Source: an uncultured archaeon | GTDB taxonomy: Archaea > Aenigmatarchaeota > Aenigmatarchaeia > QMZP01 | DNA: 64,000 nucleotides | Direction of reading: 5' to 3' | NCBI GenBank assembly: GCA_964607835.1 | Contig: CAZSLL010000002.1 | Span: 20,014 to 84,013 of the forward strand | Part shown: piece after piece, positions 1 to 64,000 of the stretch | Layout: each line of letters starts with the position of its first letter | How positions within the stretch are numbered: position 1 is the first letter of the stretch | Position numbers and translations under genes: made by a program | The notes under the pieces: model-generated | What the model was told of the DNA's origin: nothing | The model's input: the letters and a program-made list of their open reading frames with translations, nothing else | The model's database searches: none

Positions 1-3000
1 TGGCCATACCTGTACGAGCTCGGCCCGGCGCTGGTGGAGCACTCGGGCGAAACCTTCAGGGAGGCCAGGCCCTGGCAGTTCGCGGTGGACCCGGGCATGT
101 GGCTGGAGTTCGTTTCCCCCACCCCGGAGGACGGGCACTACACCAGCGACCGCTACGCCTTCATAAACGTCTCCCTGAACAGGACAGGCCAAGTCTCTGC
201 CTTCATAGACTGGGACCGCTCCCTGGTCGGGCACTGGGGCTTTGACGAGAACGCGGGCTCTGCTGTGACAGACAACTCCACCTGGGGAAACAACGGTACA
301 GTGATAGGAACCCCGGACTGGACAACGGGCGAGTTCGACTATGCCCTGGGTTTTGACACCACCAACAACATCACCATAGGAAACGCCTCTTCCCTGGACC
401 TGTCGGGAAACATGACCGTGGAGCTCTGGGTGAACTCCACATCTGACTGGTCGAACGTGGAGGCCTGGGTAAACCCCAACAGAACCTACACCACGTGGGC
501 CAACTCATCATTCAGCTACAGGATGCCCTTCGTTATTGAGTCTGACGTTGCCCAGGACGAGTACCAGGTGCTCATTGACCTCATGAACAGCGGTGAGAAC
601 CAGTTCGACTACGACAGGGTGGACAGCGAGGGAAATGACATAAGGTTCTACGACAGCGACAACAACCCCTTGCCCTACTGGATACACTACTGGTGGGACG
701 AGGGCAACTCCACGATATGGGTCAAGACCGACGTCTCTGCGGGCAACACCACCATATACATGTACTACAACTCCTCTGAAATAGACTACAGCGAGTCCAG
801 CGCAGAGGGCGTGTTCACATACGACACCACATACGAGCTCTACATGAACTTCAATGATGACGCAGAGGGTGATACATGGTACGTGGCCTCATACTTCGAC
901 GACACAGACGTTGTATTCGAGGGTCTTGACACCACGCTCTCGGCCAGGGGCAAGGACACCAGTGAGACCATCACAGATAACCACAACACTGTCCAGGCAT
1001 CAGGCCCAATAATGGGCAAGCCCTACGGCGAGGACATGGACGGCCCCATGCCAATATCAAGGTCAGGCACGAAGATAGGCATTGCCTGCAACAGGGGGAC
1101 AGACTACTTCTCTGTTTGCTCCCCGTGGGGCTCCGCTGAAGTGGACGTTGACTGCCAGTCAGGGACAGACGACACAGGCAATTCCGTTTCCGAGGGCACA
1201 TGCATCGAGATAACCGGGGCCAGCTGCTCTGACGGCTCAGGCTACAATGACGCCAGCATACTAATCACGTCTGATATCCCGGTAATCGTGAACTATGACG
1301 GAGGGACCCAGGACACCATGATGCCCGGGGGCTCTGACAGCGCAAGCTTCGCTTCCAGGGCCTTCAGCGGCCACTGGTTCGGCACGGGCAACAACAACGC
1401 AAAGATTACCTCGGTGTCCGGGACAGCCAGCTTTGATGTGTACACCCAGGAGAGCGACGGGGACTATGACTCATCCACCGGAAACTCGGTCAGCGAGAAT
1501 GACGGTGACGACCTCTGCGGATACACCAATTCAGGTACCTGCAGCAGTAACGGCGAGGGCCCTGCCTTCCACATAATCGGCGACAATGTGGCCATGAACC
1601 AGATAGCAGACGGCGACGGAAGCCAGTCCTACACCTGGAGCAAGTACGAGGAGCTTGATACAGAGTACATCATCCCCACCCCGGTCCAGTACATAACCGT
1701 GGCCGCACCGTTCAACAGCACCAACGTGACCATATACACACTCAGCGGCACCTACGTGGACAGCGACCTCATGGGGGGAAGCCAGGACTGGCCCTATCCC
1801 CAGCAGGAGTGCTTCGGCAGCTGTGACGACAGCTCCACATGGCAGAGCGACCTCTGGGTTGTGGCTGACAAGCCCATACACGTCATGTACGAGGACGATT
1901 CAGGAGGCTCGGCCAACGAGGACGAGAGCGAGGCGTGGGGCAGGATTCACGGAAGGCGCTACCACCCCAACGTGAGCCTGCCTGAGATGGGCTCTGAGCA
2001 GGGGTACGACAGGCTCACCTACATGAACACAAGCATGCTCATCGAGAAGGGAGACTCGTTCAGGCTCAGCCTCGTTGACCCCCAGGACCCGGCATCGAAC
2101 ATGGCTGATTCTGCCCTGGTGTCCAACGAATGGCAGCACGTGGCCATGACCTATGACGGCTCCTACATAAGACTCTACATAAACGGGACCCTCATGGAGT
2201 CCAGCGCATTCACAGAGCCGCTTGCCTCGTCTGCCGGGGAAAACCTGAGCATAGGCCTTAACATCAACGCCACAATAGACGAGGTCAGGCTATGGGACAG
2301 GGCCCTTGACCAGCAGGAGATTCAGGCCAGCTACAACGCCAGCGCGAACAGCCTGTACAGGAACTTCACCGGACTCGTGGAGGGAGAGTACAGTTTCTAC
2401 GCCTTTGCCATCAAGGGCGACTTCAACTACACAGAGACCAGGGACATAACCATAGACTACAATGCACCTGGCCTGGAATTCGTGTCCCCCACAGAGGTCA
2501 ACAACAGCTACATATTCCGCAACTACACAGAGGCCAACCTCTCTGTGTCTGACATGCTGAACACCTCAACCCTCATAGACTGGAACTATACCCTGAGGGG
2601 CTGGTGGGATATGGATGCGGAGGTCAATGACATCCTCCAGGATCAGTCGAGTTGGGGCAATGACGCGGAGAGGAAGGGCATAGGGCTGGACAAGCCCAAC
2701 ATCACAGAGGGCATGTTCAACAACTCCGTACTGCTGGACGGCGTCAAGCACTACCTGGATGTGGAGTCCTCCCAAAGCCTGAACATCACCAGGAGAATAA
2801 CTCTGGAGGCCTGGGTCAACACAGACAACGACACCCTCATGGAGATATTGGGCAGGGACGATGACGTAAACAATGAGAGGAGCTATGCCCTTTACATGCA
2901 TGGCGACGGGCTGGCCTCCTTTGCCCTCAGCTCTGACGGCTCCTCGGTGACAGAGCTCAACACCACCTCATCGCTCAATGACGGTGAGTGGCACCACGTC

Positions 3001-6000
3001 GCAGGAACCTGGAACGGAAGCAACATGAGCATATACGTGGACGGCTCCCTTGAGGCCTACACTGATTTCTCAGGGGCCCTGTTCGCCAGCGACGAGAAGC
3101 TCCAGATAGGCAAGCGCAATGCAGAGTACTTCGAGGGCAGGATTGACGAGGTCAGGGTGTGGTCCAGAGCCCTCAGCCAGGGCGAGCTCATGATGAGCAG
3201 GGGCACTGAAGGAATTGACACCCTGGGGAACTTCACCCTTCTGGATGACGGCATGTACAGGTACTATGCCGTATCCACTGACCTTTTGGGCCAGAGGAAC
3301 CAGACCGAGACAAGGTACCTGAACATAAACTCAACGCCTGACCTCATAACCCCGTTCTGGACCAGCAACAGCACCACCGCCATCAACGGCACCACCCACT
3401 ACGCAGAGCTCGTCAACTTTACAGTGACCCTGAGGGACAACTACGTGGGAGGCCAGTTCATATTCAGCTATGACAACGGTAGCGGCACGTTCTACAACAA
3501 CAGCGCCTCATACTGGCTTCACCCCACATACGACGTGGTGTCCCAGAAGAACATAACCGGGACCAAGGGGGATGTGGTGAGATGGCTCTGGTACTTCAAC
3601 GACTCCTACGGCAACATGAACTCCACAGACACCTGGGAGTTCACTGTCGGCAACGCCCCTCCCGAGGCGCCTACCCTTCTCACACCAACCAGCTACGGCG
3701 AGCAGTCAGAGGGTGTGGAGTTCAACTTCACATACTCCGCAGTGGACGTGGACGAAGAGCCCCTGACATACCACTTCTACTTCGACGGCATCCTCAACCG
3801 CTCCACTACAGATACCTATGTCAACATGACGCTTCCAAAAGGCAAGTACAACTGGTCTGTCATGTCGGATGACGGAATTGAGAATTCCAGCATGAGCGAT
3901 GTGTGGTACTTCTACGTCCTCGAGTGGACAGACTGGTGGAACAAGACCTGGGCCTACAGGAACGTGTTCAACATTACCAACACCGCCGGCAACCTGACCG
4001 AGTTCCAGGTCTACCTGGACGAGGTTGACACCACCACCCCGATATCAGAGGGCAAGATGCAGTCAGACTGCAGCGACATAAGGTTCGCCAACGACTCCGG
4101 GCACGAGATTGAGTTCTTCGTTGAGCCAAGGTGGTGCAACGACGACGAGAGCAGGATATGGGTTCAGATCCCGTTCCTGGAGAACGATACCACAACCCAG
4201 CTGTTCATGTACTACGGCCCGCTCTACAACGTGACCTCTCACAGCAACGAGCAGGCCACATTCAACTATACAGAGCGCACCCCTGTACTCATCCCCCTGG
4301 GAACCAACAACGCCATTGGCGGGCTCAACAGCAGCGTCCAGGCCCTGGACAACAACACCAATGCTTCCATAGGCTCCTGGGAGGAGGGGGACATGGACGA
4401 GTACGAGTTCTTCGGCCTCAGGGGCCAGACCGACTACCAGAACACACAGACCCTCAACTCCACTGGCGCTGTGTTCGCAGACCACGTGGGAAATGGTACC
4501 ACCAGCGACAACGGCGCTGCCCCGGGCGATGCCTGGGTTCCCGTGGGATGGGCAGCTTATGAGTACATGTACCCCTTCAACAGGAACTACAACTATTTCT
4601 TCATGTACTCCCCCTACTCTGACGCCTCTGTGGACGTTTACTACAGTTCGGGCACCTCCTGGCCGGGCTCTGCGGACGAGACCATAACCATTCAAAAGGG
4701 AGGCATCAACATTACCACGGTGAACACTGACGGCAATGACGAATCTGCCCTGCGGGTAATATCCGATGCGCCCATCTCGGTCTTCGTCCAGAGCGGCCCC
4801 AGCAACACAGGCATGGGTCGATACTCCCAGGACAACTTCCCTGCCCACACATATGACACAGACCTCTTCGGAATCCCGTCAAGAGCATTCAACATCGTGC
4901 CACTCGAGGACAGCACCCTCATCAGACTGTACTGGGGCGACGGGGTTTCACAGCTCACCCTGTACTTGGATGGCGGGGAGGTGTACGAGCCACCCAGTGA
5001 GTTCATGCTTCCTGACATTGACAACACTGACAGCGAGGGCAGAATTCAGTCAGCCCATCTCTCCGCAAGCGACCCCATCATGGCCGTGCAGACCGCAGAT
5101 GCTGACGGAACCGACGCCACCACCTTCCTTCCGGAGTACGAGCTCAGCTCCAGGTACGTCCTGCCCCAGGACGGCCAGTACCTCACCATTGCAACCGTGG
5201 ACTCGCACACGAACTGCACGCTCTGCACGCCCGCAGGCTCTTGCGAGGACCAGAGCTCCTCCCCTGACATAGACTACCCCTATCCTGACCACCTGTATTT
5301 CGGGAGCGGTACAGACGGTGCCAACATTCCCGAGGGCTCAGTCCTGGACTGTGACGCCGCGGTTTTCGCATACTACGAGAACCAGGGCGACCAGGGCACC
5401 GCCCATGGTGACGAGCACAACATATTCTCCTACAAAGGGATGAGGAAGTACGCGGACCCCTACCCCACCATAGAGGACACAGGGGAGCAGGACATAATCC
5501 CCGAGATTAATGACACCTCTGTCACGCCATCAGCTGACGGCTGGGGCGCGAGGCACAATTTCAGCGTTTACGCATACGACTGGGACAACCAGACCCTCGT
5601 GGTCAGACTCTACTACTCCGGTTCCTCAGGCGGGCCCTGGGAGTACCTGGACTACACGGTGGCGGAGTACGCGGCCACCAGGCACGAGGTCACTGTGGAG
5701 GACGTGAGGTTCGGGTGCTCTGACATAGGGACCCGGTACTTCTACTTCAACACCACTGACAGCGCGGGCCACTCCGCAGAGGCCTACGGCTCCTCCTTCA
5801 CTCTGCAGGAGGATGACGTCACCCTGGAGTACGTGGCAGGCGACGGCCATACCCTCAACAGGAGCGACTCCCGGACAGGCTACCAGACCGATGTCATAAC
5901 CAGGGTCTATGACGACGACAACGAGACCTATGCCTTCACCGACGATATAGTAGCCAAGCTCTGGGTCACAGAGGACGGCTCTGAGTACGACGACATCGAC

Positions 6001-9000
6001 ATAACCACCAACGACACGGGCCACCTCCAGATTCAGTCCACAGGGGGCAAGTTCAACCCTGACTGCAACTACAGCGTGGGTGCGCAGAACTGGTACATGG
6101 AGGTCCAGGAAAGCGACCCCTGCTACAAGTCAGCCATCTCAGGCATCTATGACATATACATAACAGGAGACCTGCAGAACACCATAACATCCCAGAGCGA
6201 GGGCTCTAACGAGTACAACTCAGGTGACACCATAACCTTCGAGGGAACCGTGGTTGACGACTGCGGCAGCACTGTGAGCTCTTCCGACGTGTACTTCACT
6301 GTGACCCAGGGCTTGTCCACCATAGAGGTGTGCCACGCATCCTGGACCGGTTCCCTCTTCAGATGTGTGTGGTCGGACACCTCCGGCCTGGACGAGGGCT
6401 GGTACAACGTGACCATGAACTCCACGGCCCCGTACTACAACCCAGGGGAGGACATGAGGAATTTCTCTGTGACCAGCTACCCCATACTCGAGGATGCCCA
6501 GGTCAACGACACCTCGGTCACCTGGGACAATGCCCTGAACTTCACGGTCAACGTGAGCGACTCTGCAGGGGACTCAGTGAACGTGAGCCTCTACCTCAAG
6601 AAGACCCCCTTCGACGAGTGGAGTTTCGTGGGCAGGACCAACTGCACGAGCTGCTCTGACACGGTGGTGGGTATAGAGGCCTTCTTTGACAGGGAAAACA
6701 TATCAAGCTCCTGGCAGTTCAAATTCAACGCGACCGACAGCACGGGCTACGGCAACCAGGGTGAGGACCCTGGCGGAGGGTTCGAGGTCACCAAGAAGGC
6801 CCTTGAGTGGCACTACATAGAGGGCAACTTCAGCGTGGCCAACCGGACGGGCGCGCAGACCGCCCTGCTCAGCCTGAGGGCGTACGACGCCTCAAAGGGC
6901 GCCTACCTGGGGGCTGACGAGAACGTGACATATTACGTCACCCGCTCGGGCTACCAGTTCGGCCAGTACGACAGCGGGTACAACGTCACCACCGACGCCA
7001 GCGGGTATGCAAACTACTCCTTCAGCCCCGGATGCTCGCCTGAGTACGTGGTTGGGCTCCAGGCATGGAAGGCCGAGCTCATATACCAGCAGGACTATTA
7101 CACAGGCTATGTCTCAGGAGAGTACAACGTCTCGGTGTGGACAGAAATCAACCTAACCACGGTCTATCCCCAGCAGGGCGAAAACCCCACCTACGACTGG
7201 GGAAACAGTATATTCCTCCAGGGCAGGATAACCGATGACTGCGACAACTCCATAGACAACGCTGACGTCACCTTCAACATGACCACAGGAAGCCAGGAGT
7301 ACAGCTTCTCGCCCACGGGCATAGGGGGCGGGCTGTACCAGGGCTCCTGGGACTCCACAGGCGTGGTTGAGGGCCAGTACAACGTGACCTTCTGGGCCAA
7401 CAAGAGCTACTACTACGCTAACCAGACAGTGAACTCCTTCCCTGACTCCTTCTACATCACGACCACGCCCATACTCAAGCAGGCCAACGCAACCCCGAGG
7501 AGCGACGGCTGGGGGGCCGGCTTCAACTTCACCGTCAACACCACGGACGAGCAGTACGACAACGTCACGGTCATACTGGAGACCAAGAGGTACGGGTTTG
7601 ACTGGAGCCAGACAGGTGACTCCCAGAACTGCACCTCCTGCACCAACCACACCTTCACCTGGAACGAGTCCTACACCTGCGGCCTCATGGCGGGCAACCC
7701 CACCAGGTACTTCAGGTTCACGGGCACGGACGACGAAACCAACACCCACATCACCTCTGTGACAGGCGGGGACTACGTGGACGACGACAACACCTATGTT
7801 CTTGAGAAGGACGACGTGTCCATCTCCATCTATCGGGGGGACGGTCTGCTCGTCAACCGTTCCGGGGGCTCGAACAAGGTCACTGTCTTCCTGACCGACA
7901 CTGACAGGGGGGAGTACCTGCACGACTACGAGGCCACTGTTCGAATGAACCTCACCACCAACACCTCCAACCCGGGCTCAGAGAACAGGACAGTCAACAC
8001 CACAACAACTAACGGAACAGGCCACGCCCACATGACATTCTCACTCGGCGGGGACTGCGGCTATGAGGTGGGCAACCAGACGTGGCTTGCCTACATAGAC
8101 ACAGGGGACACCTGCTATATGAACACCACATCACCCGCCTGGAACGTGACCGTGATGGGAGACCTCAACTCATCCATTGACACGGCATCATACATCCGCC
8201 ACCAGGAGGACCTCGTGAACCTCACCATCAACGTAACAGACGAGTGCGGACGATCCCTGTCCAACGTCAACGTGACCTCGATAGTGGTCAAGAACCAGTC
8301 AACCACATTCAGCTGCAACGACACCATAGACTTCGGGAACGGAACCTTCCAGTGCTCCTGGAACACCACCCAGGATACCCCGCCTGCCAGGTATGACGTC
8401 CAGCTCACTATAACCACGAACGAGTCCTACAACAACGCCACCAGGTACCACACCGACGTGGTGTGGCTCCAGAGCTATGTCAATAACCCACCCGGGTTCA
8501 CAGAGCCATCCTACGCCCCTGAGGGATGGGGCGCTGCCATGAACTTCACAGTGCTCGTCCAGGACGTGGACTACAACAACGTCTCTGTGAGGTTCTACAC
8601 CTCCCCTGACGGGGACCATCCCTGGACCCTCAGGGAGACCAAGCTATGCGAGGAGTGTTTCTACGAGTACGTGAACTTCTCCCTCTGGCACACCTGCCCT
8701 GATGTGGGCCAGACCTACTACTTCAAGTTCAACGGCACAGACCAGAACTACACAGGGGACTGGGACCTCACGGGCTCCTCCTCCCCCCAGAGCTACACCG
8801 TGCAGAGGGACAACGTCACCTTCACACTTCTCAATGGCACGGGCTCCCTGGTCAACAGGCAGGGAAGCCAGATGAACTATCCGCCCATAATCGTGAGGAT
8901 GTACGACAGCGACAACCAGACCTGGGTGGGCTCAGGCGTGAACGGCACCCTCTACGTTACCTCAAACAGGAGCGCGGGCTCTGGATACCAGCAGGCCCTG

Positions 9001-12000
9001 CTCAACACCACCAACTCCAGCGGCGGGCTGCATTTCAGCTTTGACCCTGGATGCTCATATGCCCTGGGCGAGCAGGACTGGCTGGCGGGCTCTGTGAACA
9101 ATACATGCTACAGCACCCAGAACATGAGCCTGGCCTCCAACCTGACCATTATGGGCGAGATGCTCCAGCACGTGCTCGAGGCCAACTGCTCGGGCAACAC
9201 CACGTGCTACGCAGACGAGAACGTGACCATGCAGGTCAACGTAACAGACGAGTGCGGGGTTGCTGTTCCGGACGCCTCGGTGAGCATGAACCTAACTCAT
9301 GACAGCTACACAATCAACTGCACCCCTCTGGTGAACCAGGGCTCAGGGCTCTACAACTGCACCTGGAACGTCAGCGACTCCCCTGGCGGGAGTTATGACA
9401 TAGAGCTCTTCACCAACCACAGCAGCCACAACGAGAACCTCACCACCCACGAGGACATGTTCTTCAGGCAGGTCCCTCCCTCCCTTCACACAGAGGGCGC
9501 TGCCCCGGGCTCTGCCTTCTGGGCGCGCTCTGCTGACGGAAGCCCGAGGTTCACCTTCTGGGTGAATGTCACTGACGATGACGACGAGGTCACGGTGGAG
9601 CTCTGGCACTACGACAACGAGTCAGGGGGCGACTGGGAGCTGGCCAACTCCACTGTGCTCAATGATGCAGTTGGCTACAATGTCTCACTTTCCCTGGCCT
9701 ACAGCAGCATACCAGGCGACATAGGCTACTGGAACTGGAAGATAAACGTTTCAGATGAGATGGGCGCGGGGGACGGGACCGGGGAGCACGAGATAGAGGT
9801 CCTCAGGAGGAACCTCAACATCTCGCTCTATTACGGAAACGCCTCGTCTGTGCACAGGATAAGCAACACGACCGTACTCTCTGTCATGGTAAAGGACGAC
9901 TACGACAGCTTCTCGGTTACCCAGGGCACTGGCAGGTTCTGGGTGACCACAGACGGAACAAACTACGGTCCTGAGCAGGTTCCCAGCTACACCGGAGGCA
10001 TGATGAACCGCACCTTCAACCCCGACTGCGTTTACCAGGCCGGGGTCCAGAAATGGAAGGCAGGTGTAAGGGGGAGCAGCCTCTACAATGACAGGAACTC
10101 CTCCTCCTGGCAGGTGGACGTGTTCTCAGACCTCTACCCTGAAGTGGCCTATCCATACGGACAGTCATACCCAAAAGGGAATGCAGTCCCGCTCAGCGGG
10201 AGCCTCTCTGACGAGTGCGGCCAGGTGGCCGGGGCCACCACAGAGTTCGAGGCCTGGATAGACGGGGCCCAGCTCACCCCCGAGTGCACGCCCTCAGACG
10301 AGGGCGGAGGCATGTACAACTGCAGCCAGAGCACTGCCACAGCCACCTCGGGCATAAGCGCCTGGCACAACGTCACCATGAACGCATCCAAGGTCTACTA
10401 CATAGCCAACTACACCCTTGAGGAGGACGTCTTCAGGGTTGCCCAGGAGCCCGACCTCAAGAGTCCTGGCGTGAGCCCGCCCACTGACGGCTGGGGCGTG
10501 AACTATACATTCTCTGTCACCGTCAATGACCAGGACCTTGACGACATCGTCAACGCCAGCTTCTGGACAGCCCGGGCGAGTTCAGGGCCCTTTGAGCTCA
10601 GGGGATACCAGAACTGGACCAGCGATCAGGCAGACCACGACTTCTACTATTACCAGGAGTTCACGTGCTCTGACTACACGGACGGGGTCTCCAATTCCGT
10701 TTACTACAAGTTCAACGGCACTGACACCATCAACTTCTCTGACCAGACAGGGGTCCAGACGCTTTCCCTGCAGAAGGATGACGTGGGCTTCCAGAACGAT
10801 GTCGGCGATTCCATCACTATTGACAGGGAGGGTTCTGTGACAGGGCTCCTTGGCATCCAGGTCTATGACGACGACAGGCCCAATGACCCGGTGCTGGGTC
10901 AGGGAATCAACGTTTCATTCTGGTCCACCAGGGACGGCATCAACTACTATGTCCCCATGTCAAACACAACCAACGGCACGGGATTCGCCTTCTACAGCTT
11001 TGGCCCTGACTGCAACTACTCGGCAGGCTCCCAGACATGGCAGGCCGGCACGAAAGAGAACACCTGCTATGGGGACCAGAACCAGACCAGCCTGGGGCAG
11101 TCACAGACCCTCCTCATCCTGGGCCAGCTCAAGAACTACCTGCAGCTTCCATCATCAAGCGACTTCAACGTAACCGACCAGATTGACATAAGGCTGAACA
11201 TATCCACTGACTGCCCTGTGCAGGACGGCCTGCTTTCAGGCGCCACGGTGACCATAAACCTCACCAACGATGACACAGGAAACTACTCGGAGTGCTCCTC
11301 AGTGGATGACGAGGGGGACGGCTGGTACAACTGCACATGGGACTCAACCGGATTCGAGGAGGGCTGGTGGTCAGTGAACGTCACGGCCAGCCTGGCCAAC
11401 TACAGATACAACACCACCACGTGGTCGGGCAGGTTCTACCTGGACAACCTCAACATGACAGCTGGTAACCAGACCGCACACCCAGCAGAGGGCGGCTGGG
11501 GGACAAACTACACCTACAACATTACAATCAGCGATGCCGAGAGCGACTGGGTGACGTGCTACCTCTGGACCAACACTACAGGCTCAGGATGGGTCCTCAG
11601 GGGCTCTGACGTGGTCCAGGGCTCGGGCAACTGCTCCATCGTGGTCTCCGGGTTCTCATGGACAGACGTGGGCCAGACCAATTACAGGTTCGCAATAAAC
11701 GACACCTTCAACTCCTTCGAGACCGACAACTTCACGGGCCCGCTACTGCATTATGACTACGTCACCATAGGGCACTATATAGGCAACCAGAGCAACGTCA
11801 ACAGAAGCGGCATCCAGAGCACCCTCCTCTCGGTGTTCGTTAACGACACTGACTACGGCTCCCCTCGCTCTGGCATCAACACCACGTTCTGGGTCTCTTA
11901 CACTAACGGCTCCTCTGACTACGACTCAGGCGGGACCGAGACCACAAATGCCTCAGGCCATGCAGGATACCAGTTCGGGCCGGGCTGCAGCTACACAGTG

Positions 12001-15000
12001 GGAAGGCACCAGTGGAAGGCCGGGGTCACAGACACGAGATACAACAACACCAACACATCAGAGTACCTGGAGCTTAACATCACAGGAGACCTCCTGCCTG
12101 TCATAACAGAACCCCTTGGCGGGACAGCCGGTCTGGTCCTGCAGGGCCAGAACGTGAGCCTCAGGGCGAGGCTGGACTCTGACTGCGGCTCAGAGGTCAT
12201 GAACGATACCAGGGTATCTTTCATATTCGACAACATGACATCAGAGTTCTACTGCCTTCCGCCAGATGACCAGGGAGACGGCTACTACAACTGCACATAC
12301 AACACCTCCTCCCTGGCTGCCGGGTGGTACAACATGACCTTCAACGCCTCCAGGGAATTCTACAACCCCAACTCCACCACAGAGAGCGGTGCATTCTTCG
12401 TGGAGACCGCCCCGGAGCTGTCCAGCCCGGGTGTGGACAAGCTGGTGGGGGGCTGGGGCGAGACCTTCACCTTCTCTGTTGACGTCACTGACCGCGACAT
12501 GGACACAGTGACCGTGAGGGCCTACTACAGGGTGTTCGAGGACGGAACGGGCTGGGGGGACTGGACCCAGATACTGCCGTCCAACCAGACCTCAGGGACA
12601 GGCAGGACCGTGACCTTCACAAAGAACAACTTCCTCACAAGCGAGATTGGCAACCTCACCTTCAAGTTCAACGCCACTGACGACAACACCAACTCCCCGG
12701 CAGGAACAGGAACAGGCACACAGTACTCTGACGAGGTGGCCTATTCAGGCAACCTGACGCTGGAGAAGGACGACACCATACTTGTATATTATGAGGGCAA
12801 CGAGACCAGCGTCAACAGGGTGGGGAGCGACAGCGTGACCTTCAAGCTCGGGGCCCTGGACGTGGACAAGGGATATGAGTACATCCCATACCTGCTCCAG
12901 GGCCAGGTCTGGGTGACCAGCGCTTTCGGGGTTCCTGGCTCGTACATAAAGGACGGTGACCAGGGATTCGTGAGGAACCTCACCTACAGCTTCGACCCCG
13001 CCTGCCAGTACGGCGTGGGCAAGAAGGACTGGAAGGCCAACTTCACCGGCGACTACCACAAGTCAGCGGAGTCTGATGAGTTTAACGTGACCATTAACTC
13101 CGAGTACACTGCCTCCATAGAGTACCCACACGGCCAGAGCTTTGACAGGGAGACGGATGACATACCCTTGAGCATGAGCCTTGACGACGCCGCCGGGTGC
13201 GGCCTGGTGACAGGGGCCACCACAGAGTTCAGCGTGAACGGAAAGGGCAGGGTCTGCGACGGAACTGACATGACAGACGGGCTCTACAACTGCACGGTCA
13301 ACCAGGCCCAGGTGTCCTCCTGGGACTACGGCTGGTACAATGTAACCGGCAACGCCACCAGGGAATACTACCCAGAGGACGTGAACGACACATATGAGGA
13401 CGCCTTTTACCTGGCATCCAGCCCTCTGCTCCAGAATGAGCAGCTCTCATACACCTCTTTCTGGGGGGACCAGGGCAACTTCAGCGTAACCGTATACGAT
13501 GCAGACAACGGCTCAGTTACCGTGTACCTCTACAAGAAGCTGGATGTGGGTGGCGAGTGGGTGCTCCTGGGTTCTGACTCCTGCGTCGGCTGTGACAACA
13601 GCCCGGTCATAACAATAAGCCACGACTTTGACTGCGGTGACATAGGCACCAACTACTACAAGTTCAACGCCACTGACAACTGGGGATACAGCGACGCGAC
13701 AGGTGAGAACGACAACCCATTCACCCTGCTCAAGGACAACAGCAACGTTTTCTACTACACTGACAGCGAAATGACAGTGGACAGGGAAACAGGGTCAGTC
13801 GAGCTGGCTGCTGAGTTCACTGACACAACCCTGAGCGAGCCCGTCCAGCCCGGGACCAACGGAACCTTCTACATCACATACGACGGGGTGACCATGATAG
13901 AGCTCAACAGGACACAGACCAATGCCTCGGGCCATGTCTCCTACATCTTCAACCCCAACTGCACCTATGAATCCCTGCCCCAGGAGTGGATGGTCAGGCT
14001 TGAGGACGAGGCATGCTACGTTGAGGGCCAGACCCCCGCACCCAACTACACCGTGCACTCCATGGGCAACCTCAAGATAAACATGGACACCCCCTACGAG
14101 GGCGAGGAGTTCCAGACCACCAGCCTAATAGACATAAGGTTCAACGTGACCTCTGACTGCCCGCTCGGGGGGAGGGTGAACGACACTTACACAACCATAC
14201 AACTGGTCTCGCCCAGCGGGGACTGGGAGACCTGCTCCAGGAACAACGAGTCAGGCCCGAACAACGGCCACTTCAACTGCACATGGGACTCCACTGACAA
14301 GGAGACCGGGGACTGGGGAATCCAGGTCAACGCCTCCTACGCAAACTACAACGAGAACAGGACCCTTTTCGCTGGGTGGATAAACCTCACCAACGCAGCC
14401 CCTGCCTACAGCAACGAGCAGGTCGACCCGGGCGAGTCAGGATGGGGCGACACCTTCAACTACAGCGTTGACGTGGCTGACGCAGACGCAGACAACGTAA
14501 ACTGCACGCTCTTCGTCTCAACCAACGGGGGAAGCAGCTGGGAGGAGAAGGGTTACATGCTCGTGACAGGTGGCAACAGCAGGTGCTACGTGGAGGTAAG
14601 CGACTTCTCCTGCGGGGAGATGGGAACAGACAACCAGTACTACTTCAGGCTCTCTGACGCCTACATAGAGGTTGACACCCCTGCTTACGACGGGCCCAAC
14701 CTCACCGTGGACTCTGTCAGTGTTCAGCATGTTTTCGGGGATCAGGAGGATGTTAACAGGTCAACAGAGACAATTGGCCTGAGCGTGCTCTTCACAGACA
14801 CCACCAAGGGCCAGGCCCTGGAGCCTGTCACCGCATATCTCAATGTAACCAGGAACGGCCAGGACTACACGTTCCTTGACTCCAACGCCACGGCATCAGG
14901 CTACGCCAACTTCAGCTTCTCCCCTGGCTGCGCGTTCAACGCCACAAAGCATCACTGGAACATGCTCATAAACGATACATGCTTCGAGAACACGACAAGC

Positions 15001-18000
15001 GGAGAGCTCAACATAACGGTCATGGGCCGGTACGGCATAGAGATTCTCTCGCCGCTTGGTGAGGAGTACCTCAGGGGAGGCAACATCACTGTGGACCTGA
15101 ACTTCAGCGAGGAGGGCTGCGGCGAGCTCATTCCAGCCGACCTCCCCACCACCAGGACCATAACCATGGTGAGCGACTACCAGGGCACCAGCTTCTCGTG
15201 CTCCCCTGTCCAGCACAACTCATCAGCCACCTACAACTGCACGTTCAACACCTCACTCAACCCCGGCGAGATGCCTGCCAGGGGCTACTCAATAACCGTA
15301 TTCGCCAACAGCCAGTACTTCAACCCGGAGAACAGGACCACACAGTACTCCGGGAGGACGAGCGGGTTCTGGATAGACACCGCGCCCGAGCTCGCGTTCC
15401 CCGGGCTCAACACCACGGGCTATGACGGGGACACCGGAAGGAACGGGTCCTGGTCAGAGGACAGGAACTACACAATTACAGTGACAGACGAGGACGGCGA
15501 CAACGTTGAGGTGTCCTACTGGAGGCGCCAGTGGACAGGGTCCTCATGGGGCTCATGGAGCAAGATAGACACAAAATACCCCAGCGCTCCGATTGGCCAG
15601 GAGCTGGTGTTCGGGGAGGACGGGCCAACGAGCTTCTTCAACCGGCCGTCGGACTACGGGACATGGCAGTTCAAGTTCGAGGCCGAGGACGGCGACACCT
15701 GGCCAGAGGCCGGGGGGACAAAGTACTACTCCAACACCACCGGCATGAACTTCACGGTGGAGAAGGACGACATGCTCGTTGAGTACTATGAAGGCAGTGA
15801 TGTCAGCAATTGGAGGAACGGGACAGACAGCATCGTCCTGTCAGCAAAGGTATTCTCGGTCGACCAGAACAGGTACCTGGCAGACGGGGAGGCCCAGGCC
15901 ATGGTGTGGGTCACGAAGGACGGCTCGGGCTACGAGAACATAACAACGCTATGGGACCCTCCCCTGACAGATGATGACGGCTTCATCAACCAGACATTCA
16001 ATTTCACGTGCGACTATGACGTGGGGGTGCAGTACTGGAGGATACAGGCTGTGGACAACACAGACTATAAGGACACCAACAACACAGGGAACCTCAATGT
16101 CACGGTCAGGACCTACCTCAACGGAAGCATAAACCTTCCGGACTACCAGGTATTCAGGAGGACCCCTTACAACAACGTGACATTCAACATGACGGTCTGG
16201 GATGAGTGCTCGGCAGTTGACAGCCCCGGCAACCTCCTGCTGGAGATAGACGAGTCAGGCCCTGCCCCTCCCATGCAGAGGTCTGAGGCCGCAATAGAGC
16301 AGCACGGCTCAGGAGTCTACTACTACAACTGGTCCACAGGCACCAGCTCTCCAAACATCTCCAACACAGGATGGTACAACCTCACCTTCGAGATGACCAA
16401 GCAGCATTACCAGAACCTGCACGTCCTCAAGCCTGACGGCTTCATGCTTGCCACTGCCCCTGAACTCCAGTACTTCGGGGACAGCGTTAAGTCCACCGGC
16501 GCCCCTCCCCAGACAGACGGCTATGGCGGGTGGGGAGAGGAGTACGAGTTCCAGTACTGGTGCAGGAGCCCTGACGGACTGGAGTTCAACGTGAGCGTGT
16601 GGTACAAGCACAACCAGTCATCCCAGTGGACAGATCTGGGAACCCACCCATGCGTATCCACGAGCAACTGGAACTCCACTGCATATGACCAGTTCACGAG
16701 CGCCGAGTACTTCTCGTGCTCTGACATAACCCATCCCGGGGACAGTGCCTCCTTCAAGGTCAACGCAACAGACGAGTTCGGGTTCGGTGACGAGCTGGAT
16801 GTCGTGAACTACACCATAACCAGGGACAACGTCACCGTGACCAGGGTGTCATCATCAGGCATAACCATAGACAGGGAGGGGCAGGACACCGGGCTTTTCG
16901 GTTTCGTGGTCAATGATTCTGACCGCTCTGGTGAGGCCGTGGGCTCAGGGGTCTCAGGGGTGGTCTACGTGACCACGGACGGCACGAACTACAACACCGC
17001 CTACTACAACACCACAGGAACAGGCTCCAGGATGTACTTTGATTTCGACCCTGACTGCAACCACGGATACGGCGGGCAGGACTGGCTGGGCGGCGTATAC
17101 CAGAATGACACCTGCTATGTCCAGAGGAATATGAGCTCGAGCTCCTCGCTTACAGTGAGGGGCCAGCTCAAGAACTTCATTGATGTTCCCTCTCACAGGG
17201 AGGTCTACAACGTCACTGAGCAGATTCCGGTGAGGTTTAACACAACCTCAGAGTGCTCCTCAGAGGGCATGATATCAGGCTCATCCACATACCTCAGCCT
17301 CGGCGCGCCCAACGGGAGCTGGTACCCCTGCACGCCGATTCTGGACGAGGAGGGCGCTGAGTCAGGGTTTTACAACTGCACCTGGGACTCCAGCGACATG
17401 CAGGAGGGCAACTGGAGCATAAACATGACCTCCTGGAGGGCGAATTTCCTCAGCAACATGACCATTCTCAGTGACTGGTTCTGGCTCGAGAACCTCAACT
17501 CCACGAACGAGAGCATCCATGTCTCCCCTGCCCGTGATGGCTGGACCATGCCCTACAACTTCACTGTTGTCATCAACGACTCTGACTCTGACCACATAGA
17601 CTGCTCCCTGTATATAGACACCTATGACGGCTCTGGCTGGCAGCTCAGGGGAACCGACTCACTCTACAGCCCCACGGGCGTGGTTGACATGCAGTGCTCT
17701 GTGATGGTCAGCGACTTCACAGGGGAGGACATCGGGCCCAACACGTTCAGGTTTTTCATTGAGAACGGTGAGCCCACCAACGCATTCAACACCACCAACA
17801 TATCAGGCCCGACACTCGAGCCCAGCAACATTACAATAGAGCACGTGTCAGGCAACATGAGCTACGTGAACATCTCTGATGAGGTCCCGGGCTCCAGCGC
17901 CCTGCTCTCGGTGTTCGTGAACGACACTGACAACCAGTCCCTTGCGGACAATGCAAACGTGACATTCTGGGTATGGCACAACCAGACCTCAATGGCCCCT

Positions 18001-21000
18001 GAGTTCGTCAACGCCACCAACGCCTCGGGCTTCGGCAACTACTACCTCAACCCCGGCTGCAGCTTCACCCCGGGCAACTGGGAGTGGGTTGCCGGGGTGA
18101 CTGACGGGTACTATGAGAACAGGAACACGAGCACCCTGAACATCACGGTCCTCGGAACAATAACAAACACAATACTCGAGCCACTTGGCACAGAGCACCT
18201 GCGCGGCACCAACATAACCATCAGGTTCAGGCTCAACGACAGCTGCGGAAGGAACATAACAGGGGCGCAGGACATGAACATAACCCTCACCCACGAGGAC
18301 ACTGACCAGGGCTTTTCCTGCGACAACATACAGGAGGAGGGCAGCGGCCTCTACAACTGCTCCTTCAACACCTCGGCCAACCCCTCTGAGCTGCCTGCCC
18401 AGGAATACAGCATCAGCATATCCTCGTCCAAGCCCTACTACAACAACGACACCAGGCAGGTTGCCTTCGTGGGCGACACCTCGGGCTTCTTCATTGGCAC
18501 GCGGCCTGTGCTGGAGGGCCCCAACGTCTCGGCCTCGGGCGGGGACTGGACCGTGGGCTCGTGGTCAGAGGACTGGAACTTCACGGTAAACATAACCGAC
18601 GAGGACGGCGACACGGTCTTCCTGACCCTGTGGAGGAGGCAGTGGCAGGACGGGACTGGCTGGGAGGAATGGGAGGAGGTGGACACAAAGCAGTACAGCA
18701 ACACAGACCAGACCCTTGGCTACATAAAGGACAGCGCCTACACCTCGCCGGCCAGCCTGGGCAACTGGTCCTTCAAGTTCAACGCCACTGACAGCGGCAA
18801 CCTGCCACTTTTCGGCGGGCCTGAGTTCAACTACACTGCTGACGGGTTCAACTACACAATAGAGAGGGACGACCTGGAGATAACCTACTATGCAGGCTCG
18901 GGCATGGACCTGGACAGGAACGGCTCGGCATCGCTCATGCTCTCGGTCCTGGTGTACGACTCTGACCAGAACAGGTACCTGACAGGCGGTGAGGCTGACG
19001 GCTACCTCTGGATAACCAGGGACGGCTCCAGCTACGAGCAGGAGAACAGCATCTCCACCCAGAATAACGGGTTTGTCAACTATTCATTCAACCCCGGATG
19101 CCCGTATGACGTAGGCGAGCAGCTCTGGAAGGTGGGCATAGAGGGAAACAATGACTTCAAGGATGTTAACTCCAGCGTGTTCAACGTGACCCTGCACACC
19201 TTCATAGACGGCAACATCACCCACCCACACGGCCAGACATTCTACCAGGGGGCCCAGATACCCATGTGGTTTGACCTTTACGAGGGGGACTGCGCTGGCA
19301 ACCCCCTCACGAGCCCGGCCACCATGCAGCTGGTCATCAACTCAACAGACGGCTCTGCCACGTACTACGTGCCCATAGGCCAGATAAACCAGTGGGGCAA
19401 CGGGACCTACAACCACACCTGGGACTCAGCAAGCAAGGCCACCAAGTTCTTCAACATCACAGCAGAGCTCACCAAGCCCTATTATTATGACGCCGCTGTT
19501 ACCAGGGAGAGCGCGTTCGCACTCACCACTGCCCCTGAGCTCCAGTCACCGAACTACTACTCCACGAGCGACCACGCCTCCAACGACGGGGGATGGGGCG
19601 AGCTCCATGCATTCCAGGCCAACTGCAGGGACAGGGACGATAACAACGTCACCCTGAGGCTCTACTGGAGGAAGACACCTGACCACGGCTGGGAGTACCT
19701 TGACCAGCAGACCTGCAGGGGCGTGAACTACCAGACCTACACATTCGAGGACTACTACTTTGACTGCAATGACATAACCCCGTCCGGGTGGAACTCCCAG
19801 TTCAAGCTCAACGGCACAGACTCCTACAACTTCAGCGACGAGACCAACCCCGAGAACTTCACCATAACCATGGACGATGTCCAGGTGAACTACATCACAG
19901 GCTACAACCTTGACATCAACAGGGAGGGCTCAGCGAGCGGGCTCTTCCTCATAATGATAAACGACTCTGACAAGGACTACGAGGGAGTGGGCCCGGGCAT
20001 CAACGCGACCACGTGGGTCAGCACTGACGGCTCCAGGTTCCTGACCAACTACACCAACACGACCGCAGAAGACTCCATGATGTACATGTACTTCAACCCT
20101 GACTGCAACCACAGCACAGGTGAGCAGGAATGGGTCTCAGGTACCCTGGATGACACGTGCTACAAGGACGTGAATATGACCGGGGGCTCCAGGGATTTCC
20201 AGGTCTACGGCCAGCTCAGGAACAACCTCGGTATGCCCGGCCACCTAGAGACCTTCAACGTCACAGAGAACGTGAGCATAAGGTTCAACGCTACGTCTGA
20301 CTGCTCTGCAGAGGGAAGGGTAAGCAACGCCTACACCACTGTCCAGCTCCAGAATCCCTACGGAGAGTACCAGCCCTGCGCGCCCGTCATCAACGAGACC
20401 GCGCCGAGCCAGGGATGGTACAACTGCACCTGGGACTCCACTGACCAGAGGGAAGGCTTCTGGTCAATCCAGCTGAACTCCTCCAGGGCCTACTTCAGCA
20501 GCAACCAGACTCTCTACCAGGACTGGTTCAGGCTCGAGAACCTCAACGCCACGTGGACAGGGCTCCAGGTGTCACCTGCAACAGACGGGTGGACAAGGCT
20601 CTACAACTTCTCTGTGAACATAACCGACCCTGACTCTGACCTTATCAACTGCACCCTTGAAATCAACAAGTACGACGGCAGCGGATGGGTTGCACACGAC
20701 AACATGACCCTTTACAACTCCACAGGGATAAGGGGCGAGGTGTGCTGGGTAACTGTCTGGAACTTCACCGGCGATGACATCGGACAGAACAGCTACAGGT
20801 TCTACATCCAGAACGGCGAGCCCGCCAACTACTTCAGGACAGACAACTACACAGGCCCCACCCTCCAGGTTGCCAACACCTCCCTGTCCTTCGCCACCCA
20901 GAACAGCACAGAGGTCAACATCACAGGGGATTACGAGTACCTGGCCATCCTCCTCAACGACACTGACAACGTGACAGCAGGCCCGTGGAACCCGCCCGGG

Positions 21001-24000
21001 GTCAACGTGACCTTCTGGGTCTCGCACAACCAGTCCTCTGTTGACCAGGGCAACCTCACCCAGACCAACGGGACAGGCCACGCCAACGTATGGTTCGACC
21101 CCGGCTGCTCATATTCCGTGGGCCCACAGCAGTGGTGGGCCAACGCCACTGATTCCCACTACGAGATGAACAGGACGCAAGGAAACCTCACTGTCATAGT
21201 CCATGACGACCTCAACGTCAACATCCAGAAGCCCCTTGGCATGGAGTACCTCAACGGCACCAACGTGACAGTGAGGTTTAACTTGACAGACAGTTGCGGT
21301 AACCTCATAGCAGGCGCCAACATCGCCATAAACATGACCCACGAGGACTCTCTCCAGGAGTTCTCATGCGGCCCTGTCATAAGGGAGGAGGACCAGGGAG
21401 GGGCAGAAGGATGGTACAACTGCACCTTCAACACGTCATCCATACCATCCCAGGAGTACACGCTTACCATAACAGCCAACAAGACCTGGTACAATTTCGA
21501 GAGGCACACTGACCCATATCTGGACGGTTCAACGGGGTTCTTCATAGAGACCCTTCCGAGGTTGTCCAGCCCCATGATAAACACATCAATAGACGGTTAT
21601 GAGTCAGGGGGATGGGGCGAGCACTTCAATTTCTCTGTTGAGGTCACTGACGATGACGGTGACTCTGTCACGGTCTCCCTCTACAAGAGGATCTGGACAG
21701 GCGCCGGGTGGTCGGCCTGGTCAGAGGTGACCAGCACACTGTTCTGCTCACAGTGCGAGGATACCCTGGTCTACTTCGCAGAGAACCCTGAGACCTACAA
21801 TCCCTCCACTGACCTTGGAACCTGGCAGTTCAACTTCACTGCATACGATGACGGCTCTGCACCGAGGATTGGCGGGACCACCTACACCACTCAGGTCATG
21901 GGATACAACTACACGGTGGAGAGGGATGACATCACCATAAACGAGTTCATCGGAGACGGGCTATCTGTCTGGAGAAACGGCACGGATTCAGTCACACTGA
22001 CCAGCAAGGTCAATGACACTGACCTGGGCTCGCTGCTGGAGTACAACGACATAGACAGTGAGGGTATAATCTGGATAACCAAGGACCATGCCGATTTCCT
22101 GCTGGTGGACAGCTCCCTCTCCACTGACGAGAACGGTAACATGAGCTACAACTTCAACCCTGATGGGAATTCCGAGAGCTGCGAGTACGACGTGGGTCCG
22201 CAGTACTGGAAGATGGGAACCAGCGGTCACCAGGACTACAAGGACGTCAACTCGAGCAGCAGTACGGTTGTCCTGTGGTCCTTCCTCAACGGCACAATAG
22301 AGACCCCGCAGGGAGAGCCCACCAGGAGGGGCATAGACCCTGTGAACGTAACCTTCAATGTGTTTGACGAGTGTGACAACGGCGTTAGCCCGCTCAACAA
22401 CACCATAATAAGGTTTGCCCACACGAACGAAATCTACAACATAACCTCAGGCATAACCGATTACGGAAACGGGACGTACTTCTATTCATGGGACACAACA
22501 GGTCGCCACCTTGGCATGTACAACCTCACAGTAGAGCTATACAAGGACTATTACGTTGGCCTTAATATGACCCTTGAGGACGCCTTCATGCTCGGTTCAT
22601 CTCCTGAGCTAAGCTACCCGCCCACAAACTGGTACTACTCAGACGATGACGGTGGCTGGGGCGAGGACTGGACATTCAGGGTGAGGTACAGGGACGGCGA
22701 GGTCGGGGACAACCTGAACATATCCCTCTGGAAGAGGCGCACGCCAGATGATCCCTGGGAGCATGTCATGATGAAGAACTACACAGTGGAATCAACCACA
22801 TGGAGCTCCTACCTCTACTACGAGGTGGATGACTTCACCTGCGGTAACGTGACGCCCCCTGGCTGGGAGTCGCAGTACAAGTTCAATGTCACTGACCAGT
22901 GGGGCTTCGACTACGAACATGACACAGAGAACTTAACCATATACAGGGACAACGTGAGCTTCCTCTACAGGGCAGGCGATGACGCCGGGATTGACAGGGA
23001 GGGCTCTGATATTGGGAGGCTGGGCATACTGGTGAGGGACTATGACAGGTCCAACATGCAGGTCGGGGAGAACGTGTCCGGAAGGTTCTGGATAACCACG
23101 GACGGCTCGAGCTACGAGACCGGTTTCGTCAACCAGACCAACTCCTCGGGAGAGATTAGCCTCTACTTTGACCCCAACTGCACCTACAGGACAGGGGTCC
23201 AGGACTGGGTGGCAGGGACATACGGGGACGAGTGCTACTTTGATGAAAACTTCTCTGAGTTCAGCCTCACGATATATGGACAACTCAAGAACGGCATACT
23301 ACTACCTCCATACCAGGAGGTCTACAATTTGACAGAACCTGTTCCCATCAGGGTGAACATGACCTCTGATTGCCCTGGTCAGGAGGCCTCGATTAACGCA
23401 ACCTCACTAACGGTCCAGCTCCAGAGCCCTTACGGTGCCTGGCAAAGCTGCTCGCCTGTCGCCAACGAGACCCCACCCAGCGAGGGGTACTACAACTGTA
23501 CGTGGGACTCCACTGACCAGAGGGAAGGCTTCTGGTCCATACAGCTGAACTCCTCCAGGGCCTACTTCAGCAGCAACCAGACTCTCTACCAGGACTGGTT
23601 CAGGCTCGAGAACCTCAACGCCACGTGGACAGGGCTCCAGGTGTCACCTGCAACAGACGGGTGGACAAGGCTCTACAACTTCTCTGTGAACATAACCGAC
23701 CCTGACTCTGACCTTATCAACTGCACCCTTGAAATCAACAAGTACGACGGCAGCGGATGGGTTGCACACGACAACATGACCCTTTACAACTCCACAGGGA
23801 TAAGGGGCGAGGTGTGCTGGGTAACTGTCTGGAACTTCACCGGCGATGACATCGGACAGAACAGCTACAGGTTCTACATCCAGAACGGCGAGCCCGCCAA
23901 CTACTTCAGGACAGACAACTACACAGGCCCCACCCTCCAGGTTGCCAACACCTCCCTGTCCTTCGCCACCCAGAACAGCACAGAGGTCAACATCACAGGG

Positions 24001-27000
24001 GATTACGAGTACCTGGCCATCCTCCTCAACGACACTGACAACGTGACAGCAGGCCCGTGGAACCCGCCCGGGGTCAACGTGACCTTCTGGGTCTCGCACA
24101 ACCAGTCCTCTGTTGACCAGGGCAACCTCACCCAGACCAACGGGACAGGCCACGCCAACGTATGGTTCGACCCCGGCTGCTCATATTCCGTGGGCCCACA
24201 GCAGTGGTGGGCCAACGCCACTGATTCCCACTACGAGATGAACAGGACGCAAGGAAACCTCACTGTCATAATCATGGGAAGCCAGAACAACACCATAACA
24301 AGCCCCTCTGGCGGGGAGTATCAGAGGGGCACCAACGTGACAGTGAGGTTCAGTCTCGAGGATGCTGACGGGTGCGGGAGGAACATACCAGACGCCTCTG
24401 TGAACATATCCATGGTGAGCGAGAAGACAGGGCAGGAGTTCTACTGCGCTCATGTCAGCAACGAAGGCCAGGGCTGGTACAACTGCACGTTCAACACATC
24501 CCTCAATCCGGGTGTCATGCCGGCAAGATGGTACAACCTCTCCATCTCCACAGAGAGGCAGTTCTACAACAACCACACAGAGAGGTATGACCACGCCTTC
24601 TGGATTGAGACCAGCCCTGTTCTCAGTCTGGACAGCTACAGTGTGGACCCTCAGGAATCGGGCTGGGGTTCTGAGTTCAATTTCACTGTCAATGTCACTG
24701 ACGAGGACGGCGACACGGTAACTGTCAGGGCATATGAGCGGGCCTACGGGGACTCCACCTGGAACCTGCTAATAGCATCAGGTGGTGGCGACTACTCCCA
24801 GTGCAGCGGTTGCGACAATCATACAATGACCTGGACCAAGTCAGACTATGCCTGCTCGAGCCTCGGGGGCGAGGACAACATTACCAGGGAGTTCTACTTC
24901 AACGCCACTGACAACAGCGATGTGGACGAGTTCCCTGAGGAGGACATGGAGGCCACTGACCCCATGAATTTCACCCTTCTCAAGGGGCCGGCCAGCGTCG
25001 ACCTTGTCCAGGGCAACGCCACCTGGATATACAGGCCAGGTGGCTCTGAAAGGCTCATGATAAGGATTTACGACATTGACAAGGGCGGATACGCAACCGC
25101 CCCCAACCAGAGGGTGTACTTCAACGTCACCACTGACGGCCAGGGCGGCGGCTGGACGCCGAGCTCGCAAAAGTTCTCCAACCTCACGGGCTATGCCTAT
25201 TATGACTTCAACCCCGGGTGCTCGCCCAAGTACGAGACCGGAACCCAGGACTGGAAGGCCTCCCTGGTGGGGGCCCAGTGCTACCAGGACAACACCTCTG
25301 ACCTCTTCGAGGTATACATCTGGACAGACCCGCTGAACATAACCATGGACGTGCCTGACGGTGAGCATTACAGGCGTGCCGTGGACAACATAACGGTCAG
25401 GGCCCACGTGAATGACGAGTGCTCGGGCTCTGCGGGCAATGTGGAGGATGCGACACTCCAGTTCGGGGCCCAGAACGAGCTTGCATGTGTGTACACATGC
25501 ACCCAGCCCAACACCCTTGAGGAGGGCTCGGGTTGGTACCGCTGCAACTTCACCTCGAGCCAGACCTCGGGCTGGGGCGACTCGTGCCTTGGCGACTACA
25601 ACACCACCGCTGTTGCGACAAAGGCCTACTACAACACCTCGGGCACGTTCACTGATCAGGACTCCTTCTGGCTGAGCGAGGTGCCCCAGCTGTCCTGGGC
25701 GCCCACTTGGCACACGGCAGACACCTCCAATGCATGGGGCTCTGGCCACCACTTCTACTACAGGATAAAGGACGGGGAGTCATCCATAGGGGACTCTGTG
25801 GACATATACTTCTGGAAGAGCTACGGCTCGCCAGGCAACTGGACCCTGCTGGGCAACACCACGATCTCGCCGCCCACCCAGGAGAACCACCAGTTCGACA
25901 TCACCTTCAACTGCAGCGACGTGGGAACCAACTACTACAAGATAAACGCCACAGACATGTGGAACGACACCAGCACCACGGCCACGAACAGCTTCGACAC
26001 CCTGAGGAACAGGCTTTCGGTCAACTCCAGGGTGTTCTCAATCGATTCATCTGTGGACAGGGAGGGAAGCGGTTCAGCCCACCTTGCCATGTGGTTCTTT
26101 GACCTCGACGCAGGGGAGACCATAACAGAGGAGGGCATCAACGGCACCATATGGGTAACGGTCAACGGAACCGACACCTCCACCTGGGACAGCGGCATCC
26201 AGAACCAGACCAACTCAACCGGCGACCTTGGGGCATACTTCGACCCCGGCTGCGCGCCGCTCTACATGCCCGGCCTTCACTACTACAAGGGCGGGATTCC
26301 GCTCGGGCAGGACGCATGCTACTACACCCCGGCGAACAGCACCAACCAGAACATGAGCGTGAAGGCCCAGCTCAAGGTCTTCCTAGAGAGGCCTGAGGAG
26401 GGCAACACCAGCATTGTGGGCGACCTCATCCCGTTCAGGTACAACCTGACCTCTGAGTGCGGGGACCTGGTCAACGACTCCACGACAACGATAGAAATGG
26501 GAGACTACGAGGGGGTCTGGGAGTCCTACGTGCCCAGCAACGAGGGGGACGGCTGGTACAACCATACCCTTGACACGGGCTTCCACAAGGGGGGCTGGTG
26601 GGACATCAGGATAAACGCCTCAAGGTCATGGTACTACCGGAACACCACGACCTGGTCTGACTGGTTCTACCTCCAGAACACACCGCCCACCATAGACAAC
26701 GTCTCCGTGAGCCCTGAGGAGGGTCCCTGGGGCGGGGTCTACGAGTACAGCGTCAGGATATGGGACCTTCAGCAGGACAACGTGACGTGCGAGCTCTGGG
26801 TCTCAACAGACGGCGGTGCAAATTACTACATGAAGAACTCGACTGAGATAATATGGGGAAGGGACTGGTGCAACCTCACGGTTGGGGACGCCCTTGACGG
26901 CACGGAGTTCAACTGCTCTGACATGGGAACAGACAACAGATTCTACTTCAGGATAGACGACAAGACAAACATCAACTACACTGACAACATAACTGGCCCC

Positions 27001-30000
27001 AACCTCACGGCTGACACGGCCATGATAACCTACATCCAGGGCAACGGCTCTGTGATAGACAGAGACGACACCTCCCCGGACAGCGAGGCCCTCTACAGGG
27101 TCTACGCCAACGACACGGTCAGGGTGGGCCCTGTGCTCGAGGGGACTGACATAACATTCTGGACCACCTACAACATGTCCCTCTTCGACGACGGCAACTC
27201 GAACCAGACCAACTCGAGCGGATTTTCCAGCTACATGTTCAACCCCACGTGCTCTGAGCCAAAATACGAGGTAGGCCCCCAGGAATGGAAGGCAGGGGTA
27301 ACGGATTCGTGCTACGTCCCTGTGAACACGAGCGACAACTACTCCCTGGAGATATGGGGGAGCATATACGGGACCATAGACAGGCCGAACCCGGGCGCCA
27401 ACACCTTCCAGAGGGAGGCCTCCAACATAACAGTGAGGGGCTACGTGGAGGACGACTGTGTTGACACCAAGACCGGGGTCAACGTGTCATTCAACTTCAC
27501 CCACCTCGACACAGGGAAGTCATACGACTGCCTGTACTACTACACAGAGGCCATCATATACTACAGCTGCGAGCGCAACTCAACAGGAATGAGAGCAAGG
27601 TGGTACAACAACACCATGACCTCCACCATGGAGTACCACTACCCGAACACCACGACAACAGAGTCCAACTTCGAGGTCTTCACCAAGCCCGTCATGCTCA
27701 ACCCCACTGCCCTGACAGACCCGGGCGGGTGGGGCGAGAGGTTCTACTTTACCGTGAACCTGACTGATGAGGACTATGACGAGGTCACGGTCAACCTCTA
27801 CGCAAGGAAATACGGGGAGACCGAGTGGGGCCTTCCAAAGAACGACACCTCCACAGACACAGCCCTCGGGGAGATACTCAGCCTCTCCTTCGAGGACGCC
27901 TACTGCCCGAACATAGGGACCTGGGAGTTCTACTTTGAGTCAGAGGACAACCGCACCCCAATGGGCATGACCAATGACACCGGGGCGGTCAACTTCACCA
28001 TAGAGAAGGACGATGTCTCAGTCGTATACGAGCAGGGCGACGGGTTCTACGTCTGGAGGAACGGCTCTCACAGCAGGAACCTCATAATGAGGGTATGGGA
28101 CAACGACACCAACGACTGGGCGGGCTCTGGCGTGAACTCCACATTCTGGGTTACCAGGAACTCCTCGTCAGGGACCTGGGACCCGGGCAAGTACGAGGTC
28201 AGCAACGCCTCCAGTCACCTTGTCTACGGCTTCACGAGCGAGATACCTGAGTCAGAGTGCAGCTACGAGCTCGGGCCGCACTACTGGAAGGCAGGGACAG
28301 GAGGAATCAACGATGACATGTGCTACAAGCCCGTGAACTCATCCTCATACAACCTCTATCTCAACTCCACGATGTTCCTGACCATACACGAGCCCTACGG
28401 CCAGGGAATACTCTGGGGCACACCCCTCAGCGTGGTGGGCTTCATCGAGGACGACTGCAAGCCGGTTGAGAACGTATCGGTGAGCTGGGAGTTCATCAAG
28501 GGCCAGAACTCATGGACAAGGACCCAGGACCAGGCCAACCAGAGCCAGGGCTGGTACAACTACACCTGGACCGAGACCCAGAGGAACGTGGGCTATTACA
28601 ACATAAGCATGGAGGCTGACAAGGAGTTCTACGGTCCCAACACAACCCTCAAAGAGGACGCCTTCTTCATAGCCCTTGCCCCGGACATACTCTCAACAGG
28701 CATTGACAAGCAGCTCGGGGGCTGGGGCGAGACCTATGACATATGGGTTAGGGTCACTGACGCAGACAACAACTACGTCAACATTACCCTCTGGAAGAGG
28801 CTCCTCAACGAGACAAGCATGGAATGGGGCGACTGGGAGCTCGTGGACCAGAAGTGGCAGGACCAGCTCGGCGCGACATACCTGCACTACTACGAGTACT
28901 TCACGTGCGCTGACATGGGATGGAACCAGTTCAGGTTCAGGGCAGTGGACGAGTTCAACTTCAGTGATGACACCAACAAGACCGTTATAAGCGACTCCCT
29001 CGAGCTCAAGAACAGCTCCCACGCTTTCGGAGCAATTCACGACGCCTCGGGCCAGGCAGACACGGGCTTCGGCCACACAGAGCAGGCCGCGCACTCCGGA
29101 TACTACAAAGAGTTCAACATCACTGTCCACAACCTGAACGGGACTGCAATGTACTTCGACCTCGAGGTGGGAGGGGTCCAGGTGGCCCAGAACCAGAGTA
29201 TGGATGACGGCCAGAACGCCACCATAGACGCCATCGCATCAGTAGGGGCGTTCACACTTCCCGGGGGCACGGATGTCAACCTCACTGTGAGGGACGGCCA
29301 GGGCGGTCCCGCGGGGGCCAATTACACCGCCTACCTCAACACCACCCAGGCCTATCAGGAGTACTCATACAGCGACTACTACTACCTCCCCTACGACACC
29401 CAGTCCTTCAACATCACGGTCCAGAACCACAACGCAAGCACAATGTACTTCGACCTGAGGGTGAACGGGCAGTGGGTGGCCAGGAACCTGAGCGCCGGGT
29501 CAGGGCAGAACGCGAGCTATGATGCCCGCAGGCAGGTAGAGATGGACCTCTCCACTGGCACCCAGAGCATACTCATCAACGTCACCAACAGCTCGGGCTC
29601 CTCGGCTGTCTCGGACTTCTCGGTCTACCTCGACTACGTCACAGGCGTGCACGAGTTCTACCTGCAGGAGGACAACGTCTCGGTCTACCTCTGCGACGGT
29701 TCTGTCTGCTCTCCTGCCAGCAACACGACCGTGAGGAGGGAGTCCTCTCAGGACGCCTACCTGAACATAAGGGTGAGGGACACTGACTTCGGGAGCTACC
29801 CGAGCGGTGTAGACACCAGGTTCTGGGTGACAGAGGACTTCTACAACTACACAGAGTACCTTGACTGCACCACCGCATCAGGCGGGTACTGCGACGAGGA
29901 CTATGACCCTGACTGCGATACGGTCGCAGGGGTCCAGAAATGGAAGGTCCAGACCACAGACTCATGCTACCAGCCCCTCAACACCTCGAGCAAGAACCTG

Positions 30001-33000
30001 GTTGTCTACAGCCAGCTCTACGTGAACTACACCGAGCCCGGCCAGGGCCATGTCCTCAACAGGAACGTGACCTATGACCTCAACGTGACTGTCAATGACG
30101 ACTGCGGGATGTACATAAACGACTCCAGCGTGACCTGGCAGAACGAGTCCTACAGCATCATCAACTACACTGACAACGGCAGCCTTGGCCACTACGCCAC
30201 TGAATGGACAATACCAGAGCCATACCAGCGCGGGCCTGACACCCTGACCATAAACGCCACAAAATCCTATCACGACCTGGGAACCAACACCACAGACATT
30301 CTGATTTACGGGTGGGCCAGCATAGATGCCATGTGGCCGGGCAACGGGACAGAGTACGATGCAGGGGCACTCAGCTCCTGGATAAACTGCCATCTCATTG
30401 ACGTCAACACCAGGCAGTCGATTGAGAGCTACGACGTGGGATTCTACAAGAATGGCGTCTACAATGACACTGACTCCACCAACGCGCAGGGCAACGCCAG
30501 CTGGTTCTGGTACACCGAGTACGAGGATGCCGGCTACTACAACATCTCCTGCCGCATTAATGATGAGGACGTGCTCTACTACAACGTTTCCGTGGGCGAG
30601 AGGCTGAGCAACATAACGGTCAAGAGGCAGCTCATAATCGACCAGATAGAGCTGGACAATTCCACAATATACAGGAACGACAGCTATGACCCCCACCACA
30701 CTGAGCTCAGGGTTCACGTCAACGACGCCCAGATAGGCAACGCCACTGACGCCAACGTGAGCTTCTGGAACAGCACCGCCCCCCTCGGAAACTGCACCAC
30801 AGACCAGTACGGGTGGTGCAACATAACCTACAACGCCAGCGACACCGCCCAGCCGGGCAACTACACAATAATCATAAACGCCACAAAGGTCGGTGTGACG
30901 GACTCAGAGACCGAGGAGGCCTATGTCAAGGTCAAGGGCGTGCTGATGCTGGACATCCTCTCTCCGGTGAACGAGAGCACGCACGCCAAGACAGGGAGCG
31001 TTACCCTTAACGTCAACGTCACTGACGAGGCCGGCAACATAGTCTCTGGAACAGACGTGGAGTGGTGGAACGAGACCTCCATGCTCACTGACCTCCAGAC
31101 ATATCCCAACTTCCCGCTGGTGAGCCAGGAGGCGGGCAACCGCACCATAACGGTATACTCGAGCGAGGACTACTATGACTCGGCCAGCGAGTACGCCATA
31201 ATAACCATCCAGGCCGTGGCTGATGTATATTACATGTCACCGCCAAACATGAGCCTTCTCTCCTACCCCAACGCATTCGACACCCTCTGCAGGGTCAGGT
31301 ACGCCCAGGCGGCAGGCGGCGGCCCGGTCGAGGACTACGAGGTCGAGTTGTACTACTACTGGGAGGACGCTGGGCTGCCCTGGATTTACATCAACAACTT
31401 CACCACCAACAGCACCGGCTACATCACACATTCCTTCAGCCCGTCCCAGAAGGGATACCTCAACCTCAAGTGCAACATAACCGACAACACAAGCAGGCTC
31501 ATCCAGGCAGGGGTCTCAGAGGCACAGGGATACGTAAGGCTCCAGGACGTCATAGAACCGAGCATAACCAACCTCTCCATAGTGCCCAATGCAAGTATAG
31601 AGGCAAACCTCAACTTCACCAACATCACGGCAAACGTGACAGATGACGTGGGCATATACTCTGTGTGGGCACAGATATTCCTGCCCAACGGGACCAGCAT
31701 AAACGTGACCATGACCAACGAGAGCCTTGGCGGGGACCTCTACAGGGTCTCTTATGTGCCTGAGCTCCACGGCCTGCACAGGGTCAGGGTCTGGGCGAGG
31801 GACCTGGGACCCGAGTTCAACGACGCGAGCGAGTGGGCAGGGTACTTCGACGTCTGGGGCAAGATTAGCGGCCTCATCGAGCTCAACGACACTGTGCTCA
31901 TATCGGGAATCACCTACACCCAGGGCGGCCAGTTCAATATGTCCGTAAACTTCACCAACCTCGGCCCGCCCAGCGGATACAGCATTGAGCTGAGGTCACT
32001 GGACGACCCCAATGACACCCTTGTGTTCAACGACACCTACCAGAGCCTTGGAAAGATGTACGTGAACGAGACCTACACCTGGCCCGTGACCGTTGACGTC
32101 CCCGCGGCCACGCCGCCCATCATAATACGGTCTGTGATATACGCCAACTGGACAGACCCTGACCTCACCCAGAACTCCACCATGAACTGGAGCACTGTGT
32201 ACATATCCTCCAACCCGCTACTGGACATAGTGGAGGACTCGCTCACAAATACCACCCCGCACGACAGCGAGCTTCTGTACGTGGGCAGGTTTACGGTGTA
32301 CTCCTCAGGCAACGATGCTGTGGACGACATTGAGCTCTACATGGTCGGGGGCAACCTCAGCACCATGTGCCCTGAATGCGAGGTGGACATAATCCCGTCC
32401 GGGTGGGGAAGGCTCGAGGCAGGCGGGACCTTCAACTCGAGCATATACGTGGACATCCCAGCCGGGCAGGACCCCGGGCAGTACTACACCATCGTGAGGG
32501 CAGACCCGGTCAACACGGAATACGATGACATGGTGCTCACGCTGAACATCCCTGAGAACAAGACCTGGCTCAGGACCCCGTCGAGCTTCTCCAGTGCTGA
32601 TGAGCCCATACTGGCCCTTCTGAACACCACCGACGTCATAGGCAACATCACGGCCACCAGCATAGGCAACGCCAGGATTGTCCTCAAGGTCTACAAGACC
32701 GAGAACGGCTCTGACCTCGTGACCATGGACCCCGAGTACTTCGAGCTGGGCAAGCAAGTCATAAGGAACTCCACAATAAGCTACGTGGTTCCCACCTCAA
32801 AGCCCAAGGGCATGTACTATGTAAAGCTCCTGGTAAGGAACAACACGGCAGACCCCCAGCAGTACGTCACAGACCTCTGGCTCAACGTAACTGACATACC
32901 GCCGCTCATAGAAAACGTCACAGTGGACCCGCTCATATTCGAGGCAGGCTACGAGAACGTGAGCATAGCGGCTGACATCACAGACAACTTCGATGTGGAC

Positions 33001-36000
33001 GAGGCATGGATTAAGGTAATCCAGCCCGACGACTGGCACTACACCAACGACTCCAGGATGATACACAACTCAGGGGGAAGTCCGGATGACGGATACAACC
33101 ACACTGAGCCCCTCATGAGCCAGTACGAGCCACAGCTGCTCTTCTTCAACGTGACCGTGGTCAACAACGATGCCTCCTCCATGGCCATGAACCTCACGGT
33201 AAACGGCCATCTTGTGGCAGAGGACGTGAGCATCCCCCCGGGAAGCAATATCTCTGTTGATGCTGTGGCCAACAACGCCACATTTACCATGCCCGGGGAT
33301 CAGGAAATCAACATTAGCCTTGATGGCAACTACACCTACATGGTCTGGCTGGACTACTCCCTGCTGGACGTTAGCTCGTACATCGAGTACATGAACGACA
33401 CAGAAAAACCCCATTACACCTCCATCTATACATCTGGCCAGGAGGGATTCCATGAGCTCTACATATGCGCCAACGACACAACCGGCCTGGGGGGTTGTGT
33501 GCACTACCAGCTCCTGGCCGCCTCCACCACCCCGCTTTCCATGCTCACCAACATCACCGAGGTCAACATAACAAACATAACCTTCTCCAGCTCAGACTAC
33601 TTCACATTTAACTTCACCGTGGAGCCCCAGTGGGCCAGGGCCCTGGACCTCAACCTGAGCCTGGTCATGGAGAACGGCTGGACCGCCTCCCCAGATTTCA
33701 TAAGGGCAGGGGATGTCCTCAAGGTCGAAAACCACACCAACGAAACCGAGGTGGGCGTGGCCTCGGGCACCCTCCCGGGCAATTATTCGGTCACTCTCCT
33801 CGCCAACTGGACCGAGCTCAACGGATGGACCAACGGAACCAACCAGACCAGCATACTGGTCATGGTCCAGGCCAACCCCTCCATCATAATCGTGGAGGAC
33901 TCCCTGAACTACAACATACGGGGAGGGAACTCTGACAACAGGACCATGAACCTGTTCAGCAACGGAAACGCCAACGCCACAAACGTGACCTACAACTGCA
34001 CCTGGGGCGAGGTGTGCCAGAACTTCACGGTGTCCTTTGACCCTGTCAATATCTCGGTCATGCAGCCCGGGACCACCCAGGGGGTCAACGTGACCATTGC
34101 CGTTCCCACGCTCTACGAGGCCAGCGAGACCGGGTACCCTGGCATAGTGGAGGTCACCGAGGCCAGCGGCTCCTCTGACACAGTATACATAGTGGTAACC
34201 GTGCCCATCAACCTCTCCTGGGAGCACGACCCCGAATCCCTTATCGTCAACCTGAGCCACGACACCTCAGGCGTGCTGGGGGAGATAGACGTCAGGAACA
34301 TAGGCAACGCCCATGTGCTACTGGAGGTGGTGCAGTCAGGCAATGGGACCCCGTACATGCCCCTGGACAGGGATGAGCTCTCCCTGGATATCCTGGAGAG
34401 GGACACCATAACCGTGAACTACAGCCTGCCCTACCTCGCGAACGTGGTGACCTACCAGAGCATGATAAGGACAGAGAACCTCACAGCAGACCCCACCTTC
34501 AGGCAGACCATGGTCACGGCAAATATCTTCCCGTTCTCCATGAACCTCACCTACCCCACACGGCAGAATCCGGTCATGAACGTGTCCGGCAACAGCACAG
34601 TGCACGCCCTCATCAACGTGACATATGCAGGAGAGCCCCTCAACACGAGCGTGGCCTTCAATCTCACCCTGTTCAACGCAACAGGGAGCTGGCCCCTCAA
34701 CATCACCAACGCGACATACTCGAACTACACCGGGCTCTGGAACGTGACCTTTGTGGCGCCCAACATAAGCGAGAACAAGGGATATGACCTCAACGCCAGC
34801 GCCGTGTACGAGCCCGCGAACATATGGCTCCATGACATGGAGCAGAAGGCCGTTATTTACATAGACCGGATCGCCCCTTATGTGGCAATAGACGTGGCCC
34901 CCAGGGTGCCCCAGAACTCCACTGCATACATATACATCAACGTCACTGATTCAGGAGGGGTCTCCAGGGCAGAGCTCAACATGTCCTTCCCTGACAACTC
35001 CACCACGGGATTCCAGGCCGAGCTTGTTAGCAAGAGCGGTGACCTCTACCGGTTCCTGGTCAAGACCAACCTCACAACCCAGATAGGCATGTACTACCTC
35101 AACGCCACTGCATGGGACCTCTCTGAGAACTGGAACTACTCAGAGGCCACCTTTGAGATATACCCGGCAGTGGTGTGGTCAGGCAACTCGGTGGACATGG
35201 AGAAGATACACAGGCCGCCCTTCAACCTCAATTTCACTTTCTGGCTCTCCGGCACCTCTTTCGAGGCCTACAACTTCACCACAGAGCCCGCGGGCCACTA
35301 CAACGAGACCCTTGACATGAGGCCCTATGATATTGGGGTGGGCTTCAGGAACGAGACCCTGACCATGTACGAGGCAGACCTGGTGCAGGACGTTTACAAC
35401 CCCGTGCTCTTCGGAAAGATACCAAGCGTCAAGCTGCCGAGGAAATCCCTGAAGGGATACTATATATACACCACCCCGGTCAACTACAGCTACGCAGGCC
35501 TGGTCATTGACTGCGAGGAATGCTATATTGACGGGGAGTGCAAGGTTTCTGACTTCACCCTTCAGAACCTGGGGCTCTACCGCTGCGACGCCTGGCAGCC
35601 CATGGAGGGATGCACAGGCACATGGTCTGCCATGGACAGCAGCGTGAACGCCAGCCTCTATACCATATCAGTAAACTCCACCTCCATGACCGGGGCATAT
35701 GTCCTGGCCGAGTGGCTGTGCGGGGACGGCGAGTGCGAGGAGGACAAGGGGGAATCCTTCGCCACCTGCCCCACTGACTGTGAGCTGGACATACCAGAGG
35801 AGCAGGAAGGGGGCGAGAGCGGCGGTGGCGGGGCCTCAGGCGGCGCGGCAGGAGGCGCGGCAGGCGGAGCAGCAGGCGAGGAGATATCCCTGTCAGGCCC
35901 TGTGGAGGTCAAGACCACACTCATTGACATAATCCTGGGCCAGGGCGAGTACGAGATACACTCCATGGAGATAGTGAACAGCCAGCCGACCTCCATATCC

Positions 36001-37758: not shown

Positions 37759-37791
37759 CAAGGGAAATCATGAGCATTAGCAGGGAGCGGT

Positions 37792-37821
37792 CTGGCGCCG
37801 CGCAAACATGACTCGCGCCAG
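37792..37821 (+). other. Inverted repeat (7-bp stem CTGGCGC/GCGCCAG, 16-nt loop) 34 nt after the giant-gene stop
   Basis: Seen directly in the sequence. No oligo-T tract follows, so a terminator role is uncertain. Confidence 0.3.
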
Positions 37822-37855
37822 TCGCATAGGAGCGTATGCAGGTGTCAGAGATACC

Positions 37856-37926
37856 TGACTGAAAGCAACGCATGCCGCTTCGAAGGAGCGGACTGAAAGC
37901 AACGCGTGCCGGTTCCGGAGGAACCG
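37856..37926 (+). repeat. Two tandem ~34-nt units 'GACTGAAAGCAACGC[A/G]TGCCG' + short hairpin, in the giant-gene/coiled-coil-gene intergenic region
   Basis: Unit 1 spans 37856-37889 with hairpin CCGCT-tcgaagg-AGCGG. Unit 2 spans 37890-37926 with perfect hairpin CCGGTT-ccggagg-AACCGG. A GGAGGA Shine-Dalgarno-like element lies at 37941-37946, 8 nt before the ATG at 37954. Confidence 0.5.
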
Positions 37927-37953
37927 GGTTGAAAGGAAACGGAGGAGATTCGA

Positions 37954-39903
37954 ATGGGAGAGGATTTGACTGAACTGCAGAAGCAGAGGGAAGACATAAA
38001 GATACTGCTCTCCACCCTTGAGGAGGCTTACAGCGACGCTAGCATAACAGAGGAGCACTACAAGGAAGTGAAGGGCAAGAACGAGAAGAGGCTCAAGGAG
38101 CTGGACGCGAAGATTTCAAAGCTTGAGGCTTCCTCAGCAGGGCCTGCTGAGAAGGAAGGGCCTGCCAAAGAGGGGGCCGAGAAGGCAGAGAAGGAGAAGC
38201 CCGAGGAGCCAAAGCCAGAGAAAGCCAAGCCCAGGAAGAGGGGAAGGCCAAAGGGCTCCAAGTCCAGGCCAAAGCCCGCCCCTGCACATGCATCTCCCTC
38301 CCAGCCCTCTCCTGAATCCGCTCCCGCGCAGCCTTCAACTTCCACAAGCGAGTCCGCCCCCTCCTCAGGTGGGGAAGCCGGGAGCGGGGGCCAGTCCGAC
38401 TACTCGGGCATACCCCAGCCCCTCACTGACATCGCGGGTGAGGGCGGGGGAGCCCTCGGGAGCGGGCCGGACAAGGGCTCAGGTCCGACTGCAGAGCCGG
38501 GCAGCCTGAGGTACACTGCCCAGGAAGTCAAGGACATGCTGGACAAGGTGCTCAAGGAAATCCGGCCTGAGGGTATAGAGGTTGCCCCCAAGGTCGAGAA
38601 GCTTGAGGTCCAGCTCGAAAAGCTCAGGGCCTACATTGAGGCCATGAAGGATGAGAAGTCAGGGTCCAAGGAGGGTATCCAGAGGCTCACCGAGGAGCTG
38701 GGAGAGATGCGCTCCAACGTCTCGGGCATAGACCGCAAGGTGTCAGAGTCCGAGATGAAGGTGCAGGAAATTGACCAGGCCCTGGGAGACCTCAGACCCC
38801 AGAGGTTCACCAAGGCCCTGCAGGACGAGGACAAGACCATCAAGCTCCACGAGGCCAGGCTGGACAAGCTGGACGACCTCAACTCTGTGGTCATGAAGAA
38901 GGTTGGCCAGATAGAGGAGGTGCTCAAGCGGCTGGGAAGCCTGGAGAAGATTGTGAACTTCTCCAAAGAGGCGGCCAAGAGACTCATCGAAATCGAGAAC
39001 AGGGAGAAGAAGATAAATCGGGTGGCTGACAAGATTGACGGCATATTCGTGGACCTCAACAAGAGGCTCCAGGAGTTCGCCCTGTACAAGGCCAAGCAGG
39101 ACACAATGGACGAGCTCTCCCAGGAGATGATGAAGTCCATGGACGAGCTCAACACCAAGATGGAGAAATACGTGGAGAAGTCAGAACTGGAAAGCTTCAA
39201 GGATGCCATCCAGGCTGAGCTGGCCAGCATCAGGACAGCGGGAGGGGCCAGCCCAGAGGTCCAGAAACTGGAGTCCCAGAAGACCGAGATTGAGGGGCTT
39301 ATCGCTATGCTGGACGAGCAGTTCAAGGCTGGTGCCCTGCCAGAGAAGGAGTACAAGAAGACCAAGGCCATCAACCAGCAGAGGCTGGAGAGCATAGACA
39401 AGAAGATACAGGCGGCCCAGTCCGGTCAGGCCGTGTCCGGGGAGACCGAGTCAGGCGCACCTGCACCAACACCGGTTTCAGGGGAAGCCGGCTCCGTGGA
39501 GGCTGCCCCCGAGGAAGGTGGTTCCCCAGAGTCCGCAGCCCCGGAATCCAATCGTCCCGGGGAGAGCGGGGCCTCGGGTGCCAGGCCTGGCGATGGCAAG
39601 GGCCCGGAAGCAAAGCCCACTGAGGAAGGCGGAGCCCCGGAGGGCGGGAGCCAGCCCGCCGGCAGCGAGGCGACCGGGCAGGAACCTGGCCAGGCAATGC
39701 CCAGCCCGCCGGCACCTGAGAAGCAGGGAACGCCCGGGAACGAGGGGGCCTCTGGTACCAAAGACCAGCAAGCCGGAGAGAATGAGCAGACCCTGACCAG
39801 GCAGCAGGAGCTTCTGGCAGAACTCGAGAACTCCTATGCCAGGGGGCTCATAAGCAGGGAGGCCGCGGAAAAGGCAAGGAAACTGGTGAAGGATGACGAG
39901 TAA
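37954..39903 (+). CDS. Cytoplasmic coiled-coil protein with K/E/P-rich and P/G/E/A-rich disordered segments and three SHOCT-like helical motifs (N-terminal, central, C-terminal)
   Basis: A 649-aa ORF with an SD-like site upstream and no TM segment. Coiled-coil heptads run over about residues 190-470. SHOCT-like stretches are 'IKILLSTLEEAYSDASITEEHYKEVKGKNEKRL', 'IEGLIAMLDEQFKAGALPEKEYKKTKAINQQRL' and 'LLAELENSYARGLISREAAEKARKLV'. The stop overlaps the start of the next gene by 11 nt. Confidence 0.78.
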   Translation: MGEDLTELQKQREDIKILLSTLEEAYSDASITEEHYKEVKGKNEKRLKELDAKISKLEASSAGPAEKEGPAKEGAEKAEKEKPEEPKPEKAKPRKRGRPKGSKSRPKPAPAHASPSQPSPESAPAQPSTSTSESAPSSGGEAGSGGQSDYSGIPQPLTDIAGEGGGALGSGPDKGSGPTAEPGSLRYTAQEVKDMLDKVLKEIRPEGIEVAPKVEKLEVQLEKLRAYIEAMKDEKSGSKEGIQRLTEELGEMRSNVSGIDRKVSESEMKVQEIDQALGDLRPQRFTKALQDEDKTIKLHEARLDKLDDLNSVVMKKVGQIEEVLKRLGSLEKIVNFSKEAAKRLIEIENREKKINRVADKIDGIFVDLNKRLQEFALYKAKQDTMDELSQEMMKSMDELNTKMEKYVEKSELESFKDAIQAELASIRTAGGASPEVQKLESQKTEIEGLIAMLDEQFKAGALPEKEYKKTKAINQQRLESIDKKIQAAQSGQAVSGETESGAPAPTPVSGEAGSVEAAPEEGGSPESAAPESNRPGESGASGARPGDGKGPEAKPTEEGGAPEGGSQPAGSEATGQEPGQAMPSPPAPEKQGTPGNEGASGTKDQQAGENEQTLTRQQELLAELENSYARGLISREAAEKARKLVKDDE

Positions 39904-42900
39904 GGGAAGCGGGAATGCAAGGAGAATTGGCCTCCTCTTGGGGGCGCTGGTGCTGGCAGCCCTGCTGCTACACAACCAGAACGCTGTGCAGCAGGAGTAC
40001 GGTGAGGAGTGGTGGAACGGGAGCTGGCACTACAGGGTCAAGATAGATGTCAGCACCGAGAGCATGGAAAGGACTGACTGGCCCGTGGAGTACGAGGCCA
40101 ACTTCACCAGCCTCTTGAATGACCTGGGCGTGAGCGGTGAGTTCGACCCTAACTCCACCAGGGTGCTGGAGGTCAACTCGAGCGGGGGCATCCTCAGGGA
40201 GGTCCCCAGCCAGTTCGACCCTGCACTCGATTACAACTCCACCAGCAACGCAGCCGGTGAGTTGGTTTTCATGCTCAACGGCACCAACGCCCCCGGCACG
40301 ACCAGGTGGTTCTACGTGTACTTCGATACCACGAGCCATGCCAAGTCAGGGGCCACATACGACAGTGAGCTTGAGGCCCAGTGGGACGGAGAGGAGTTCA
40401 ACATCACATTCAACAACCAGGACACAGAACACTACGGATTCTTCGCTTTTGACACCGAGAGGGGAGAGAACACCTCCGGTCTCTACCAGTTCAGGCTCTA
40501 CGACACCTGGAGATTCACCTATCCCAACAGCAACCAGAAGACCAGGGAGTACATACGCACCACTGACGGCTCGAGCGACTTTGGATATGACCTCAGGGAC
40601 AACGCCACGATGGTCGATGGCCCTGCAAGGGTCACGGTGCGCCAGGAGGGCTACGAGGTCTACTTCGGGGAGGCAGACAACCGGACCAACAAGACCTACA
40701 TCAGGAAGACCTATTACTTCTACCCAAACAAGACCTGGTTCGTTGTTGAGCAGGAAATCTTGAACATCAACGGCTCCAGCGTGGACAGGGCCTCCTATGC
40801 AGGGCTCTCGGGATTCGACCTTGAGGGAGCCTACGGAATAGGCTACAAGTGGCTCACCAACTACACCCAGGACCCCGGCTCCTATGTCTCGGGTGGCGGT
40901 GGTACGGGAGTGGAGAGGGTTGGCTACGCCAACCTCTGGGAGAACTCGACATCGAACTTCATGGCAGGCAACTCCACTGACGGGGGGAGCCCTGACTACG
41001 ACCTCATCGGCATCAACCTGAGCATGACCACCATAGAACCCGGCGAGTCCATCAGGAACAGGTTTGTCATGGTTTTCTACCACACCGTGAACAGCCCCAC
41101 ACTGCTCCCTGACACAATGAGAGGCCTGATGAACGGCGTGAGCATAGCAGAGGAGGAGCCTGAGATGTGGGTCATCACCGCCCAGCCCGAGCCTGACCAC
41201 GGAATCTACAACCGCAACGAGTCTGCCATACTGGTGGCAAACGTCACCAGGGATGACTGGTACATCGTGGACCACGCCAACGCCACCCTGGACATGGGCA
41301 CCCCGGGCAGCTCGGCAGACGACATCACCGTGAGCCTCAGGGACGACGGGGCATGCCCTGACCAGGCCGCGGGGGACGGATACCACTCAGCATACTACAA
41401 CTTCAGCGACTCAGAGGCCACTGGGGAATGGAACATGACCGTCAGGCTCTATGACAGGGACGGCGCCTTCCTGAATGAAAGCTATTATACATTCAACATC
41501 ACCGACGTGCTGGAGCTCTCCATAGACATCTGGAACGTAACAGGCATATGGAGGGTGGAGAACGCCACGGTCAACGTGACCAACTACATGCAGGACATCC
41601 AGGTCCCGGGAGCCACCCTGAACTGCACCTCGAACCAGGGCCAGATACCACAGGAGAACATAACTGACAACGGTGACGGCACCTATGTTGTCACCTTCGA
41701 GACGCCCCTGGACTACGGCCTCTACCCCCTCAACTGCTCTGCCCAGAAGGACGGGAGCTGGGGATGGCAGCTCGAGAACTACACGGTCGAGGCCCCTGAG
41801 ACAAACATCTCCCTGACCACAGACCCGTCACTCTACCATGCCTACAACGTCACCTATTTCAGCAACGAGTCATTCGGTCTCAAGGTTACCCTGAGGAATC
41901 TGGAGAACTCCACTGCCTACTGGGCCAACATTACCCTGGATGTGCCCGGCAACCTTACCTCGAACTCCACGCTCGAGACGTGCGGGGAGAACCTCCTCAT
42001 CGGCCTGACCTGCGTCAGGCACTTCAACATCACTGTTCTTAACAACACCATCAACGACACCTACCAGATAGGCGTCACCATAAACTGGACAAACAGGGTG
42101 GGGACCCAGGACTCCAACACCACCGCAGTGGACGTGATTGTCCACGAGACCCCAACTCTGAACGTGCTCGAGGAGAACGTGACAGGAATCCTCCCGCCAG
42201 GGGCAAACAGCCAGAAGATAGAAACCCTGGTTGCCAGGTCAGACGGTAACAACAGGGTATACAACATCAACTTCACCAAGGTGGGCCTGGGAAATTTCAC
42301 CATTGGCTTCTCCCCGCAGGAGACCGGGATGCTCGGGCCGGGCGAGAGCCAGCCTGTCGAGGTAACGGTAACCGTGCCCGAGGGCCAGTTCCCGGGAATC
42401 TACTACGGCTTCATAAACGCCACCTCTGACAACGGGGGCTACGATGTACTGAACACCACCATAATAGTCACAGGGACCAACCTCACCATAAACGCCAGCC
42501 CCGAGACCTACTCTGCCATGTACGTCACGGCATTCACCAACGAGAGCATGGAGATTGCGGTCAATGTCACCAACATCGGCAACACCACGGCCTTCAACAC
42601 CTACGTCAACATGACCTTTCCCGGGAACTGGTACATCAATGAGACCAGCCACTCCTGCGGGAACATGACCAGGGGAAGCACGTGCATGTCCTACTACTAC
42701 ATAAACATAACCGAGCTAACCCACGCCGGGAGCTATGACGTCGAGGCAATGATATTCTGGGAGGACATAGGAATCTCCTGGTTCGACCGCAACGACACCG
42801 TGAATGTGACAGTGGTCTCCAATGCCACCCTCGAGGTGCTGGAGGACCAGTTTGTCAAGACCATGGAGCACGACAACACATCTCTCCTTGGTGAGCTCAC

Positions 42901-45778
42901 GCTTCGCTCCACAGGCAACGATGATTTGTCAGATGTCAACTTCTCCATATCAGGCATATTCAGCGAGTTCGTGATAGGCTTCAACAAGAGCTACCCGTTC
43001 ACCATGGCCCCGGGCGATGTGTTTACTGTCAGGGTGAACGCCACCACCTATCCCGGATTCTCCCCAGGGGATTATGACGGATACATCAACGTGACCTCGT
43101 CCAACGACGGCTACAAACCAGTTGAGCTCAACATAACCGTGCCCCAGAATGGCTCCTGGACCATGAACACCACCTTCTGCGAGCACGCCCAGAGCCCCAA
43201 CTCAGGCACTGTTTGCGATGTGCTCATAAACAACACCGGCAACATAATGCTCAACTTCACCATCGAGCCCCCGGCAGGCGCCAACCACACAACGCCCAGC
43301 AACGCCACCCTCAACATTAGCAAGCAGTCATCTGACGTGCTGTCCATATTCTACGACATGGGCACAGAGGCAGGGGAGGGCTTCTTCTTCACCAACTACA
43401 CCGTTGCCCCCAACCAGAGCGCAGGAGAGCCCGGCAACCTGATCCTTTCCATACTCCTCAACCCCTTCGTCGAGCCCCTGGTGGAGATAGGCCTGACTCC
43501 TCCTGACCAGCAGCAGGCAGGCAGCACCGCCATGGTCATCAATGTCACCAGCCAGTCAGGGGCAGAGTTCGACGATGTGAGGCTCACTGTTCAGAGGCCT
43601 GACGGCACCAACGACACCATGTTGCTGGGTTTCAGCCACCAGGTGTTCTGGTACGGCTGCGACTTCAGCATCAGCGACCCTGGCGACAAGCTCTGCTTCC
43701 AGGTAACGTACCCGGGAACCCTTCCTGGCAACACCAGCGAGCGGGGCAACTACACCGTGTTCGTTTACGCCAACGACACTTACAGGGTCAACACCACCAA
43801 CACCTCCACGCTCAGGATTTTCACTCGCTACATGGCCAACGTCAACATGCCCGATGTTATCCAGGGAAGCTGGGAGAGCATTGAGTACAGGGCCACAGAC
43901 TACCTGGGCGCCGCCCTGCCCTACGCCTCGGTCAACCTCACGGTTAAGGACCCCAACAACCGGATAGTGTACATGCTCTCGGGGAAAGAGTACACAGCCG
44001 ACGAGCAGGGCTGGGTGGGGGACAACATATTCGTCATCCCGGGCCATGCCACAGAGGGCGAGTACAGGGTTCTCACCAACGGCTCCTGGACTGACCCTGA
44101 CCTGGGCATGCTGGTGAGCAATGAGACCGAGGCCATGTTCAATGTGACGGCCAACCAGGAGCTCACCGGAAAGGTGGCCGTGCCCAGCCCCATATACATG
44201 GACAACACCATGACGGTCTCTGTTATAGTGCTGGAGAACCTTCACGAGCCTGTGGACCCTGACGAGATAAACGTGACCATATACTACACAGAGGGCTACG
44301 GACTTCAGGAGTGGAGGACGCTTGACCTCTCTGACTTCAACCGCACCCAGGAGGGATTCTATGAGTACTCAGAGGTCCTGAGCAGCGTGCTCACGGGCAG
44401 CTACCTGGCCCTGCTAAGGGTCTCCCTGGGAGAGAGGGAGACCTATGACATCCAGCCCTTCAGGGTGGCCTCAGGAGGGCCCTACGACGTCATCCTGGAC
44501 CTTGGCGAGAGCGAGGTTCAGCAGGGAAGCACCCTTCCCTTTGACATCACCATATGGAACAAGGGAGAGGTGGACCACAAGGACGTGGTTGCCACCTACT
44601 GGGTGTACGGCAGCGGCCAGAGCTGGGACTCTTCCAGCTTCTCCACCAACATAGTGGGAGGTCAGAACAAGACATTTGGCAGGACTTCTTTCATATACTC
44701 CAATCAGCCCCCTGGCCTCTACACCCTCAACGCAGAGGTGCTCTACGACCCCAACCAGCCTCCTGCCACCGCAAACGCCACTTTCCTGGTCACCAGCACC
44801 GCAGAAGAAGATGAAGGAGGCGGCGGGGGCGGGGCTCCTGCCCCCGGAGGCGCAGCGCCCGCGGCCCCCAGGGGTACCCTCAACATCACAGAGGCCCCTG
44901 ACGTTATAGGGGCAATGGTGGGGCTTCCCAAACTCTTCAGTATAGAGGTGGAGGCAGTGGGCGGGCCGGTGACAGGAGTGGAGCTGGACTTCCAGGGAAT
45001 CCCTGAATCCTGGGTAACCGTGGAGCCCGTCAACCTGAGCAGGATTTCCTCAGGAGGGACAGCAATATTCACGGTCCAGCTCCTGGTTCCCAGGGGGGAG
45101 TCAGGGGACAGGAAGGTCAAGGTGGTGGCCCGCTCCAAGGAGTCCACTGACGACAGCGATTTCACGCTGAGGATATTCACATCCAGGCAGGACCTCATCA
45201 GCTTCGAGCTGGCCAGGCTCAGGGCCAAGCTCGAGGAGCTCAGGGAGCGCTCAAGGAAGGCGGCTGAGGCCGGGTTTGACACAGGCAGGGTGGACGACAC
45301 CCTGGATGATGCCGAGAGGGAGATAGAGCTCGCAGAGCAGTACCTGAGGGAGGAGCTCTACGATGCCTCCCTGGAATCAGTCTATACTGCCTGGAAGCTC
45401 CTGGACAAGGCCGAGGATTTGCTCGACCTGATGCTGGCAGGGTTCTCGCTTCCCTGGTGGCTCATTGTCATCATAATTTTCGCCCTGGTAACGGTGGTGC
45501 TGTTCTTCCTGTACAGGAAGATAAGCAGAAACCTCTCGGTCATGGTCAGGGGAAGGCTCTCCGAAGCCAGGCAGGTGGCAGGTACCATAAAGGGCTCAGG
45601 CGCTGAGGTGGACTCCCTCAGGGACGAGAAGGCCAGGGTCACCAGGATGCTCAAACTCCTGGAAACCCAGCACAAGCAGGGCATAATATCCAAGGAGGCT
45701 TACGACAGCCTGAGAAAGAGGAGCGAGCAGAGGCTGGGGGATATTGACAAGAAGATAAGGCAGTCCCTGTCAGGCTAG
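39893..45778 (+). CDS. 1961-aa surface protein: N-terminal signal/anchor, DUF2341-like domain, sequon-rich CARDB/Ig-like repeats, Gly/Ala/Pro linker, membrane-proximal helical stalk, TM helix, SHOCT-like cytoplasmic tail
   Basis: The N-terminus 'MTSKGSGNARRIGLLLGALVLAALLL' is followed by 'WHYRVKIDVS..TDWPVEYEANF...' (DUF2341-like). The linker is 'EEDEGGGGGGAPAPGGAAPAAP'. The TM segment 'LPWWLIVIIIFALVTVVLFFLY' is at nt 45445-45513. The tail '..RMLKLLETQHKQGIISKEAYDSLRKRSEQRL' is SHOCT-like. Confidence 0.85.
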   Translation: MTSKGSGNARRIGLLLGALVLAALLLHNQNAVQQEYGEEWWNGSWHYRVKIDVSTESMERTDWPVEYEANFTSLLNDLGVSGEFDPNSTRVLEVNSSGGILREVPSQFDPALDYNSTSNAAGELVFMLNGTNAPGTTRWFYVYFDTTSHAKSGATYDSELEAQWDGEEFNITFNNQDTEHYGFFAFDTERGENTSGLYQFRLYDTWRFTYPNSNQKTREYIRTTDGSSDFGYDLRDNATMVDGPARVTVRQEGYEVYFGEADNRTNKTYIRKTYYFYPNKTWFVVEQEILNINGSSVDRASYAGLSGFDLEGAYGIGYKWLTNYTQDPGSYVSGGGGTGVERVGYANLWENSTSNFMAGNSTDGGSPDYDLIGINLSMTTIEPGESIRNRFVMVFYHTVNSPTLLPDTMRGLMNGVSIAEEEPEMWVITAQPEPDHGIYNRNESAILVANVTRDDWYIVDHANATLDMGTPGSSADDITVSLRDDGACPDQAAGDGYHSAYYNFSDSEATGEWNMTVRLYDRDGAFLNESYYTFNITDVLELSIDIWNVTGIWRVENATVNVTNYMQDIQVPGATLNCTSNQGQIPQENITDNGDGTYVVTFETPLDYGLYPLNCSAQKDGSWGWQLENYTVEAPETNISLTTDPSLYHAYNVTYFSNESFGLKVTLRNLENSTAYWANITLDVPGNLTSNSTLETCGENLLIGLTCVRHFNITVLNNTINDTYQIGVTINWTNRVGTQDSNTTAVDVIVHETPTLNVLEENVTGILPPGANSQKIETLVARSDGNNRVYNINFTKVGLGNFTIGFSPQETGMLGPGESQPVEVTVTVPEGQFPGIYYGFINATSDNGGYDVLNTTIIVTGTNLTINASPETYSAMYVTAFTNESMEIAVNVTNIGNTTAFNTYVNMTFPGNWYINETSHSCGNMTRGSTCMSYYYINITELTHAGSYDVEAMIFWEDIGISWFDRNDTVNVTVVSNATLEVLEDQFVKTMEHDNTSLLGELTLRSTGNDDLSDVNFSISGIFSEFVIGFNKSYPFTMAPGDVFTVRVNATTYPGFSPGDYDGYINVTSSNDGYKPVELNITVPQNGSWTMNTTFCEHAQSPNSGTVCDVLINNTGNIMLNFTIEPPAGANHTTPSNATLNISKQSSDVLSIFYDMGTEAGEGFFFTNYTVAPNQSAGEPGNLILSILLNPFVEPLVEIGLTPPDQQQAGSTAMVINVTSQSGAEFDDVRLTVQRPDGTNDTMLLGFSHQVFWYGCDFSISDPGDKLCFQVTYPGTLPGNTSERGNYTVFVYANDTYRVNTTNTSTLRIFTRYMANVNMPDVIQGSWESIEYRATDYLGAALPYASVNLTVKDPNNRIVYMLSGKEYTADEQGWVGDNIFVIPGHATEGEYRVLTNGSWTDPDLGMLVSNETEAMFNVTANQELTGKVAVPSPIYMDNTMTVSVIVLENLHEPVDPDEINVTIYYTEGYGLQEWRTLDLSDFNRTQEGFYEYSEVLSSVLTGSYLALLRVSLGERETYDIQPFRVASGGPYDVILDLGESEVQQGSTLPFDITIWNKGEVDHKDVVATYWVYGSGQSWDSSSFSTNIVGGQNKTFGRTSFIYSNQPPGLYTLNAEVLYDPNQPPATANATFLVTSTAEEDEGGGGGGAPAPGGAAPAAPRGTLNITEAPDVIGAMVGLPKLFSIEVEAVGGPVTGVELDFQGIPESWVTVEPVNLSRISSGGTAIFTVQLLVPRGESGDRKVKVVARSKESTDDSDFTLRIFTSRQDLISFELARLRAKLEELRERSRKAAEAGFDTGRVDDTLDDAEREIELAEQYLREELYDASLESVYTAWKLLDKAEDLLDLMLAGFSLPWWLIVIIIFALVTVVLFFLYRKISRNLSVMVRGRLSEARQVAGTIKGSGAEVDSLRDEKARVTRMLKLLETQHKQGIISKEAYDSLRKRSEQRLGDIDKKIRQSLSG

Positions 45779-46602
45779 GATGGCGCGCCGGAAGCACCGA
45801 AGACCTCCTGCTCAGGGAATACCTCGATGCCCTTTCCTGTGATTATCTGCATGGCCACGACCTTCTTCCTGTGCTCAGCCCCCCTCATCTTGAGGACCTC
45901 GACTGCGGATTCCCTGACGTCCCCGCGCCGTATGTTGTAGAAGACTATGACTCCGTCAGCCAGGAACTCCTCCACCCCGGTCCTGCTGAATGCCGAGGGG
46001 CTCTGGTCGGTTTCTGTGATGAGGAAGGATGTGGCCCCGCTCTTCTCGAAGAACCGGAAAAGCTGCTCTATGTAGCTCCTGTAGTTCTGCTCCCTGCTCA
46101 CGAAGTATGACGATATCGCGCTGAGCGAGTCAAGGACAATTATATCGGGCCTGAAGCCCTTGGGAATGATTAGGGGCTCCACGTTTATCATGAGCTCGCC
46201 CCTCTGCTTGGCCATCATGGCGTCCATGGACTTGCTGATGTCGTACGACCTGAACCTCTTGAGCACGAGCTTTCCTGAGGCCTCCATCTCTCTTGGGTCC
46301 CAGCCAAAGTCCTCCATGTGCTCCCTGAGCCTGTCCTCGTGCTCCTCGAATGACATGTATATGCATTTCTTTCCTGCCTGGACCGCATTGGTGATGAGCT
46401 GGAGGCAGCCTATGGTCTTTCCTGAGCCCGCTCCACCAGAGACCAGGACGTTGGAGCCCACTGGAATCCCTTTGGTGAACAGCCTATCCAGGCCCTCGAT
46501 GCCTGTCCTGATGAAACCCCTCCTCAGGGGCTTCTCCTTCTTCAGGGCCTTTCCAGAGCTGCTTTTTTGCTTCCCCTTTGCCTGGCTCTTTTCCTTTGCC
46601 AC
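45775..46602 (-). CDS. KaiC-like / RecA-superfamily single-domain ATPase with Lys-rich N-terminal tail
   Basis: 'GIEGLDRLFTKGIPVGSNVLVSGGAGSGKT' is the classic KaiC/RadA P-loop context. The stop overlaps the convergent upstream gene by 4 nt, and the gene lies 36 nt downstream of the 46639..50742 gene on the same strand. Confidence 0.85.
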   Translation of the reverse strand: MAKEKSQAKGKQKSSSGKALKKEKPLRRGFIRTGIEGLDRLFTKGIPVGSNVLVSGGAGSGKTIGCLQLITNAVQAGKKCIYMSFEEHEDRLREHMEDFGWDPREMEASGKLVLKRFRSYDISKSMDAMMAKQRGELMINVEPLIIPKGFRPDIIVLDSLSAISSYFVSREQNYRSYIEQLFRFFEKSGATSFLITETDQSPSAFSRTGVEEFLADGVIVFYNIRRGDVRESAVEVLKMRGAEHRKKVVAMQIITGKGIEVFPEQEVFGASGAPS

Positions 46603-46638
46603 GAAATCACACTACATTAGTATTGTCCTGACGGGCTT

Positions 46639-49600
46639 TTATATCCTGACGCCCTGCCTCATCATGTATATCGCCTTCTCCACCCGTACAAGCCTGGACC
46701 TGTGCCTGTCCATGACTGCCTCATAGTCAGCCCTTCCCAGGGAGCCAATGCTGAAATACCTCTTCTGGGCATGGGACATCAACTCCTTTATGGAGCCCCT
46801 CTCTGACTCCAGCTCCCTGAGCTTCTTCCTGAGCCTGGCCCCACTCCTGAGCCTCCTGAGCCCGAGCCATGCAGGCGGAAGGGCCAGCGCCGCAGCCAGG
46901 AGGTATGCCCAGTTTTCCGTTGCTGCCCTGGAAGCCTGCTCCAGGGGGGAGGAGCTAAGGCCCCTCTCCATGGCAGCCTCTGCCCTGGCCTCCTCCACGA
47001 GCTCCAGTGCCTCACCCAGCCTCTGTTCGGCTTCTATGTAGCTCTCTGAACCGAAAAGGGAGATTCCTTCCTCAAGGGCCTCCCTGGCCTCCAGCACATC
47101 AAGCCCTTCCTCCCCGGCCCCGAGTATTTCCTGCTCTGCATGGTCAATAAGCATGTCCGCTTCCCTGGCTGCATTGAATATCACGCCCACCTGCCTGGCC
47201 AGGGCCAGGGCTGCCGATTCCTCTCCCCTGGCCTGCATCAGCCTGGCTTCGTTGAGCACGTCCGAGACGTGAGAGGTCTTGAAGCCGCTTCCTGCCATGT
47301 CCGCTATGACCAGCTCTGCCTCCCGGATCTCCTGCTCCAGCGTGGCCTGGACATCCTGGGCCGCTACCAGACCTGACATCAGGACAATGCCCGCCAGGGC
47401 GACTGCCGCGATTCCCAGGCCTAATGAACCCTTCCTCTTCCTGAGCATGTCCATACTCTTGTCGATTTCCGCGGTCTCCTGCCTCATCCTCTTCATTATG
47501 GCCTCGTAAAGCCCTCTTCCGACACCGTCCCCGCTGAAGTACCTCCTCTGGGTGTCCTTCATGAACCTGGATATCTCTTCCCTTTCTCTCCTGAGGCTCT
47601 TCAGGGTCTTCCTGACAGAGCCCCCTCCTGATATTAGCCTTGCCTTGGCCCTCTTTATGTCAGCCAGCCTTGCCTCGTAGTCCTGCACTGCCCTGGAATA
47701 GGTGTCCTTCCCCACCCGGGGCCTGGCGCTGAAGTAGGCCTTCTGCAGGTTGACTATCATTCGCTCCAGTCCCCTCTCCTCCAGTCTGAGGCTGCTTATC
47801 CTTGCCCTGAGAAGCCTGGTTGCCGTATACCTCCTTCCCAGAAGCAGGGCCGCTGCCAGCCCTGCGGCCCCCATGCCAAGGAACACCCAGTTCTCCCTGA
47901 TACCCGAGAGCACCCACAATAACCCGTAGGTCTCCAGTGAGAAGGAGGCCCTGGCACTCAGTGCACGCTCCTCTGCCCTCTGGTAGTCCCCCCTCTGGAA
48001 TGCCATCTCAGCAAGCCTTAGAAGACTCTCTGACTCCGGTGCCTCTATGCCGTTCTCCTTTGCGCTGGATATGTCCCCCTCCAGTCCAGCCATCATGCCC
48101 TCGACCCTGAAGGCCAGCTCTGCCTTCTCGATTACCTGCTCTGCAATCTCCCTGGCTGCCTCGTAGTCCCACTCGCCTGCCAGGGCATCCATCCTCTCTA
48201 TGCTGGCGTTCATGTTCTCTGCAGAGTACCCTGCCTCCTGCATTTCCGCGGAAAGCTCCCTGGCCCTGTCCAGCAGGTCTGACTCCTCTCCTGTGCTAAC
48301 CACTGACACAGTCATGGAGTGAGAACCCGAAAGGGTCCGGTTGAGGGTCCTCCCCCCGCCCGAGAGCTCCATGGAGAGGTTGTACTGGCCCTGGGAAATG
48401 TACCCAGGCGCCTCAAGGGTAACTATGAACCTCACGGTGTCGCCCTGGTTCACCCCGTTCCTCTCCTCAGGGGACACTGTGACATATGTCAGGGGGTAGC
48501 CCGAGACCTCCAGGGACAGGCTGTCTGATGTAAAGCTGAGGCCGTACTCTATGTTCACAGAGAAGCTATGGTTGCTCCCCCTCTCAAGCTCCAGTCTTTG
48601 CGGCGCGCTCAGTGAAAGGGCGTTCTCGGTTACCGGTGCCCCTCCCCCGCTTATGACCGTGGTACCGGCGGAGCTTCCTCCTCCTCCGTCCTGGCAGTCG
48701 CTGTCAGTGGAGGAGCTGCAGCCCAGGCCGCACACCCCGTCAGTGCTGCTGCATGAGACCCCGATGACAGCAGAGTCAGATGCGTTGGAGCCCTCTGAGC
48801 AGCTTGAGTTCACCATTAGAGCAACTGCCCCTGCGCCGGCGCTGGCCGGGTCTATGCTAAGGGACAGTGTGCTGGTGTAACTGGCCCCCTGGGAGAGGCT
48901 GCCCACGAAATGGCTGGCATTGCCTGATGTGTTGGAGAACCCTGAAGGAAGGCTGAAATTCAGCCGCACTCCGGTAGCGGTCTCGTTCCCGATGTTCTTG
49001 ACCCTCGCTGAGACGTTCACCCCTGTATCGCTCTGGCTTACAGATGTGGGGGCCCGGGTTATCTCGAGCTCAAGGTAGGGCCCGCCCACGTATGATATGA
49101 GGGTGGCGTTGGCCACCCTCTCGGCAGGCTCTGCGTTTTCGCTTGCCGCACCTATGGTGAGGTTGACCGCATACTCGTAGGCCTGGGAGGTGGCGGTGGC
49201 GTTGACCATTATGCTGAGGTTGCTGCCTGCAGCCACGTCAAAGCTGTCAGGGTTGGATAGGTTGTACTCGGTGTTGGTGTAGGTTGAGGTTATCCCGAAG
49301 CTGAGGGGATAGTCCCCTGTGTTGGTTATGGTGAGCACCCCAAGGGCGCCCTCCTCGTTGATGTATACGTAGGTTGTCCCGAGCCCCTGCGGATTCACGG
49401 ACCACGTGTAGTCGTAATCAACTGTGAGGCTGTACTCGCTGGAGTTGCCAGAATGCCCCATGGTGTCATTGGCCCATATCCTGTAGTACCACATACCGTC
49501 AGGGGCGGGCACGCCGAAGGAGGCGTTGTACTGGCCAGAGAGGTTGCCCATGGTCACATTCGACCACGTGGAGACCGACTCCCTCCTGTACTGGAGAATG

Positions 49601-50742
49601 GCGGTGTGCACCCCGCTGGGGTCTGTGATGTTGGCCGTCACGTTGACGTCTATCCCCGGGTCGAGCAGGTCATTACCCTGGGGGGAGCGCTCCACTCCTG
49701 CTATTCCGGGCGGGGTGCCCGAATCGATGAAGAAGGTGCGGTTGGTGTTGTTCCAGGTGCTGTTGCTCTGGTTGTCAACTGCATAGCAGGTCCATAAATA
49801 CTCCCCGTCTGCCAGGCCTGTTATGTTCCATGTCCTGCTGAGATATCCGGGCGCGCCCAGGCCGGACTCATAATGCCCCTGAATCTCGTCCCTGGCCACC
49901 GCGCTTGTGAATACGATGAGCTCATCAAAGGCGGCGTCCAGCTGGTCGTTTGCCTGGTAGTCGCTCCCTATGTAGGCCGTGGATGGGGTCCATGATGGGT
50001 AGTAGGCCCCTCCCATGTAAGGGTTCGCTGTTGTCGCGTTGCTGCCGTCCACCATGAGGTCCATGTTGCTGTTGTCATAGTCCCAAACCGCTGCCACGTG
50101 ATGCCATTCATCCGATGACCATGATATGTCCTGGTAGGTGAAGCTCCTTGAGCCGTAATCGTCATACCATTCGAACACCAGCTGTCCTGTTGAGTTTATG
50201 AAAAGCCTTACCTGGTTTGACTTGTCCCCGTGGCTCTCTCCCATCATGAAAAGCCATGCTGTGCCTGATATGGAAGCCCTGGGCCTCACCCAGAACTCGA
50301 CTGTGCCTACATACGAGCTCATCCTTCCCGTTGTGCTGAAGCTCAGGGAGTCCCCTGAGCCCACCCTGGCGGCCTCCCCTGTCTTGCCGGGCTCCAGGCT
50401 GGCGCCGCTCTGGGTCAGTGTTCCTGCTGAGCCACCGCCTGAGTTGTAGCAGCTGTAGTTCTGCATGTGGCATAGCATGGTGTGGCCGAGCCCTGGCTGT
50501 AGCTCTCCGTAGAGCACTCTCTTCAGCCTTTCCCAGCTGTCCCCTGTATCAGCATAGAGGGTCAGTTCTGAAACCGCCTCATCGTCAGTGGCGTTGCATG
50601 TAATCCCGGTGTAGTTCACCGGGGACACATATGAGTCCTGAGGAGAGACCATGAGGGCCTCTGGCGGAGCGGCAGAGCAGGTTCCTGCAAATATGACAAG
50701 CCATACGATAAGTGCCAAAGCCGTTAGTGAAAGCCGAGCCAT
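46639..50742 (-). CDS. 1367-aa surface protein: signal peptide, LamG-like domain, Ig/CARDB-like sequon-rich repeats, Cys-motif + Gly/Ser linker, membrane-proximal helical region, three TM helices separated by SHOCT-like '[KR]YFS...Y...RL' cytoplasmic repeats
   Basis: The N-terminus 'MARLSLTALALIVWLVIFAGTCSAAPP' is a signal peptide. The LamG signature is 'TVEFWVRP...SDEWHHVAAVWDYDNSNMDLMVDG...FDELIVFTSAVARDEI'. The Cys motif and linker are 'DGVCGLGCSSSTDSDCQDGGGGSSAG'. The three TM segments are 'LLWVLSGIRENWVFLGMGAAGLAAALLLG', 'LGLGIAAVALAGIVLMSGLVAA' and 'WAYLLAAALALPPAWLGL'. The repeats are 'QKAYFSARPRVGKDTYSRAVQDYEARL', 'TQRRYFSGDGVGRGLYEAIMKRMRQ' and 'AQKRYFSIGSLGRADYEAVMDRHRSRL'. Confidence 0.85.
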   Translation of the reverse strand: MARLSLTALALIVWLVIFAGTCSAAPPEALMVSPQDSYVSPVNYTGITCNATDDEAVSELTLYADTGDSWERLKRVLYGELQPGLGHTMLCHMQNYSCYNSGGGSAGTLTQSGASLEPGKTGEAARVGSGDSLSFSTTGRMSSYVGTVEFWVRPRASISGTAWLFMMGESHGDKSNQVRLFINSTGQLVFEWYDDYGSRSFTYQDISWSSDEWHHVAAVWDYDNSNMDLMVDGSNATTANPYMGGAYYPSWTPSTAYIGSDYQANDQLDAAFDELIVFTSAVARDEIQGHYESGLGAPGYLSRTWNITGLADGEYLWTCYAVDNQSNSTWNNTNRTFFIDSGTPPGIAGVERSPQGNDLLDPGIDVNVTANITDPSGVHTAILQYRRESVSTWSNVTMGNLSGQYNASFGVPAPDGMWYYRIWANDTMGHSGNSSEYSLTVDYDYTWSVNPQGLGTTYVYINEEGALGVLTITNTGDYPLSFGITSTYTNTEYNLSNPDSFDVAAGSNLSIMVNATATSQAYEYAVNLTIGAASENAEPAERVANATLISYVGGPYLELEITRAPTSVSQSDTGVNVSARVKNIGNETATGVRLNFSLPSGFSNTSGNASHFVGSLSQGASYTSTLSLSIDPASAGAGAVALMVNSSCSEGSNASDSAVIGVSCSSTDGVCGLGCSSSTDSDCQDGGGGSSAGTTVISGGGAPVTENALSLSAPQRLELERGSNHSFSVNIEYGLSFTSDSLSLEVSGYPLTYVTVSPEERNGVNQGDTVRFIVTLEAPGYISQGQYNLSMELSGGGRTLNRTLSGSHSMTVSVVSTGEESDLLDRARELSAEMQEAGYSAENMNASIERMDALAGEWDYEAAREIAEQVIEKAELAFRVEGMMAGLEGDISSAKENGIEAPESESLLRLAEMAFQRGDYQRAEERALSARASFSLETYGLLWVLSGIRENWVFLGMGAAGLAAALLLGRRYTATRLLRARISSLRLEERGLERMIVNLQKAYFSARPRVGKDTYSRAVQDYEARLADIKRAKARLISGGGSVRKTLKSLRREREEISRFMKDTQRRYFSGDGVGRGLYEAIMKRMRQETAEIDKSMDMLRKRKGSLGLGIAAVALAGIVLMSGLVAAQDVQATLEQEIREAELVIADMAGSGFKTSHVSDVLNEARLMQARGEESAALALARQVGVIFNAAREADMLIDHAEQEILGAGEEGLDVLEAREALEEGISLFGSESYIEAEQRLGEALELVEEARAEAAMERGLSSSPLEQASRAATENWAYLLAAALALPPAWLGLRRLRSGARLRKKLRELESERGSIKELMSHAQKRYFSIGSLGRADYEAVMDRHRSRLVRVEKAIYMMRQGVRI

Positions 50743-50825
50743 CTTGAACCGCGCCGCATTACTATAGTAATTAATATTTGGATGGCCGCGTATAAAACCT
50801 TTGTATAGCTAACCAATTAAAACCC
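50743..50825. promoter_or_regulatory. AT-rich divergent promoter region with TATA-like boxes for the 46639..50742 (-) and 50826..52070 (+) genes
   Basis: The island reads 'ACTATAGTAATTAATATTTGG...CGTATAAAACCTTTGTATAG' in an otherwise ~60% GC context. 'GTATAAAA' lies 30-37 nt upstream of the + strand ATG, and the reverse-complement 'AATATTAATTACTATAG' lies about 20-35 nt upstream of the - strand ATG. These may be short-leader or leaderless transcripts. Confidence 0.5.
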
Positions 50826-52070
50826 ATGAAAGAAAAGGGAATCATGAGGAGAATCGATTTTCTGGTCATCCCTTCCATAATCATCCTTTTCCTGGCTGCC
50901 CTGGCCATAGACTCCTATCAGCCAGGAGCCCTCAGCCTTGCGGGAAAACCGCATGATGGGAGGCTGCTCATGGCCATGGGAAGCTTCGAGGGCAATGTGC
51001 CTGGGGAGGCCCTGATATGGGTGCTGGGGCCGGATGGCAGCCACGAGGAGCTCTCCCTGGAGGGCTCCAATGTTTGCCACAGGGTGCTGTCAGCTGACCT
51101 GGACCATGACGGTGTGCCTGAGCTATATGCCGCCACTGGCCAGAACGCATCAGTGTTCTCTCTCACCCCATCAGGTAATGGATGGGATACCCAGTTGATA
51201 TGGGAGCCGGACTGCAGCAGGGTGAGGGACCTGGAGGCAGGGGACGTGGACGGTGACGGTGCACAGGAGCTGGTGGCAGTGACCCACTTGCCAGGAAAGA
51301 TTGCCGTCATCAGGCCGGATGGTGCCCAGTGGCAGGTCACAGAGCTCCTCTCGCTCAATGGCACCTACATCCATGAGGTCGAGCTGTATGATGCCGACCA
51401 GGATGGGTCAGACGAGATATTCTCAACTCCATCAGAACCCAACCAGGCCAAGGGCCTGAGCCAGCCCGGAAGGATTCTCATGCACAGCTGGAACGGCACG
51501 GGCTTCTCTGTGAGGGAGCTGGCCTCCTTCAGCACCACCCACGCAAAGGAGATTTCTATGGGAGACCCTGACAACGATGGCCTGCCTGAGCTCCTGGCCG
51601 CTGTCCAAGGAAATGCCACCCGCCATCAGGTCCCTGGGGAGGGTGTGGTGAAGCTTGTCATAGAAACTCCCCTTCGGATAATGCTCTGGGACATGGCTGA
51701 CCTGTCCGCAGAGGGGAGTGTCATTACAGAACTCCCTGGCATAGGGGCAAGGGCGCTTGCAGTTGGTGATGCTAACAATGACGGCCTGAACGAGCTCCTC
51801 TTGGGCACCGAGACCGCAGGGCTCCACCTTCTCATGCACAGGAATGGCTCCTGGAAAACGGAGTCCATCGACTCCTCCTTAAGGGGCAACATAGGAGGCG
51901 CCATCATCGCAGACCTTAATGGCGACGGCCTCAATGAGGTGGTGGCCAGTTCTGATTCCCTGGGTCTGGTCAGGTCATACTCCCGTGAATCAGGCGTTTG
52001 GCAAGGCGAGACCGTGCTTGAAACAGGGGGGCACTGGGTATGGGCCATGTCATGGGGGGATGCCCTGTGA
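50826..52070 (+). CDS. Membrane-anchored FG-GAP repeat (integrin-alpha-like beta-propeller) protein
   Basis: An N-terminal TM segment 'IDFLVIPSIIILFLAALAI' is followed by at least six 'D.D.DG..EL' Ca-binding-type FG-GAP repeats: DLDHDGVPELY, DVDGDGAQELV, DADQDGSDEIF, DPDNDGLPELL, DANNDGLNELL and DLNGDGLNEVV. Confidence 0.8.
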   Translation: MKEKGIMRRIDFLVIPSIIILFLAALAIDSYQPGALSLAGKPHDGRLLMAMGSFEGNVPGEALIWVLGPDGSHEELSLEGSNVCHRVLSADLDHDGVPELYAATGQNASVFSLTPSGNGWDTQLIWEPDCSRVRDLEAGDVDGDGAQELVAVTHLPGKIAVIRPDGAQWQVTELLSLNGTYIHEVELYDADQDGSDEIFSTPSEPNQAKGLSQPGRILMHSWNGTGFSVRELASFSTTHAKEISMGDPDNDGLPELLAAVQGNATRHQVPGEGVVKLVIETPLRIMLWDMADLSAEGSVITELPGIGARALAVGDANNDGLNELLLGTETAGLHLLMHRNGSWKTESIDSSLRGNIGGAIIADLNGDGLNEVVASSDSLGLVRSYSRESGVWQGETVLETGGHWVWAMSWGDAL

Positions 52071-53449
52071 GAAGGCTCGCCCTGCTCCTTCCCGCCATCG
52101 TTGCTGCCATGGCAATCCCCCTGGCCTACACCGGCCAGCTCGCCCCTGCAGAGGAGTATTCGTGCGAGGGGTGCAGCCTCCTCCTGGTCACAGCCGACAC
52201 CCTGAGGGCAGACCATGTCTCCTCCTACGGATACTTCCAGCAAACCACCCCCAACATTGATGCTTTGGCCTCCAGGGGCATCCTTTTCGAGCAGGCTTAC
52301 ACCCAGGTTCCCTTCACCCCGCCCTCGCACTGGACCATTATGACAGGGCTCTACCCCTTCCATCACGGAATGTACCTTCCCACCAACGAGAGCAGGCTCG
52401 AGACCCTGGCCACAAGGCTGTCCAGGTCAGGCTATGACACAGCGGCCTTCACTGCCAGCTACATGGTGGGCAGGCTGGAAAGGGGGTTCGGTGTCTTCGA
52501 GGTCCCTGCCTTCAGGACAGAGAAGGAGTACAGGCCCGCCACGAACGTCACCGAATCAGCGCTCAGCTGGCTCATGCAGAGAGACGGGGAGGGACCATTC
52601 TTCCTCTGGGTGCACTACTTCGATGCCCACAGCCCCTACCAGCCCCCTGATGGGCATGACATATACGACTATTCCATGGAGCCCAGGTACGCGGATGAGC
52701 GGTACTCCAGAGCGGGCATAGACAACTTCAGGCCCATCAGGGATGACATCGCAAGGTATGACGGGGAGGTCCGCTACATGGACAACCAGCTCGGCAGGCT
52801 CCTTGGCGAGCTGGAGTCCCTCGGCCTCTCTGAGAACACAATGGTGGCGGTAGTGTCTGACCACGGGGAATGTTTTGGCGAGCACCTTTTCTCTGACTTC
52901 GGGTATGAGATGACCGGGCCCTGCCTGTTCCATGACAAGACCCTCTACCAGGAGGAGGTGCATGTCCCCATGGTCTTGTACAACCCCAGGGCCAGGAGGT
53001 CTTCAGGCACCAGGATTGGCGAGATAGTGGAGACCGCTGACCTCGCTCCCACGCTGCTCGAGACCCTGTGCCTCATTCCCCCTGAGGGACTGGACGGCAG
53101 GAGCATGGTCCCTCTCATAGAGGGCAACTCCTCGGGCTTCGGAAGGGCGTTCATGCAGATAAGGCCGGGAGAGACCGGCATATTCGCCTACGGCCTCCTT
53201 TCGCCTGAATGGAAGTTCGTGAGGGCAGGCCTCTCACTGGACCGCCAGGGTCATGTCCAGGAGCACGAGATGCTGTTTGACAGGAAGAACGACCCGCGTG
53301 AGATGGTCAATGCCCTGGGTCAGAGGCCGGGCCCTGCACAGGAGATGGAGGAAGAGCTCGCGGAAGTCATGGGCAGCGGGCTCTCTGAAAGGGTGTACAT
53401 AGACAGCAGGACCGAGGAGATGCTCAGGATGCTGGGGTACCTTGCCTGA
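52040..53449 (+). CDS. Sulfatase-family (alkaline-phosphatase superfamily) exported enzyme with Thr/His substitutions at the formylglycine-motif positions
   Basis: An N-terminal signal-like segment is followed by 'LLLVTADTLRADHVSSYGY' (sulfatase metal-binding N-terminus) and 'VPFTPPSHWTIMTGLYP'. The latter sits where the sulfatase signature C/S-x-P-S-R...LTGR lies, but reads T-P-P-S-H. Downstream sulfatase-like blocks include 'PFFLWVHYFDAHSPY' and 'VVSDHGE'. The start overlaps the preceding gene by 31 nt; an in-frame ATG 12 nt downstream is an alternative. Confidence 0.75.
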   Translation: MGHVMGGCPVRRLALLLPAIVAAMAIPLAYTGQLAPAEEYSCEGCSLLLVTADTLRADHVSSYGYFQQTTPNIDALASRGILFEQAYTQVPFTPPSHWTIMTGLYPFHHGMYLPTNESRLETLATRLSRSGYDTAAFTASYMVGRLERGFGVFEVPAFRTEKEYRPATNVTESALSWLMQRDGEGPFFLWVHYFDAHSPYQPPDGHDIYDYSMEPRYADERYSRAGIDNFRPIRDDIARYDGEVRYMDNQLGRLLGELESLGLSENTMVAVVSDHGECFGEHLFSDFGYEMTGPCLFHDKTLYQEEVHVPMVLYNPRARRSSGTRIGEIVETADLAPTLLETLCLIPPEGLDGRSMVPLIEGNSSGFGRAFMQIRPGETGIFAYGLLSPEWKFVRAGLSLDRQGHVQEHEMLFDRKNDPREMVNALGQRPGPAQEMEEELAEVMGSGLSERVYIDSRTEEMLRMLGYLA

Positions 53450-53464
53450 TATTACACTACGCCA

Positions 53465-53521
53465 GCACTACGGTTAAACACATCATCTTAAAAGTTATAT
53501 ATTTCACAGAATAATATAAAC
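53465..53521 (+). promoter_or_regulatory. AT-rich putative promoter (TATA-like 'AAAGTTATATATTT') upstream of the 53522 gene
   Basis: An AT-rich island sits directly 5' of the ORF, with the TATA-like element about 20-32 nt before the ATG. Confidence 0.45.
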
Positions 53522-53857
53522 ATGGCTGAACTCAGGAACGTGGACATACAGGGAAGCGACATCATCGTCAACATGCGAATCACCAGGGACGAGTACAATC
53601 TCCTGGGTCAGAGGACAGGTGACATTGCGCTCATTCCCGCTGGCGACAGGGAGCTCGACCACACGCTGACCTCGGGCAAGCTCGGCAACAGCAACCGGAT
53701 AATGCTGCCCAAGAAGCTCCTTAACATGGAGGGCATAGTGCATCTGGAGAAAAAGCTTGCCTCCAGGTTTTTCAGGGTGAACGGAAGCGTGTACCTGCTC
53801 ATAAGGCTCAGGGAATCCGATGTGGGCATTCCCATGTTCATGGAGGAAGGCAAATGA
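53522..53857 (+). CDS. Small hypothetical protein (111 aa), possibly AbrB/SpoVT-like swapped-hairpin DNA-binding fold
   Basis: 'NRIMLPKKLLNMEGI' resembles the AbrB/SpoVT 'grvtIPkeiReklgi.eGd' motif. A 4-nt ATGA overlap with the downstream KaiC-like gene indicates an operon. The fold assignment is weak. Confidence 0.55.
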   Translation: MAELRNVDIQGSDIIVNMRITRDEYNLLGQRTGDIALIPAGDRELDHTLTSGKLGNSNRIMLPKKLLNMEGIVHLEKKLASRFFRVNGSVYLLIRLRESDVGIPMFMEEGK

Positions 53858-54522
53858 GCGTCACCACTGGCATCAGGGGCCTGGACAGTCTCACGGGAAA
53901 GGGCTTTCCCAGCAACACCGTGGTTCTTGTCTCGGGCCAGCCAGGCACAGGCAAGACCCTGCTGAGCCTTGGCTTCCTCATGGAGGGGGCCAGGAAGGGC
54001 GAGAAGTGCTGCTTCGTGTCCCTGAGCGAGAAGAAGGATGAGCTGGTCAGGGCGTGCAAGGGTATAGACTCCATGAGGGACGTGGAGAAGCATCTGGGAA
54101 AGAACCTTGCCATTGAGCATATAGAACTCGGGGAGAACATCACCCTCAAGCGCTTCCTGGAGATAATGTCAAAGTACCCCAAACTGGACAGGCTGGTCAT
54201 AGACAACGTCAACAAGCTCCTCATATTCTCAGAGAGCCCCAGGTATTACAGGCTCAACCTGGCCGAGCTCGTCAAGCACATCAAGGTCATGGGGTGCAGT
54301 CTCCTCCTCTGCGAATCCAACGGCGACGCCATAGACTCGGGCAACCACGAGGCCTTTGAGTGCGACGGGGTGGTCCAGCTCTCTTTCCTCGACTTCGATG
54401 AGAGGCCCATGCGCTCCCTGTCCATACACAAGATGAGATATGCTGAGTTCCAGCCCAGGGTGCACCACAGGATTGACATAACCAGCAAGGGCATATCCCT
54501 CTCCCGCCAGAGGGCAGTGTGA
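53854..54522 (+). CDS. KaiC-like / RecA-superfamily single-domain ATPase
   Basis: 'GIRGLDSLTGKGFPSNTVVLVSGQPGTGKTLLSLGF' is the Walker A in KaiC context. A 'RLVIDNVNKLL' Walker B-like strand follows. Confidence 0.85.
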   Translation: MSVTTGIRGLDSLTGKGFPSNTVVLVSGQPGTGKTLLSLGFLMEGARKGEKCCFVSLSEKKDELVRACKGIDSMRDVEKHLGKNLAIEHIELGENITLKRFLEIMSKYPKLDRLVIDNVNKLLIFSESPRYYRLNLAELVKHIKVMGCSLLLCESNGDAIDSGNHEAFECDGVVQLSFLDFDERPMRSLSIHKMRYAEFQPRVHHRIDITSKGISLSRQRAV

Positions 54523-54538
54523 CCTGAGACCGGTTGGC

Positions 54539-55546
54539 ATGAGGCTGTCAGAATCCCTTCGAAGGAACGTATTGGAGGCGTCAGGCTCAGGCATAATCAA
54601 CCGCTTCAAGATGACCCTGAGGAGGGACGTCCTGTGCTTCGAGTCCATTCTCGCCGGCTACATCAGGGAATGCGAACGCTCCGGCCATGCGGAAACAATG
54701 TCCGCCGTGGCGAGGGAGTGGGCATTCCTGTACGCCGGCAATTTCATGCCCAGGGCCGCCCTCAGCCTTCCCAGGACACTTCTACTCAACAGCCTTCTTC
54801 CCAAGGTGTGGAGGAACATTGGTCTTCTGGAGGCCTTCCATGCCTCCTTGGGGAACGGAAAATTAGAGATAACTGTCAGGGGTGAGGGTATAACCAGGAC
54901 CATAGGGAGGAACAGCTTCTGCCAGGGCCTCTGGCAGGGGGTGCTTGAGAGCGTGCTGGGAGAGGGTCTCTTCCTCAGGAGCTCCTTCCAGGACAGGGAG
55001 CGCTCCAGGTACTCCTTCTCCAGGGAAGGGGAGCCCCCCTCTTACACGGCCAGGGGGCTTGACGAGTACAGGAGGCTCAACGACATCACCCACTCCAGGG
55101 AGGGCCTCAGGACACATGTCAGGAAGGGCTCCATATCGCTCAGGGGGAACAGGCTCTTCTACCGGGGCAGACCCATCGTCCTGGGAGAGAACACGCTTTT
55201 CCATCTCCTGGGGAGGGAGGGCATCATGCTTGAGAGTGTAAGAGAAATATCAGGGGAGCTCTTCACATCACTCCTGGGGCCAGGCTCATCCCATGATGAC
55301 AGCATGCTCTTCCTCAAGGCCATGCTCCAGACCTTTGGCTGGGGAAGCGCCTCCATAGCTATGGACGGGAAGAAGATTTCTGTGAGCATAAGGAACCCGC
55401 CCTACGGCATCCAGGCATCAGATGACTGCTGGGACTTCCTGGCCCGAATGGTGCAGGGCTTCCTGTGCGCCAGGGTTCATGACTGTTCAATGGACAGTGC
55501 TGGCCTGTCAGGGAGGTCTCTGTCCCTGAGGTACTCATGCAGGTGA
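54539..55546 (+). CDS. Hypothetical protein with two V4R-like (4-vinyl-reductase-type) halves; possible small-molecule-binding regulator
   Basis: Both halves carry Gly/Cys-containing motifs that I read as V4R-like: 'TRTIGRNSFCQGLWQGVLESVLGEG' and 'DDCWDFLARMVQGFLCARVHDC'. This is recognition from memory only. Confidence 0.35.
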   Translation: MRLSESLRRNVLEASGSGIINRFKMTLRRDVLCFESILAGYIRECERSGHAETMSAVAREWAFLYAGNFMPRAALSLPRTLLLNSLLPKVWRNIGLLEAFHASLGNGKLEITVRGEGITRTIGRNSFCQGLWQGVLESVLGEGLFLRSSFQDRERSRYSFSREGEPPSYTARGLDEYRRLNDITHSREGLRTHVRKGSISLRGNRLFYRGRPIVLGENTLFHLLGREGIMLESVREISGELFTSLLGPGSSHDDSMLFLKAMLQTFGWGSASIAMDGKKISVSIRNPPYGIQASDDCWDFLARMVQGFLCARVHDCSMDSAGLSGRSLSLRYSCR

Positions 55547-56452
55547 CCTAACGAGCCCGGGCAGTTCACTCTCCAGCCTGGTTTTGGCCAGCTCCGCTGC
55601 CTGCCTGAATCCCGCTGCCATGGATAGGAGCCTGTCCCTGGACGGAAAGGCCCTGGCAACCCGCTCAGCTTCCCTTATATGGCTTTCTATCATTCCGTAT
55701 ACCACTGAGAAGGGCTGCCCTGAATCCAGAAGGAACATGGGAAGGGTTACCGGGTTGTCATAGTTCCTGAGGTCGTCCCTTAGGTCTATGAGGTCATCTA
55801 TCAGCTGGAGAACCACGCCCAGCCTTTCCCCTATCCTCTCTGCGTGGGCCAGGTACTCCCTCCCCCCACCCAGCAGGGCGCCCAGCCTCAGGCCGTGCTT
55901 GATAGGGCAAACTGTCTTGTGGGTGGCCCTCAGGTATTCTGTGATGTCGAACCCCATCTTCCTGAAGGCCTCCATGTTTCGGGCGTCCATGAGCTGGTAC
56001 ATGGCCACATTGTGCATGGTTCTGGCTATTTCGTCCATGACCATGGAGCTCTCCGGGCTGCCCGCCTCCCTGAATATCAGCTCATATGCCCTGTTCTGGA
56101 GGAGCTCTGAGGCAGAGAGGTGGGCGACCATGGAATAGTGGTCCTCCCTGAACTCGTCAGCCACGTCATCATCCACAGACACAGCCAGACCTATCAGACC
56201 GAAGCCTGTTACAGGGTTCCTGAGGGACCCGGGAAGGAGCCTCCCGGTCACTGCGTGGTGGCCGTACTCTGCTGACATGTAGGGGAACAGGAACCCTGTC
56301 CTGCTGAAGCAGCCCCGGAAGGTCCTGGAAAGAAACGGGTTCTCTCTTGAAAGGGAGGCTACCACCCCGTTGTAATGGCCCAGTATCCGGTTCAGGTCAC
56401 TGCCGAAGAGCAACTTCATGAGGGCAGAAGTGGAGCGCGTGGTCAGGTCCAC
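55535..56452 (-). CDS. trans-Isoprenyl diphosphate synthase family protein (polyprenyl synthetase-like)
   Basis: The second Asp-rich motif 'GVVLQLIDDLIDLRDD' matches G.aFQi.DD.lD. 'KTVCPIKHGLRLGALLGG' matches the KT...a.lg block. The first Asp-rich region 'VSVDDDVADEF' is atypical. A 10-nt overlap with the upstream UbiA gene indicates an operon. Confidence 0.65.
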   Translation of the reverse strand: MDLTTRSTSALMKLLFGSDLNRILGHYNGVVASLSRENPFLSRTFRGCFSRTGFLFPYMSAEYGHHAVTGRLLPGSLRNPVTGFGLIGLAVSVDDDVADEFREDHYSMVAHLSASELLQNRAYELIFREAGSPESSMVMDEIARTMHNVAMYQLMDARNMEAFRKMGFDITEYLRATHKTVCPIKHGLRLGALLGGGREYLAHAERIGERLGVVLQLIDDLIDLRDDLRNYDNPVTLPMFLLDSGQPFSVVYGMIESHIREAERVARAFPSRDRLLSMAAGFRQAAELAKTRLESELPGLVRSPA

Positions 56453-57240
56453 AGCAGCACCGCCAGGAATACAGGAAGGGTGGAGAAGGAAAGCAGTATG
56501 CAGGCCCTGGCCATTTTCATGTCATCCCTGGCCAGGAACAGGGAGAGCAGTACCAGGAAGACCGAGAGCGAGGCCATTCCGTGGTAGGCCACGGCGGCCA
56601 GGGCGGCACCGCACCAAAGCATGATGTGCAGAATGAGCGAGGCCCTGGCCGGCCCCAGAAGCACGGGGAGGGTCCTCAGCCCGGCTGCCCGGTCTCCTGC
56701 GAGGCCCCTGATGTCTCCCAGCAGGTTGAGGGAGAACCCCAGCAGGAAGGGAAGAGGAACCCAGGCCGCTGCTGCATGGAGGGGTTGCCCTGCTGCAAGG
56801 GCTCCTGCCAGGAAGACCAATGACATCACCGACCCTGTATACGGGTTCTTGAGGAAGTATAGTGCCTTGAGCCTAAGGGCAGAGTAGGCCAGCCCCAGTC
56901 CGAGTGCAGCGAGGCAGCAGGCCCCTGCTGGGAGGGGAAGCATGATGGCAGAAAGCCCTGCCCCGGCACCTGCCATAACCGGCACATACCTTCCGGCTTT
57001 CCTGTACGAGAGCGGGTTCACGCCCCCGTTGACAGAGTCCTCCTCCCTGTCAGTGAGGTGGTTGTATGAGTAAATGGAAGAGCTGGAGAGGAGCGCCCCC
57101 AGGAACAGTGGTACAAGCAGGAACCCGGGAGGGCTGAATACAAGGAACCCCGAAACCGCAATGCCTGCAGAGAAAAGCCCTGTCTCCAGCCTCATGAATC
57201 TGGAGAGCTCCGCCAGGCCTTCCTGCCATCCTACGCCCAT
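56443..57240 (-). CDS. UbiA-family prenyltransferase (DGGGP-synthase-like integral membrane protein)
   Basis: 'YNHLTDREED' matches N...D...D, and 'GDIRGLAGDRAAGLRTLPVLLG' matches the D...DR..G..TLPv pattern. The whole 265-aa protein is multi-pass hydrophobic. Confidence 0.8.
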   Translation of the reverse strand: MGVGWQEGLAELSRFMRLETGLFSAGIAVSGFLVFSPPGFLLVPLFLGALLSSSSIYSYNHLTDREEDSVNGGVNPLSYRKAGRYVPVMAGAGAGLSAIMLPLPAGACCLAALGLGLAYSALRLKALYFLKNPYTGSVMSLVFLAGALAAGQPLHAAAAWVPLPFLLGFSLNLLGDIRGLAGDRAAGLRTLPVLLGPARASLILHIMLWCGAALAAVAYHGMASLSVFLVLLSLFLARDDMKMARACILLSFSTLPVFLAVLLWT

Positions 57241-57335
57241 GTTTTATTATTAATTGGTATTCATGTTTATATAATTTATAAAATTGTTTAAACATAACAC
57301 CCAAAGATATAAAGCAAGCTACCCAAGGATTTACC
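57241..57335. promoter_or_regulatory. AT-rich divergent promoter region (multiple TATA-like boxes) between the UbiA (-) and 57336 (+) genes
   Basis: 'TTTATTATTAATTGGTATTCATGTTTATATAATTTATAAAATTGTTTAAAC...AAAGATATAAAG' is about 80% AT over 95 nt. Confidence 0.5.
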
Positions 57336-57851
57336 ATGGTCATGAAAGGCCTTACCATGGTAATTGCTGACGAGGAGAGTTACCCTGCCAGGCTCGGGCT
57401 GGTCAGGGAGCTGGAGAACCACAGGAAGATATGCTATGTCTGCCTCAACAGCCTGGCCTGTGACGTAAAGGATGAACTCGATTCACTTGGCATTGACACG
57501 TCCAGATACCACTTCATAAACACCCTGAATCCACCTGGGGGCCACCATGCCACCAGGCCAGGGTTTTCTCAGGTGTCCTCGCCCTACAACACCCAGGAAA
57601 TCCTTGACGAGATGAAGAGGCTTGGGGAAGAGTGCAGCGCCTTTGTCTTCGACCCCATAACCAGCATGCTTCACTTCCACGACGTGTCCTCGATGGTGCT
57701 ATTCACCAATGAGGTGGCGGGCAGGAGCAGGGTTCTTTTCATTGTGCTGCACGACGGTATAGTGCCCGAGTCTGAACTGAAGAGGTTCATCGCTGACGCA
57801 GGCATGTTCGCCATGTCCATCAGGGAACTCTCCTCAGGCAGACGGGAGTGA
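57336..57851 (+). CDS. Walker-A-less KaiC/RecA-fold paralog (degenerate pseudo-ATPase), hypothetical
   Basis: It aligns by eye to the 53854 KaiC-like protein. 'LTMVIADEESYPARLGL' sits where 'VVLVSGQPGTGKTLLSL' would be, so the P-loop is lost. 'AFVFDPITSML' and 'VLFIVLHDG' match the core beta-strand positions. Confidence 0.5.
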   Translation: MVMKGLTMVIADEESYPARLGLVRELENHRKICYVCLNSLACDVKDELDSLGIDTSRYHFINTLNPPGGHHATRPGFSQVSSPYNTQEILDEMKRLGEECSAFVFDPITSMLHFHDVSSMVLFTNEVAGRSRVLFIVLHDGIVPESELKRFIADAGMFAMSIRELSSGRRE

Positions 57852-57894
57852 ATATTTTATTAAGGCTCGCGGATAAATATAATGCAGGTAGAGT
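57852..57894 (+). promoter_or_regulatory. T-rich tract after the 57336 gene stop plus TATA-like 'GGATAAATATAAT' before the receiver gene (terminator/promoter)
   Basis: 'TGAATATTTTATTAAGG' directly follows the stop. 'TAAATATAAT' lies 13-22 nt before the ATG at 57895. Confidence 0.4.
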
Positions 57895-58266
57895 ATGGCA
57901 AAGAGAATCATCATGGTGGTCGATGACGAGGAGAGCCTTCTGGAGCTCCTCAGGGGCGTCCTCGAGTCCGAGGGCTTCGACGTGGTGACCGTGGCCTCTG
58001 GGCAGGAGTGCCTCACCAAGCTAAGGACAGTCAGACCTGATCTCATCCTCATGGACATGATGATGCCAGGGATGTCCGGGCGGGAGACCACAGAGAAGAT
58101 ACGCGAGGACCTCAAGCTCAAGACCCTCAGAATCGCCTTCCTCACCGTGGCCAGGTTCTCTGAGTCAGGCATGAAGAGCCTCAAGGATCTGGACGTCAAG
58201 GATTACATCACCAAGCCCTTCGAGAACCAGGACCTGGTCAAGAGGGTAAAGAAGATTCTGGGCTAA
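57895..58266 (+). CDS. CheY-like single-domain response regulator receiver
   Basis: The acidic pocket is 'VVDDEE', the phospho-acceptor context is 'DLILMDMMMPGMSG', and 'TV' and 'ITKPF' are conserved. There is no output domain. Confidence 0.9.
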   Translation: MAKRIIMVVDDEESLLELLRGVLESEGFDVVTVASGQECLTKLRTVRPDLILMDMMMPGMSGRETTEKIREDLKLKTLRIAFLTVARFSESGMKSLKDLDVKDYITKPFENQDLVKRVKKILG

Positions 58267-60629
58267 TCCTTTTCGAAAAGGCCTGACTGCGCAGCCATCT
58301 TCCTGGTATCCTCGCTCTCCTTCAGGGCCTGCCTGGCCTTTCTTTCCTCTTTCTTCATCCCGTCCCTGGGAGGGCCGTCTATGGGAACAGTGAACCGGAA
58401 GACAGTCCCCTTTCCGACATGGCTCTCTACCCATATCTCCCCGCCCAGGAGCTCTATGTACTCCCTGGATATGGCCAGGCCAAGTCCCGTGCCGCCTGCA
58501 GACCTGGTGTACGAGGAGTCCACCTGGTAGAACCTGTCGAATATCTTTTCCTGTTCGCTCTTGGGTATGCCAACGCCAGTGTCGCTCACGCTGAAGTTTA
58601 TGAACCTTCCCTTGCGCTTGACTTCCAGTGACACCTTTCCCTTGTCCGTGTACTTGAAGGCGTTGTTGGTGAGGTTGAGCAGTACCTGGGTGAGCTTCTC
58701 CCTGTCAGTCCTTATGCTTGGAAGGTCTTTCTGCATTTCAGCCTCGAATATGATGGATTTCTTCCTTTGGGACACCATCCCCATCTCGTCCTTAACGGTA
58801 TTGTATATCTCTTCCAAGTCCACGCTTTCAGGGGCAATCCTGATGGTTCCGAGGTCTATCCTGGACAACTCCAGTATGTCTGTGACCAGCTTGGAGAGCC
58901 TCCCTGTCTCCTTGTCCATTATCCTGAGATAGTTGTCTCTCTTGCTCTTTATACCAGCCACTTTCCTGTTCATGAGCAGCTGGGAGAACCCGTGTATGGC
59001 AGTGAGCGGGGTCTTGAGCTCGTGGGCTGCCACTGATATGAATTCGTCCTTCTTTTTGTCCATGACCCTTATCTTCTCCAGGCTCTTCCTGAGCCTGGCC
59101 TGGGTATCCATGAGGTCCTTGTTGGTCATGTCCACGTCCTCCATCATGTTGATGACAGCGGCCGTTGTGTCCTCAAGCTCCTTCACCTTGCTGTCAAGCT
59201 CCCTTGTCCTCTCCTTCACCTGGTCCTCGAGCCCACGCTCGTGCTCCCTGACCATTCTCTGGGATTCCCTCAGCTTCACTGTCATCCGGTTGAAGGCCTT
59301 GCACAGTTCGCCTATCTCGTCCCTGGTCCTGACCTCCACTTTCCTGAACCTGCCCTCCATTACCTGTGACACTCCCTCCTGGAGCCTTCTCAGAGGAGTG
59401 GTTATGGCGTTGGTGAAAACGATGCCCACGAACATGGCAATTACCATCATTATACCCCCCAGGGGAAGGATTCCCTGGAACACCAGAAGGTTCGCCGAAT
59501 CGCTCAGCTCGTCTACCAGCGCATCCACTACCCCGAGAATGTCAGCTGACTCCACTATGCTTGCCATTATCCATCCGGTTTTGTTCATCACACTGAAGGC
59601 CACGTAGTGTTCGCTGCCTCCCAGCTCTGCCTTCATGAAGCCGCTATCCTTCTGCTGCATCATTTCCAGAACCGGAAGGAACTCTGGCACTGCTCCGGAG
59701 AGATTGGTGCCGAACTCGCCTTCGGTGGGCTCCCTGTCCATCACATCTAGGTAGCCCTCCCTGGGAAGCACCATGGAATTCCCCTCTCTGTCTATCATTA
59801 TGAAATATCCGCTGCCCATGATGTCAGAGTCCTCCAGGTATTCGGTTATCTGGCTGAGGTCCAGGTCGAATCCCACCACGCCTATGAACCCCCTTTCCCT
59901 GGTATATACTGGTGCAGAGGCCGTAACCATGAGTCCTTTGCCAGTGGCGTCCAGGTAAACATCGGTCCACACTACCTCCCTGTGGGGGTTGCTCTCCGGC
60001 GCTGCCTTGACGTACCATGGCCTTTCAGTGACAGTGAAGTTGGGGGAAACGAAATCACCCAGCCTTATGTCAGGATAGTACCTGGTGGATTCGGTCTCTG
60101 AGCAGAAATATGCCGCGGCGAGGTCGGGCATGGAGTTCATTATCCCCGGGACTATGAAGTCGAGGTATGCCCCTGTCTCGATATCTGCAATGAGCTCATC
60201 GCTCCTTTCAGCAAAATCAGGGACGAATACCGAGCTCGTCTCCTCCCTGTCGTTCATGTACACTCCGTTCTCCCTGGTTATCATGCTCTGGTTTGCTGCC
60301 CAGTATTCGCCCGGGGCAAAGACTGCCGGATTGTCGAATACCTGCTGGGCATGGAGCGCAAGTTCCCTGATCTCCTTGGATACCTCGCCCATTATGAACT
60401 CGCTCCTGACCACGTTCTCCTCAGTAATCTCTGTCATGTGCTCCCTGAACTTCTCGGCCAGTCCCTGGGAGCTCATGCTCATGGAGTACTCCCCTATGTC
60501 ATAGACCGATTTCATCCCCAGATATGATATGGGGATGATTATCATCATGCTAATCATTACCAGGAACAGCATGACCCTGGTCCTGATGGAAAGCGATTTT
60601 GTAAAGCCCTGCTTTTCTTTCCCTCTCAT
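58263..60629 (-). CDS. Sensor histidine kinase: TM - dCache_1 - TM - HAMP - coiled coil - HisKA - HATPase_c
   Basis: The Cache block is 'RPWYVKAAPES..VVWTDVYLDATGKGLMVTASAPVY..GFIGVVGFDL'. The H-box is 'ISVAAHELKTPLTAI'. The N, G1 and G2 boxes are 'LLNLTNNAFKYT', 'DTGVGIP' and 'GGTGLGLAI'. Confidence 0.9.
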   Translation of the reverse strand: MRGKEKQGFTKSLSIRTRVMLFLVMISMMIIIPISYLGMKSVYDIGEYSMSMSSQGLAEKFREHMTEITEENVVRSEFIMGEVSKEIRELALHAQQVFDNPAVFAPGEYWAANQSMITRENGVYMNDREETSSVFVPDFAERSDELIADIETGAYLDFIVPGIMNSMPDLAAAYFCSETESTRYYPDIRLGDFVSPNFTVTERPWYVKAAPESNPHREVVWTDVYLDATGKGLMVTASAPVYTRERGFIGVVGFDLDLSQITEYLEDSDIMGSGYFIMIDREGNSMVLPREGYLDVMDREPTEGEFGTNLSGAVPEFLPVLEMMQQKDSGFMKAELGGSEHYVAFSVMNKTGWIMASIVESADILGVVDALVDELSDSANLLVFQGILPLGGIMMVIAMFVGIVFTNAITTPLRRLQEGVSQVMEGRFRKVEVRTRDEIGELCKAFNRMTVKLRESQRMVREHERGLEDQVKERTRELDSKVKELEDTTAAVINMMEDVDMTNKDLMDTQARLRKSLEKIRVMDKKKDEFISVAAHELKTPLTAIHGFSQLLMNRKVAGIKSKRDNYLRIMDKETGRLSKLVTDILELSRIDLGTIRIAPESVDLEEIYNTVKDEMGMVSQRKKSIIFEAEMQKDLPSIRTDREKLTQVLLNLTNNAFKYTDKGKVSLEVKRKGRFINFSVSDTGVGIPKSEQEKIFDRFYQVDSSYTRSAGGTGLGLAISREYIELLGGEIWVESHVGKGTVFRFTVPIDGPPRDGMKKEERKARQALKESEDTRKMAAQSGLFEKD

Positions 60630-62419
60630 TTGCCTGCCCCCTTCTCCAGCTCCCTTATCCTCTTCTTGAGCTCAATCATCCTGAGCTCCCTGCCGGTGGA
60701 CATCCTGTTCAGCTTCTCCAGCTCCTCGACCTTCTCCTCGAGCTTCCTCTTGGAACTCTCCAGCTCTTTGGTCCTTTCCCTTACCTGCTTCTCGAGCTCC
60801 CTCTCGTGCTCCCCTATCTCGCTCTTGTACCTCTTTATCTCATCAAGCATGCTGTTGAATGTCCTGGCCAGTTCGCCGGTCTCGTCCCTTGAGCGCACCC
60901 TGACCTTTATCGGCTTCCTCTCACTGACCGCCCTGCCCGTGGCGTCCCTGAGCATGAGTATGGGCCTGGTTATGCTCCTCGAAACAAGGGTGGAGGCCAG
61001 GAGAGAGATGGCAGTCAGGAAGGCAACAACAATAATGGATATGCCTGTGCTTGACCTCACGGTTGCCAGGGCCTCCCCCTCGTCTATCTCTGCGAGTATG
61101 CACCAGTCCATTTCAGGGATGTATATGTGGGTCCCCAGTACCCTGGTTCCCCTGTAGTCGGTCATGAACCCGACCTCCTGGTGCATTTCCCTTATTTCCT
61201 CCTCAGGTAGCACAGCGTGGAGGAAGCAGTTCCTTGCATTCTCTGTCCTGATTTCCTCAGAAAGCACTGCACCGTCCCCGAGGAACCTTGAAGACGACCT
61301 CATGGTGTAGTCGCTGCCGACTATGTAGGTCTCGCCGGTCTCACCCATGCCTGTTGTGTCGCTCATTATTCTGTTTATCCTGTGGGTGTCGAACTGCAGG
61401 GCCACGGCACCCGCAAAGGAGCCCCCTTCGTGCAGGGGCATGACCGCAAACATGGCAGGCATGCCTGTGTGCCGGTGAATCTCGAAGTCTGACAGGGTCA
61501 CGTTACCTGAGGCCCTGGCCTCCTTGTAGGCAAGGGCGAACTCTGAGCCGTTGAACAGACCGGTCTCGAGGTTAGTTCCCTGCTCGCCCTCGTTCTTTGC
61601 AGTCCACCACACCTTTCCGTCAGAGCCTATCAGGAAAACGTCATAGTATCCATGGATGCTGGCAAAGCTCCTCAGGCCTGTCTCAGGCCTCTCCTCCAGC
61701 TCTGCCTTTATGGAGTAGTCATCCAGGTAGGTGGTGGCAGCGATGCTCAGTCCCACACCGTCGGCTGTCCTGCCGTCGGCGATGGCTATGTACATGTACT
61801 TCTCCCTTATGCTCCCGTCAGGCTCCTCCCAGCCGTAGAATCCCTCTGCATCCTGCCCGCCCCGGGTCCTTGACATGACCGACCAGAAGCCGGGGAGCCT
61901 CCCGGAGAGTTCATGCAGGTCCAGGTCAACTATTCCCGGGCTGGAGTGGAACCTGCACACGAGCGTCTCGTAGTCAGTCAGCGCGGTGTAGCCGGTCTCC
62001 CCCACCTGCTGCACGGCGATTTCCTGGAATGCGGGGTCTTCCTGCAGCTGCTCTATGGTCATTCCTGGGTGGCTGCTTATGTATTCCCCCACCTCCAGGG
62101 CCACCTCCTCTGCCCTTGCCCTGATTCCCTCCTGTGCAAGGGCCTTCTCTGCCGTGAGCTTGCGCTCAAGGATGCTCTGCACTGCCAGGGAGGACTCGAG
62201 GCCCTTTATGTCGTTCATCCTCTCGGTGAAATATGAATCCAGCCACAGGGCCCTCTGCTGAGCCGCCACCAGCAGGTGCTCGCTGGTCTGGTCCTTGACG
62301 ATGTCCGTTGATATTATGCTGGAGAAATGGAAGCCCGCGCTGAACACTATCACAGGCAGCAGCATGGCCAGGGCTATCTTCTTCCTTATGCTCAGGGAGA
62401 GCATACCTCTGGCCTTCAT
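60626..62419 (-). CDS. Membrane sensor: TM - double Cache - TM - HAMP - coiled coil, ending without a kinase or other output domain
   Basis: The Cache-like blocks are 'DGKVWWTAKNEG..' and 'GETYIVGSDYTMRSSSRF'. The HAMP is 'ITRPILMLRDATGRAV...GELARTFNSMLDEI'. The protein stops after 'LEKLNRMSTGRELRMIELKKRIRELEKGAGK'. A 4-nt overlap with the HK gene indicates co-transcription. Confidence 0.8.
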   Translation of the reverse strand: MKARGMLSLSIRKKIALAMLLPVIVFSAGFHFSSIISTDIVKDQTSEHLLVAAQQRALWLDSYFTERMNDIKGLESSLAVQSILERKLTAEKALAQEGIRARAEEVALEVGEYISSHPGMTIEQLQEDPAFQEIAVQQVGETGYTALTDYETLVCRFHSSPGIVDLDLHELSGRLPGFWSVMSRTRGGQDAEGFYGWEEPDGSIREKYMYIAIADGRTADGVGLSIAATTYLDDYSIKAELEERPETGLRSFASIHGYYDVFLIGSDGKVWWTAKNEGEQGTNLETGLFNGSEFALAYKEARASGNVTLSDFEIHRHTGMPAMFAVMPLHEGGSFAGAVALQFDTHRINRIMSDTTGMGETGETYIVGSDYTMRSSSRFLGDGAVLSEEIRTENARNCFLHAVLPEEEIREMHQEVGFMTDYRGTRVLGTHIYIPEMDWCILAEIDEGEALATVRSSTGISIIVVAFLTAISLLASTLVSRSITRPILMLRDATGRAVSERKPIKVRVRSRDETGELARTFNSMLDEIKRYKSEIGEHERELEKQVRERTKELESSKRKLEEKVEELEKLNRMSTGRELRMIELKKRIRELEKGAGK

Positions 62420-64000
62420 TCCCTCGCCTCCCTGCCGGGGCCTTCATTCTCCTTGCCCCCGGAAGCTGCTGTTTTGGCGCCGGCCGCCACTCCCTCCAGC
62501 TCCCTTATCCTCTTCTTGAGCTGTATCATTCTCAGCTCCCTTCCCACGGCGAGCCTGTTGAACCTCTCGAGCTCGCTCTGCCTACTCTTGATTTCCTCTT
62601 CTGTTTTCTTCTTCCCTGTGATGTCCTCCACCACGGCCACAGCGCCCGTGAACCTCTTGCCAATCTGTATTGGCGACATCTTGGCGTTGTACCAGCTCTT
62701 ACTACCATGTGTCTCAAGGCTGTACTGAAACTCTGACGGATGGCCCTGTCTGCTATTCTCGAGTGCTCTTTCAAATGCCTGGCTGACGTCTGCCGGCATG
62801 ACCTCTTCAGGCCTCCTGCCTGTGAGCTCACCTGACTTCTTGTTAATGCTGGAACCATCAGGGGCGTGTATATATGTGAACCTCTTCTGGCGATCGAACA
62901 CAAACACAGTGTCCACCATGGACTGGAGGATGCTCCTGAGCATGTTTTCTGACTCCTTGAGCTTTTCCCCTGCCCTTTTCCTGTCTGTAATGTCAATCCC
63001 CGTCCCTATGAGATAGGCCTTCTTCCCCATACTAATCCTGTGCCCTGTGAGTATGAAGGCCGTCGCCTTGCCCTGTTTTGAGACCAGGCTTGCCTGCACA
63101 GAATCGCTTCCCTTCCTGAACACGCTTGCTATCTTTTCGCCCACCAGCTTCTTCTCCTCGCCCCTGAACAGTTCAGTTGGATGGGTCTTCTCGAGCTCCT
63201 TTCCAGAGAGGCCCGTTACCTTCTCGAAGTTCTTGTTCCACCTCAGGAACCTCCCGCTCCGGTTGAACATGTAGAAGACACCGGGAAGGCTGTTTATGAC
63301 AGATTCTGATATGTTCCTCTCGCTGACAATCCTTTCCTGTGCCCGCCTGGCCCCTGTAACATCCCTGAAGTTCCATACCCTTCCTGTGACCCTGTCGCCC
63401 AGTCTTTGAGGTTGTGAGTACCTCTCGAATACCCTCCCGTCTTTTAGCATTATTTTGTCAAAGCTCTCTTTTTTGGGATGGCTGTTGAGGTGCCTTACCT
63501 TTGACAGAAAGCCTTCTGTGTCCGCAAGCTTTGAGCACATGTACCGAAGCAGCTTGTCGTTATCCCCCTCCCTGAGCAGCTTCCTATGGATGTTCCACAT
63601 ATTCCTGAATCTGTCGTTGTAGAATGATACCCTGCCCTTTCTGTCAACCACGAGTATGCCGTCGTCTGTTGACTCCATGGTGGCCCTTATGAGGGAAAAG
63701 CTCCTCTTCATCTCTTCCTGTGCCTTCTTCTCCTGTGTGATGTCGCTTCCGGCTACCAATACCCTGGTTACCTTTCCGCCAGTGTAAAGTGGTATACCCA
63801 CCAACTGGATGAGCCTCTCCTTCCCGTTCCTGAGCTTCAGGCGGTAGACGGTCCTTTTCGTGACCTCTCCCCTGAGGTTCTTCCGGAACTCCATCCAGGC
63901 CTTCATACCATTCTTCCTGTCAAGGCTCACCAATTTCGAGAATGCCCCGCCGGAGCTGTCTTTAAGCCGGATGCCCGTGAATCTCTCTGCTTCTCTATTG
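62416..64000 (-). CDS. Multi-PAS-domain signalling protein (at least 4 PAS repeats), 5'-partial at window edge; no catalytic output domain
   Basis: PAS repeats carry 'DG..VVDRKGR..FYN..F', 'GRFLRWNKNFEKVTG' and 'D.ITDRK'-type endings. The frame stays open to nt 64000 and the N-terminal fragment is the end of a PAS fold. The C-terminus 'ELERFNRLAVGRELRMIQLKKRIRELE' is almost the same motif as the C-terminus of the 60626..62419 protein. Confidence 0.8.
   Translation of the reverse strand, partial: NREAERFTGIRLKDSSGGAFSKLVSLDRKNGMKAWMEFRKNLRGEVTKRTVYRLKLRNGKERLIQLVGIPLYTGGKVTRVLVAGSDITQEKKAQEEMKRSFSLIRATMESTDDGILVVDRKGRVSFYNDRFRNMWNIHRKLLREGDNDKLLRYMCSKLADTEGFLSKVRHLNSHPKKESFDKIMLKDGRVFERYSQPQRLGDRVTGRVWNFRDVTGARRAQERIVSERNISESVINSLPGVFYMFNRSGRFLRWNKNFEKVTGLSGKELEKTHPTELFRGEEKKLVGEKIASVFRKGSDSVQASLVSKQGKATAFILTGHRISMGKKAYLIGTGIDITDRKRAGEKLKESENMLRSILQSMVDTVFVFDRQKRFTYIHAPDGSSINKKSGELTGRRPEEVMPADVSQAFERALENSRQGHPSEFQYSLETHGSKSWYNAKMSPIQIGKRFTGAVAVVEDITGKKKTEEEIKSRQSELERFNRLAVGRELRMIQLKKRIRELEGVAAGAKTAASGGKENEGPGREARE

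Follow-up and report, generated by a model that had tools for sequence, protein, structure and literature searches.

A very large probable SPEARE-family protein of a probably DPANN-type archaeon, with a predicted HerA-clade ATPase domain beneath its single transmembrane helix

More than half of the window (the whole stretch of 64,000 nucleotides that was analysed) is occupied by one giant gene (Table 1), whose product is very probably a member of the SPEARE family, in sequence and in topology. [quoted passage not shown] SPEARE-type giants are the leading candidates for their contact machinery, and here ~38 kb or more of a small genome is devoted to one such gene. BLASTP with the last 800 residues as query, against the sequence given in SI Fig. 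[quoted passage not shown] An earlier, sequence-only reading of this DNA had taken the coupling of an adhesin to such an ATPase for an undescribed architecture, which is not the case, as the same plan has been published for SPEARE. Since this design is known in DPANN archaea, the protein is a very large new member and not a new kind, and the giant gene and its relatives represent no new kind of system. What is new here is a size past that of the published members, the Aenigmatarchaeota-related lineage, the predicted HerA-clade placement of the ATPase, the lack of type IV secretion genes in the vicinity and a coiled-coil partner gene that comes next almost without exception, mostly together with a second surface protein of ~1,960 residues; the window and its relatives extend the SPEARE family well past the halophiles.

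SPEARE denotes a 'giant membrane-anchored extracellular protein' family of DPANN archaea (PMC6642349, PMC10266531). Hamm et al. 2019 described long extracytoplasmic laminin-G/adhesion proteins which end in a TM helix and, on the cytoplasmic side, a conserved P-loop domain (PMC6642349), and Reva et al. 2023 re-annotated this domain as a VirB4/TraG-like ATPase attached to an Ig-repeat ectodomain of ~1 MDa, proposing host binding together with ATP-driven secretion (PMC10266531). The 'contact-dependent transfer' suggested in the sequence-only reading is essentially the proposal of Reva et al. 2023. Nha. antarcticus expresses its SPEARE protein, whose ectodomain has been seen by mass spectrometry; moreover, ectodomain peptides and TM-plus-cytoplasmic peptides were found in different size fractions (PMC6642349), so the mature protein may be cleaved and the ATPase may leave the fibre. 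The re-analysis by Reva et al. 2023 found no endonuclease domain in SPEARE and argued that protease and nuclease domains are absent family-wide (PMC10266531), and therefore such domains are not a valid defining feature of SPEARE.

Like the nanohaloarchaeal SPEARE proteins, the window member has a very long exterior in which laminin-G is combined with Ig-like domains in tandem; one TM helix on the C-terminal side leads to a conserved P-loop ATPase in the cytoplasm, and the chain ends in a coiled coil, which is present in the nanohaloarchaeal giants as well (PMC10266531), and short versions of ~650-720 aa also occur. Unlike the published ectodomains, its own carries DUF2341 and a ~335-aa repeat unit. 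It is also larger, with at least 12,585 aa and incomplete, whereas the published giants NAR1_1133, Nanopetramus SG9, SVXNc_0300 and BNXNv_0298 have 5,998, 8,553, 9,409 and 8,880 aa, respectively (PMC6642349, PMC10266531). In SVXNc and BNXNv a second VirB4/TraG-family ATPase with PF03135 is encoded immediately downstream of the giant gene (PMC10266531); in the window that place is taken by the coiled-coil gene. The lineage also differs in being of non-halophile type, with a GC content of 57%, higher than that of published Aenigmarchaeota MAGs, and with Aenigmatarchaeota as nearest named relatives. No taxonomic marker gene or RNA was found in the window itself. The named relatives of the giant protein come from Aenigmatarchaeota, Woesearchaeota and Nanoarchaeota MAGs, and related loci contain the archaeal markers histone, aIF5A and deoxyhypusine synthase.

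Table 1. Coordinates of the features in the window (aa, residues of the giant protein counted from the window edge)
Feature	Position	Strand	Basis or remark
Giant gene, probable SPEARE family, predicted type I membrane protein, 5'-truncated	1..37758	+	>=12,585 codons, stop 37756-37758
DUF2341 domain 1 (aa 211-286)	631..858	+	Pfam PF10102, 45.7 bits, cutoff 23.4
Laminin_G_3 domain 1 (aa 677-775)	2029..2325	+	Pfam PF13385, 71.4 bits
Laminin_G_3 domain 2 (aa 914-1062)	2740..3186	+	Pfam PF13385, 110.5 bits; also Laminin_G_2
DUF2341 domain 2 (aa 1356-1423)	4066..4269	+	Pfam PF10102, 47.8 bits
Tandem ~335-aa all-beta repeat array (aa 1777-10549)	5329..31647	+	jackhmmer, protein against itself
Only DNA-level repeat pair	20338-21278 and 23410-24350 (span 20338..24350)	+	94.8% identity over 946 nt; self-blastn and repeat search
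NEW3/NPCBM_assoc beta-sandwich (aa 11312-11374)	33934..34122	+	Pfam PF10633, 29.3 bits, cutoff 24.4
Cys-rich stalk including motif CGDGECEEDKGESFATCPTDC (aa 11838-11927)	35512..35781	+	Translation; aligns with SPEARE
Gly/Ala-rich flexible linker (aa 11937-11959)	35809..35877	+	Translation
Two juxtamembrane beta-sandwich domains, family-conserved, LPTTxPGIYxG motif	35896..36555	+	Alignment consensus; aligns with SPEARE
Single predicted TM helix AIFWNWVTYVVMFFMVPAA (aa 12190-12208)	36568..36624	+	Hydropathy; within long helix of AF2 model
Positive-inside stop-transfer run KSKKKKKSR	36655..36681	+	Translation
P-loop ATPase domain, predicted HerA clade	36682..37548	+	Pfam, PDB profile, AF2, Foldseek
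Walker A GSTGAGKS	36814-36837	+	Translation
Walker B LFIVYDEVH	37186-37212	+	Translation
C-terminal three-helix/coiled-coil tail	37549..37755	+	AF2 helices H348-413 of 416-residue model
Partner gene, 649-aa cytoplasmic coiled-coil protein	37954..39903	+	Homologs downstream of ATPase in related loci
Second surface protein, 1,961 aa	39893..45778	+	Pfam, sequence features
Single-domain KaiC-like ATPase, 275 aa	45775..46602	-	Pfam KaiC, 182.5 bits
Third surface protein, 1,367 aa	46639..50742	-	Pfam, sequence features

The ORF scan bore out the uninterrupted frame of more than 37.7 kb that had been read from the sequence: frame +1 has zero stops from base 1 to the terminal codon and runs open past the left window edge, beyond which lie the N-terminus and the signal peptide. 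Given a stop probability of 0.035 per codon, calculated from base composition, the chance of such a frame is ~10^-195. For the N-terminal 600 residues, close homologs were absent from the word-indexed database. Over its last 3,749 codons the gene runs collinear with L006, a MAG contig of independent origin (32 of 3,765 columns gapped), and the dN/dS of 0.15-0.24 between the two genes points to purifying selection acting across the ectodomain-ATPase junction.

It could be argued that the adhesin and the ATPase are truly separate genes, joined here by mis-assembly or pseudogenisation. In related scaffolds the ATPase is indeed called as an ORF of its own, 400-620 aa long, a stop interrupts the frame in one relative (L002), and the giant gene contains one near-identical pair of 946-nt repeats. 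However, the separate ORFs stem from N runs in the scaffolds or from contig edges, and in three N-free MAG contigs (L006, L007 and L008) the ectodomain-ATPase frame is unbroken. The frame reaches the upstream edge open in 78 of 88 related loci, 36 of these having at least 3,000 aa upstream. Moreover, complete fused relatives of 2,000-7,852 residues exist, which begin with a hydrophobic signal-like segment and combine a signal peptide, one TM helix and the ATPase, and a Woesearchaeota gene called at 15,808 aa terminates in the TM-plus-ATPase module. The members of the repeat pair are offset by 3,072 nt, i.e. three units, and self-blastn found the units otherwise diverged at the DNA level; the risk of mis-assembly is low. 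Together with the selection across the junction, these observations make an artefact extremely improbable: the adhesin-ATPase fusion is conserved and real.

The ectodomain contains DUF2341 and laminin-G modules, as was first read, two of each having passed Pfam, and the long repeat array. A jackhmmer profile of the protein against itself gave 27 matches, corresponding to ~23 full and 4 partial units, which show 20-28% identity to the reference unit. The number of ~24 Ig-like units given in the sequence-only reading was about right, but a unit is not a single domain. AF2 modelled one unit as all-beta (pLDDT 78), and the model matched PECAM Ig, RbmA FnIII, complement MG domains, SiiE and MpIBP in Foldseek, suggesting that each ~335-aa unit comprises roughly three Ig/FnIII-like beta-sandwich domains. 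N-X-S/T sequons occur at 5.26 per 100 aa in the ectodomain, compared with 1.49 expected from composition (a 3.5-fold enrichment) and 1.11 in the cytoplasmic tail, and the exterior is thus predicted to have a high potential for N-glycosylation. Neither WD40 or PQQ propellers nor toxin-like or protease-like domains were detected in the giant protein.

The C-terminal part of the protein is a base module with the order Cys stalk, flexible linker, two beta-sandwiches, TM helix, HerA-clade ATPase and helical tail, and the same module is carried by family members of ~700 residues that do not have the giant part. The Cys-rich stalk is the first part shared with these short-form relatives, its motif CGDGECEEDKGESFATCPTDC standing after the signal peptide in two of them (P0094 and P0047). 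At the position of the Gly/Ala linker the relatives carry Pro/Gly-rich linkers. The segment AIFWNWVTYVVMFFMVPAA is the top hydropathy peak and the sole hydrophobic peak across the whole protein, and the Lys run that follows it is succeeded by an ARYxxPxDxKKLP motif which is conserved in the family alignment. The Cys-motif stalk and the single TM helix with its poly-Lys stop-transfer had been correctly located by eye, and the predicted topology is that of a type I membrane protein with an exterior of more than 12,000 residues. Across the SPEARE family the membrane-ATPase core is conserved and its coiled-coil partner fixed, and for study this core module and the partner are more informative than the variable fibre.

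The P-loop domain (~360 residues) is predicted to belong to the HerA/FtsK superfamily and, by profiles and by its model, to the HerA clade and not to VirB4. In the profile searches that had been proposed for the C-terminus (DUF87, HerA, FtsK and VirB4), it scored above the cutoff with Pfam DUF87 (PF01935, the HerA central domain; 38.3 bits, cutoff 23.2) and HerA_C (25.8 bits, cutoff 22), and HerA was best, the top PDB profile match being HerA 4d2i (E = 1e-10). For the AF2 model (pLDDT 89.5) the top Foldseek matches in PDB were HerA 4d2i, Sir2/HerA and HerA-NurA (E ~5e-12 to 5e-11), followed by the coupling protein TcpA and the STIV packaging ATPase. Both Walker motifs quoted in the sequence-only reading are present; the Walker A Lys, the Walker B DE and a REFRKWG motif are invariant across 44 aligned homologs. 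Sequence identity to the solved HerA structures is 12-18%, and the NCBIfam HerA equivalogs scored ~25 bits against cutoffs of 800-970. In the model the core begins ~40 residues past the TM helix, with two short strands only before Walker A; the HAS-barrel domain found in true HerA is missing, and a ring might therefore assemble differently.

Other families of the superfamily gave poorer matches. NCBIfam TraC, TraD and CD1110 (VirB4-like family) scored 13-16 bits against cutoffs of 325-567 (E = 0.002-0.03), and CedD, aligned along a 48-residue stretch at Walker A, 27.3 bits (cutoff 600); the scores for CedD, TraB and TraD are all far under their cutoffs. With Pfam, the window protein had no match to PF03135 (VirB4 N-terminal) or PF10412 (TrwB), nor to the FtsK motor PF01580 at E <= 0.01. 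FtsK chains in the PDB profile search matched the P-loop only (E = 0.04-0.24), and the polytopic membrane domain of FtsK/SpoIIIE is absent, the giant protein having one TM helix. Pfam and NCBIfam recognised no nuclease or protease domain in the window protein. An identity as a defence-system HerA or a viral packaging ATPase was considered and rejected, there being only weak PADLOC and PHROG matches and no relatives in viral contigs.

HerA, known from the archaeal HerA-NurA end-resection helicase and the bacterial Sir2-HerA and DUF4297-HerA defence systems, is the best profile and fold match of the ATPase core, with which it has the Walker A, Walker B and DExH-type motifs in common. Unlike HerA, the giant protein is fixed in the membrane by a TM helix that immediately precedes the core, has no N-terminal HAS barrel and has no NurA, Sir2 or DUF4297 partner among its neighbours, and an assignment to HerA proper was rejected on the last two grounds. 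FtsK/SpoIIIE, Streptomyces TraB, TrwB, VirD4, TcpA, EssC/EccC and crenarchaeal CedB are motors whose DNA or protein cargo is carried through a membrane or along it. The giant protein resembles such membrane-anchored translocases in having an N-terminal membrane anchor followed by a cytoplasmic P-loop motor of ring-forming type, TcpA being also a Foldseek match. However, FtsK/SpoIIIE, TraB, the coupling proteins, EssC/EccC and CedB have no giant ectodomain, and the giant protein is without the FtsK gamma domain, the TrwB all-alpha domain and the multiple nucleotide-binding and FHA domains of EssC. As a megadalton surface protein of many tandem beta-sandwiches it is comparable to the giant bacterial Ig-repeat adhesins SiiE, MpIBP and LapA-type RTX adhesins and to archaeal halomucin, but these use type I secretion or Sec, with non-covalent or N-terminal-plug retention, and have no cytoplasmic ATPase domain.

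In 86-88 of ~90 loci, among them those of short forms, the gene directly 3' of the ATPase is a homolog of the coiled-coil partner. The partner protein (0 TM helices, 0 Cys, 2 sequons) has a conserved core at aa ~215-490, disordered linkers and SHOCT-like 'G-x-I-S-x-x-E-Y' helices; its matches to PDB profiles are generic coiled-coil matches only, and SHOCT and CdvA assignments for the helices were rejected as sub-threshold. In the literature searched we found no mention of the partner gene, the operon or the spread beyond halophiles. The 1,961-aa surface protein has a signal anchor; its ectodomain is NEW3/MG2-like and contains 93 sequons, and its C-terminal TM helix is followed by ~90 cytoplasmic residues that include a SHOCT-like helix. 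Near full-length homologs of this protein are found downstream in many related loci. The 1,367-aa protein, with homologs in L012 and L014, has a signal peptide, Laminin_G_3 and NEW3/CARDB-like domains, TM helices and cytoplasmic coiled coils. SHOCT-like helices, a motif recognised only by eye and by sub-threshold Pfam matches, also occur in its cytoplasmic tail and in small proteins of related loci. The KaiC-like ATPase stands beside the cluster only in the closest relatives (75% identity in L006, 61% in L013), and MinD/ParA-like positioning ATPases recur in 28 related loci. No CedA-type or polytopic membrane partner is present in the cluster.

We consider that the gene probably encodes a SPEARE-family giant of a DPANN-type archaeon that works through adhesion and a membrane-bound ring. 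The ectodomain would be an adhesive fibre reaching a host cell, a partner cell or a surface, and the cytoplasmic domains would assemble under the membrane into a hexameric ring, like other HerA/FtsK-superfamily ATPases, bundling up to six TM helices and fibres. This ring would work together with the almost always co-encoded cytoplasmic coiled-coil protein, and ATP hydrolysis would serve either to drive a polymer (DNA or protein) through the membrane at the site of contact or to remodel the anchor by mechanical force. A hexamer, an ATPase activity and any substrate are suggested solely by superfamily membership. The translocation step is proposed tentatively, as it has no independent support from the conserved neighbours, among which no nuclease, DNA-binding protein, pilin or channel protein was recognised.

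For the homologous nanohaloarchaeal giants a type IV secretion-like 'straw' has been published, in which the Ig-repeat fibre binds the host and a VirB4/TraG-like ATPase powers effector injection, and there a PF03135 ATPase is indeed encoded immediately downstream (Reva et al. 2023; PMC10266531). The superfamily that the ATPase domain shares with VirB4 and VirD4, the weak TraC, TraD and VirB4-like matches and the TcpA match in Foldseek are in line with it. For the window protein this model is nevertheless quite unlikely: HerA and not VirB4 is best by Pfam, PDB profile and fold, neither PF03135 nor any other type IV secretion family was recognised within 26 kb downstream, the adjacent gene encodes a coiled-coil protein and no ATPase, and one TM helix per subunit without VirB3/6/8-like partners does not provide a type IV secretion channel. 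The HerA-like ATPase with no type IV secretion genes nearby is a concrete and testable correction to the 'type IV secretion straw' model. Hamm et al. 2019 (PMC6642349) originally annotated the SPEARE domain as a type III restriction enzyme and proposed that it breaks down host DNA after import; precomputed ResIII (PF04851) and DEAD matches do lie over the P-loop in some homologs. However, the ResIII matches cover the helicase-type P-loop only, and with the absence of a nuclease domain here and the contradiction already raised by Reva et al. 2023 (PMC10266531) this proposal retains hardly any probability.

The ATPase ring and the coiled-coil partner could instead form a cytoplasmic scaffold without translocation, clustering, positioning or tensioning the giant coat glycoproteins and giving inside-out control of adhesion. 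The invariant partner being a long cytoplasmic coiled coil, the SHOCT-like helices in the tails of both neighbouring surface proteins and in the small proteins, the MinD/ParA-like ATPases and the lack of recognised channel or substrate genes among the neighbours all fit such an organiser. Nevertheless, the characterised HerA/FtsK-superfamily rings translocate a polymer, the SHOCT-like motif has the sub-threshold basis given above, and the strict conservation of catalytic residues is compatible with either model; we regard the organiser as unlikely. Returning to the adhesive fibre with its ring, a wider and rather doubtful extension is that the base module and coiled-coil partner, usually with the ~1,960-aa surface protein, may be a DPANN-wide envelope-spanning apparatus distinct from type IV secretion, onto which ectodomains from none to ~15,000 residues are grafted and whose ring would, where symbiont and host touch, translocate DNA or protein of host origin.

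The Woesearchaeota locus L011 was considered as a case of a giant gene beside a separate ATPase gene and rejected, the giant ending in the TM-plus-ATPase module and the neighbour being a short paralog. Mixed hexamers of giant and short forms were likewise rejected as a general rule, two copies being present in L011 only. The window also contains a UbiA-family gene, with matches at 46-47% identity.

The giant gene is open in frame +1 from base 1 of the window to a stop codon at 37756-37758, which gives 12,585 sense codons, in a base composition where a stop would be expected every ~28 codons and the chance of such an open run is ~10^-195. No comparable ORF exists in this span in any other frame or strand, and the next largest of the window (1,962 and 1,389 codons) are both located downstream. 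The frame exits the left edge of the window and the gene is therefore incomplete, as was stated in the sequence-only reading, which had described a single uninterrupted frame of more than 37.7 kb, open to the window edge, and a gene larger still. At the DNA level only one repeated pair was found in the gene (20338-21278 and 23410-24350, 94.8% over 946 nt), for which reason a large-scale mis-assembly is unlikely. The offset of this pair, 3,072 nt, corresponds to three repeat units and suggests a recent gene conversion or duplication; the copy number of these three units is uncertain in a short-read assembly and is the sole soft spot in the assembly of the gene.

Features of the giant protein and of its surroundings (aa numbers count from window base 1; other positions in nt)
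Feature	Position	Located in, or strand	Remark
DUF2341, two copies	aa 211-286, 1356-1423	giant protein	Pfam
Laminin_G_3, two copies	aa 677-775, 914-1062	giant protein	Pfam
Tandem array of ~335-residue units	aa 1777-10549	giant protein	about 23 full and 4 partial units
NEW3/NPCBM_assoc beta-sandwich	aa 11312-11374	giant protein	Pfam
Cys-rich stalk	aa 11838-11927	giant protein	includes CGDGECEEDKGESFATCPTDC
Gly/Ala linker, then two beta-sandwiches	after the stalk	giant protein, C-terminal part	
Hydrophobic segment AIFWNWVTYVVMFFMVPAA	aa 12190-12208	giant protein	its sole strongly hydrophobic stretch
KSKKKKKSR run, then ~360-residue domain	C-terminal to the hydrophobic segment	giant protein	domain bears GSTGAGKS and LFIVYDEVH
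Coiled-coil partner, 649 aa	37954-39903	+	
Second surface protein, 1,961 aa	39893-45778	+	
KaiC-like single-domain ATPase 1	45775-46602	-	conserved in closest relatives (L006 75%, L013 61%)
Sulfatase, FG-GAP protein and UbiA/polyprenyl synthase genes	50826-57240	window	
KaiC-like single-domain ATPase 2	53854-54522	+	
Response regulator and three sensor genes	57895-63999	-	

The units of the tandem array are only 20-28% identical to a reference unit. An AlphaFold2 model of one unit, made with an alignment of the window's own units, is all-beta (pLDDT 78); in the PDB it is most similar to tandem Ig, FnIII and MG domains and to the giant adhesins SiiE and MpIBP, so that the earlier description as Ig-like repeats is correct, with about three predicted sandwiches in each unit. 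The giant protein has 645 N-X-S/T sequons, at 5.26 per 100 aa before the TM helix and 1.11 after it (composition predicts 1.49), and the Lys+Arg content is higher inside (16%) than outside (4.5%). Such a distribution is expected of a predicted N-glycosylated exterior and cytoplasmic interior. The Cys-motif stalk, the single TM helix and the poly-Lys stop-transfer noticed from the sequence alone were likewise recovered.

The C-terminal domain, which had been read as an ATPase of HerA/FtsK type, scored 38.3 bits with the Pfam family DUF87 ('Helicase HerA, central domain'; gathering score 23.2) and also passed HerA_C. With a profile built from 44 homologs the top PDB sequence was Sulfolobus HerA (E = 1e-10), coupling proteins and FtsK reaching E = 0.02-0.2 only. 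The AlphaFold2 model of the domain (pLDDT 89.5, pTM 0.84) gave the same assignment in Foldseek, where HerA structures (E ~5e-12) came first, ahead of TcpA, the coupling protein of pCW3, and B204, the packaging ATPase of STIV. Invariant positions of the family alignment include the Walker A Lys, the Walker B Asp-Glu and a REFRKWG motif. No HAS barrel was found in the domain and no NurA-type partner, and the NCBIfam equivalogs for HerA, CedD, TraB, TraC and TraD scored far under their cutoffs. Taken together, these comparisons argue for a distinct membrane-anchored clade of the HerA/FtsK superfamily, nearest to HerA and outside every named functional family.

In the gene calls of close relatives the ATPase appears as a separate gene of 400-620 aa. 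This arrangement was rejected from the DNA of five related loci (L001-L005): the frame is broken solely by N runs in the scaffolds of L001, L003 and L005, begins at the contig edge in L004, and in L002 (Ga0115863_1004635, about nt 175-180) is interrupted once, by an in-frame stop in place of a conserved Tyr codon (GDIIT*IGNY, compared with GDIITYLSDG in the window). This stop lies 116 codons upstream of the TM-ATPase module of an otherwise intact relative, and could be a sequencing error, a pseudogene or a case of read-through. In three MAG contigs free of N, at 73-86% identity, the frame continues unbroken from the edge of the locus to the end of the ATPase (at least 3,749, 3,749 and 1,913 aa), and in 78 of 88 related loci it is open up to the upstream edge, 36 of these having 3,000 or more residues ahead of the TM-ATPase module. 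One relative of 86% identity is on contig CAZAEI010000002.1 (97.6 kb). The ectodomain and the ATPase are thus encoded in one frame, as proposed earlier. The last 3,749 codons are collinear with those of the relative L006, with dN/dS of 0.24 for the ectodomain and 0.15 for the ATPase.

A full-library HMMER search recovered 364 cluster representatives of this family at E <= 1e-30, and relatives are present in at least 562 metagenomic loci; none was found in viral contigs. The best 150 of the 364 representatives have 356 to 7,852 aa; in most of them the ATPase lies at the C-terminal end or near it, and in some it is followed by further residues. Many are complete proteins that have a signal-like segment at the N-terminus and a single TM helix ahead of the ATPase. 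Short forms of ~700-730 aa (proteins P0047, P0054 and P0094; loci L009, L086, L088, L089 and L091) consist of a signal peptide, a Cys motif, a Pro/Gly linker, two beta-sandwiches, the TM helix, the ATPase and a helical tail, and the giant forms have the same module with thousands of additional residues between the signal peptide and the rest. Since the short forms lack any fibre, the core function would reside in the membrane-ATPase module and the partner, the ectodomain being an add-on. A Woesearchaeota locus (L011; GCA_021734865.1, JAIPIC010000001.1, 1-10100) contains a gene, called at 15,808 aa, whose product ends in the TM-ATPase module; a short-form paralog of 699 aa comes next, the two genes overlapping by 4 nt. 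Among the loci seen, only this one has two ATPase copies. Further downstream it has a coiled-coil partner and a gene of >4,143 aa.

Giant proteins of this kind are already known. Hamm et al. (2019; PMC6642349) described the 'SPEARE' proteins of Nanohaloarchaeota, of up to 8,553 aa, the larger part of them extracytoplasmic and bearing laminin-G and adhesion domains; near the C-terminus is a TM helix, and the intracellular part, the most conserved one, was annotated there as a type III restriction enzyme. They reported short versions of 655 and 717 aa, similar sequences in Woesearchaeota, Aenigmarchaeota, Micrarchaeota and Altiarchaeales, and expression confirmed by proteomics. Peptides of the ectodomain and of the TM-plus-cytoplasmic part were found in different size fractions, and for this reason the mature protein may be cleaved, perhaps at the Gly-rich linker. 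The C-terminus of the Ca. Nha. antarcticus SPEARE printed in their SI aligns with the last 758 residues of the window's protein (E = 6e-110, 33% identity), from the stalk through both sandwiches, the TM helix and the ATPase to the tail. Giants of 9,409 and 8,880 aa from cultured nanohaloarchaea were reported by Reva et al. (2023; PMC10266531). They combine a Sec signal, about 75 Ig-like domains and a TM helix with a 'VirB4/TraG-like ATPase' in the cytoplasm and a coiled coil at the end; the authors rejected the nuclease and protease annotations and proposed a type IV secretion-like 'straw' for effector injection. Surveys of huge proteins mention Laminin_G_3 as typical of archaeal giants and do not mention the ATPase. 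Judging from sequence similarity, the giant protein is a new, unusually large member of the known SPEARE family. The observation and the domain-level interpretation of the sequence-only reading stand; its claim of an undescribed architecture does not, the ATPase and the hypothesis of contact-dependent transfer both being in these two papers. What is added here is the placement in the HerA clade, a neighbourhood without recognised type IV secretion genes, a coiled-coil partner that is near-universal, the frequent second surface protein and the breadth of the family.

In 86-88 of about 90 loci, including those of short forms, a homolog of the partner is encoded directly after the ATPase. The partner has no TM helix, no Cys and two sequons only. 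Around its conserved coiled-coil core are disordered linkers rich in Pro, Glu and Ala and short helices of the pattern 'G-x-I-S-x-x-E-Y'; database comparison gave generic coiled-coil matches only. Next in most loci is a glycoprotein-like second surface protein of ~1,960 aa, ending in a TM helix and a short cytoplasmic tail; a helix in this tail resembles those of the partner. The motif 'G-x-I-S-x-x-E/A-Y-x-x-x-K...L' occurs three times in the partner and again in the cytoplasmic tails of the 1,961-aa (45400-45778) and 1,367-aa (46639-47700, minus strand) surface proteins. Pairs of ~98-aa proteins with this helix were found in 17 related loci (e.g. L040 5995-6587, L056 13037-13791). The motif looks SHOCT-like, its Pfam matches to SHOCT and CdvA-like families being sub-threshold only, and it may be a shared cytoplasmic docking motif.

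Near the giant gene, 28 related loci have a MinD/ParA-like ATPase of ~253 aa (e.g. L028 5533-6294, L033 12958-13719), and 28 have a membrane protein of ~155 aa in which HExxH lies within a TM helix (e.g. L028 8728-9207, L033 15828-16286). The latter looks like an intramembrane metalloprotease, which is notable as the published proteomics suggested SPEARE processing. Neither is present in the window, which has instead the 1,367-aa surface protein and two KaiC-like ATPases, 27% identical to each other, that flank the surface-protein cluster.

Beyond the established features (family identity, topology signals, a catalytic site that is intact and strongly conserved, the conserved fusion and partner gene), the behaviour of HerA/FtsK-superfamily ATPases suggests that the cytoplasmic domains could form a hexameric ring under the membrane. 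Such a ring would gather up to six TM helices with their fibres, and ATP hydrolysis would move a polymer or do mechanical work on the coiled-coil partner. Reach and adhesion would come from the Ig-repeat fibre; with roughly 80-120 domains it could span several hundred nanometres if extended. We tentatively favour a contact-site translocase for DNA or protein. Ranked next is an envelope organiser that does not translocate, which we consider rather unlikely. A bona fide type IV secretion system is improbable, as the parts that define it are absent here. The conserved neighbours included no recognisable type IV secretion component, nuclease, pilin or polytopic channel protein.

The window as a whole (1-64000) contains no tRNA and no match to an Rfam family. 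The closest named relatives of its lineage are Aenigmatarchaeota; its 57% GC and sensory richness are unusual beside the published Aenigmarchaeota MAGs (25-48% GC, 0.5-0.9 Mb), and may point to an atypical host lineage or to a loose taxonomic label. The minus-strand sensors comprise a kinase of dCache-HAMP-HisKA-HATPase type, a dCache-HAMP protein and a multi-PAS protein that is truncated at the window edge.

Follow-up and report, generated by a model that had tools for sequence, protein, structure and literature searches.

Among described systems, the giant SPEARE proteins of Nanohaloarchaeota (NAR1_1133, 5,998 aa; AOV94740.1, 8,553 aa; SVXNc_0300, 9,409 aa) combine laminin-G domains, tandem Ig-like domains (∼75 in SVXNc_0300), a transmembrane segment on the C-terminal side, an ATPase of the VirB4/TraG/HerA type and a coiled coil, and similar intracellular sequences were reported by Hamm et al. 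in Aenigmarchaeota and Micrarchaeota (PMC6642349, PMC10266531). Another giant archaeal extracellular glycoprotein is halomucin of Haloquadratum walsbyi (∼9,000 aa; PMC6642349). Higher-order repeats that fit filament periods are known from the titin A-band, with super-repeats of 7 and 11 domains, and from nebulin, with 22 groups of 7 (PMC3859903), and the arrays of bacterial adhesins usually consist of near-identical single-domain Ca2+-binding repeats (PMC4083281).

We analyzed a 64,000-nt stretch of DNA from an uncultured archaeon (the window), which carries a single giant reading frame with a long repeat array (Table 1). The encoded protein resembles the SPEARE proteins in being giant and mostly extracytoplasmic, and in possessing laminin-G domains, Ig-like arrays, one transmembrane segment, a P-loop ATPase and a coiled coil. 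The likeness is one of architecture, and agreement was found in length and topology, in the combination of laminin-G with Ig-like domains, and in the P-loop ATPase (at the superfamily level). The protein differs from SPEARE in its larger size (at least 12,574 aa), in the DUF2341 domain of its head, and in a stalk built of ∼335-aa three-domain modules that lack Pfam coverage and follow a conserved A-B-C super-repeat; no such super-repeat hierarchy was found in the descriptions of SPEARE proteins. We consider it probable that this region forms the stalk (extender) of a giant surface protein, anchored in the membrane by its C-terminal end, of the SPEARE architectural type of DPANN archaea.

Table 1. 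Features of the giant gene (coordinates are those of the window).
Feature	Position (nt)	Strand	Remarks
Giant ORF	1-37758	+	At least 12,574 aa; left end open at window edge; stop codon 37756-37758
Distal head region	631-3186	+	DUF2341 (best stretch 631-858) and laminin-G/concanavalin-like domains (best stretch 2740-3186)
Leading modules M01-M05	5461-10359	+	Same module family, outside the A-B-C order
Strict super-repeat zone M06-M23	10360-28590	+	C A B, six times
Module starts M06-M14	10360, 11362, 12322, 13330, 14308, 15280, 16369, 17407, 18400	+	
Module starts M15-M23	19444, 20455, 21451, 22513, 23527, 24526, 25591, 26593, 27598	+	
Central growth zone	15280-24525	+	Three B-C-A blocks (M11-13, M14-16, M17-19), most alike one another
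729-nt exact tract, copy 1	20470-21198	+	Within type-A module M16
729-nt exact tract, copy 2	23542-24270	+	Within type-A module M19, 3072 nt downstream of copy 1
Partial M24, then degenerate partial module remnants	28591-31656	+	M24 at 28591-29055
Membrane-proximal ectodomain	31657-36549	+	Other beta-sandwich domains; NPCBM_assoc-like domain 33937-34122; Gly/Ala-rich linker 35809-35883
Single predicted transmembrane segment LISALRAIFWNWVTYVVMFFMVPAAYGGTYAY	36550-36678	+	Followed by KSKKKKKS, cytoplasmic side
Cytoplasmic HerA/FtsK/VirB4-superfamily P-loop ATPase	36736-37755	+	Walker A GSTGAGKS 36814-36837; coiled-coil-like C-terminus begins near 37549

From nt 1 onward, the frame runs for 37.7 kb without an internal stop. 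The alignment of the N-terminal region with homologue P0028 begins at residue 1207 of the latter, so at least ∼1,200 aa, signal peptide included, would lie outside the window, and the full-length protein probably has ∼13,800 aa. The Pfam search of the head identified DUF2341 (E = 3.2e-23) and Laminin_G_3 (E = 5.5e-47), each in two stretches. At the other end, the membrane-proximal ectodomain is conserved in homologues P0033, P0031, P0016, P0105 and P0025, and the transmembrane segment, a hydrophobic stretch (aa 12173-12204) predicted by reading the sequence, is conserved at the C-terminus of homologues together with the ATPase. The ATPase domain scores 35.5 bits with the Pfam family DUF87 (cutoff 23.2); its matches to HerA, CedD, TraB and TraD are weak, and it is assigned at the superfamily level only. 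Conservation within the family is highest in this domain, which occupies the extreme C-terminus of homologues too and has its closest named relatives in Aenigmarchaeota. N-glycan sequons have a density of 5.5 per 100 aa before the transmembrane segment versus 1.1 per 100 aa after it, with 433 in the array against 123 expected (3.5-fold enrichment) and four in the tail. A layout not noted in the first-pass annotation is thus predicted: the array is extracellular, and the protein continues through a C-terminal membrane anchor into a HerA/VirB4-like ATPase in the cytoplasm.

The neighboring ORFs look archaeal (KaiC-like ATPases, UbiA prenyltransferase). The neighborhood also encodes three sensors that carry Cache/HAMP or PAS domains, one of them a complete histidine kinase; Cache/HAMP/PAS histidine kinases would be unusual in reduced DPANN genomes, a point against the DPANN reading.

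The array contains 23 full copies (312-363 aa each; nt 5461-28590) of a ∼335-aa (about 1 kb) module and a partial 24th, in agreement with the ∼1 kb recurrence claimed by the first-pass annotation, and the recurring motifs noticed there correspond to the module consensus (GWG..NF.V, F.P.C.Y..G.Q.W.AG and G.YNCTW). After M23, HMM matches were obtained at aa 9520-9662, 9823-10059, 10146-10349 and 10418-10541. The modules fall into three types. The type HMMs give 407-508 bits to their own type versus 60-174 bits to the other types; within M06-M23, modules in the same phase share a mean identity of 34.3% (33.1% without the M16/M19 pair) versus 23.7% in other phases (Mann-Whitney p = 5e-21); and cysteine patterns and insertions differ by type. 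Two of the checks proposed in the first-pass annotation point the same way: the module phylogeny recovered the three types as NJ clades (bootstrap 98%, 80% and 76.5%), and the self dot-plot is dominated by diagonals at multiples of ∼1020 aa, far stronger than the ∼340- and ∼680-aa diagonals, with no sole 1 kb periodicity. The strict alternation with period 3 that had been claimed for the array holds in M06-M24 (nt 10360-29055), whereas M01-M05 are irregular (typed as c, B, B, C and b by independent type HMMs). We found six super-repeats rather than the claimed eight or so, and their length is not a fixed 1024 codons (3072 bp) but varies between 975 and 1033 aa (975, 992, 982, 1033, 1016, 1024, 1022), the spacing of 3072 nt being exact for M16/M19 only.

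The stalk is organized as a three-level hierarchy, in which ∼110-aa beta-sandwich domains form a three-domain module of ∼335 aa, and modules A, B and C form a super-repeat of ∼1000 aa. The super-repeat matched no Pfam family, recognizable binding domains included. An extender array of the RTX/Bap type, composed of near-identical single-domain repeats, was rejected, as neighbors are ∼24% and same-type modules 26-48% identical; the sole identical stretch in the array is one 243-codon tract.

In a set of 1.84 billion cluster representatives, 901 proteins matched the module family at E ≤ 1e-3. The names of homologues include Ca. Micrarchaeia, Aenigmatarchaeota, Woesearchaeota and Nanoarchaeota, and the closest relatives are in metagenome-assembled genomes of Aenigmatarchaeota and Micrarchaeia. 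Among 155 homologues from other metagenomes, the order A→B→C→A holds for 193 (96%) of the 201 adjacent pairs that could be typed with confidence. Most modules have positional orthologs in other organisms at about 50% identity, and M03-M05 have collinear ones in P0018. The A-B-C triplet is therefore ancient, older than the divergence of the lineages carrying the family, and this lasting positional conservation could point to a specific role of each module, other than spacing.

Growth of the array by duplication of a three-module block, as suggested in the first-pass annotation, is supported, the units being the B-C-A blocks M11-13, M14-16 and M17-19. Lag-3 identities in this central zone are 35-48%, rising to 88% for M16/M19. 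Extra copies of the central block are present in homologues P0015, P0013 and P0016 in a lineage-specific manner; changes in copy number involve entire B-C-A blocks at the center of the array. The 729-nt tract would stem from a recent gene conversion that joined M16 and M19. In its left flank (nt 20338-20469), identity falls to 80%, and 16 of the 27 mismatches affect third codon positions; its right boundary is abrupt. Comparable identical tracts, likewise at super-repeat spacing, occur in homologues of other lineages. At ∼24% identity between neighbors, homologous recombination would pair same-type modules only, and we infer that unequal crossing-over and gene conversion therefore work in three-module steps, of which the M16/M19 tract would be the latest event. 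A diversity-generating retroelement target was rejected because the flank mismatches of the tract involve all bases, not adenines alone; no reverse transcriptase was found among the flanking ORFs scanned against Pfam.

AlphaFold predicted three beta-sandwiches for one module (pLDDT 84.5, pTM 0.68) and an all-beta structure for the super-repeat (pLDDT 85.4, pTM 0.35), with a strand pattern of three times the three-sandwich module, or about nine domains; at this pTM the model leaves the inter-module geometry undefined. Subdomains D1 and D2 match each other (hhalign probability 85%, E = 7e-6), and Foldseek matched tandem Ig/MG/FnIII arrays, including the adhesin extender regions 4p99, 5irb and 6xi3. 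An alpha-2-macroglobulin/complement MG protein was rejected, as the Foldseek TM-scores (0.12-0.31) indicate similarity at the fold level only and Pfam gave no A2M or TED match; MG2 reaches 20 bits, below its cutoff of 32.8. The number of cysteines is even in all 23 modules, with pairs that co-occur perfectly, and in 254 of 275 homologue modules. At the level of prediction (AlphaFold, Foldseek and even cysteine counts), these results support the proposed ∼70 Ig-like subdomains and their conserved Cys pairs. Among the co-varying pairs, C106/C235 and C218/C281 would bridge different subdomains, which suggests a compact module, not beads on a string, and hence a shorter stalk.

As a surface stalk, the region would be extracellular, disulfide-stabilized and heavily N-glycosylated. 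An Ig domain is ∼4 nm long, and an array of about 70 domains could form a stiffened spacer of 0.2-0.3 micrometers if extended, which would keep the lectin-like laminin-G/DUF2341 head off the cell, to contact a host cell or surface. Unlike neighboring domains would limit inter-domain misfolding, and the cytoplasmic ATPase would probably be an oligomeric motor or organizer. Bacterial giant adhesins (MpIBP region II, LapA/LapF-like, SiiE, Bap) likewise project a distal binding region on long tandem beta-sandwich arrays; they usually use type I secretion and are anchored N-terminally in the outer membrane. In contrast to them, the repeats here are 24-48% identical and hierarchical, with Cys pairs and N-glycan sequons, and the C-terminal transmembrane helix is fused to an ATPase. 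Halomucin is likened to this protein by description, as a giant archaeal extracellular glycoprotein; it is not known to have an ATPase or a membrane anchor of such type.

We regard as unlikely a ruler or periodic co-assembly similar to titin and nebulin, in which one super-repeat of nine domains would correspond to a structural period, either of a partner or of a homo-oligomeric bundle (several chains templated by an oligomeric ATPase), and the number of super-repeats would set the cell-cell distance. For the defined length put forward in the first-pass annotation, the evidence is mixed. HerA/FtsK-type ATPases are typically hexamers, which would suit such a bundle. The type order is kept in 96% of neighboring pairs, and modules are retained as positional orthologs despite ∼50% identity, a sign that the array has long been under constraint and has not freely expanded and contracted. 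As in titin and nebulin, the central super-repeats are most alike and whole blocks are duplicated; nebulin, too, has duplicated its central blocks. Those proteins are eukaryotic and intracellular and fit known filament periods of ∼43 nm and ∼38.5 nm, whereas the protein here is by prediction extracellular, glycosylated and disulfide-bonded. Distinct module types that recur in a fixed higher-order pattern are present here and also mark the titin A-band and nebulin (PMC3859903). However, central-block copy number varies between lineages, super-repeat length is not constant, the super-repeat model has no defined long-range geometry, and no periodic partner is known.

Quite unlikely is a secretion or uptake conduit, with the VirB4/HerA-like ATPase driving DNA or effectors through a channel to the host that the array would line or support. 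Such a “straw”, itself a proposal, was put forward for nanohaloarchaeal giants, with which the overall architecture is shared (PMC10266531). The weak matches of the ATPase to CedD, TraB, TraD and HerA, and its conservation, unsurpassed within the family, would fit transfer, but each chain has one transmembrane helix, no other type-IV-secretion components occur among the neighboring ORFs scanned, and the repeat architecture needs no channel. We give a similarly low probability to a multivalent binding array, in which each module or module type would bind a ligand, for example a glycan, so that A, B and C would recognize three ligands presented in repeated fashion. Positional conservation of modules and type-specific cysteine patterns and insertions fit individual roles, as does the JGI annotation of one homologue as transthyretin-like, but the lectin-like domains reside in the N-terminal head, and none of the Pfam binding-domain families was found in the super-repeat.

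A long shot, rated lower again, is that A-B-C is a real period of about nine beta-sandwiches, with ATPase-joined chains packing in register into a multi-stranded fiber or tube that bridges the DPANN cell and its host and is tuned in length by the number of B-C-A blocks; if true, prokaryotes would have an extracellular equivalent of the titin and nebulin rulers, coupled to a motor. Assemblies of the family commonly break within the array (contigs of 1-9 kb with incomplete sequences account for most homologues, and P0016 begins at nt 108 of a 1.30-Mb contig on which partial P0013 ends within the array, with matching type order), and central-block number is the feature most at risk, but metagenome mis-assembly of a repetitive gene is a very improbable source of the 729-nt tract or super-repeat number: the A-B-C order rests on 18 modules with 24-48% identity, not confusable by an assembler, and recurs in 155 independent proteins; the graded, third-position-enriched left flank is as expected of an older conversion followed by drift, not of a chimeric join; and the frame is open throughout.

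In the DPANN archaea, which are tiny symbionts, no genes are more conspicuous or less understood than those for giant surface proteins, which are thought to mediate host-cell attachment. The protein reported here exceeds the 9,409 aa of the largest archaeal protein named in the literature cited. Its stalk belongs to a newly defined module family, with no Pfam model matching the tested super-repeat, and is a conserved three-level hierarchy with cross-organism positional orthologs rather than a random pile of Ig-like domains, in which the site of growth is now located. This array structure explains the breaks in metagenome assemblies and the wrong binning of such genes. The type HMMs are a practical aid to reassemble and compare them, and could let stalk length be compared with the dimensions of the host envelope or the cell gap.

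The module array lies within a single ORF that enters the window at its left edge, reads through from nt 1 without an in-frame stop and terminates at nt 37756-37758; counted from its first listed start, it comprises 12,574 codons. Thr, Ser, Gly, Asn and Asp are abundant in the encoded giant protein, which has 184 cysteines. The length and divergence of its repeats put them beyond Tandem Repeats Finder, which reported no relevant repeats at periods up to 500, and exact motif searches recovered only a few module copies since the motifs are degenerate. Self-BLAST of the whole protein returned the self match only; therefore, the protein was cut into 400-aa chunks. These gave diagonals at each multiple of ~340 aa, among which those at ~1020, 2040, 3060 and 4080 aa score far above the others, confirming the stronger ~3.07-kb diagonal expected in the first-pass annotation. 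The residue autocorrelation is likewise strongest at 1024, 1016 and 2040 aa and shows a lesser maximum at ~334 aa. Using a module profile iterated from one 340-aa segment, we identified 23 full modules of 312-363 aa (M01-M23; aa 1810-9519, nt 5461-28590), a partial 24th module (M24) ending at nt 29055, and three degenerate remnants, the last of which reaches nt 31656. The module consensus includes the recurrent motifs first noticed by eye of the model, GWG..NF.V, F.P.C.Y..G.Q.W.AG and G.YNCTW.

By analyzing all-against-all identities, we found averages of 29-35% between modules at lags of three, six, nine and twelve, against 23.5-24.4% at other lags. Among M06-M23, same-phase pairs have a mean identity of 34.3% (minimum 25.7%) and different-phase pairs of 23.7% (maximum 29.4%; p = 5e-21), and leaving out the near-identical M16/M19 pair lowers the same-phase mean only to 33.1%. 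Three module types are recovered in a neighbour-joining tree (bootstrap 98% for A, 80% for B and 76.5% for C), and HMMs specific to each type give 407-508 bits for modules of that type, compared with 60-174 bits for modules of the other two. The tree, the identity matrix and the HMMs therefore establish a strict C-A-B-C... order from M06 through the partial M24, that is, six super-repeats of three consecutive modules rather than the approximately eight initially counted. Modules M01-M05, typed c, B, B, C, b by HMMs built without them, are off this order; thus, the proposed alternation with period three holds for M06-M24 and fails at the beginning of the array. The super-repeats are 975, 992, 982, 1033, 1016, 1024 and 1022 aa long, so that the 1024 codons (3072 bp) previously taken as fixed are the length of just one of them. 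The super-repeat itself is real and above chance by several independent measures.

Searching 1.84 billion cluster representatives with the module profile yielded 901 proteins at E <= 1e-3, of which 345 also pass E <= 1e-30. Family members reach ~7,000 aa and 18 modules, and the named ones belong to Ca. Micrarchaeia and Aenigmatarchaeota. When all modules in 155 of these proteins were typed with the window-derived HMMs, 201 neighbouring pairs could be typed with confidence, and 193 of them (96%) keep to the A→B→C→A order. As in the window, the leading modules of long homologues type poorly, and a strict ABC zone comes after them.

The nearest relative of every window module except M16 and M19 is a module in another organism's protein, and these matches are collinear. 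They cover M03-M08 in homologue P0018, M08-M12 in P0006, M10-M15 in P0015 (followed by an extra M13/M11/M12/M13-like block), M16-M18 in P0001 (65-76% identity) and M22-M23 in P0058. In a distant micrarchaeal protein, counterparts of M04-M10 stand in order, then a B-C-A block resembling M17/M18/M13 recurs several times, and the end is M22/M23-like. This collinearity argues that the array is old and that its edge modules are conserved and individually recognisable. Recent amplification of the whole array was rejected, as nearly all modules are nearer to modules of other organisms than to their own paralogues. In the central zone (M11-M19 in the window), the comparison points to lineage-specific duplication or homogenisation of B-C-A blocks. 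Identical peptide tracts at super-repeat spacing were found in P0013 (975 aa), P0156 (970 aa), P0159 (1043 aa) and P0015 (1036 and 2068 aa). Together with the lineage-specific B-C-A copies, they support the suggested growth by duplication of three-module blocks. The array likely changes in steps of three because recombination would be limited to modules of the same type, the only ones similar enough to recombine.

The only exact repeat of at least 40 nt in the window is a 729-nt tract (nt 20470-21198 and 23542-24270, spacing exactly 3072 nt), with one copy in each of the type-A modules M16 and M19, whose overall identity is 88%. Its right boundary is abrupt; in the left flank, identity is 80%, and third codon positions account for 16 of the 27 mismatches. 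Such a pattern is consistent with gene conversion or with unequal exchange among same-type modules on top of an older event. The tract alone might still be a mis-assembly, which would leave the rest of the array architecture unaffected. An origin from a diversity-generating retroelement was rejected, since the flank mismatches are without adenine specificity.

The conserved cysteine pairs reported at first pass are borne out by even cysteine counts in all 23 window modules and by the co-occurrence of particular module positions. C218/C281 are present in 23 of 23 modules, C305/C323 together in exactly the same 17, C106/C235 together in exactly the same 13, and C66/C97 together in five of the six type-A modules, the partner in the sixth (M22) being one alignment position off. 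The same pairs co-vary in the 275 modules from other proteins (phi 0.56-0.89), of which 254 have an even count. The array contains 433 N-x-S/T sequons, 3.5x the composition-based expectation; the 374-residue tail beyond the membrane segment contains four. The even, paired cysteines and the sequon excess indicate that the protein is extracellular, N-glycosylated and disulfide-bonded. Two of the pairs would bridge different subdomains and so may make the module compact and stiff.

The AlphaFold2 model of M16, computed with an alignment of the 23 modules, is all-beta with three beta-sandwich subdomains (mean pLDDT 84.5, pTM 0.68). The first 26 residues of the module are of low confidence and are probably the closing part of the third domain in the module before it. 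The super-repeat model (pLDDT 85.4, pTM 0.35) is also all-beta, and its strand pattern corresponds to the three-sandwich module repeated three times, or approximately nine domains; the single domains are confident and their long-range arrangement is without confidence. With three predicted sandwiches in each of 23.5 modules, the total amounts to ~70, in line with the ~70 Ig-like subdomains estimated earlier. The distant homology of subdomains 1 and 2 (hhalign probability 85%, E = 7e-6) may point to an earlier duplication at a third level. Searching one super-repeat against Pfam returned no family. Foldseek comparison with the PDB matched tandem MG, FnIII and Ig-like arrays with good E-values and low TM-scores, including complement, alpha-2-macroglobulin, RbmA, the adhesin extender regions of 4p99 and 6xi3, thick-filament titin and mastigoneme. 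The likeness of the predicted models to these proteins is at the fold level only, and membership in the A2M/complement group was rejected on this ground.

The N-terminal part of the giant protein aligns with homologue P0028 beginning at residue 1207 of the latter; thus, at least ~1,200 residues, including the signal peptide, are outside the window. In homologues with complete N-termini, the sequence begins with a signal-like segment of basic and hydrophobic character, and a Thr/Ser/Pro-rich linker comes next. C-terminal to the array are other beta-sandwich domains and then a Gly/Ala-rich linker; analogous G/A/T-rich linkers occupy the same place in homologues. The membrane segment is followed by a P-loop ATPase (Walker A GSTGAGKS), which is above the Pfam threshold for DUF87 (HerA central domain) and weakly matches HerA, CedD, TraB and TraD, and the extreme C-terminus is coiled-coil-like. 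At window 36550-37755, one predicted transmembrane helix joins the giant ectodomain to the cytoplasmic HerA/VirB4-superfamily ATPase and coiled coil. The membrane-proximal region, membrane segment and ATPase form the extreme C-terminus in all six homologues matching the terminal segment. Stand-alone versions of this ATPase (~550-727 aa, 45-55% identity) also exist, and those named are from Aenigmarchaeota, Woesearchaeota and Heimdallarchaeaceae.

Features of the giant protein outside its module array, and neighbouring genes (window nt unless marked aa)
Feature	Position	Strand	Remarks
Head domains, DUF2341 and laminin-G/concanavalin-like	N-terminal 1,800 residues		Pfam
Short repeat, separate from the modules	29113-29198 and 29407-29492		73% identical, spacing 294 nt (98 aa); just after the array; indicates another small tandem domain type
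Gly/Ala-rich linker, GGESGGGGASGGAAGGAAGGAAGEE	35809-35883		12-nt tandem repeat, just outside membrane-proximal domains
Membrane segment	aa 12173-12204		Single, hydrophobic; KSKKKKKS directly after
Coiled-coil protein, 649 aa	37954-39903	+	Directly downstream of giant gene; weak SMC/Rad50-like coiled-coil matches
Predicted surface protein, 1,961 aa	39893-45778	+	NPCBM_assoc and Invasin_D3-like domains
KaiC/RecA-like single-domain ATPase	45775-46602	-	ArlH/FlaH-related, adjoins surface-protein genes
Predicted surface protein, 1,367 aa	46639-50742	-	Laminin-G
Sulfatase	52040-53449	+	Downstream
KaiC/RecA-like single-domain ATPase	53854-54522	+	ArlH/FlaH-related, adjoins surface-protein genes
Polyprenyl synthetase and UbiA prenyltransferase pair	55535-57240	-	Downstream
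Three consecutive sensor genes	58263-63933	-	dCache, HAMP, PAS, HisKA/HATPase domains

A homologue of the 649-aa protein is encoded downstream of the micrarchaeal giant gene (locus L002, 18791-19630; 26% over 280 aa, E = 2e-30), and this gene may be a conserved partner. The ORF of the 1,961-aa protein overlaps the upstream gene by 11 nt, and both predicted surface proteins, whose genes flank the giant gene, contain beta-sandwich stretches 25-32% identical to the membrane-proximal part of the giant family. Sensor genes of the dCache/HAMP/PAS/HisKA kind would be unexpected in a reduced DPANN genome. No tRNA genes were found in the 64,000-nt window.

A single-protein scan of genome contigs found only the 3.2-kb Guaymas fragment QMMN01000148. 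Homologous fragments labelled Deltaproteobacteria, Hydrothermota, Peribacteraceae, Bathyarchaeota and others are located on 2-9 kb contigs (locus L001; P0001-P0012), and these labels of unrelated phyla presumably reflect mis-binning. Homologue P0016, which has 5,201 aa and includes the ATPase, begins at nt 108 of a 1.30-Mb contig (L002 1-15713) and opens with ABC..., and the partial P0013 (6,938 aa) on the same contig ends within the array with ...ABC. The two are most likely parts of a single gene, at least 12,139 aa long, that is divided between the contig ends, and the contig is perhaps a circular genome. The family appears to regularly break assemblies and to be mis-binned.

The giant membrane-anchored SPEARE proteins of nanohaloarchaea are mostly extracytoplasmic, with laminin-G and ~75 Ig-like domains. 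At their C-terminal end, a transmembrane segment leads to a cytoplasmic ATPase, which has been reinterpreted as VirB4/TraG-like, and to a terminal coiled coil; intracellular parts resembling these were noted in Aenigmarchaeota and Micrarchaeota (PMC6642349, PMC10266531). The giant protein shares this overall architecture and, judged by its domains, would be a variant of the already known SPEARE type. With 12,574 codons in the window, it is longer than the largest such protein named for cultivated archaea, which has 9,409 aa (PMC6642349, PMC10266531). Our limited literature search found no description of a module/super-repeat hierarchy in SPEARE-type proteins. Ordered super-repeats tied to filament periods are known in titin (7 and 11 domains) and nebulin (22 groups of 7 repeats) (PMC3859903), which are analogues of the stalk and not its relatives. 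Bacterial adhesin extenders, unlike the stalk array, consist of near-identical single-domain repeats. Dissimilarity of neighbouring domains has been discussed for tandem Ig domains as a guard against inter-domain misfolding (PMC4862688), and by analogy it may protect the stalk. Readings of the array as a length-setting ruler, a bundle or a conduit are less likely; the best-supported reading is a stiff glycosylated stalk, which would be anchored by a transmembrane helix fused to a putative cytoplasmic ATPase and would hold out a lectin-like head to other cells or to surfaces.

Follow-up and report, generated by a model that had tools for sequence, protein, structure and literature searches.

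Two modules of one giant archaeal gene, B4 and B5, share a tract of identical DNA that is very probably the footprint of recurrent, short-patch and non-reciprocal gene conversion between in-register paralogous modules. The gene lies in a 64-kb stretch of DNA, referred to here as the window. The observations that bear on its history are the pattern of identity, the saturation of synonymous sites outside the tract, a parallel tract in a relative, the orthology of the flanking subunits and the domain structure of the repeats. The case is of an ordinary and known kind, though unusually clean and located in a poorly known gene family, and the B4/B5 tract reveals no new mechanism.

A giant gene and its repeat array

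The N-terminal part of the giant open reading frame contains Laminin_G_3 and DUF2341 domains, and these Laminin_G_3/ConA-like lectin domains are only suggestive of a putative role in adhesion or binding. The C-terminus consists of a transmembrane helix (36577-36645), the only C-terminal one in the protein, followed by a DUF87/HerA-type ATPase with its Walker A motif at 36814-36837. The protein carries 5.1 sequons per 100 aa. From this topology (the C-terminal transmembrane helix and the sequons) we infer that the protein is exposed at the cell surface, and the gene product is predicted to be a glycosylated surface protein anchored in the membrane of a DPANN-type, Aenigmatarchaeota-like archaeon.

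The central part of the gene is a tandem array whose subunits are grouped into superunits of the form A-B-C (Table 1). Each subunit comprises three Ig/FnIII-like beta-sandwich domains and is all-beta, as seen in AF2 models with pLDDT values of 81 and 87. Repeats across the array have diverged strongly, to 25-40% amino acid identity, and only one module pair is identical. Foldseek matched the subunit models to macroglobulin domains, to the FnIII domains of RbmA, and to the adhesin extenders 4p99 (the RTX adhesin MpIBP) and 6xi3 (extender repeats of a 'large adhesion protein'). The AF2 models, the Foldseek matches and the predicted topology all point to a long array of beta-sandwich extenders, as in the class of giant tandem-Ig-like adhesins. 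No Pfam family matched superunits 4 and 5, and a search of 5.8 billion proteins with the tract gave no match at E<=1e-3; that collection thus seems to lack the repeat portion of such giant proteins. A survey of the literature on giant archaeal proteins found nothing specific.

Table 1. Features of the giant gene and of the identical tract, in window coordinates.
Feature	Coordinates	Strand	Description and basis
Giant ORF	1..37758	+	open at window base 1 (5' end beyond the window), stop at 37758; >12,585 aa
Repeat array	5473..28950	+	~23 tandem subunits of ~340 aa, rich in N-X-S/T sequons
Superunit 4 (A4-B4-C4)	19396..22467	+	aa 6466-7489; phmmer subunit map, superunit alignment
Superunit 5 (A5-B5-C5)	22468..25509	+	aa 7490-8503; phmmer subunit map, superunit alignment
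Graded left edge	20338..20469 (partner 23410-23541)	+	~80% identity, decaying leftwards
Tract copy 1, exact 729 nt	20470..21198	+	codons 6824-7066 of the giant ORF; subunit B4; exact identity at offset 3072
Abrupt right edge and mosaic flank	21199..21282 (partner 24271-24354)	+	start of the next beta-sandwich domain
Tract copy 2, exact 729 nt	23542..24270	+	codons 7848-8090 of the giant ORF; subunit B5

Extent of the tract and divergence around it

At an offset of 3072 nt, or 1024 codons, exact identity in the assembly runs for at most 729 nt; an offset of this size places the two copies in frame and in register. An earlier note on this DNA had described a copy of 780 bp at the same offset, identical throughout and with an exact run of 728 nt. 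The offset is as described, but the run is 729 nt long and the 780-nt span (20419-21198) matches its partner at 776 of 780 positions (99.5%), with mismatches at 20427, 20430, 20466 and 20469 that are synonymous or nearly so. The same note had placed the surrounding units at 50-60% protein identity. Superunits 4 and 5, each of about 1024 aa, reach 52.5% only when the tract is counted in; outside the tract they share 35% of their amino acids and 50% of their nucleotides over 678 aligned codons.

The contrast is sharpest at synonymous sites. Within the tract, four-fold degenerate sites are identical at 113 of 113 positions, whereas across the 678 codons outside it only 32% are identical, against a chance expectation of 33%. 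The remaining ~2340 nt of the 3072-nt period show 40-60% nucleotide identity, with synonymous sites saturated. The tract is thus a sharply bounded block of complete identity set between same-register flanks that agree at ~50% of nucleotides. The 64-kb window contains no further exact repeat of at least 30 nt, its second-best internal DNA match is 67% identical, and the identity of B4 and B5 is not a product of chance. The GC content of third codon positions is 0.81 in the tract, 0.80 gene-wide and 0.73-0.82 in the flanks, and gives no signal of GC-biased conversion.

The two edges differ in character. Over 44 codons the left edge retains 79.5% identity in both amino acids and nucleotides, and the substitutions closest to the tract are synonymous; in the window genome this edge looks eroded, with identity dropping gradually. 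The flank beyond the right edge is a mosaic, with only 50% amino acid identity, yet at its conserved residues all seven four-fold sites are identical, and it includes an exact island of 23 nt (21256-21278). A blastn alignment spanning both edges (20338-21278 against 23410-24350) is 94.8% identical. In the AF2 models, tract copy 1 takes in domains II and III as well as the C-terminal portion of beta-sandwich domain I, and stops within the last strand of domain III. By inspection, no DNA motif that might serve as a site-specific signal is evident in common at the tract edges.

A parallel tract in a related lineage

Scans of genome and metagenome contigs gave only relatives of 66% amino acid identity or less, the closest being L001, L008 and L009, at 66%. 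L001 carries an exact tract of its own, in which 9848-10852 equals 12953-13957 over 1005 nt; the two copies are offset by 3105 nt (1035 codons). It is located in the homologous B module, its right edge falls at the domain junction within two codons of that in the window, and it covers exactly three domains. L008 matches L001 exactly, and two SNPs separate L009 from it; the same topology is therefore present in separate assemblies from different samples.

Within each genome the paired B modules are all but indistinguishable (100% between wB4 and wB5, and 99-100% between lBx and lBy, where w and l denote the window and L001), while inside the tract the window and L001 share 66.5% of amino acids, 72% of nucleotides and 44% of four-fold sites. 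The L001 genes have reached saturation at synonymous sites when compared with those of the window genome. The C subunits show the opposite relationship. Between genomes, wC5 is 51% identical in amino acids to lCy and at most 39% to other subunits, and wC6 is 64% identical to lC6; within genomes, wC4 and wC5 share 34%, and lCx and lCy 32%. Orthology is less clear for superunit 4, since lCx has 40-42% identity to each of wC2, wC3 and wC4. Exact identity of the B modules in both genomes, together with orthologous flanking C subunits, indicates that the module pair is older than the split of the two lineages and has been homogenised in each. The B modules are thus paralogs that predate the lineage split and yet resemble each other within a genome more than they resemble their orthologs, a pattern of concerted evolution.

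More distant relatives contain patches of 71-73% identity, and one of 97%, between adjacent superunits; those checked, in L002, L003 and L004, fall within the B region homologous to that of the window. For the most distant of these relatives, purifying selection acting more strongly on the B module could explain the 71-73% patches in place of old conversion. A further relative (L015) has a C-terminal domain that is 88% identical, with ~70-73% nucleotide identity, and its contig covers only 26236-39425 of the window, which excludes the tract.

Origin of the identity and its meaning

Ongoing concerted evolution through recent intragenic gene conversion, as the earlier note had proposed, is borne out by the saturation of synonymous sites outside the tract and their identity inside it, by the homogenisation of the same module pair in a relative of 66% amino acid identity, and by the orthology of the C subunits. 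The note's other proposal, unequal crossing-over, does not fare as well in the form of a single event or of a recent tandem duplication of a superunit, and we regard such an origin as highly improbable. It would account for an offset equal to one superunit period, and superunit number does vary by lineage, with six B-type superunits in the window and four in L001. This difference indicates that unequal exchange has occurred in the history of the gene, and it upholds the length variation of the array that the note had suggested as possible, here as a difference between lineages; none of the results speaks for the antigenic variation that the note had also suggested, or for phase variation. A single crossover, however, should produce identity over 3072 nt or more at the offset, whereas 729 of 3072 nt are identical and the rest of the period is saturated. 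Additionally, the clear L001 ortholog of C5 implies that superunits 4 and 5 are old, which counts against a recent duplication.

An assembly artefact, the alternative that the earlier note had raised with good reason and in which near-identical copies were merged by bubble-popping or polishing, or a longer [tract + 2343 nt]n array was collapsed to one loop, is an unlikely source of the pattern, although several features make the locus vulnerable. Both tracts, at 729 nt here and 1005 nt in L001, exceed typical short-read length, and the assembly is the source of both tract identity and copy number. One contig, L010, ends exactly at the last base of an L001-type tract, which implies that assemblers struggle at this spot. 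The sole other assembly found for the window population (Logan, SRR7048225) is fragmented into contigs of ~4 kb, of which one of 4.2 kb is 99.98% identical to the window sequence but falls short of the tract. A few genuine differences between copies that are nearly identical can be lost through bubble-popping or polishing, and a tract-spacer-tract loop is able to conceal extra spacer-tract copies, which would make the real gene longer and its copy number higher. Such errors are unable, however, to render 50%-identical sequences identical; the underlying copies must already have been roughly 95% identical or more, so that conversion is required even if the artefact is real. At the left edge, single-base differences spaced 3-36 nt apart were resolved, so the assembler was able to tell the copies apart at positions of mismatch. 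Each copy is in frame and runs into its own unique homologous flanks, and the recurrence of the L001-type topology in separate assemblies from different samples, with SNP differences, likewise argues against an artefact.

Scarcely credible, in our judgement, is the idea that selection, acting either on the protein or on some embedded element, maintains the identity, or that the identity arises from a diversity-generating retroelement or cassette-type variation system. The B module is indeed the best-conserved part of the central array between species, at 66% amino acid identity compared with 28-51% for the A and C subunits, but protein-level selection is incapable of keeping 113 of 113 four-fold sites identical, and Rfam and tRNA scans of the window, both empty, offer no embedded element. 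The edge mismatches include all substitution types at every codon position and so lack the adenine specificity of a diversity-generating retroelement, for which a 729-nt tract without a mismatch is also out of keeping with a TR/VR length of ~100-150 nt. No reverse transcriptase domain was found among the ORFs scanned, which included part of the small ORFs, and neither a third copy nor a silent cassette occurs in the 64-kb window.

For recurrent gene conversion, we infer the following mechanism. A break or stalled replication fork in one B module would be repaired, probably by RadA-type recombination machinery, with the other module as template, on either the same chromosome or a sister chromosome. 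At least 729 bp would be copied, or perhaps ~860-940 bp if the older, partly decayed edges are included. The B pair would be homogenised independently, or continuously, in each lineage, resulting in concerted evolution. The right edge, which in both lineages lies where domain III meets the next domain, may act as a stable barrier, either because the divergence beyond it blocks heteroduplex extension, because chimeric domains are selected against, or both.

A close parallel is provided by the tufA and tufB genes of Salmonella, in which the mean conversion walk is ~500 nt each way and tracts stop at the end of homology (PMC5485169). The 729-nt tract length fits experimental bacterial conversion tracts. 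In both cases paralogous coding sequences would be homogenised non-reciprocally, the tract is contiguous, measures ~0.5-1 kb and stops where homology ends, and paralogs in one genome are closer than orthologs between genomes. Unlike the tuf genes, the partners in the window are modules of one gene, 3 kb apart, with flanks diverged to saturation; of the nine beta-sandwich domains that make up a superunit, homogenisation affects only three, and the organism is an uncultured archaeon.

In giant bacterial adhesins (Bap/Esp/alpha-C/Rib, SasG/Aap and RTX), the repeats are short, at ~80-130 aa, and most or all of them are near-identical. The window gene resembles them in encoding a very long surface protein of tandem Ig/FnIII-like beta-sandwich extenders, in owing its DNA-level repeat identity to intragenic recombination, and in a repeat number that varies by lineage. 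It differs in that the array is diverged (25-40% amino acid identity), with one identical module pair and a period of 1024 codons, and in that the protein is archaeal, sequon-heavy and ends in a transmembrane helix and a cytoplasmic DUF87/HerA-type ATPase. Its repeat region has no Pfam matches, and no membership of a sequence family was found. Gene conversion also acts on surface-protein genes in the pilE/pilS, vlsE and VSG systems, where silent donor cassettes diversify an expressed copy. In the window, conversion instead homogenises two expressed modules, and silent donors were not seen in the 64 kb.

It is conceivable, if doubtful, that the three-domain B pair is kept identical on purpose and not simply through passive conversion driven by homology, with a conserved boundary at the III/I junction older than the lineage split and a need for two identical modules, for example in bivalent or homotypic binding of a host ligand. 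If this were true, conversion would be a maintained feature of the gene family across Aenigmatarchaeota-like archaea.

The B4/B5 tract is a clean case, found in nature, in which concerted evolution affects just one portion of a repeat unit within a single gene. The same module was homogenised independently in a sister lineage, up to the same right boundary at a domain junction, which indicates that conversion boundaries can persist over long evolutionary times. Exact intragenic repeats of 0.7-1.0 kb also constitute a predictable breakpoint and copy-number hazard for short-read metagenome assemblies. Finally, remodelling of giant repeat genes continues in uncultured DPANN-type archaea, through conversion as well as through the gain or loss of whole superunits.

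The giant gene and its product

Both copies of the identical tract lie in frame within a single giant ORF, the product of which carries Laminin_G_3 and DUF2341 domains in its N-terminal part and approximately 23 tandem subunits of ~340 aa spanning ~aa 1825-9650. These subunits form trios (A, B, C), or superunits, of ~1020 aa, and the two tract copies fall in B4 and B5, the B subunits of the fourth and fifth superunits. In AlphaFold models for which paralogs from within the window supplied the alignments (pLDDT 81 and 87), each subunit comprises three beta-sandwich domains, with Foldseek matches to macroglobulin (complement MG domains), FnIII (RbmA), and adhesin-extender domains (4p99, 6xi3). 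The density of N-X-S/T sequons in the protein is 5.1 per 100 aa. The C-terminal region contains, in order, a single transmembrane helix, a poly-lysine stretch (KSKKKKKSR), and a DUF87/HerA-type P-loop ATPase; a very large beta-sandwich array outside the cell is thereby fused to a cytoplasmic ATPase that is putatively translocase-like. DPANN MAGs frequently encode homologues of the last 417 aa, many labelled "partial", and NCBI names homologues of this C-terminal part, at identities reaching 87-88%, as Aenigmarchaeota (DPANN) proteins. We conclude that the gene product is a giant surface protein, glycosylated and anchored in the membrane, and that the archaeon encoding it is Aenigmatarchaeota-like, as judged solely from homologue names. 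In a further relative (L015, ENA ERZ23498458 scaffold_3501) gene calling separates the ATPase from the giant gene. The break falls at a stretch of Ns, and is thus probably an artefact of the scaffold gap rather than a true separation.

The neighbours of the giant gene are archaeal in flavour, and include a KaiC-type ATPase and prenyltransferases. The region immediately downstream encodes a coiled-coil protein of 649 aa, weakly matching SMC/Rad50-like proteins, and two additional large putative surface proteins, one of 1961 aa (+ strand; NPCBM_assoc and Invasin_D3) and one of 1367 aa (- strand; Laminin_G_3 and NPCBM_assoc), followed by an FG-GAP protein and a sulfatase. Further along, adjacent minus-strand sensor genes (dCache/HAMP, PAS) share a short match.

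Coordinates of features in the window and in related loci
Feature	Sequence	Coordinates	Strand	Details
Giant ORF	window	1 to stop at 37758	+	>12,585 aa; 5' end beyond window
Transmembrane helix	window	36577-36645		
Walker A, DUF87/HerA-type ATPase	window	36814-36837	+	within giant ORF
Identical tract	window	20470-21198 = 23542-24270		729 nt; offset exactly 3072 nt
Left edge	window	20338-20469		~80% identical
Right flank	window	21199-21282 / 24271-24354		mosaic
Exact island	window	21256-21278		23 nt
Internal repeat (blastn)	window	20338-21278 vs 23410-24350		94.8% identical
Antisense ORFs	window	20572-21081; 23644-24153	-	169 aa each
Downstream region	window	37954-50742		
Sensor-gene match	window	60644-60751 vs 62494-62600	-	109 nt, 79%
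Identical tract	L001	9848-10852 = 12953-13957		1005 nt (335 codons); offset 3105 nt / 1035 codons
Patch	L005	4662-4767 vs 8187-8292		
Patches	L006	10462-10728 vs 13257-13523; 12579-12687 vs 16481-16589		
Gene/ATPase split	L015	~9850-9870		run of Ns

The identical tract and its surroundings

The duplication reported in the earlier note was borne out, with small corrections: the exact run measures 729 nt rather than 728, and the 780-nt span said to be fully identical (20419-21198) is 99.5% identical, with 4 mismatches. When the window was compared with itself by blastn, the tract and its edges formed the sole strong internal repeat, the second-best match reaching only 67%, and no other exact repeat of at least 30 nt was found anywhere in the 64 kb. 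The duplicate tract is real, and far above chance expectation. On the left, identity is graded, with synonymous differences closest to the tract. On the right, identity is lost suddenly at 21199 and a short mosaic containing an exact island continues to ~21282. The proteins encoded by this right flank are 50% identical, yet 7/7 four-fold sites at conserved residues match; the mosaic may be what is left of an earlier conversion of greater length, after which amino-acid replacements arose in clusters. Two identical antisense ORFs are a by-product of the tract duplication only, with no sign of being genes.

Codon-aware alignment of superunits 4 and 5, with the tract and its edges left out, yielded 35% protein and 50% DNA identity over 678 codons, below the 50-60% protein identity previously estimated for the surrounding units. 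Outside the tract, four-fold third positions at conserved residues agree in 32% of cases (33% is expected by chance from codon usage), whereas all such sites inside it agree (113/113). Protein-level selection therefore cannot account for the identity.

A parallel tract in the closest relative

The closest relative found, an NCBI MAG locus (L001) matched by three JGI contigs (L008, L009, L010), is 66% identical to the window in B-module amino acid sequence, and its array is collinear with the window array on both flanks. L001, like L008 and L009, possesses its own exact tract in homologous B modules. This tract corresponds to exactly three beta-sandwich domains, equal to one subunit period, and starts 51 codons further upstream than that of the window, in homologous coordinates; the window's exact tract begins inside domain I. 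The right edges lie no more than 2 codons apart, both tracts ending within the last strand of domain III. Assemblies of the L001 type from different samples, 1-2 SNPs apart, are concordant on structure. The L010 contig (Ga0307438_1000027) stops precisely on the tract's final base (locus end 10852), so its assembly broke at the repeat.

Between window and L001, the tracts share 66.5% amino acid and 72% nucleotide identity, with 44% agreement at four-fold sites, the same level as in distal parts of the gene whose orthology is clear. The C subunit following B5 is orthologous to that following lBy, one of the two L001 tract modules (51% identity, versus at most 39% to all others), and within each genome the C subunits of the two superunits are only 32-34% identical (wC4 vs wC5 in the window; lCx vs lCy in L001). 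Both superunits are therefore older than the lineage split, though their B modules are identical within each genome, a pattern that constitutes concerted evolution.

Between the collinear flanks the window has 6 B-type superunits (aa 3415-9497, nt ~10243-28491) and L001 has 4 (aa 2017-6066). The C subunits of window superunits 2, 3, and 4 are each 40-42% identical to the single lCx, and the difference in number suggests a gain in the window lineage or a loss in the other.

In more distant Aenigmatarchaeota loci, adjacent superunits share patches of 71-73% identity, plus one of 97%; those checked (L002, L003, L004) fall in the homologous region, and may represent older conversions or stronger constraint on the B module. 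In low-GC Aenigmatarchaeota relatives (L005, L006), units separated by ~2.8-3.9 kb also share short patches that are 95-99% identical; two of the patches are cut off by a locus or contig end.

Origin of the identity

These observations are best explained by short-patch gene conversion that has recurred between modules B4 and B5. Unequal crossing-over was the other route proposed in the earlier note; a single such event would make the whole 3072-nt period identical, and is excluded as the cause. Unequal exchange has, however, altered the number of superunits between lineages. Bubble-popping or polishing during assembly could hide a few true differences, and additional copies could be concealed in a T-X-T loop. 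Such effects presuppose near-identical copies, and they would therefore alter details (exactness, copy number) and not the conclusion. A diversity-generating retroelement (DGR), cassette-type variation, and selection alone are contradicted by the synonymous-site data, an unbiased mismatch spectrum, and the lack of further copies in the 64 kb.

Under gene conversion, homologous-recombination repair using the paralogous module as template would homogenise B4 and B5. Bacterial conversion tracts extend ~500 nt in each direction and are halted at the end of homology (PMC5485169), and the tract size is consistent with these measurements. The sharp right edge shared at a domain junction would act as a self-reinforcing barrier, in that divergence past it would block heteroduplex extension and chimeric domains would possibly be selected against. 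In the window, the graded left edge resembles the eroded remainder of a tract that was initially longer, because the L001 tract begins further upstream.

The main proposal of the earlier note, that gene conversion was recent and concerted evolution is ongoing, is thus supported, and is reinforced by the parallel tract in the relative. Length variation is supported between lineages only, and antigenic variation of the surface protein is unsupported. Gene conversion is a well-known process, and these tracts provide a new example of it in an unusual, poorly characterised gene family.

Follow-up and report, generated by a model that had tools for sequence, protein, structure and literature searches.

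Three large surface proteins encoded close together raise the question of whether a similar layout next to the membrane marks them as parts of one machine. In the window analysed here, a 64,000-nucleotide stretch of archaeal DNA, a preliminary description had read into proteins G, B and C a common order of Cys-rich motif, Gly/Ala-rich linker, Ig-like domain(s), helical stalk and TM segment, and had proposed that they belong to a single surface assembly. We find that these repeated blocks are probably conserved base modules, situated next to the membrane, of a cell-surface apparatus of the SPEARE type in a DPANN archaeon whose closest relatives are Candidatus Aenigmatarchaeota. The features under discussion are collected in Table 1.

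Table 1. Genes and mapped features of the locus, with positions numbered from the first base of the window
Feature	Position	Strand	Details
G, giant surface protein assigned to the SPEARE family	34..37758	+	at least 12,574 aa; ORF list
G 4-Cys motif CGDGECEEDKGESFATCPTDC	35719..35781	+	aa 11896-11916; C-x4-C-x10-C-x3-C
G Gly/Ala-rich linker	35782..35880	+	aa 11917-11949
G base, two Ig-like beta-sandwich domains	35881..36537	+	Ig1 aa 11950-12062; Ig2 aa 12063-12168
G TM helix, then KKKKK stretch	36559..36645	+	sequence; long helix in AF2 model
G cytoplasmic HerA/FtsK-superfamily P-loop ATPase	36730..37533	+	Walker A GSTGAGKS; Walker B VYDEVH
G C-terminal three-helix tail	37549..37755	+	AF2 helices
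A, cytoplasmic coiled-coil protein	37954..39903	+	649 aa; between G and B
A motif copies (three)	37960..38133, 39253..39429, 39781..39900	+	
A conserved helical core	38506..39258	+	family alignment
B, surface protein	39893..45778	+	1,961 aa; ORF list
B Gly/Pro/Ala linker AEEDEGGGGGGAPAPGGAAPAAP	44801..44869	+	aa 1637-1659
B NEW3-like Ig	44870..45184	+	Pfam NPCBM_assoc match
B helical stalk	45185..45442	+	part of B base
B TM	45449..45517	+	part of B base (44870..45517)
B cytoplasmic tail motif, SHOCT-like	45599..45775	+	aa 1903-1961
D, KaiC-like ATPase	45775..46602	-	Pfam KaiC PF06745, E=1.1e-53; directly downstream of C
C, surface protein with three TM segments	46639..50742	-	1,367 aa; Pfam LamG_3 and NEW3; AF2 model
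C 4-Cys motif CSSTDGVCGLGCSSSTDSDC	48694..48753	-	aa 664-683; C-x6-C-x3-C-x7-C
C Gly/Ser linker GGGGSSAG...GGGAP	48634..48753 (motif and linker)	-	linker aa 684-703
C base Ig	48295..48633	-	AF2 beta-sandwich; base 47818..48633
C helical stalk	47908..48294	-	AF2: five helices after the beta-sandwich
C TM1	47818..47892	-	end of C base
C cytoplasmic/loop part	46648..47805	-	m1, m2, TM2, second stalk copy, TM3, m3
C motif m1	47623..47805	-	
C motif m2	47434..47613	-	
C second stalk copy	46933..47352	-	between TM2 and TM3
C motif m3	46648..46836	-	

The giant protein G and the SPEARE family

The frame of G passes through bases 1-33 without a stop codon and is therefore open at the left edge of the window; with the reading frame running past that edge, the N-terminal signal peptide is out of view. 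The sequence and an AF2 model agree on a topology of about 12,170 aa followed by one hydrophobic helix, a KKKKK stretch and an ATPase, and Pfam scans detected two Laminin_G_3 (LamG_3) domains (E=1.7e-46), two DUF2341 domains, MG2, Big_7, NEW3 and DUF87. BLASTP aligns the C-terminal ~730 aa with the Ca. Nanohaloarchaeum antarcticus SPEARE, whose C-terminus was taken from SI Fig. S18 of PMC6642349 (758 columns, 33% identity, E=4e-110). The two proteins are collinear from the pre-linker domain and poly-Gly linker, across the pair of Ig domains and the TM, to the ATPase and tail. Judged from this alignment, G belongs to the SPEARE family of giant proteins.

The SPEARE proteins of Nanohaloarchaeota (PMC6642349; re-analysed in PMC10266531) are built like G: LamG and many Ig-like domains lie in a giant extracytoplasmic part, the only TM is close to the C-terminus, and the chain continues with a cytoplasmic P-loop ATPase and ends in a helical segment. 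G differs in coming from an Aenigmatarchaeota-like genome, in its length (at least 12,574 aa, incomplete, against published maxima of 8,553 and 9,409 aa) and in carrying a 4-Cys motif at a site where the Nha. antarcticus protein has none. Nor was a serine-protease or endonuclease domain detected in it, and Pfam scans of the entire protein matched no protease or endonuclease family. Since PMC10266531 disputes such domains for the SPEARE family, their absence from G does not exclude membership. The "restriction enzyme" region of SPEARE corresponds to a HerA/VirB4-like ATPase in G.

This assignment of the ATPase draws on its Walker A and B motifs, on a Pfam DUF87 (HerA central domain) score of 37 bits against a cut-off of 23.2 bits, on matches to HerA chains in a PDB profile search (E=6e-5 to 4e-4) and on Foldseek matches of the monomer model to HerA hexamers (e.g., 4d2i, E=1.4e-10). 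VirD4/TraD-type coupling proteins carry their TM anchor N-terminal to the ATPase, as G does. Unlike known members of the HerA/FtsK/VirB4 group, G bears an ectodomain of more than 12,000 aa ahead of its TM; it scores far under the cut-offs of the NCBIfam equivalogs CedD, HerA, TraB, TraC and TraD, and the window showed neither conjugation or Ced genes nor a nuclease partner of HerA.

The helical tail of G resembles the stalk hairpin of B and C (hhalign, E=5.4e-7 against the B stalk). A hairpin common to a cytoplasmic tail and to extracellular stalks is a topological puzzle. Apparent two-gene architectures of the giant gene were rejected, the split being due to a scaffold N-run artefact at locus L002 and to a single in-frame stop at L003.

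Landmark and base in the three surface proteins

We counted the landmark formed by Cys motif and linker in 72 DPANN G-type genes, each from a different species. The Cys motif, with the family form CG[DN]xxC-x10-C-x3-C, is present in 70 of the 72, a Gly/Pro/Ala linker in 65, and the motif followed by the linker in 63. The landmark lies about 280 aa ahead of the TM, and no further copy of either element occurs across the 180,462 aa of upstream ectodomain encoded by these genes. The linkers have a median length of 40 aa (range 28-65 aa) and consist of 26% G, 23% P and 17% A. Within the 12,574 aa of G and the 1,961 aa of B, the linker is in each case the sole Gly/Ala/Ser/Pro-rich window. Among B relatives, 19/41 have a G/P-rich linker 207-227 aa ahead of the TM and nowhere else; the 17 listed B-type sequences without such richness have a low-complexity spacer there instead, mostly P/T/S-rich, and three of these 17 are minimal versions with no ectodomain at the spacer site.

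The Cys motif is conserved within the families of G and C (the spacing is retained in 9/9 C orthologues examined) but is missing from B and from 36/37 B-type proteins. Scanned against Pfam and NCBIfam, the Cys motifs matched no family, and homology between those of G and C was rejected as not demonstrable in a profile comparison limited to the motifs (hhalign, E=0.11). In the AF2 models of G and C, motifs and linkers are of low confidence or disordered (pLDDT below 50 for the G linker and for the C motif and linker) and the neighbouring domains are confident. In all three families, the linker is the boundary between a sequon-rich distal part and a sequon-poor base: N-glycosylation sequons per 100 aa number 6.2 in the distal part versus 1.0 in the base of G, 6.6 versus 1.7 in B and 5.3 versus 1.8 in C.

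Such a landmark could mark a post-translational processing site, at which the ectodomain would be cleaved and then either stay non-covalently attached or be shed; the linkers of B and C would serve the same purpose. Hamm et al. 2019 (PMC6642349) recovered peptides from the extracytoplasmic part of SPEARE (~550 kDa) in gel fractions above 315 kDa and those from the TM and cytoplasmic part only in fractions below 315 kDa, a split for which the authors raised post-translational processing as possible and also allowed a preparation artefact. A single disordered, position-conserved segment between ectodomain and base would suit cleavage, but the linkers vary freely in length (28-65 aa) and sequence and display no conserved cleavage motif. 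We regard processing as doubtful, though compatible with the base-module reading.

Turning to the bases themselves, a linker followed by one or more Ig-like domains directly outside the TM is indeed present in all three proteins, and the strings quoted in the preliminary description lie where it had placed them. The helical stalk, which it had attributed to all three, is found in B and C; in G, a second Ig domain takes its place. Both G domains are modelled by AF2 as beta-sandwiches with pLDDT 80-90, and Foldseek likens the pair to tandem Ig/FnIII/PapD-like folds.

Pairwise alignment divides the three proteins in the same way. The bases of B and C, compared whole, are homologous (hhalign, E=1.2e-15), and the proximal Ig domain of each has that of the other as its best match (E=3.9e-13). 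The order of Ig, helical stalk, TM and a ~55-aa motif occurs in B, twice in C and in 40 B-type ORFs, and minimal proteins of 328-349 aa carry this module as well. G is without it and has Ig-Ig-TM-ATPase instead; BLASTP detects no similarity between its base and those of B and C, and the links come from profile comparison only. The matches of G Ig1 to non-proximal Ig domains in B (E=2.1e-7 and 1e-6) are as close as those to the proximal Ig domains of B and C; Ig1 is only generically related to the Ig domains of these two proteins. Ig2 of G matches Ig_pre, the domain ahead of B's linker (E=2.9e-13).

These Ig domains recall the NEW3/NPCBM-associated and CARDB types, in that B's proximal Ig matches NPCBM_assoc and the models are beta-sandwiches matching PapD/MSP/FnIII-type folds. 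They differ from them in that G Ig1 and the proximal Ig of C give no Pfam match on their own, and in that the bases are family-specific, sequon-poor and fixed in position rather than generic repeats. B-type proteins of ~1,900-2,100 aa are kept across DPANN. A profile of the B base retrieved 1,250 cluster representatives; among the matches listed, the base is always C-terminal in full-length proteins (~1,900-2,100 aa), and every match has a B-type architecture, be it full-length, a fragment or a mini form; the matches do not mix unrelated proteins.

For C, thirteen homologues were found. Its Ig domain alone finds a match when the model is compared with the PDB by Foldseek, the helical stalk none. 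Motifs m1, m2 and m3 of C are related to one another (E<=2.9e-13), and its stalk is duplicated (stalkA versus loop1, E=1.5e-11; stalkB versus loop2, E=2.6e-9). The base of C is a paralogue of B's base, and C carries the unit of stalk, TM and motif in duplicate.

Gene order and a shared cytoplasmic motif

Protein A has neither a TM segment nor Cys. It carries three copies of the ~55-aa motif found once in B and three times in C. Homology among the copies is supported by comparisons of A_m2 with the B tail (E=4.6e-12), of A_m2 with C_m1 (E=6.1e-7) and of the B tail with C_m2 (E=2.3e-6); coiled-coil controls were essentially negative, the best pair being C_m2 and A_cc1 (E=0.0021, 13% probability). 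Searching 3,659 ORF segments, we matched the motif in 76/81 A-type, 40 B-type (one copy each) and seven C-type ORFs. Only eight other ORFs, all small, bore it, and no G-type ORF did. The motif shared by A, B and C had gone unnoticed in the preliminary description.

SHOCT (PF09851) is a short C-terminal motif of the oligomerisation type. The core of the shared motif, L..L...Y/F..G.IS.E.Y, resembles its consensus; in B, a membrane protein, the motif ends the chain on the cytoplasmic side, its core QGIISKEAY is almost invariant in the family alignment, and the Pfam alignment spans positions 3-26 of the 28-position model. Because the 13.4 bits of the B tail (E=0.069) fall short of Pfam's gathering threshold of 27 bits, we call the motif SHOCT-like only; the remaining six copies gave no SHOCT match. 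The unit described here differs from SHOCT in spanning ~55 aa, in having one more helix at the N-terminus and an RL..ID.KI helix at the C-terminus, and in that the copies of A and C are multiple and also internal. Identification of the motif as SHOCT, CdvA or GvpG was rejected, every match being below threshold.

Synteny was followed at 80 loci in different species. The G-type gene has an A-like gene as its immediate downstream neighbour at 74 of the 76 loci with room for one and a B-like gene downstream at 42/53, and the G-A-B order is retained in several DPANN phyla. Minimal paralogous triads keep only the bases and A (G of 727-730 aa, A, and B of 328-349 aa) and are found together with giant versions in the same MAGs; short SPEARE versions of 655-717 aa reported by Hamm et al. 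(PMC6642349) match these minimal G-type genes. For cultivated nanohaloarchaea, PMC10266531 reports that the giant gene is followed by one for a VirB4/TraG-like ATPase rather than by an A-like gene, so the triad may not be universal. Our literature search returned no prior description of the G-A-B triad or of DUF87 in DPANN beyond the SPEARE papers, whose available portions make no mention of conserved A-like and B-like neighbours, of the Cys/linker landmark or of the sequon boundary.

Conservation of the gene trio in other genomes, another expectation of the preliminary description, holds for G-A-B across DPANN and, for C, among close relatives only. C adjoins G-A-B in the window and in three close relatives. 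Its distant homologues have KaiC-like ATPases beside them and no G, A or B nearby, and membership of C in a conserved triad was rejected for these relatives, where the G-A-B adjacency is lost. KaiC-like genes occur with C homologues at loci L004, L005, L087 and L088, and C is primarily associated with KaiC-like ATPases. Given the G-A-B synteny on the one hand and a C adjacency limited to close relatives on the other, the idea of one assembly is partly supported, strongly for G, A and B and weakly for C.

The resemblance might instead reflect common ancestry and a generic anchoring design, with G, B and C acting independently and forming no joint complex. Each would then combine an exposed glycosylated part, a spacer clearing the envelope or S-layer and an unglycosylated anchor of Ig and TM. 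This would agree with G Ig1 being equally near non-proximal and proximal Ig domains, with Cys motifs of G and C that are not demonstrably homologous, with the separation of distant C homologues from G-A-B and with the plentiful NEW3/CARDB-type Ig domains throughout all three proteins. We nevertheless hold it unlikely, in view of the G-A-B order kept across several phyla, the 11 nt shared by the end of A and the start of B in the window, the minimal triads that retain exactly the bases and A, the confinement of the cytoplasmic motif to A, B, C and some small ORFs nearby, and the B-type architecture of the listed B-base profile matches. Pure coincidence might be suggested by the frequency of Gly-rich linkers in secreted proteins and of Gly runs and Ig domains in large surface proteins, the numerous Ig-like domains of these three included. 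The conservation statistics refute it: every protein has a single linker, whose distance to the TM is fixed and which is conserved in dozens of species, is absent from the remaining ectodomains and coincides with the sequon-density step in all three families.

A conserved base and its proposed arms

Under the base-module reading that we favour, the sequence comparisons indicate that the conserved part of the apparatus is the base and not the enormous ectodomain. The distal part of G, with its LamG, DUF2341 and many Ig-like domains, is huge, lineage-variable and sequon-rich; a small 4-Cys knob and a linker of ~40 aa rich in Gly, Pro and Ala connect it to a base of two Ig domains, one TM helix, a HerA/FtsK-type cytoplasmic ATPase and a tail of helices. 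The plan is similar in B, the second gene after G, with its own ectodomain, linker, Ig, helical stalk, TM helix and SHOCT-like motif. By analogy with HerA-type ATPases, the ATPase domains of G may form a ring under the membrane, beside which A may use the shared motif to cross-link the B tails, together with those of C if there is one. The linkers could act as flexible joints, or possibly as processing sites, allowing glycosylated adhesive arms to reach a host past the envelope.

A more far-reaching and tentative view, which we put forward as a possibility, is that G-A-B is the conserved core of a DPANN-wide trans-envelope machine, of which SPEARE would be the most conspicuous subunit. The ATPase ring, each member with its two Ig domains outside, would be scaffolded by A, whose partner in binding, by way of the ~55-aa motif, would be the tail of B and, if C is there, that of C. 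Cys knob and Gly linker would provide the hinge or maturation site between base and host-binding arms. Between the symbiont and its host, such a machine would move macromolecules, be they DNA, protein or lipid-linked material, and the minimal triads would represent its ancestral form without arms.

PMC6642349 and PMC10266531 count proteins of 8,553-9,409 aa as the largest archaeal proteins or as some of the largest; at no less than 12,574 aa, and still incomplete, G would surpass them. At ~730, 520 and 340 aa, the proteins of the minimal triads lend themselves to structural and biochemical work, and the single Gly-rich linker is a precise, conserved landmark and a candidate hinge or cleavage site. 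SPEARE-type giants are leading candidates for host attachment and exploitation by DPANN archaea, and A and B, nearly always encoded with the giant protein, are candidate partners in this role.

Linker blocks and bases of the surface proteins

Five genes succeed one another in this region, encoding the giant surface protein G, the cytoplasmic coiled-coil protein A, the large surface protein B, the KaiC-like ATPase D, and a further large surface protein, C. To the right of C lie genes for an FG-GAP protein, a sulfatase, a second KaiC-like ATPase, prenyltransferases, a response regulator, dCache/HAMP sensor kinases, and a PAS protein; the proteins of the window have their best matches in Candidatus Aenigmatarchaeota and other DPANN archaea. 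Since bases 1 to 33 contain no stop codon, the G gene extends past the left window edge, and no signal peptide is visible inside the window, where the ORF runs off. With at least 12,574 aa, G is already longer than the 8,553- to 9,409-aa proteins of the two papers on SPEARE (giant surface proteins described in Nanohaloarchaeota), which these papers rank as the largest archaeal proteins or among the largest (PMC6642349, PMC10266531).

Features of the window and of loci (L numbers) in related DPANN genomes
Feature	Sequence	Position	Strand	Description
G	window	34..37758	+	12,574 aa translated; ORF open at left edge; 4-Cys motif CGDGECEEDKGESFATCPTDC (aa 11896-11916), Gly/Ala linker to aa 11949, two Ig-like domains, TM, cytoplasmic ATPase
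G second Cys-containing segment	window	35497..35718		aa 11822-11895; DCEECYIDGEC...LYRCDAWQPMEGC
G tail helices	window	37549..37755		..KELKKRGVDTSDVEFELKLARDKI..
A	window	37954..39903	+	649 aa; no TM segment, no cysteine
A/B overlap	window	39893..39903		11 nt; compatible with translational coupling
B	window	39893..45778	+	1,961 aa; starts 11 nt before end of A; linker AEEDEGGGGGGAPAPGGAAPAAP (aa 1637-1659), Ig, helical stalk, TM
B stalk hairpin	window	45185..45442
B/D overlap	window	45775..45778		4 nt at stop codons; genes convergent
D	window	45775..46602	-	KaiC-like ATPase, Pfam E=1.1e-53
C	window	46639..50742	-	1,367 aa; upstream of D, convergent with B; CSSTDGVCGLGCSSSTDSDC (aa 664-683), GGGGSSAG...GGGAP, Ig, stalk, TM1
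C stalkA	window	48103..48294
Minimal G-A-B triads	L073; L075; L080	9686..14459; 2453..7253; 3832..8504
Trio with ParA/CbiA-type ATPase	L001; L003; L005	1942..5999; 9301..11780; 1..4288
In-frame stop in G homologue	L003 (JGI Ga0115863_1004635)	~182..190		GIYTGDIIT*, inside Ig1
Apparent split of G gene	L002	~9300..10000		scaffold N-runs
Small motif-bearing ORFs	L034; L039; L071; L074; L004	7468..8004; 10282..10743; 2074..2373; 14124..14764; 12207..12497

All strings quoted in the preliminary description are present, and its observation is confirmed: the membrane-proximal grammar that it proposed for G, B, and C (Cys motif, linker, Ig-like domain, helical stalk, TM segment) holds for the order of linker, Ig, and TM. 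However, B lacks the Cys motif, and in G a second Ig-like domain replaces the stalk of B and C. The Cys spacing is 4/10/3 in G versus 6/3/7 in C, and the two motifs compared alone show no significant similarity (E=0.11). The linker is the sole Gly/Ala/Ser/Pro-rich window per protein (1 in 12,574 aa of G, 1 in 1,961 aa of B). AlphaFold2 models give low confidence to the linkers (pLDDT below 50) and to the Cys motifs (53 to 72 for that of G); the parts flanking them, namely the Ig domains, the ATPase, and the helices of stalk and TM, are modeled confidently.

The landmark is widespread in relatives. A protein search returned 54 homologues of the G C terminus, in which CG[DN]GxCExxxGE..xCPxDC and a Gly-rich stretch lie approximately 260 to 280 aa before the TM segment. 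Scanning one genome per species revealed at least 587 relatives, and the best 80 loci were analyzed. Among 72 G-type ORFs whose upstream part was long enough to be scored, 70 carry the 4-Cys motif, 65 the Gly-rich linker (median 40 aa, range 28 to 65; G 26%, P 23%, A 17%), and 63 both in order, with no further copy of either in the other 180,462 aa of upstream ectodomain. All 9 C orthologues examined preserve the cysteine pattern C-x6-C-x3-C-x7-C. A G/P-rich linker is found 207 to 227 aa before the TM segment in 19/41 B-type proteins, none of which has a second one; among the others (17/22 inspected), the full-length proteins have a low-complexity, mostly P/T/S-rich spacer at this site, and three minimal ones have no ectodomain there. 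All three families show a roughly five-fold fall in N-x-S/T sequon density at the linker (distal part versus base, per 100 aa: 6.2 versus 1.0 for G, 6.6 versus 1.7 for B, and 5.3 versus 1.8 for C). We show that the blocks are conserved base modules and that a conserved, disordered linker marks the border where the sequon-rich distal part gives way to the sequon-poor base.

By BLASTP, the B and C bases are weakly alike (29% over 90 aa, E=2.5e-5), and the G base matches neither. Family profiles of B and C align across linker, Ig, stalk, and TM (E=1.2e-15), and, at the level of single domains, the proximal Ig of each finds that of the other as its best match (E=3.9e-13). The G Ig1 profile matches the proximal Ig domains of C (2e-6) and B (5e-5) no better than non-proximal Ig domains of B (E=2e-7 and 1e-6), and on these scores is only generically Ig-like; the specific match of G Ig2 is the B domain preceding the B linker (E=2.9e-13). 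Therefore, the B and C bases are homologous, and G has the same design without a specifically related module. Fold searches identified the Ig domains as ordinary beta-sandwiches (PapD/MSP/FnIII-like) and found no solved structural relative of the stalk. The G tail helices, which come after the ATPase, resemble the stalk hairpin of B (hhalign E=5.4e-7) and stalkA, a stalk segment of C (E=8.7e-6), despite a predicted topology that is cytoplasmic for the G tail and extracellular for the stalks.

A cytoplasmic motif in A, B, and C

A stronger link than the base grammar, missed in the preliminary description, is a cytoplasmic motif of ~55 aa (L..L...Y/F..G.IS.E.Y......RL..ID.KI) common to A, B, and C. 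Seven copies were aligned, three from A, one from the B tail, and three from C. Profiles connect the second A copy with the B tail (E=4.6e-12) and the first C copy (E=6.1e-7), the B tail with the second C copy (E=2.3e-6), and the C copies among themselves (E<=2.9e-13); the best value with coiled-coil control segments was E=0.0021. The motif is similar to SHOCT, a short Pfam domain, but stays below the Pfam threshold. The C stalk is duplicated (stalkA versus loop1, E=1.5e-11; stalkB versus loop2, E=2.6e-9); C therefore comprises a pair of B-type stalk-TM-motif units. Run on 3,659 ORF segments from all loci, the motif HMM matched 76/81 A-type, 40 B-type, and 7 C-type ORFs, plus 8 small neighboring ORFs, and no G-type ORF. 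Small motif-bearing ORFs (about 90 to 180 aa) beside A-like genes could be extra small partners or pieces of A-like genes.

Gene neighborhoods of G, A, B, and C

A G-type ORF is open across the entire 10-kb upstream flank in 72/80 loci, and giant genes are therefore the rule. An A-like gene directly follows G in 74/76 loci with room for it, and a B-like gene lies downstream of G in 42/53, on the same strand in 38. We thereby show that G, A, and B are co-inherited. The loci carry Aenigmat-, Nanohal-, Alti-, Micr-, Parv-, Undin-, Woese-, and Nanoarchaeota labels. Three loci contain minimal triads made of base modules only: a G of 727 to 730 aa (signal peptide, Cys-rich stretch, Pro/Gly linker, Ig-Ig-TM-ATPase), an A of ~510 to 530 aa, and a B of 328 to 349 aa (signal peptide, Ig, stalk, TM, motif). 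Two of them come from MAGs that also have the giant version (L080 with L051, L075 with L047); giant and minimal systems therefore coexist within one genome. A B-base profile retrieved 1,250 cluster representatives among 1.84 billion proteins, the matches listed being mostly of ~1,900 to 2,100 aa with a C-terminal base, or of ~320 to 370 aa.

B-type length is strikingly uniform over DPANN lineages (about 1,890 to 2,100 aa), unlike the highly variable G ectodomain, and B-type proteins are also well conserved at their N-terminal region, with HMM E-values as low as 1e-200. When C lies away from B in a relative, B is followed by a ParA/CbiA-type ATPase, then a ~219-aa protein without any Pfam match, and finally a long protein (768 to 901 aa or more; weak Rod_CreS match in L003), which may all be further conserved neighbors; in L005, this trio is placed beyond the C/kinase block. 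The L003 G homologue has a single in-frame stop in place of a Tyr of the window protein, which may reflect a sequencing error, a pseudogene, or recoding. The split of the L002 G gene is only apparent, being an artifact of scaffold N-runs.

Adjacency of C to G-A-B is confined to the window and three close relatives (L004/L007, L005/L010, and L008). Its homologues at 33 to 37% identity lie elsewhere, adjoining KaiC-like ATPases, three of which succeed one another after C in L088. In L087, they also adjoin the same FG-GAP, sulfatase, UbiA prenyltransferase, and response-regulator genes that accompany C in the window (50826..58266, besides D at 45775..46602). C and KaiC may form a separate, signal-linked module.

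Relation to SPEARE and a possible assembly

By sequence, G is a member of the SPEARE family. Hamm et al. 2019 (PMC6642349) described such giant proteins from nanohaloarchaea and reported that Aenigmarchaeota and further DPANN lineages have intracellular regions related to theirs, and a later paper re-read the architecture as ~75 Ig-like domains, TM, VirB4/TraG-like ATPase, and coiled coil (PMC10266531). The C terminus of the Ca. Nha. antarcticus SPEARE, taken from the supplement of PMC6642349, is 33% identical to that of G (E=4e-110) and collinear from the pre-linker domain to the last helix; at the position equivalent to the G linker, it has a Gly10 run without the Cys motif. The second Cys-containing segment of G directly precedes its 4-Cys motif, and the LG.Y.CD..W....EGC part is kept in this SPEARE, itself without the 4-Cys motif. 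The G ATPase is HerA-like by Pfam, PDB profile search, and fold; NCBIfam CedD, HerA, TraB, and TraD scored far below cut-off, and Pfam scans found no protease or endonuclease domain in G.

We propose that the HerA-type domains of G would form a ring under the membrane and that A would bridge the B tails, plus the C tails where present; the linkers may act as hinges, by which adhesive arms would reach the host. The main rival, shared design and paralogy of G, B, and C without a complex, is weakened by G-A-B synteny, by the minimal triads, and by the limitation of the ~55-aa motif to A, B, and C (the eight small neighboring ORFs apart). For C, adjacent to the others only in close relatives, it is the better reading. 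The single surface assembly of the preliminary description is thus partly supported, strongly for G, A, and B and weakly for C. It is also possible that the linker is a processing site: Hamm et al. report extracytoplasmic and TM/cytoplasmic parts of SPEARE in separate gel size fractions, but allow for an artifact (PMC6642349), and the linkers share no conserved cleavage motif.

The portions of the SPEARE literature covered here, and the hits of literature searches, mention no A and B neighbors, no motif common to A, B, and C, no Cys/linker landmark, and no sequon boundary. G is new as a member of the known SPEARE family, and very large. Together with the base/linker grammar and the ~55-aa motif, the conserved triad looks like a new description of this family at the level of the system.

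Follow-up and report, generated by a model that had tools for sequence, protein, structure and literature searches.

In the ESCRT-I headpiece, hairpins of about 55-65 residues from Vps23, Vps28 and Vps37 pack side by side to form a hetero-oligomer. In the archaeal protein CdvA (PF18822; 9s9g, 9s9i), hydrophobic head-to-tail contacts between helix corners are needed for polymerisation, and CdvA filaments showed no membrane binding in vitro (10.1101/2025.09.15.676241). The SHOCT domain (PF09851) comprises a pair of amphipathic helices linked through a short loop, about 30 residues in all, with a turn that does not tolerate insertions; the initial annotation of the locus described here treated it as an established oligomerisation motif, which the single published experiment on SHOCT, where oligomerisation was not detected, did not support (PMC3581485). 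Comparative genomics has led to the proposal that SHOCT-like bihelical domains serve to hold disparate domains at the inner leaflet (PMC11237479). In the archaellum motor, the gene for the sub-membrane coiled-coil scaffold ArlX/FlaX accompanies those for the KaiC-like ATPase ArlH/FlaH and for a second ATPase of hexameric type, ArlI/FlaI, and genes for surface structures adjoin (PMC5019145).

Here, we describe a window, the whole 64,000-nucleotide stretch of DNA that was analysed, from an uncultured archaeon of the Aenigmatarchaeota. Seven copies of one helical-hairpin unit lie across three adjacent genes, which encode proteins of 649, 1961 and 1367 residues: two full copies and one short copy in the first, one C-terminal copy in the second and three divergent copies in the third. 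This recurrence had been noticed in the initial annotation, and all seven sites are present. The features of the locus are:

36571..37758, + strand: C-terminal transmembrane (TM) helix and HerA/DUF87 P-loop ATPase domain of the upstream giant protein (DUF87 39.7 bits, HerA_C 28.2 bits)
37954..39903, + strand: gene for the 649-residue soluble coiled-coil protein (ORF, translation, 28 homologues)
37963..38124, + strand: unit copy 1, residues 4-57 (HMM cross-detection)
38509..39243, + strand: helical core, residues 186-430 (conserved; core HMM positive in 124 of 147 unit-bearing representatives)
39256..39417, + strand: unit copy 2, residues 435-488 (HMM cross-detection, alignment)
39802..39891, + strand: short unit copy 3, residues 617-646, C-terminal and SHOCT-sized (short-copy HMM and hhalign to the 1961 tail)
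39893..45778, + strand: gene for the 1961-residue surface protein (ORF, translation, NPCBM_assoc 54.5 bits)
45455..45514, + strand: TM helix of the 1961-residue protein, residues 1855-1874 (hydropathy 3.04, flanking charges)
45605..45766, + strand: tail unit, residues 1905-1958, predicted cytoplasmic (iE 2e-8 with an HMM built without the tail)
45775..46602, - strand: gene for a KaiC-like ATPase of 275 residues, between the two surface-protein genes (PF06745 182.5 bits)
46639..50742, - strand: gene for the 1367-residue surface protein (ORF, translation, Laminin_G_3 68 bits)
46660..46821, - strand: variant unit 3, residues 1308-1361, C-terminal tail after TM3 (HMM, hhalign, AF2)
47443..47604, - strand: variant unit 2, residues 1047-1100 (profile comparison, AF2)
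47635..47799, - strand: variant unit 1, residues 982-1036 (profile comparison, AF2)

The 649-residue protein, in which no TM segment is predicted, is arranged as unit, disordered linker, helical core of about 245 residues, unit, disordered linker and short unit, and this layout is conserved in the homologue alignment and in 124 of 147 representative matches. Its secondary structure was taken from AF2, in which copy 1 forms helix 5-27, turn 28-32 and helix 33-61 (pLDDT about 90), copy 2 forms helices 434-458 and 464-489 about a turn (pLDDT about 91) and copy 3 forms helices 611-629 and 635-646 about a turn (pLDDT about 88); the three occurrences first reported in this protein are two full copies and one short. 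No curated family was found for the helical core, to which Pfam and NCBIfam gave sub-threshold coiled-coil matches only. The 1961-residue protein, whose gene start overlaps the stop of the coiled-coil gene, has a signal peptide, and its ectodomain is acidic and contains 92 N-X-S/T sequons; then come a helical stalk, one TM helix with five K/R residues after it, and a basic tail (net charge +10, one sequon) in which the unit ends three residues short of the C-terminus. The 1367-residue protein has a signal peptide, an acidic LamG and Ig-like ectodomain with 33 sequons, and three TM helices; its variant units had all been placed between these helices, where two do lie, in the TM1-TM2 loop, while the third follows TM3 (pLDDT about 90). 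The variants carry insertions in the turn, and their spacing is YFS-x(4,5)-G-x3-Y, which corrects the variant pattern first given. In the AF2 model a single helix runs from TM1 to the turn of variant unit 1, making helix 1 of the unit continuous with TM1, and helix 2 of variant unit 2 runs into TM2, a continuity that would set both loop hairpins next to each other beneath the membrane. The unit-bearing segments of the membrane proteins are basic (net +10, +20 and +5) and nearly sequon-free, in contrast to the acidic, sequon-rich ectodomains, and the units of both proteins are predicted to lie on the cytoplasmic side, in agreement with their earlier placement.

Among Aenigmatarchaeota-like (DPANN) archaea, the unit characterises a conserved, operon-like locus. 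Twelve loci, one of them with an orthologue of 23% identity, have a complete gene downstream of the coiled-coil gene, and in all 12 that gene overlaps or abuts the coiled-coil gene and encodes a protein of 1951-2012 residues ending in a unit, bearing out the reported pairing of a unit-tailed protein with the coiled-coil gene; the orthologous tails of the 11 other loci are detected at iE 1e-5 to 3e-16. A unit-profile search of 1.84 billion representatives yielded 325 proteins, with the coiled-coil family making up 124 of the best 147, and the unit is confined almost entirely to this one archaeal protein family and its neighbours.

The conserved unit spans about 54 residues (gap-free 54-column alignment), not the roughly 28 first proposed, and its predicted architecture is a helix, a five-residue turn and a helix, modelled by AF2 as a confident helical hairpin for each copy (pLDDT about 90). 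Each helix bears a single a/d hydrophobic stripe and conserved polar core residues (K/R9, K/R37 and N40), so that a register-specific bundle would be expected; N40 is Asn in 42 of the 47 full copies (all but one of them from the coiled-coil protein) and Ser/Thr in the five tails. The full units of the coiled-coil protein are acidic or neutral (mean net charge -2.0 and -0.9; helix 1, -3.2 to -3.5), whereas the membrane-tethered units are basic (tails +4 to +6), a contrast for which the positive-inside rule alone can account.

Since K, E and L are abundant in these proteins, and Pfam and NCBIfam scans return numerous weak coiled-coil matches, the copies might be read as charged, heptad-patterned amphipathic helices that resemble one another by chance and form no discrete module. 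The probability of this is negligible, as the alignment, hhalign, pattern and orthologue controls refute it. The 54 columns align without gaps, and each copy is kept in orthologues down to 23% identity. The pattern originally given, 'L..L.......G.IS.E.Y...K', pointed to real sites although it has no exact match, its spacing being off by one; a loosened core pattern matches exactly four times in 71,042 six-frame ORF residues, each time at one of the named sites, against 0.007-0.01 expected from shuffled controls. Single-copy HMMs, built across 21 orthologues and run on the 586 window ORFs, recover the other copy of the 649-residue protein (iE 1e-10 to 1e-11) and the 1961 tail (iE 2e-5 to 2e-8). 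By hhalign, copy 1 aligns to copy 2 at P = 4e-15, copy 2 to the 1961 tail at P = 3e-12, the short copy to that tail at P = 4e-9 and the 1367 variants to the unit at P = 5e-7 (57 columns), while 16 control coiled-coil windows of the 649-residue protein gave P values no lower than 0.012. Homology among the seven copies, beyond generic coiled-coil similarity, is established. A second reading, that the copies are ordinary if diverged members of SHOCT, as the initial annotation identified them, with nothing beyond the known family, is very unlikely. Unit and SHOCT share the two amphipathic helices with a short loop, an in-register core signature (L..LE..[YF]..G.I[ST].E.[YF]...K), a frequent position at the C-terminus and after TM segments, and a proposed sub-membrane assembly role. 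In favour of this reading, 12 of 76 unit instances give in-register PF09851 matches (best 19.5 bits, E = 8e-4, in orthologues), the tail consensus scores 17.6 bits, and an hhalign comparison with 117 real SHOCT segments brings the same 23-27 columns into alignment at P = 2.4e-4 to 1.8e-3, with controls at 0.024 or above. The initial annotation had called for PF09851 matches that are consistent even if sub-threshold, and the orthologues supply them. Against it, PF09851 matches none of the window's seven copies, and every score lies below the 27-bit cut-off, where the SHOCT consensus reaches 49.7 bits in the same tool. The canonical copies reach no more than 44% probability in hhalign, and P is 0.28 for the 1367 variants, whose turn carries insertions that SHOCT does not tolerate (PMC3581485). 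The unit is also about twice as long as SHOCT, being extended at either end by about 12 further conserved residues; just 22 of 47 full copies have the loop Gly, which is often Ala, and the unit occurs at N-terminal and internal positions as well. On these comparisons the unit resembles SHOCT weakly, at the level of the motif, and is not a Pfam SHOCT domain.

Likeness to other hairpins is of a similar kind. In the three-helix bundle of CdvA, both helix corners share the unit motif in register, one of them being SLKMSYISSEIPENAYK; the unit profile aligns there to 9s9g_A residues 90-111 and 150-166 (E 0.29 in a PDB search; P = 0.004-0.007 by hhalign), and 20 of 76 unit instances match PF18822 below threshold (best 20.6 bits against a 30-bit cut-off). 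This likeness is not statistically significant and holds at motif level only. Unlike CdvA, the proteins described here have no PRC barrel, each of their hairpins is a module of its own, borne on a disordered tether or a TM helix rather than built into a single three-helix bundle, and ESCRT-III genes are absent from the locus. The commonest sub-threshold Pfam match, equally weak and likewise in register, is GvpG (PF05120), returned by 21 of 76 instances over profile positions of about 23-66 (best 17.6 bits against a cut-off of 30.6), which the SHOCT consensus itself cross-matches at 28 bits; gas-vesicle genes are absent from this locus. The top Foldseek matches of the unit model are to the ESCRT-I headpiece (2f66, 2caz and 6vme; rmsd 0.6-1.3 A over 56-59 residues), but they are non-significant (E at least 0.45), and any helical hairpin would match; there is no sequence relationship to the unit, and the analogy is functional only.

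We tentatively favour, at somewhat less than even probability, a reading in which the unit is a lineage-specific bihelical module, with motif-level likeness to SHOCT, GvpG and the CdvA corners, that would act through its hairpins in sub-membrane assembly. The coiled-coil protein and the two surface proteins are probably linked hairpin to hairpin beneath the membrane; we infer mutual binding of the units, and an association with the HerA-like or the KaiC-like ATPase would equally be an inference. Behind this reading stand the homology of the seven copies, their predicted hairpin structure and cytoplasmic placement, and the strict co-occurrence of the genes, all shown above, together with the predominance of the coiled-coil family in the profile search, the bundle-like pattern of core residues and the charge contrast between soluble and membrane-tethered units. 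Its two full units and one short unit, carried by long disordered tethers, would let the coiled-coil protein collect the surface proteins' cytoplasmic tails just under the membrane, or cross-link them. The glycosylated surface protein of about 1950 residues, whose gene lies directly downstream, would offer a tail that always ends in one unit, and the accessory three-TM LamG protein has three units continuous with TM helices. Four-helix bundles, or larger ones, would form as hairpins of separate chains packed side by side, a mode of assembly with precedents in the ESCRT-I headpiece, whose hairpins join three different subunits, and in CdvA corner polymerisation (10.1101/2025.09.15.676241). Against such an assembly stand the full-length AF2 model of the 649-residue protein (pTM 0.21), in which the three units show no confident mutual packing, the published SHOCT experiment (PMC3581485), the lack of a unit in the ATPases, and P0146, a secreted, probably bacterial protein with four unit-like repeats, which implies that the motif is not intrinsically a cytoplasmic docking device. 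Somewhat unlikely, by comparison, is that the units act within each protein or in homo-oligomers: the coiled-coil protein would then self-assemble into filaments or lattices with no direct tail contact, the tails of each surface protein would be dimerised or stiffened, and the shared module would reflect duplication and shuffling within the locus. The head-to-tail polymerisation of CdvA through the very corners to which the unit profile aligns (10.1101/2025.09.15.676241) is consistent with this, as are the two 1367 loop units forced side by side in one chain; the N40 difference between Asn and Ser/Thr could separate two pairing classes. Yet strict adjacency in 12 of 12 loci, with gene overlap, exceeds what homo-oligomerisation requires, the CdvA likeness is non-significant (E 0.29; at most 20.6 against 30 bits) and the PRC barrel is missing. 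It is improbable that the units are instead peripheral inner-leaflet anchors, localising the coiled-coil protein and holding the tails flat without hairpin-hairpin contacts. That role was proposed for SHOCT-like domains (PMC11237479), and the units of the membrane proteins are juxtamembrane and basic; the soluble protein, however, is the one that would need an anchor, yet its full units are acidic or neutral, with a negative mean charge in helix 1, and each helix has already spent its sole hydrophobic stripe in the predicted hairpin core. The lack of membrane binding by CdvA filaments in vitro (10.1101/2025.09.15.676241) and the unit-like repeats of the secreted P0146 also argue against anchoring.

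The initial annotation had tentatively drawn two ATPases into one transmembrane complex with these proteins. Unit HMMs find no copy in either the HerA-like or the KaiC-like protein, and it is synteny alone that associates them. The HerA-like domain (Walker A GSTGAGKS at 36814-36837) belongs to a giant protein of at least 12,574 residues encoded immediately upstream of the coiled-coil gene, and other loci keep this fusion on the upstream side; the position of the KaiC-like gene is likewise occupied in loci L001 and L018. In its putatively sub-membrane coiled-coil protein, paired ATPases and adjoining surface-protein genes the locus recalls the archaellum motor, but the second ATPase here belongs to the HerA/FtsK class, as a domain fused to a giant surface protein, and is not an ArlI-class secretion ATPase, and the locus has no pilin or archaellin genes. 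The coiled-coil protein differs from ArlX in having no TM anchor, and no homology between the two was detected. The KaiC-like protein gives sub-threshold matches to ArlH (49 bits).

The DNA encodes a homologous hairpin module in three to four proteins of one conserved archaeal locus. The unit is a helix-turn-helix of ~54 residues, and seven copies lie in three genes of the window. The coiled-coil protein carries copy 1 (residues 4–57), copy 2 (435–488) and a short copy 3 (617–646), the 1961-aa surface protein ends in a tail unit (1905–1958), and the 1367-aa surface protein contains three variants (982–1036, 1047–1100 and 1308–1361). The genes and principal segments of the locus are arranged as follows.

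1–37758 (+): giant upstream protein of ≥12,574 aa, reading frame open from base 1, with many sequons and with repeats of the DUF2341 and LamG types
36571–37758 (+): C-terminus of the giant protein, where a single transmembrane (TM) helix leads into a HerA/DUF87 P-loop ATPase domain in the cytoplasm
37954..39903 (+): gene for the 649-aa coiled-coil protein, which is without a TM segment
38140–38514 and 39433–39783 (+): disordered tethers of the 649-aa protein, residues 63–187 and 494–610, rich in P/E/K/S/A/G, pLDDT <50
39893..45778 (+): gene for the 1961-aa surface protein, its start overlapping the stop of the 649-aa gene
45775..46602 (−): gene for a KaiC-like ATPase of 275 aa (PF06745, 182.5 bits against a cut-off of 26.6 bits)
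46639..50742 (−): gene for the 1367-aa surface protein

The 1961-aa protein begins with a signal peptide, and its ectodomain is acidic and contains 92 N-X-S/T sequons; next come a stalk of helices, a single strong TM helix and a tail of 87 residues that is basic. In the 1367-aa protein a signal peptide is followed by a LamG and Ig-like ectodomain carrying 33 sequons and by three hydrophobic helices, of which TM3 is weaker and contains a proline. The segments past TM1 and TM3 are basic (net charge +20 and +5) and have zero sequons, and the segment between TM2 and TM3 is acidic (−18). This charge distribution, together with the positive-inside rule, therefore places the motif-bearing segments of the membrane proteins in the cytoplasm. 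The module thus lies on the predicted cytoplasmic side of the membrane proteins, and in the soluble protein it is carried on flexible tethers, which join the units to the core and differ in length and sequence among orthologues.

All seven motif sites named in the initial annotation exist. Its literal pattern has no exact match, the spacing from L..L to G being wrong by one, and a loosened core pattern has exactly four matches among the 71,042 residues that the six-frame ORFs comprise, all at the named sites of the 649-aa and 1961-aa proteins; composition-preserving shuffles give 0.007–0.01 matches. The reported recurrence stands, but the conserved element is longer than the short motif first seen: copy 1, copy 2 and the 1961-aa tail align with one another without gaps across ~54 residues. 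This span holds for six of the seven copies, the exception being the C-terminal one in the 649-aa protein, which has the size of a SHOCT domain. Hidden Markov models (HMMs), each built from one copy across 21 orthologues and searched among the 586 ORFs of the window, recover the other full copy at iE 1e-10 to 1e-11 and the 1961-aa tail at 2e-5 to 2e-8, and detect the 1367-aa protein weakly (0.03–0.3); in the reverse search, the variant HMM recovers the canonical copies at iE 0.001–0.015. Comparison of the copies by hhalign gave the following values.

hhalign comparisons between copies of the unit
Copy 1 against copy 2: P 4e-15
Copy 2 against the tail: P 3e-12
Short C-terminal copy against the tail: P 4e-9
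Nine 1367-type variants against the canonical unit: P 5e-7, over 57 columns, with a two-residue insertion in the turn

Sixteen control windows of 58 residues, taken from the coiled-coil core of the same family, never gave a P better than 0.012. Chance and generic coiled-coil likeness are ruled out by these windows and by the pattern shuffles, and with them goes the alternative, raised at the outset, that the motifs are generic amphipathic helices (P ≥0.012 against 4e-15 to 5e-7). At the level of sequence, the recurrence is confirmed and is no coiled-coil artefact.

Structure prediction gives the same fold for the six copies in the 649-aa and 1367-aa proteins. In the AF2 model of the 649-aa protein, run with a 21-sequence alignment, all three copies are predicted as a helix, a 5-residue turn and a second helix (pLDDT 88–93), and are parted by disordered linkers (63–187 and 494–610) and a helical core (189–429); the model is silent on the mutual packing of the units because its overall pTM is 0.21. 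The three copies of the 1367-aa protein are predicted in the same hairpin form. A single-sequence AF2 run on the C-terminus of this protein gave secondary structure, with a pTM of only 0.35. Here TM1 and helix 1 of the first unit form one unbroken helix, the second unit's helix 2 continues into TM2, and TM3 continues into helix 1 of the third. If the helices are continuous with TM1 and TM2 as modelled, both hairpins of the loop are bound to lie next to each other below the membrane.

Column statistics over 47 full copies reveal one a/d hydrophobic stripe per helix, comprising positions 2, 5, 12, 16, 19 and 23 in helix 1 (with an additional hydrophobic residue at 15) and positions 33, 44, 47 and 51 in helix 2; position 28, in the turn, is also hydrophobic. 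Three expected core positions are occupied by conserved polar residues, K/R9, K/R37 and N40, although tail units have Ser or Thr in place of N40. In the soluble protein, the net charge of the full copies is acidic or neutral, the means being −2.0 and −0.9, and that of helix 1 is about −3.3. The net charge of the tails is +4 to +6 in all five analysed, and that of the variants 0 to +6.

The locus is conserved well beyond the window. A word-indexed search returned 28 homologues of the 649-aa protein, several labelled Aenigmarchaeota or Aenigmatarchaeota, and the protein occurs in six GTDB species representatives, all Aenigmatarchaeota or 'uncultured archaeon'; the three copies are kept across the family. 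The same type of search with the unit alignment, limited by its word index, gave only 3 short fragments, and a metagenome scan for further loci found 4, of which 2 were new. When the unit profile was searched against 1.84 billion representatives, 325 proteins matched at E ≤1e-3 and 128 at E ≤1e-10. Among the best 150 of the 325, 124 of 147 new sequences also contain the helical core of the family, in the layout unit, core, unit, often plus a short unit; the unit is thus essentially a signature of the coiled-coil family and its neighbours. The representative search also returned P0159 (324 aa), a complete miniature of the 1961-aa design in which a single Ig-like domain and a helical stalk precede a TM helix and a tail unit, and P0146 (283 aa), in which a signal peptide is combined with four unit-like repeats in tandem (LE.LEEAYEEGKIDEE.YEA.K); the motif is therefore found extracellularly as well, probably in a bacterium.

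The soluble coiled-coil protein is strictly paired in the genome with a tail-bearing surface protein. Among loci in which the gene downstream is complete, 12 are distinct, and in every one the large gene that comes next encodes a protein of 1951–2012 aa ending in a tail unit (iE 1e-5 to 7e-18), and mostly overlaps or abuts the coiled-coil gene. These include L011, a related locus whose coiled-coil protein (P0028) is only 23% identical. The overlap is 11 nt in the window (39893–39903) and 0–4 nt at other related loci (L016, 7699; L019, 7072–7075; L021, 1787), which suggests co-transcription and possibly translational coupling. In every related locus having upstream sequence, a giant protein with a C-terminal DUF87 ATPase precedes the coiled-coil gene, the fusion being smallest in the Aenigmatarchaeota chromosome CP070801.1 (1531 aa) and exceeding 11,000 aa elsewhere. 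Four loci (the window, L005, L009 and L018) share both the KaiC-like gene and the LamG protein that has three TM helices and three variant units. Some features are peculiar to L011: in P0028 (10001–12211), the most divergent orthologue, the short SHOCT-sized copy is N-terminal, not C-terminal, and two small ORFs of 106 and 98 aa (12216–12536 and 12537–12833), which hold weak unit-like sequence such as KAFSEGALSESRYKGKEKSLQKERKKLEKNI, are inserted ahead of the 1951-aa gene.

Scans returned no curated Pfam or NCBIfam model for the unit or the coiled-coil core, the NCBIfam scan of the 649-aa protein giving only generic SMC/Rad50 coiled-coil noise; an exact look-up of the 649-aa protein among contigs found no entry, cluster names were looked for and none was found, and literature searches found no description of the locus or the unit. 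The locus in the window is made up of other genes than the arCOG01314 'novel secretion system' of PMC5898192.

Across 76 orthologous instances, the unit has a consistent sub-threshold similarity to three families: SHOCT, GvpG and the CdvA coiled-coil domain. The motif had initially been likened to SHOCT (PF09851). In the scan that the initial annotation had proposed, neither the three whole proteins nor any of the seven excised copies matched this model at E ≤10, and a SHOCT consensus, as a positive control, scored 49.7 bits in the same tool (Pfam cut-off 27 bits). Among the orthologous instances, 12 of 76 match PF09851 below threshold (13–19.5 bits, best E 8e-4) and in register, with profile positions 3–26 falling in mid-unit; a consensus of the tails reaches 17.6 bits. 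By hhalign, a profile of 117 PF09851-annotated segments aligns with the same 23–27 unit columns.

hhalign comparisons with the SHOCT profile (low diversity, Neff 3.5)
Full copies plus tails: probability 44%, P 2.4e-4
Tails: probability 28%, P 6e-4
Short copy: probability 15%, P 1.8e-3
1367 variants: probability 0.2%, P 0.28
Control windows: P ≥0.024

SHOCT is defined as ~30 residues forming two alpha-helices and a short loop, with no indels in helices or loop; a loop glycine and a glutamate are both strongly conserved, and 89% of family members lie within 50 residues of the C-terminus (PMC3581485). The unit likewise has two alpha-helices joined by a short loop in the AF2 models, but it measures ~54 residues and its nine 1367-family variants have an insertion of 1–2 residues in the turn, whereas the other copies are gap-free. 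Of the 47 full copies, 22 have G at loop position 26, 20 have A and 4 have K; E occupies position 30 in 31/47 and position 31 in 23/47, and position 32 holds H in 20 copies, E in 18. Three of the seven copies lie ≤50 residues from the C-terminus, one in each protein (the 1961-aa tail unit, the short copy in the 649-aa protein and the third variant in the 1367-aa protein), the rest being N-terminal or internal. The description of SHOCT therefore applies in part only, and the unit is SHOCT-like at the motif level, not a demonstrable family member. By sequence, it would belong with the SHOCT-like bihelical hairpins as a kind, in a new form.

GvpG (PF05120) is matched by 21 of the 76 instances (best E 6e-4; best 17.6 bits against a cut-off of 30.6 bits) and the CdvA coiled-coil domain (PF18822) by 20 (best 20.6 bits, E 5e-4, copy 2; cut-off 30 bits), both below threshold. 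A PDB sequence search with the unit profile gave nothing below E 0.048; the best match, YFLDSLEEAYNNGSISAESYYKYQTE (residues 849–874 of 8c8g_A, from a botulinum-like toxin), is probably due to chance, although its register agrees with that of the unit core. The second-best, CdvA (9s9g_A), matches at residues 90–111 and more weakly at SLKMSYISSEIPENAYK (150–166), with a non-significant E of 0.29. A CdvA sequence used as a control scores 146 bits on PF18822, and hhalign places the unit at the same two sites of it (P 0.004 and 0.007). Foldseek comparison of the full-length AF2 model with the PDB gave nothing significant (E ≥0.45) and only generic hairpin matches, headed by ~60-residue hairpins of the ESCRT-I headpiece, with CdvA next.

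Structures of CdvA comprise an N-terminal PRC domain together with a coiled coil of three helices, and its filaments require six hydrophobic residues, A90, L94, I100, I149, M153 and I156 (10.1101/2025.09.15.676241), all of which fall at or beside the two helix corners matched by the unit; in vitro, membranes are not bound by these filaments (same source). The units differ from CdvA in being isolated two-helix hairpins, and a PRC match was absent from all three unit proteins in the Pfam scan. CdvA also has a C-terminal segment that binds ESCRT-III, and CdvB is its partner; no ESCRT-III-like gene was found among the annotated neighbours of the locus. As analogies, the CdvA and Foldseek likenesses are leads on mechanism, not evidence of membership.

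What, then, might the hairpins do? It is quite possible, if just short of probable, that they pack against one another, a docking suggested by the helix pattern, the geometry of the 1367-aa protein and charge. A single a/d stripe with conserved buried polar positions would be better explained by register-specific four-helix or larger bundles than by an isolated two-helix hairpin; two units would be forced together within one chain of the 1367-aa protein, and the acidic soluble units would be complementary in charge to the basic tethered ones. The charge pattern can be explained by the positive-inside rule alone, and both the four unit-like repeats borne outside the cell by the secreted, probably bacterial P0146 and the lack of a unit in the ATPases caution against over-reading the docking model. 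Purely homotypic or self-assembly roles, as in CdvA, are a serious alternative that we nonetheless consider unlikely.

Inner-leaflet anchoring would accord with the membrane-proximal anchoring or assembly roles proposed for SHOCT-like bihelical domains in a later comparative study (PMC11237479), but it is improbable, since the soluble copies are acidic and the hydrophobic stripe is consumed by the hairpin core. That the units are ordinary divergent SHOCT domains, as the in-register matches might suggest, seems very improbable given the sub-threshold scores and the differences in length and turn. The role of SHOCT as an oligomerisation motif, which the initial annotation had assumed, is not established, and the size-exclusion test of its authors did not support it (PMC3581485). 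A likeness by chance is refuted by the controls and is hardly conceivable.

The ATPase domain of the giant protein scores 39.7 bits on PF01935 (cut-off 23.2) and 28.2 bits on PF05872 (cut-off 22), and its translation contains Walker A (GSTGAGKS) and a Walker-B-like LFIVYDEVH; the Walker A motif and a DUF87/HerA central domain that scores above its cut-off place it in the FtsK-HerA superfamily. The NCBIfam equivalog level is not reached, the best being CedD at 27 bits. The 275-aa protein (45775..46602, −) is KaiC-like by its PF06745 match above cut-off, with sub-threshold ArlH/FlaH matches (49 bits); its gene lies between the two unit-bearing surface-protein genes, a position kept in the related loci L001/L005 and L018. 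A second KaiC-like gene in the window (53854–54522, +) scores 130 bits on PF06745. The ATPases had tentatively been proposed to join the surface proteins in one complex; searches with the unit HMMs found the unit absent from both HerA-like and KaiC-like ATPases. The last 85 aa of the giant protein (37504–37758), which are helical and lie past the ATPase, are strongly conserved across loci (E 1e-33 to 1e-42), and this end could be a docking site for the coiled-coil protein. A weak likeness of these helices to the extracellular juxtamembrane stalk of the 1961 family (motif G[FVI]DT..[VI]...L..A) was not significant (E 0.22–1.2).

DPANN archaea rely on contact with host cells, and to our knowledge their molecular surface apparatus is largely unknown. 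The unit offers a concrete, testable handle on one conserved DPANN locus, one of whose giant surface proteins has the unusual feature of a fused HerA-class ATPase in the cytoplasm. From the unit it can be predicted which short peptides ought to bind one another, and so how a soluble scaffold could connect to giant surface proteins. The unit also extends the poorly understood class of SHOCT-like/CdvA-like bihelical motifs to a ~54-residue form outside all curated families, and the strict genomic pairing could allow such hairpins to be tested functionally. Should they prove inert structural elements, the finding would be a new lineage-specific domain annotation; the motif would carry more weight as a true assembly code of the surrounding system of giant surface protein, HerA-like ATPase, coiled-coil protein and KaiC-like ATPase. 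At its most speculative, and we think this quite unlikely, the units would be the docking code of an undescribed archaeal envelope machine, in which a tethered coiled-coil scaffold bundles, via three hairpins, the tails of several giant glycosylated adhesin-like proteins, one fused by a single TM helix to a HerA/FtsK-class pumping ATPase, and which, with a KaiC-like ATPase, couples surface events (host attachment, DNA or cargo transfer in DPANN symbionts) to ATP-driven activity inside.

Other genes lie close by. Downstream neighbours in the window (50826–53449 and 57895–63933) include an FG-GAP/VCBS repeat protein, a sulfatase and a response regulator (94.6 bits), together with two large membrane sensor histidine kinases and a PAS-rich protein, the last three judged by eye only. 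In CP070801.1, one near-complete Aenigmatarchaeota chromosome with assembly gaps (N runs) downstream of the coiled-coil gene, ftsZ is directly upstream of the HerA-fused surface-protein gene (loci L004/L008, 4066–5172), with an S-layer gene nearby. At L019, a response regulator and a HAMP histidine kinase directly follow the ~1950-aa gene.
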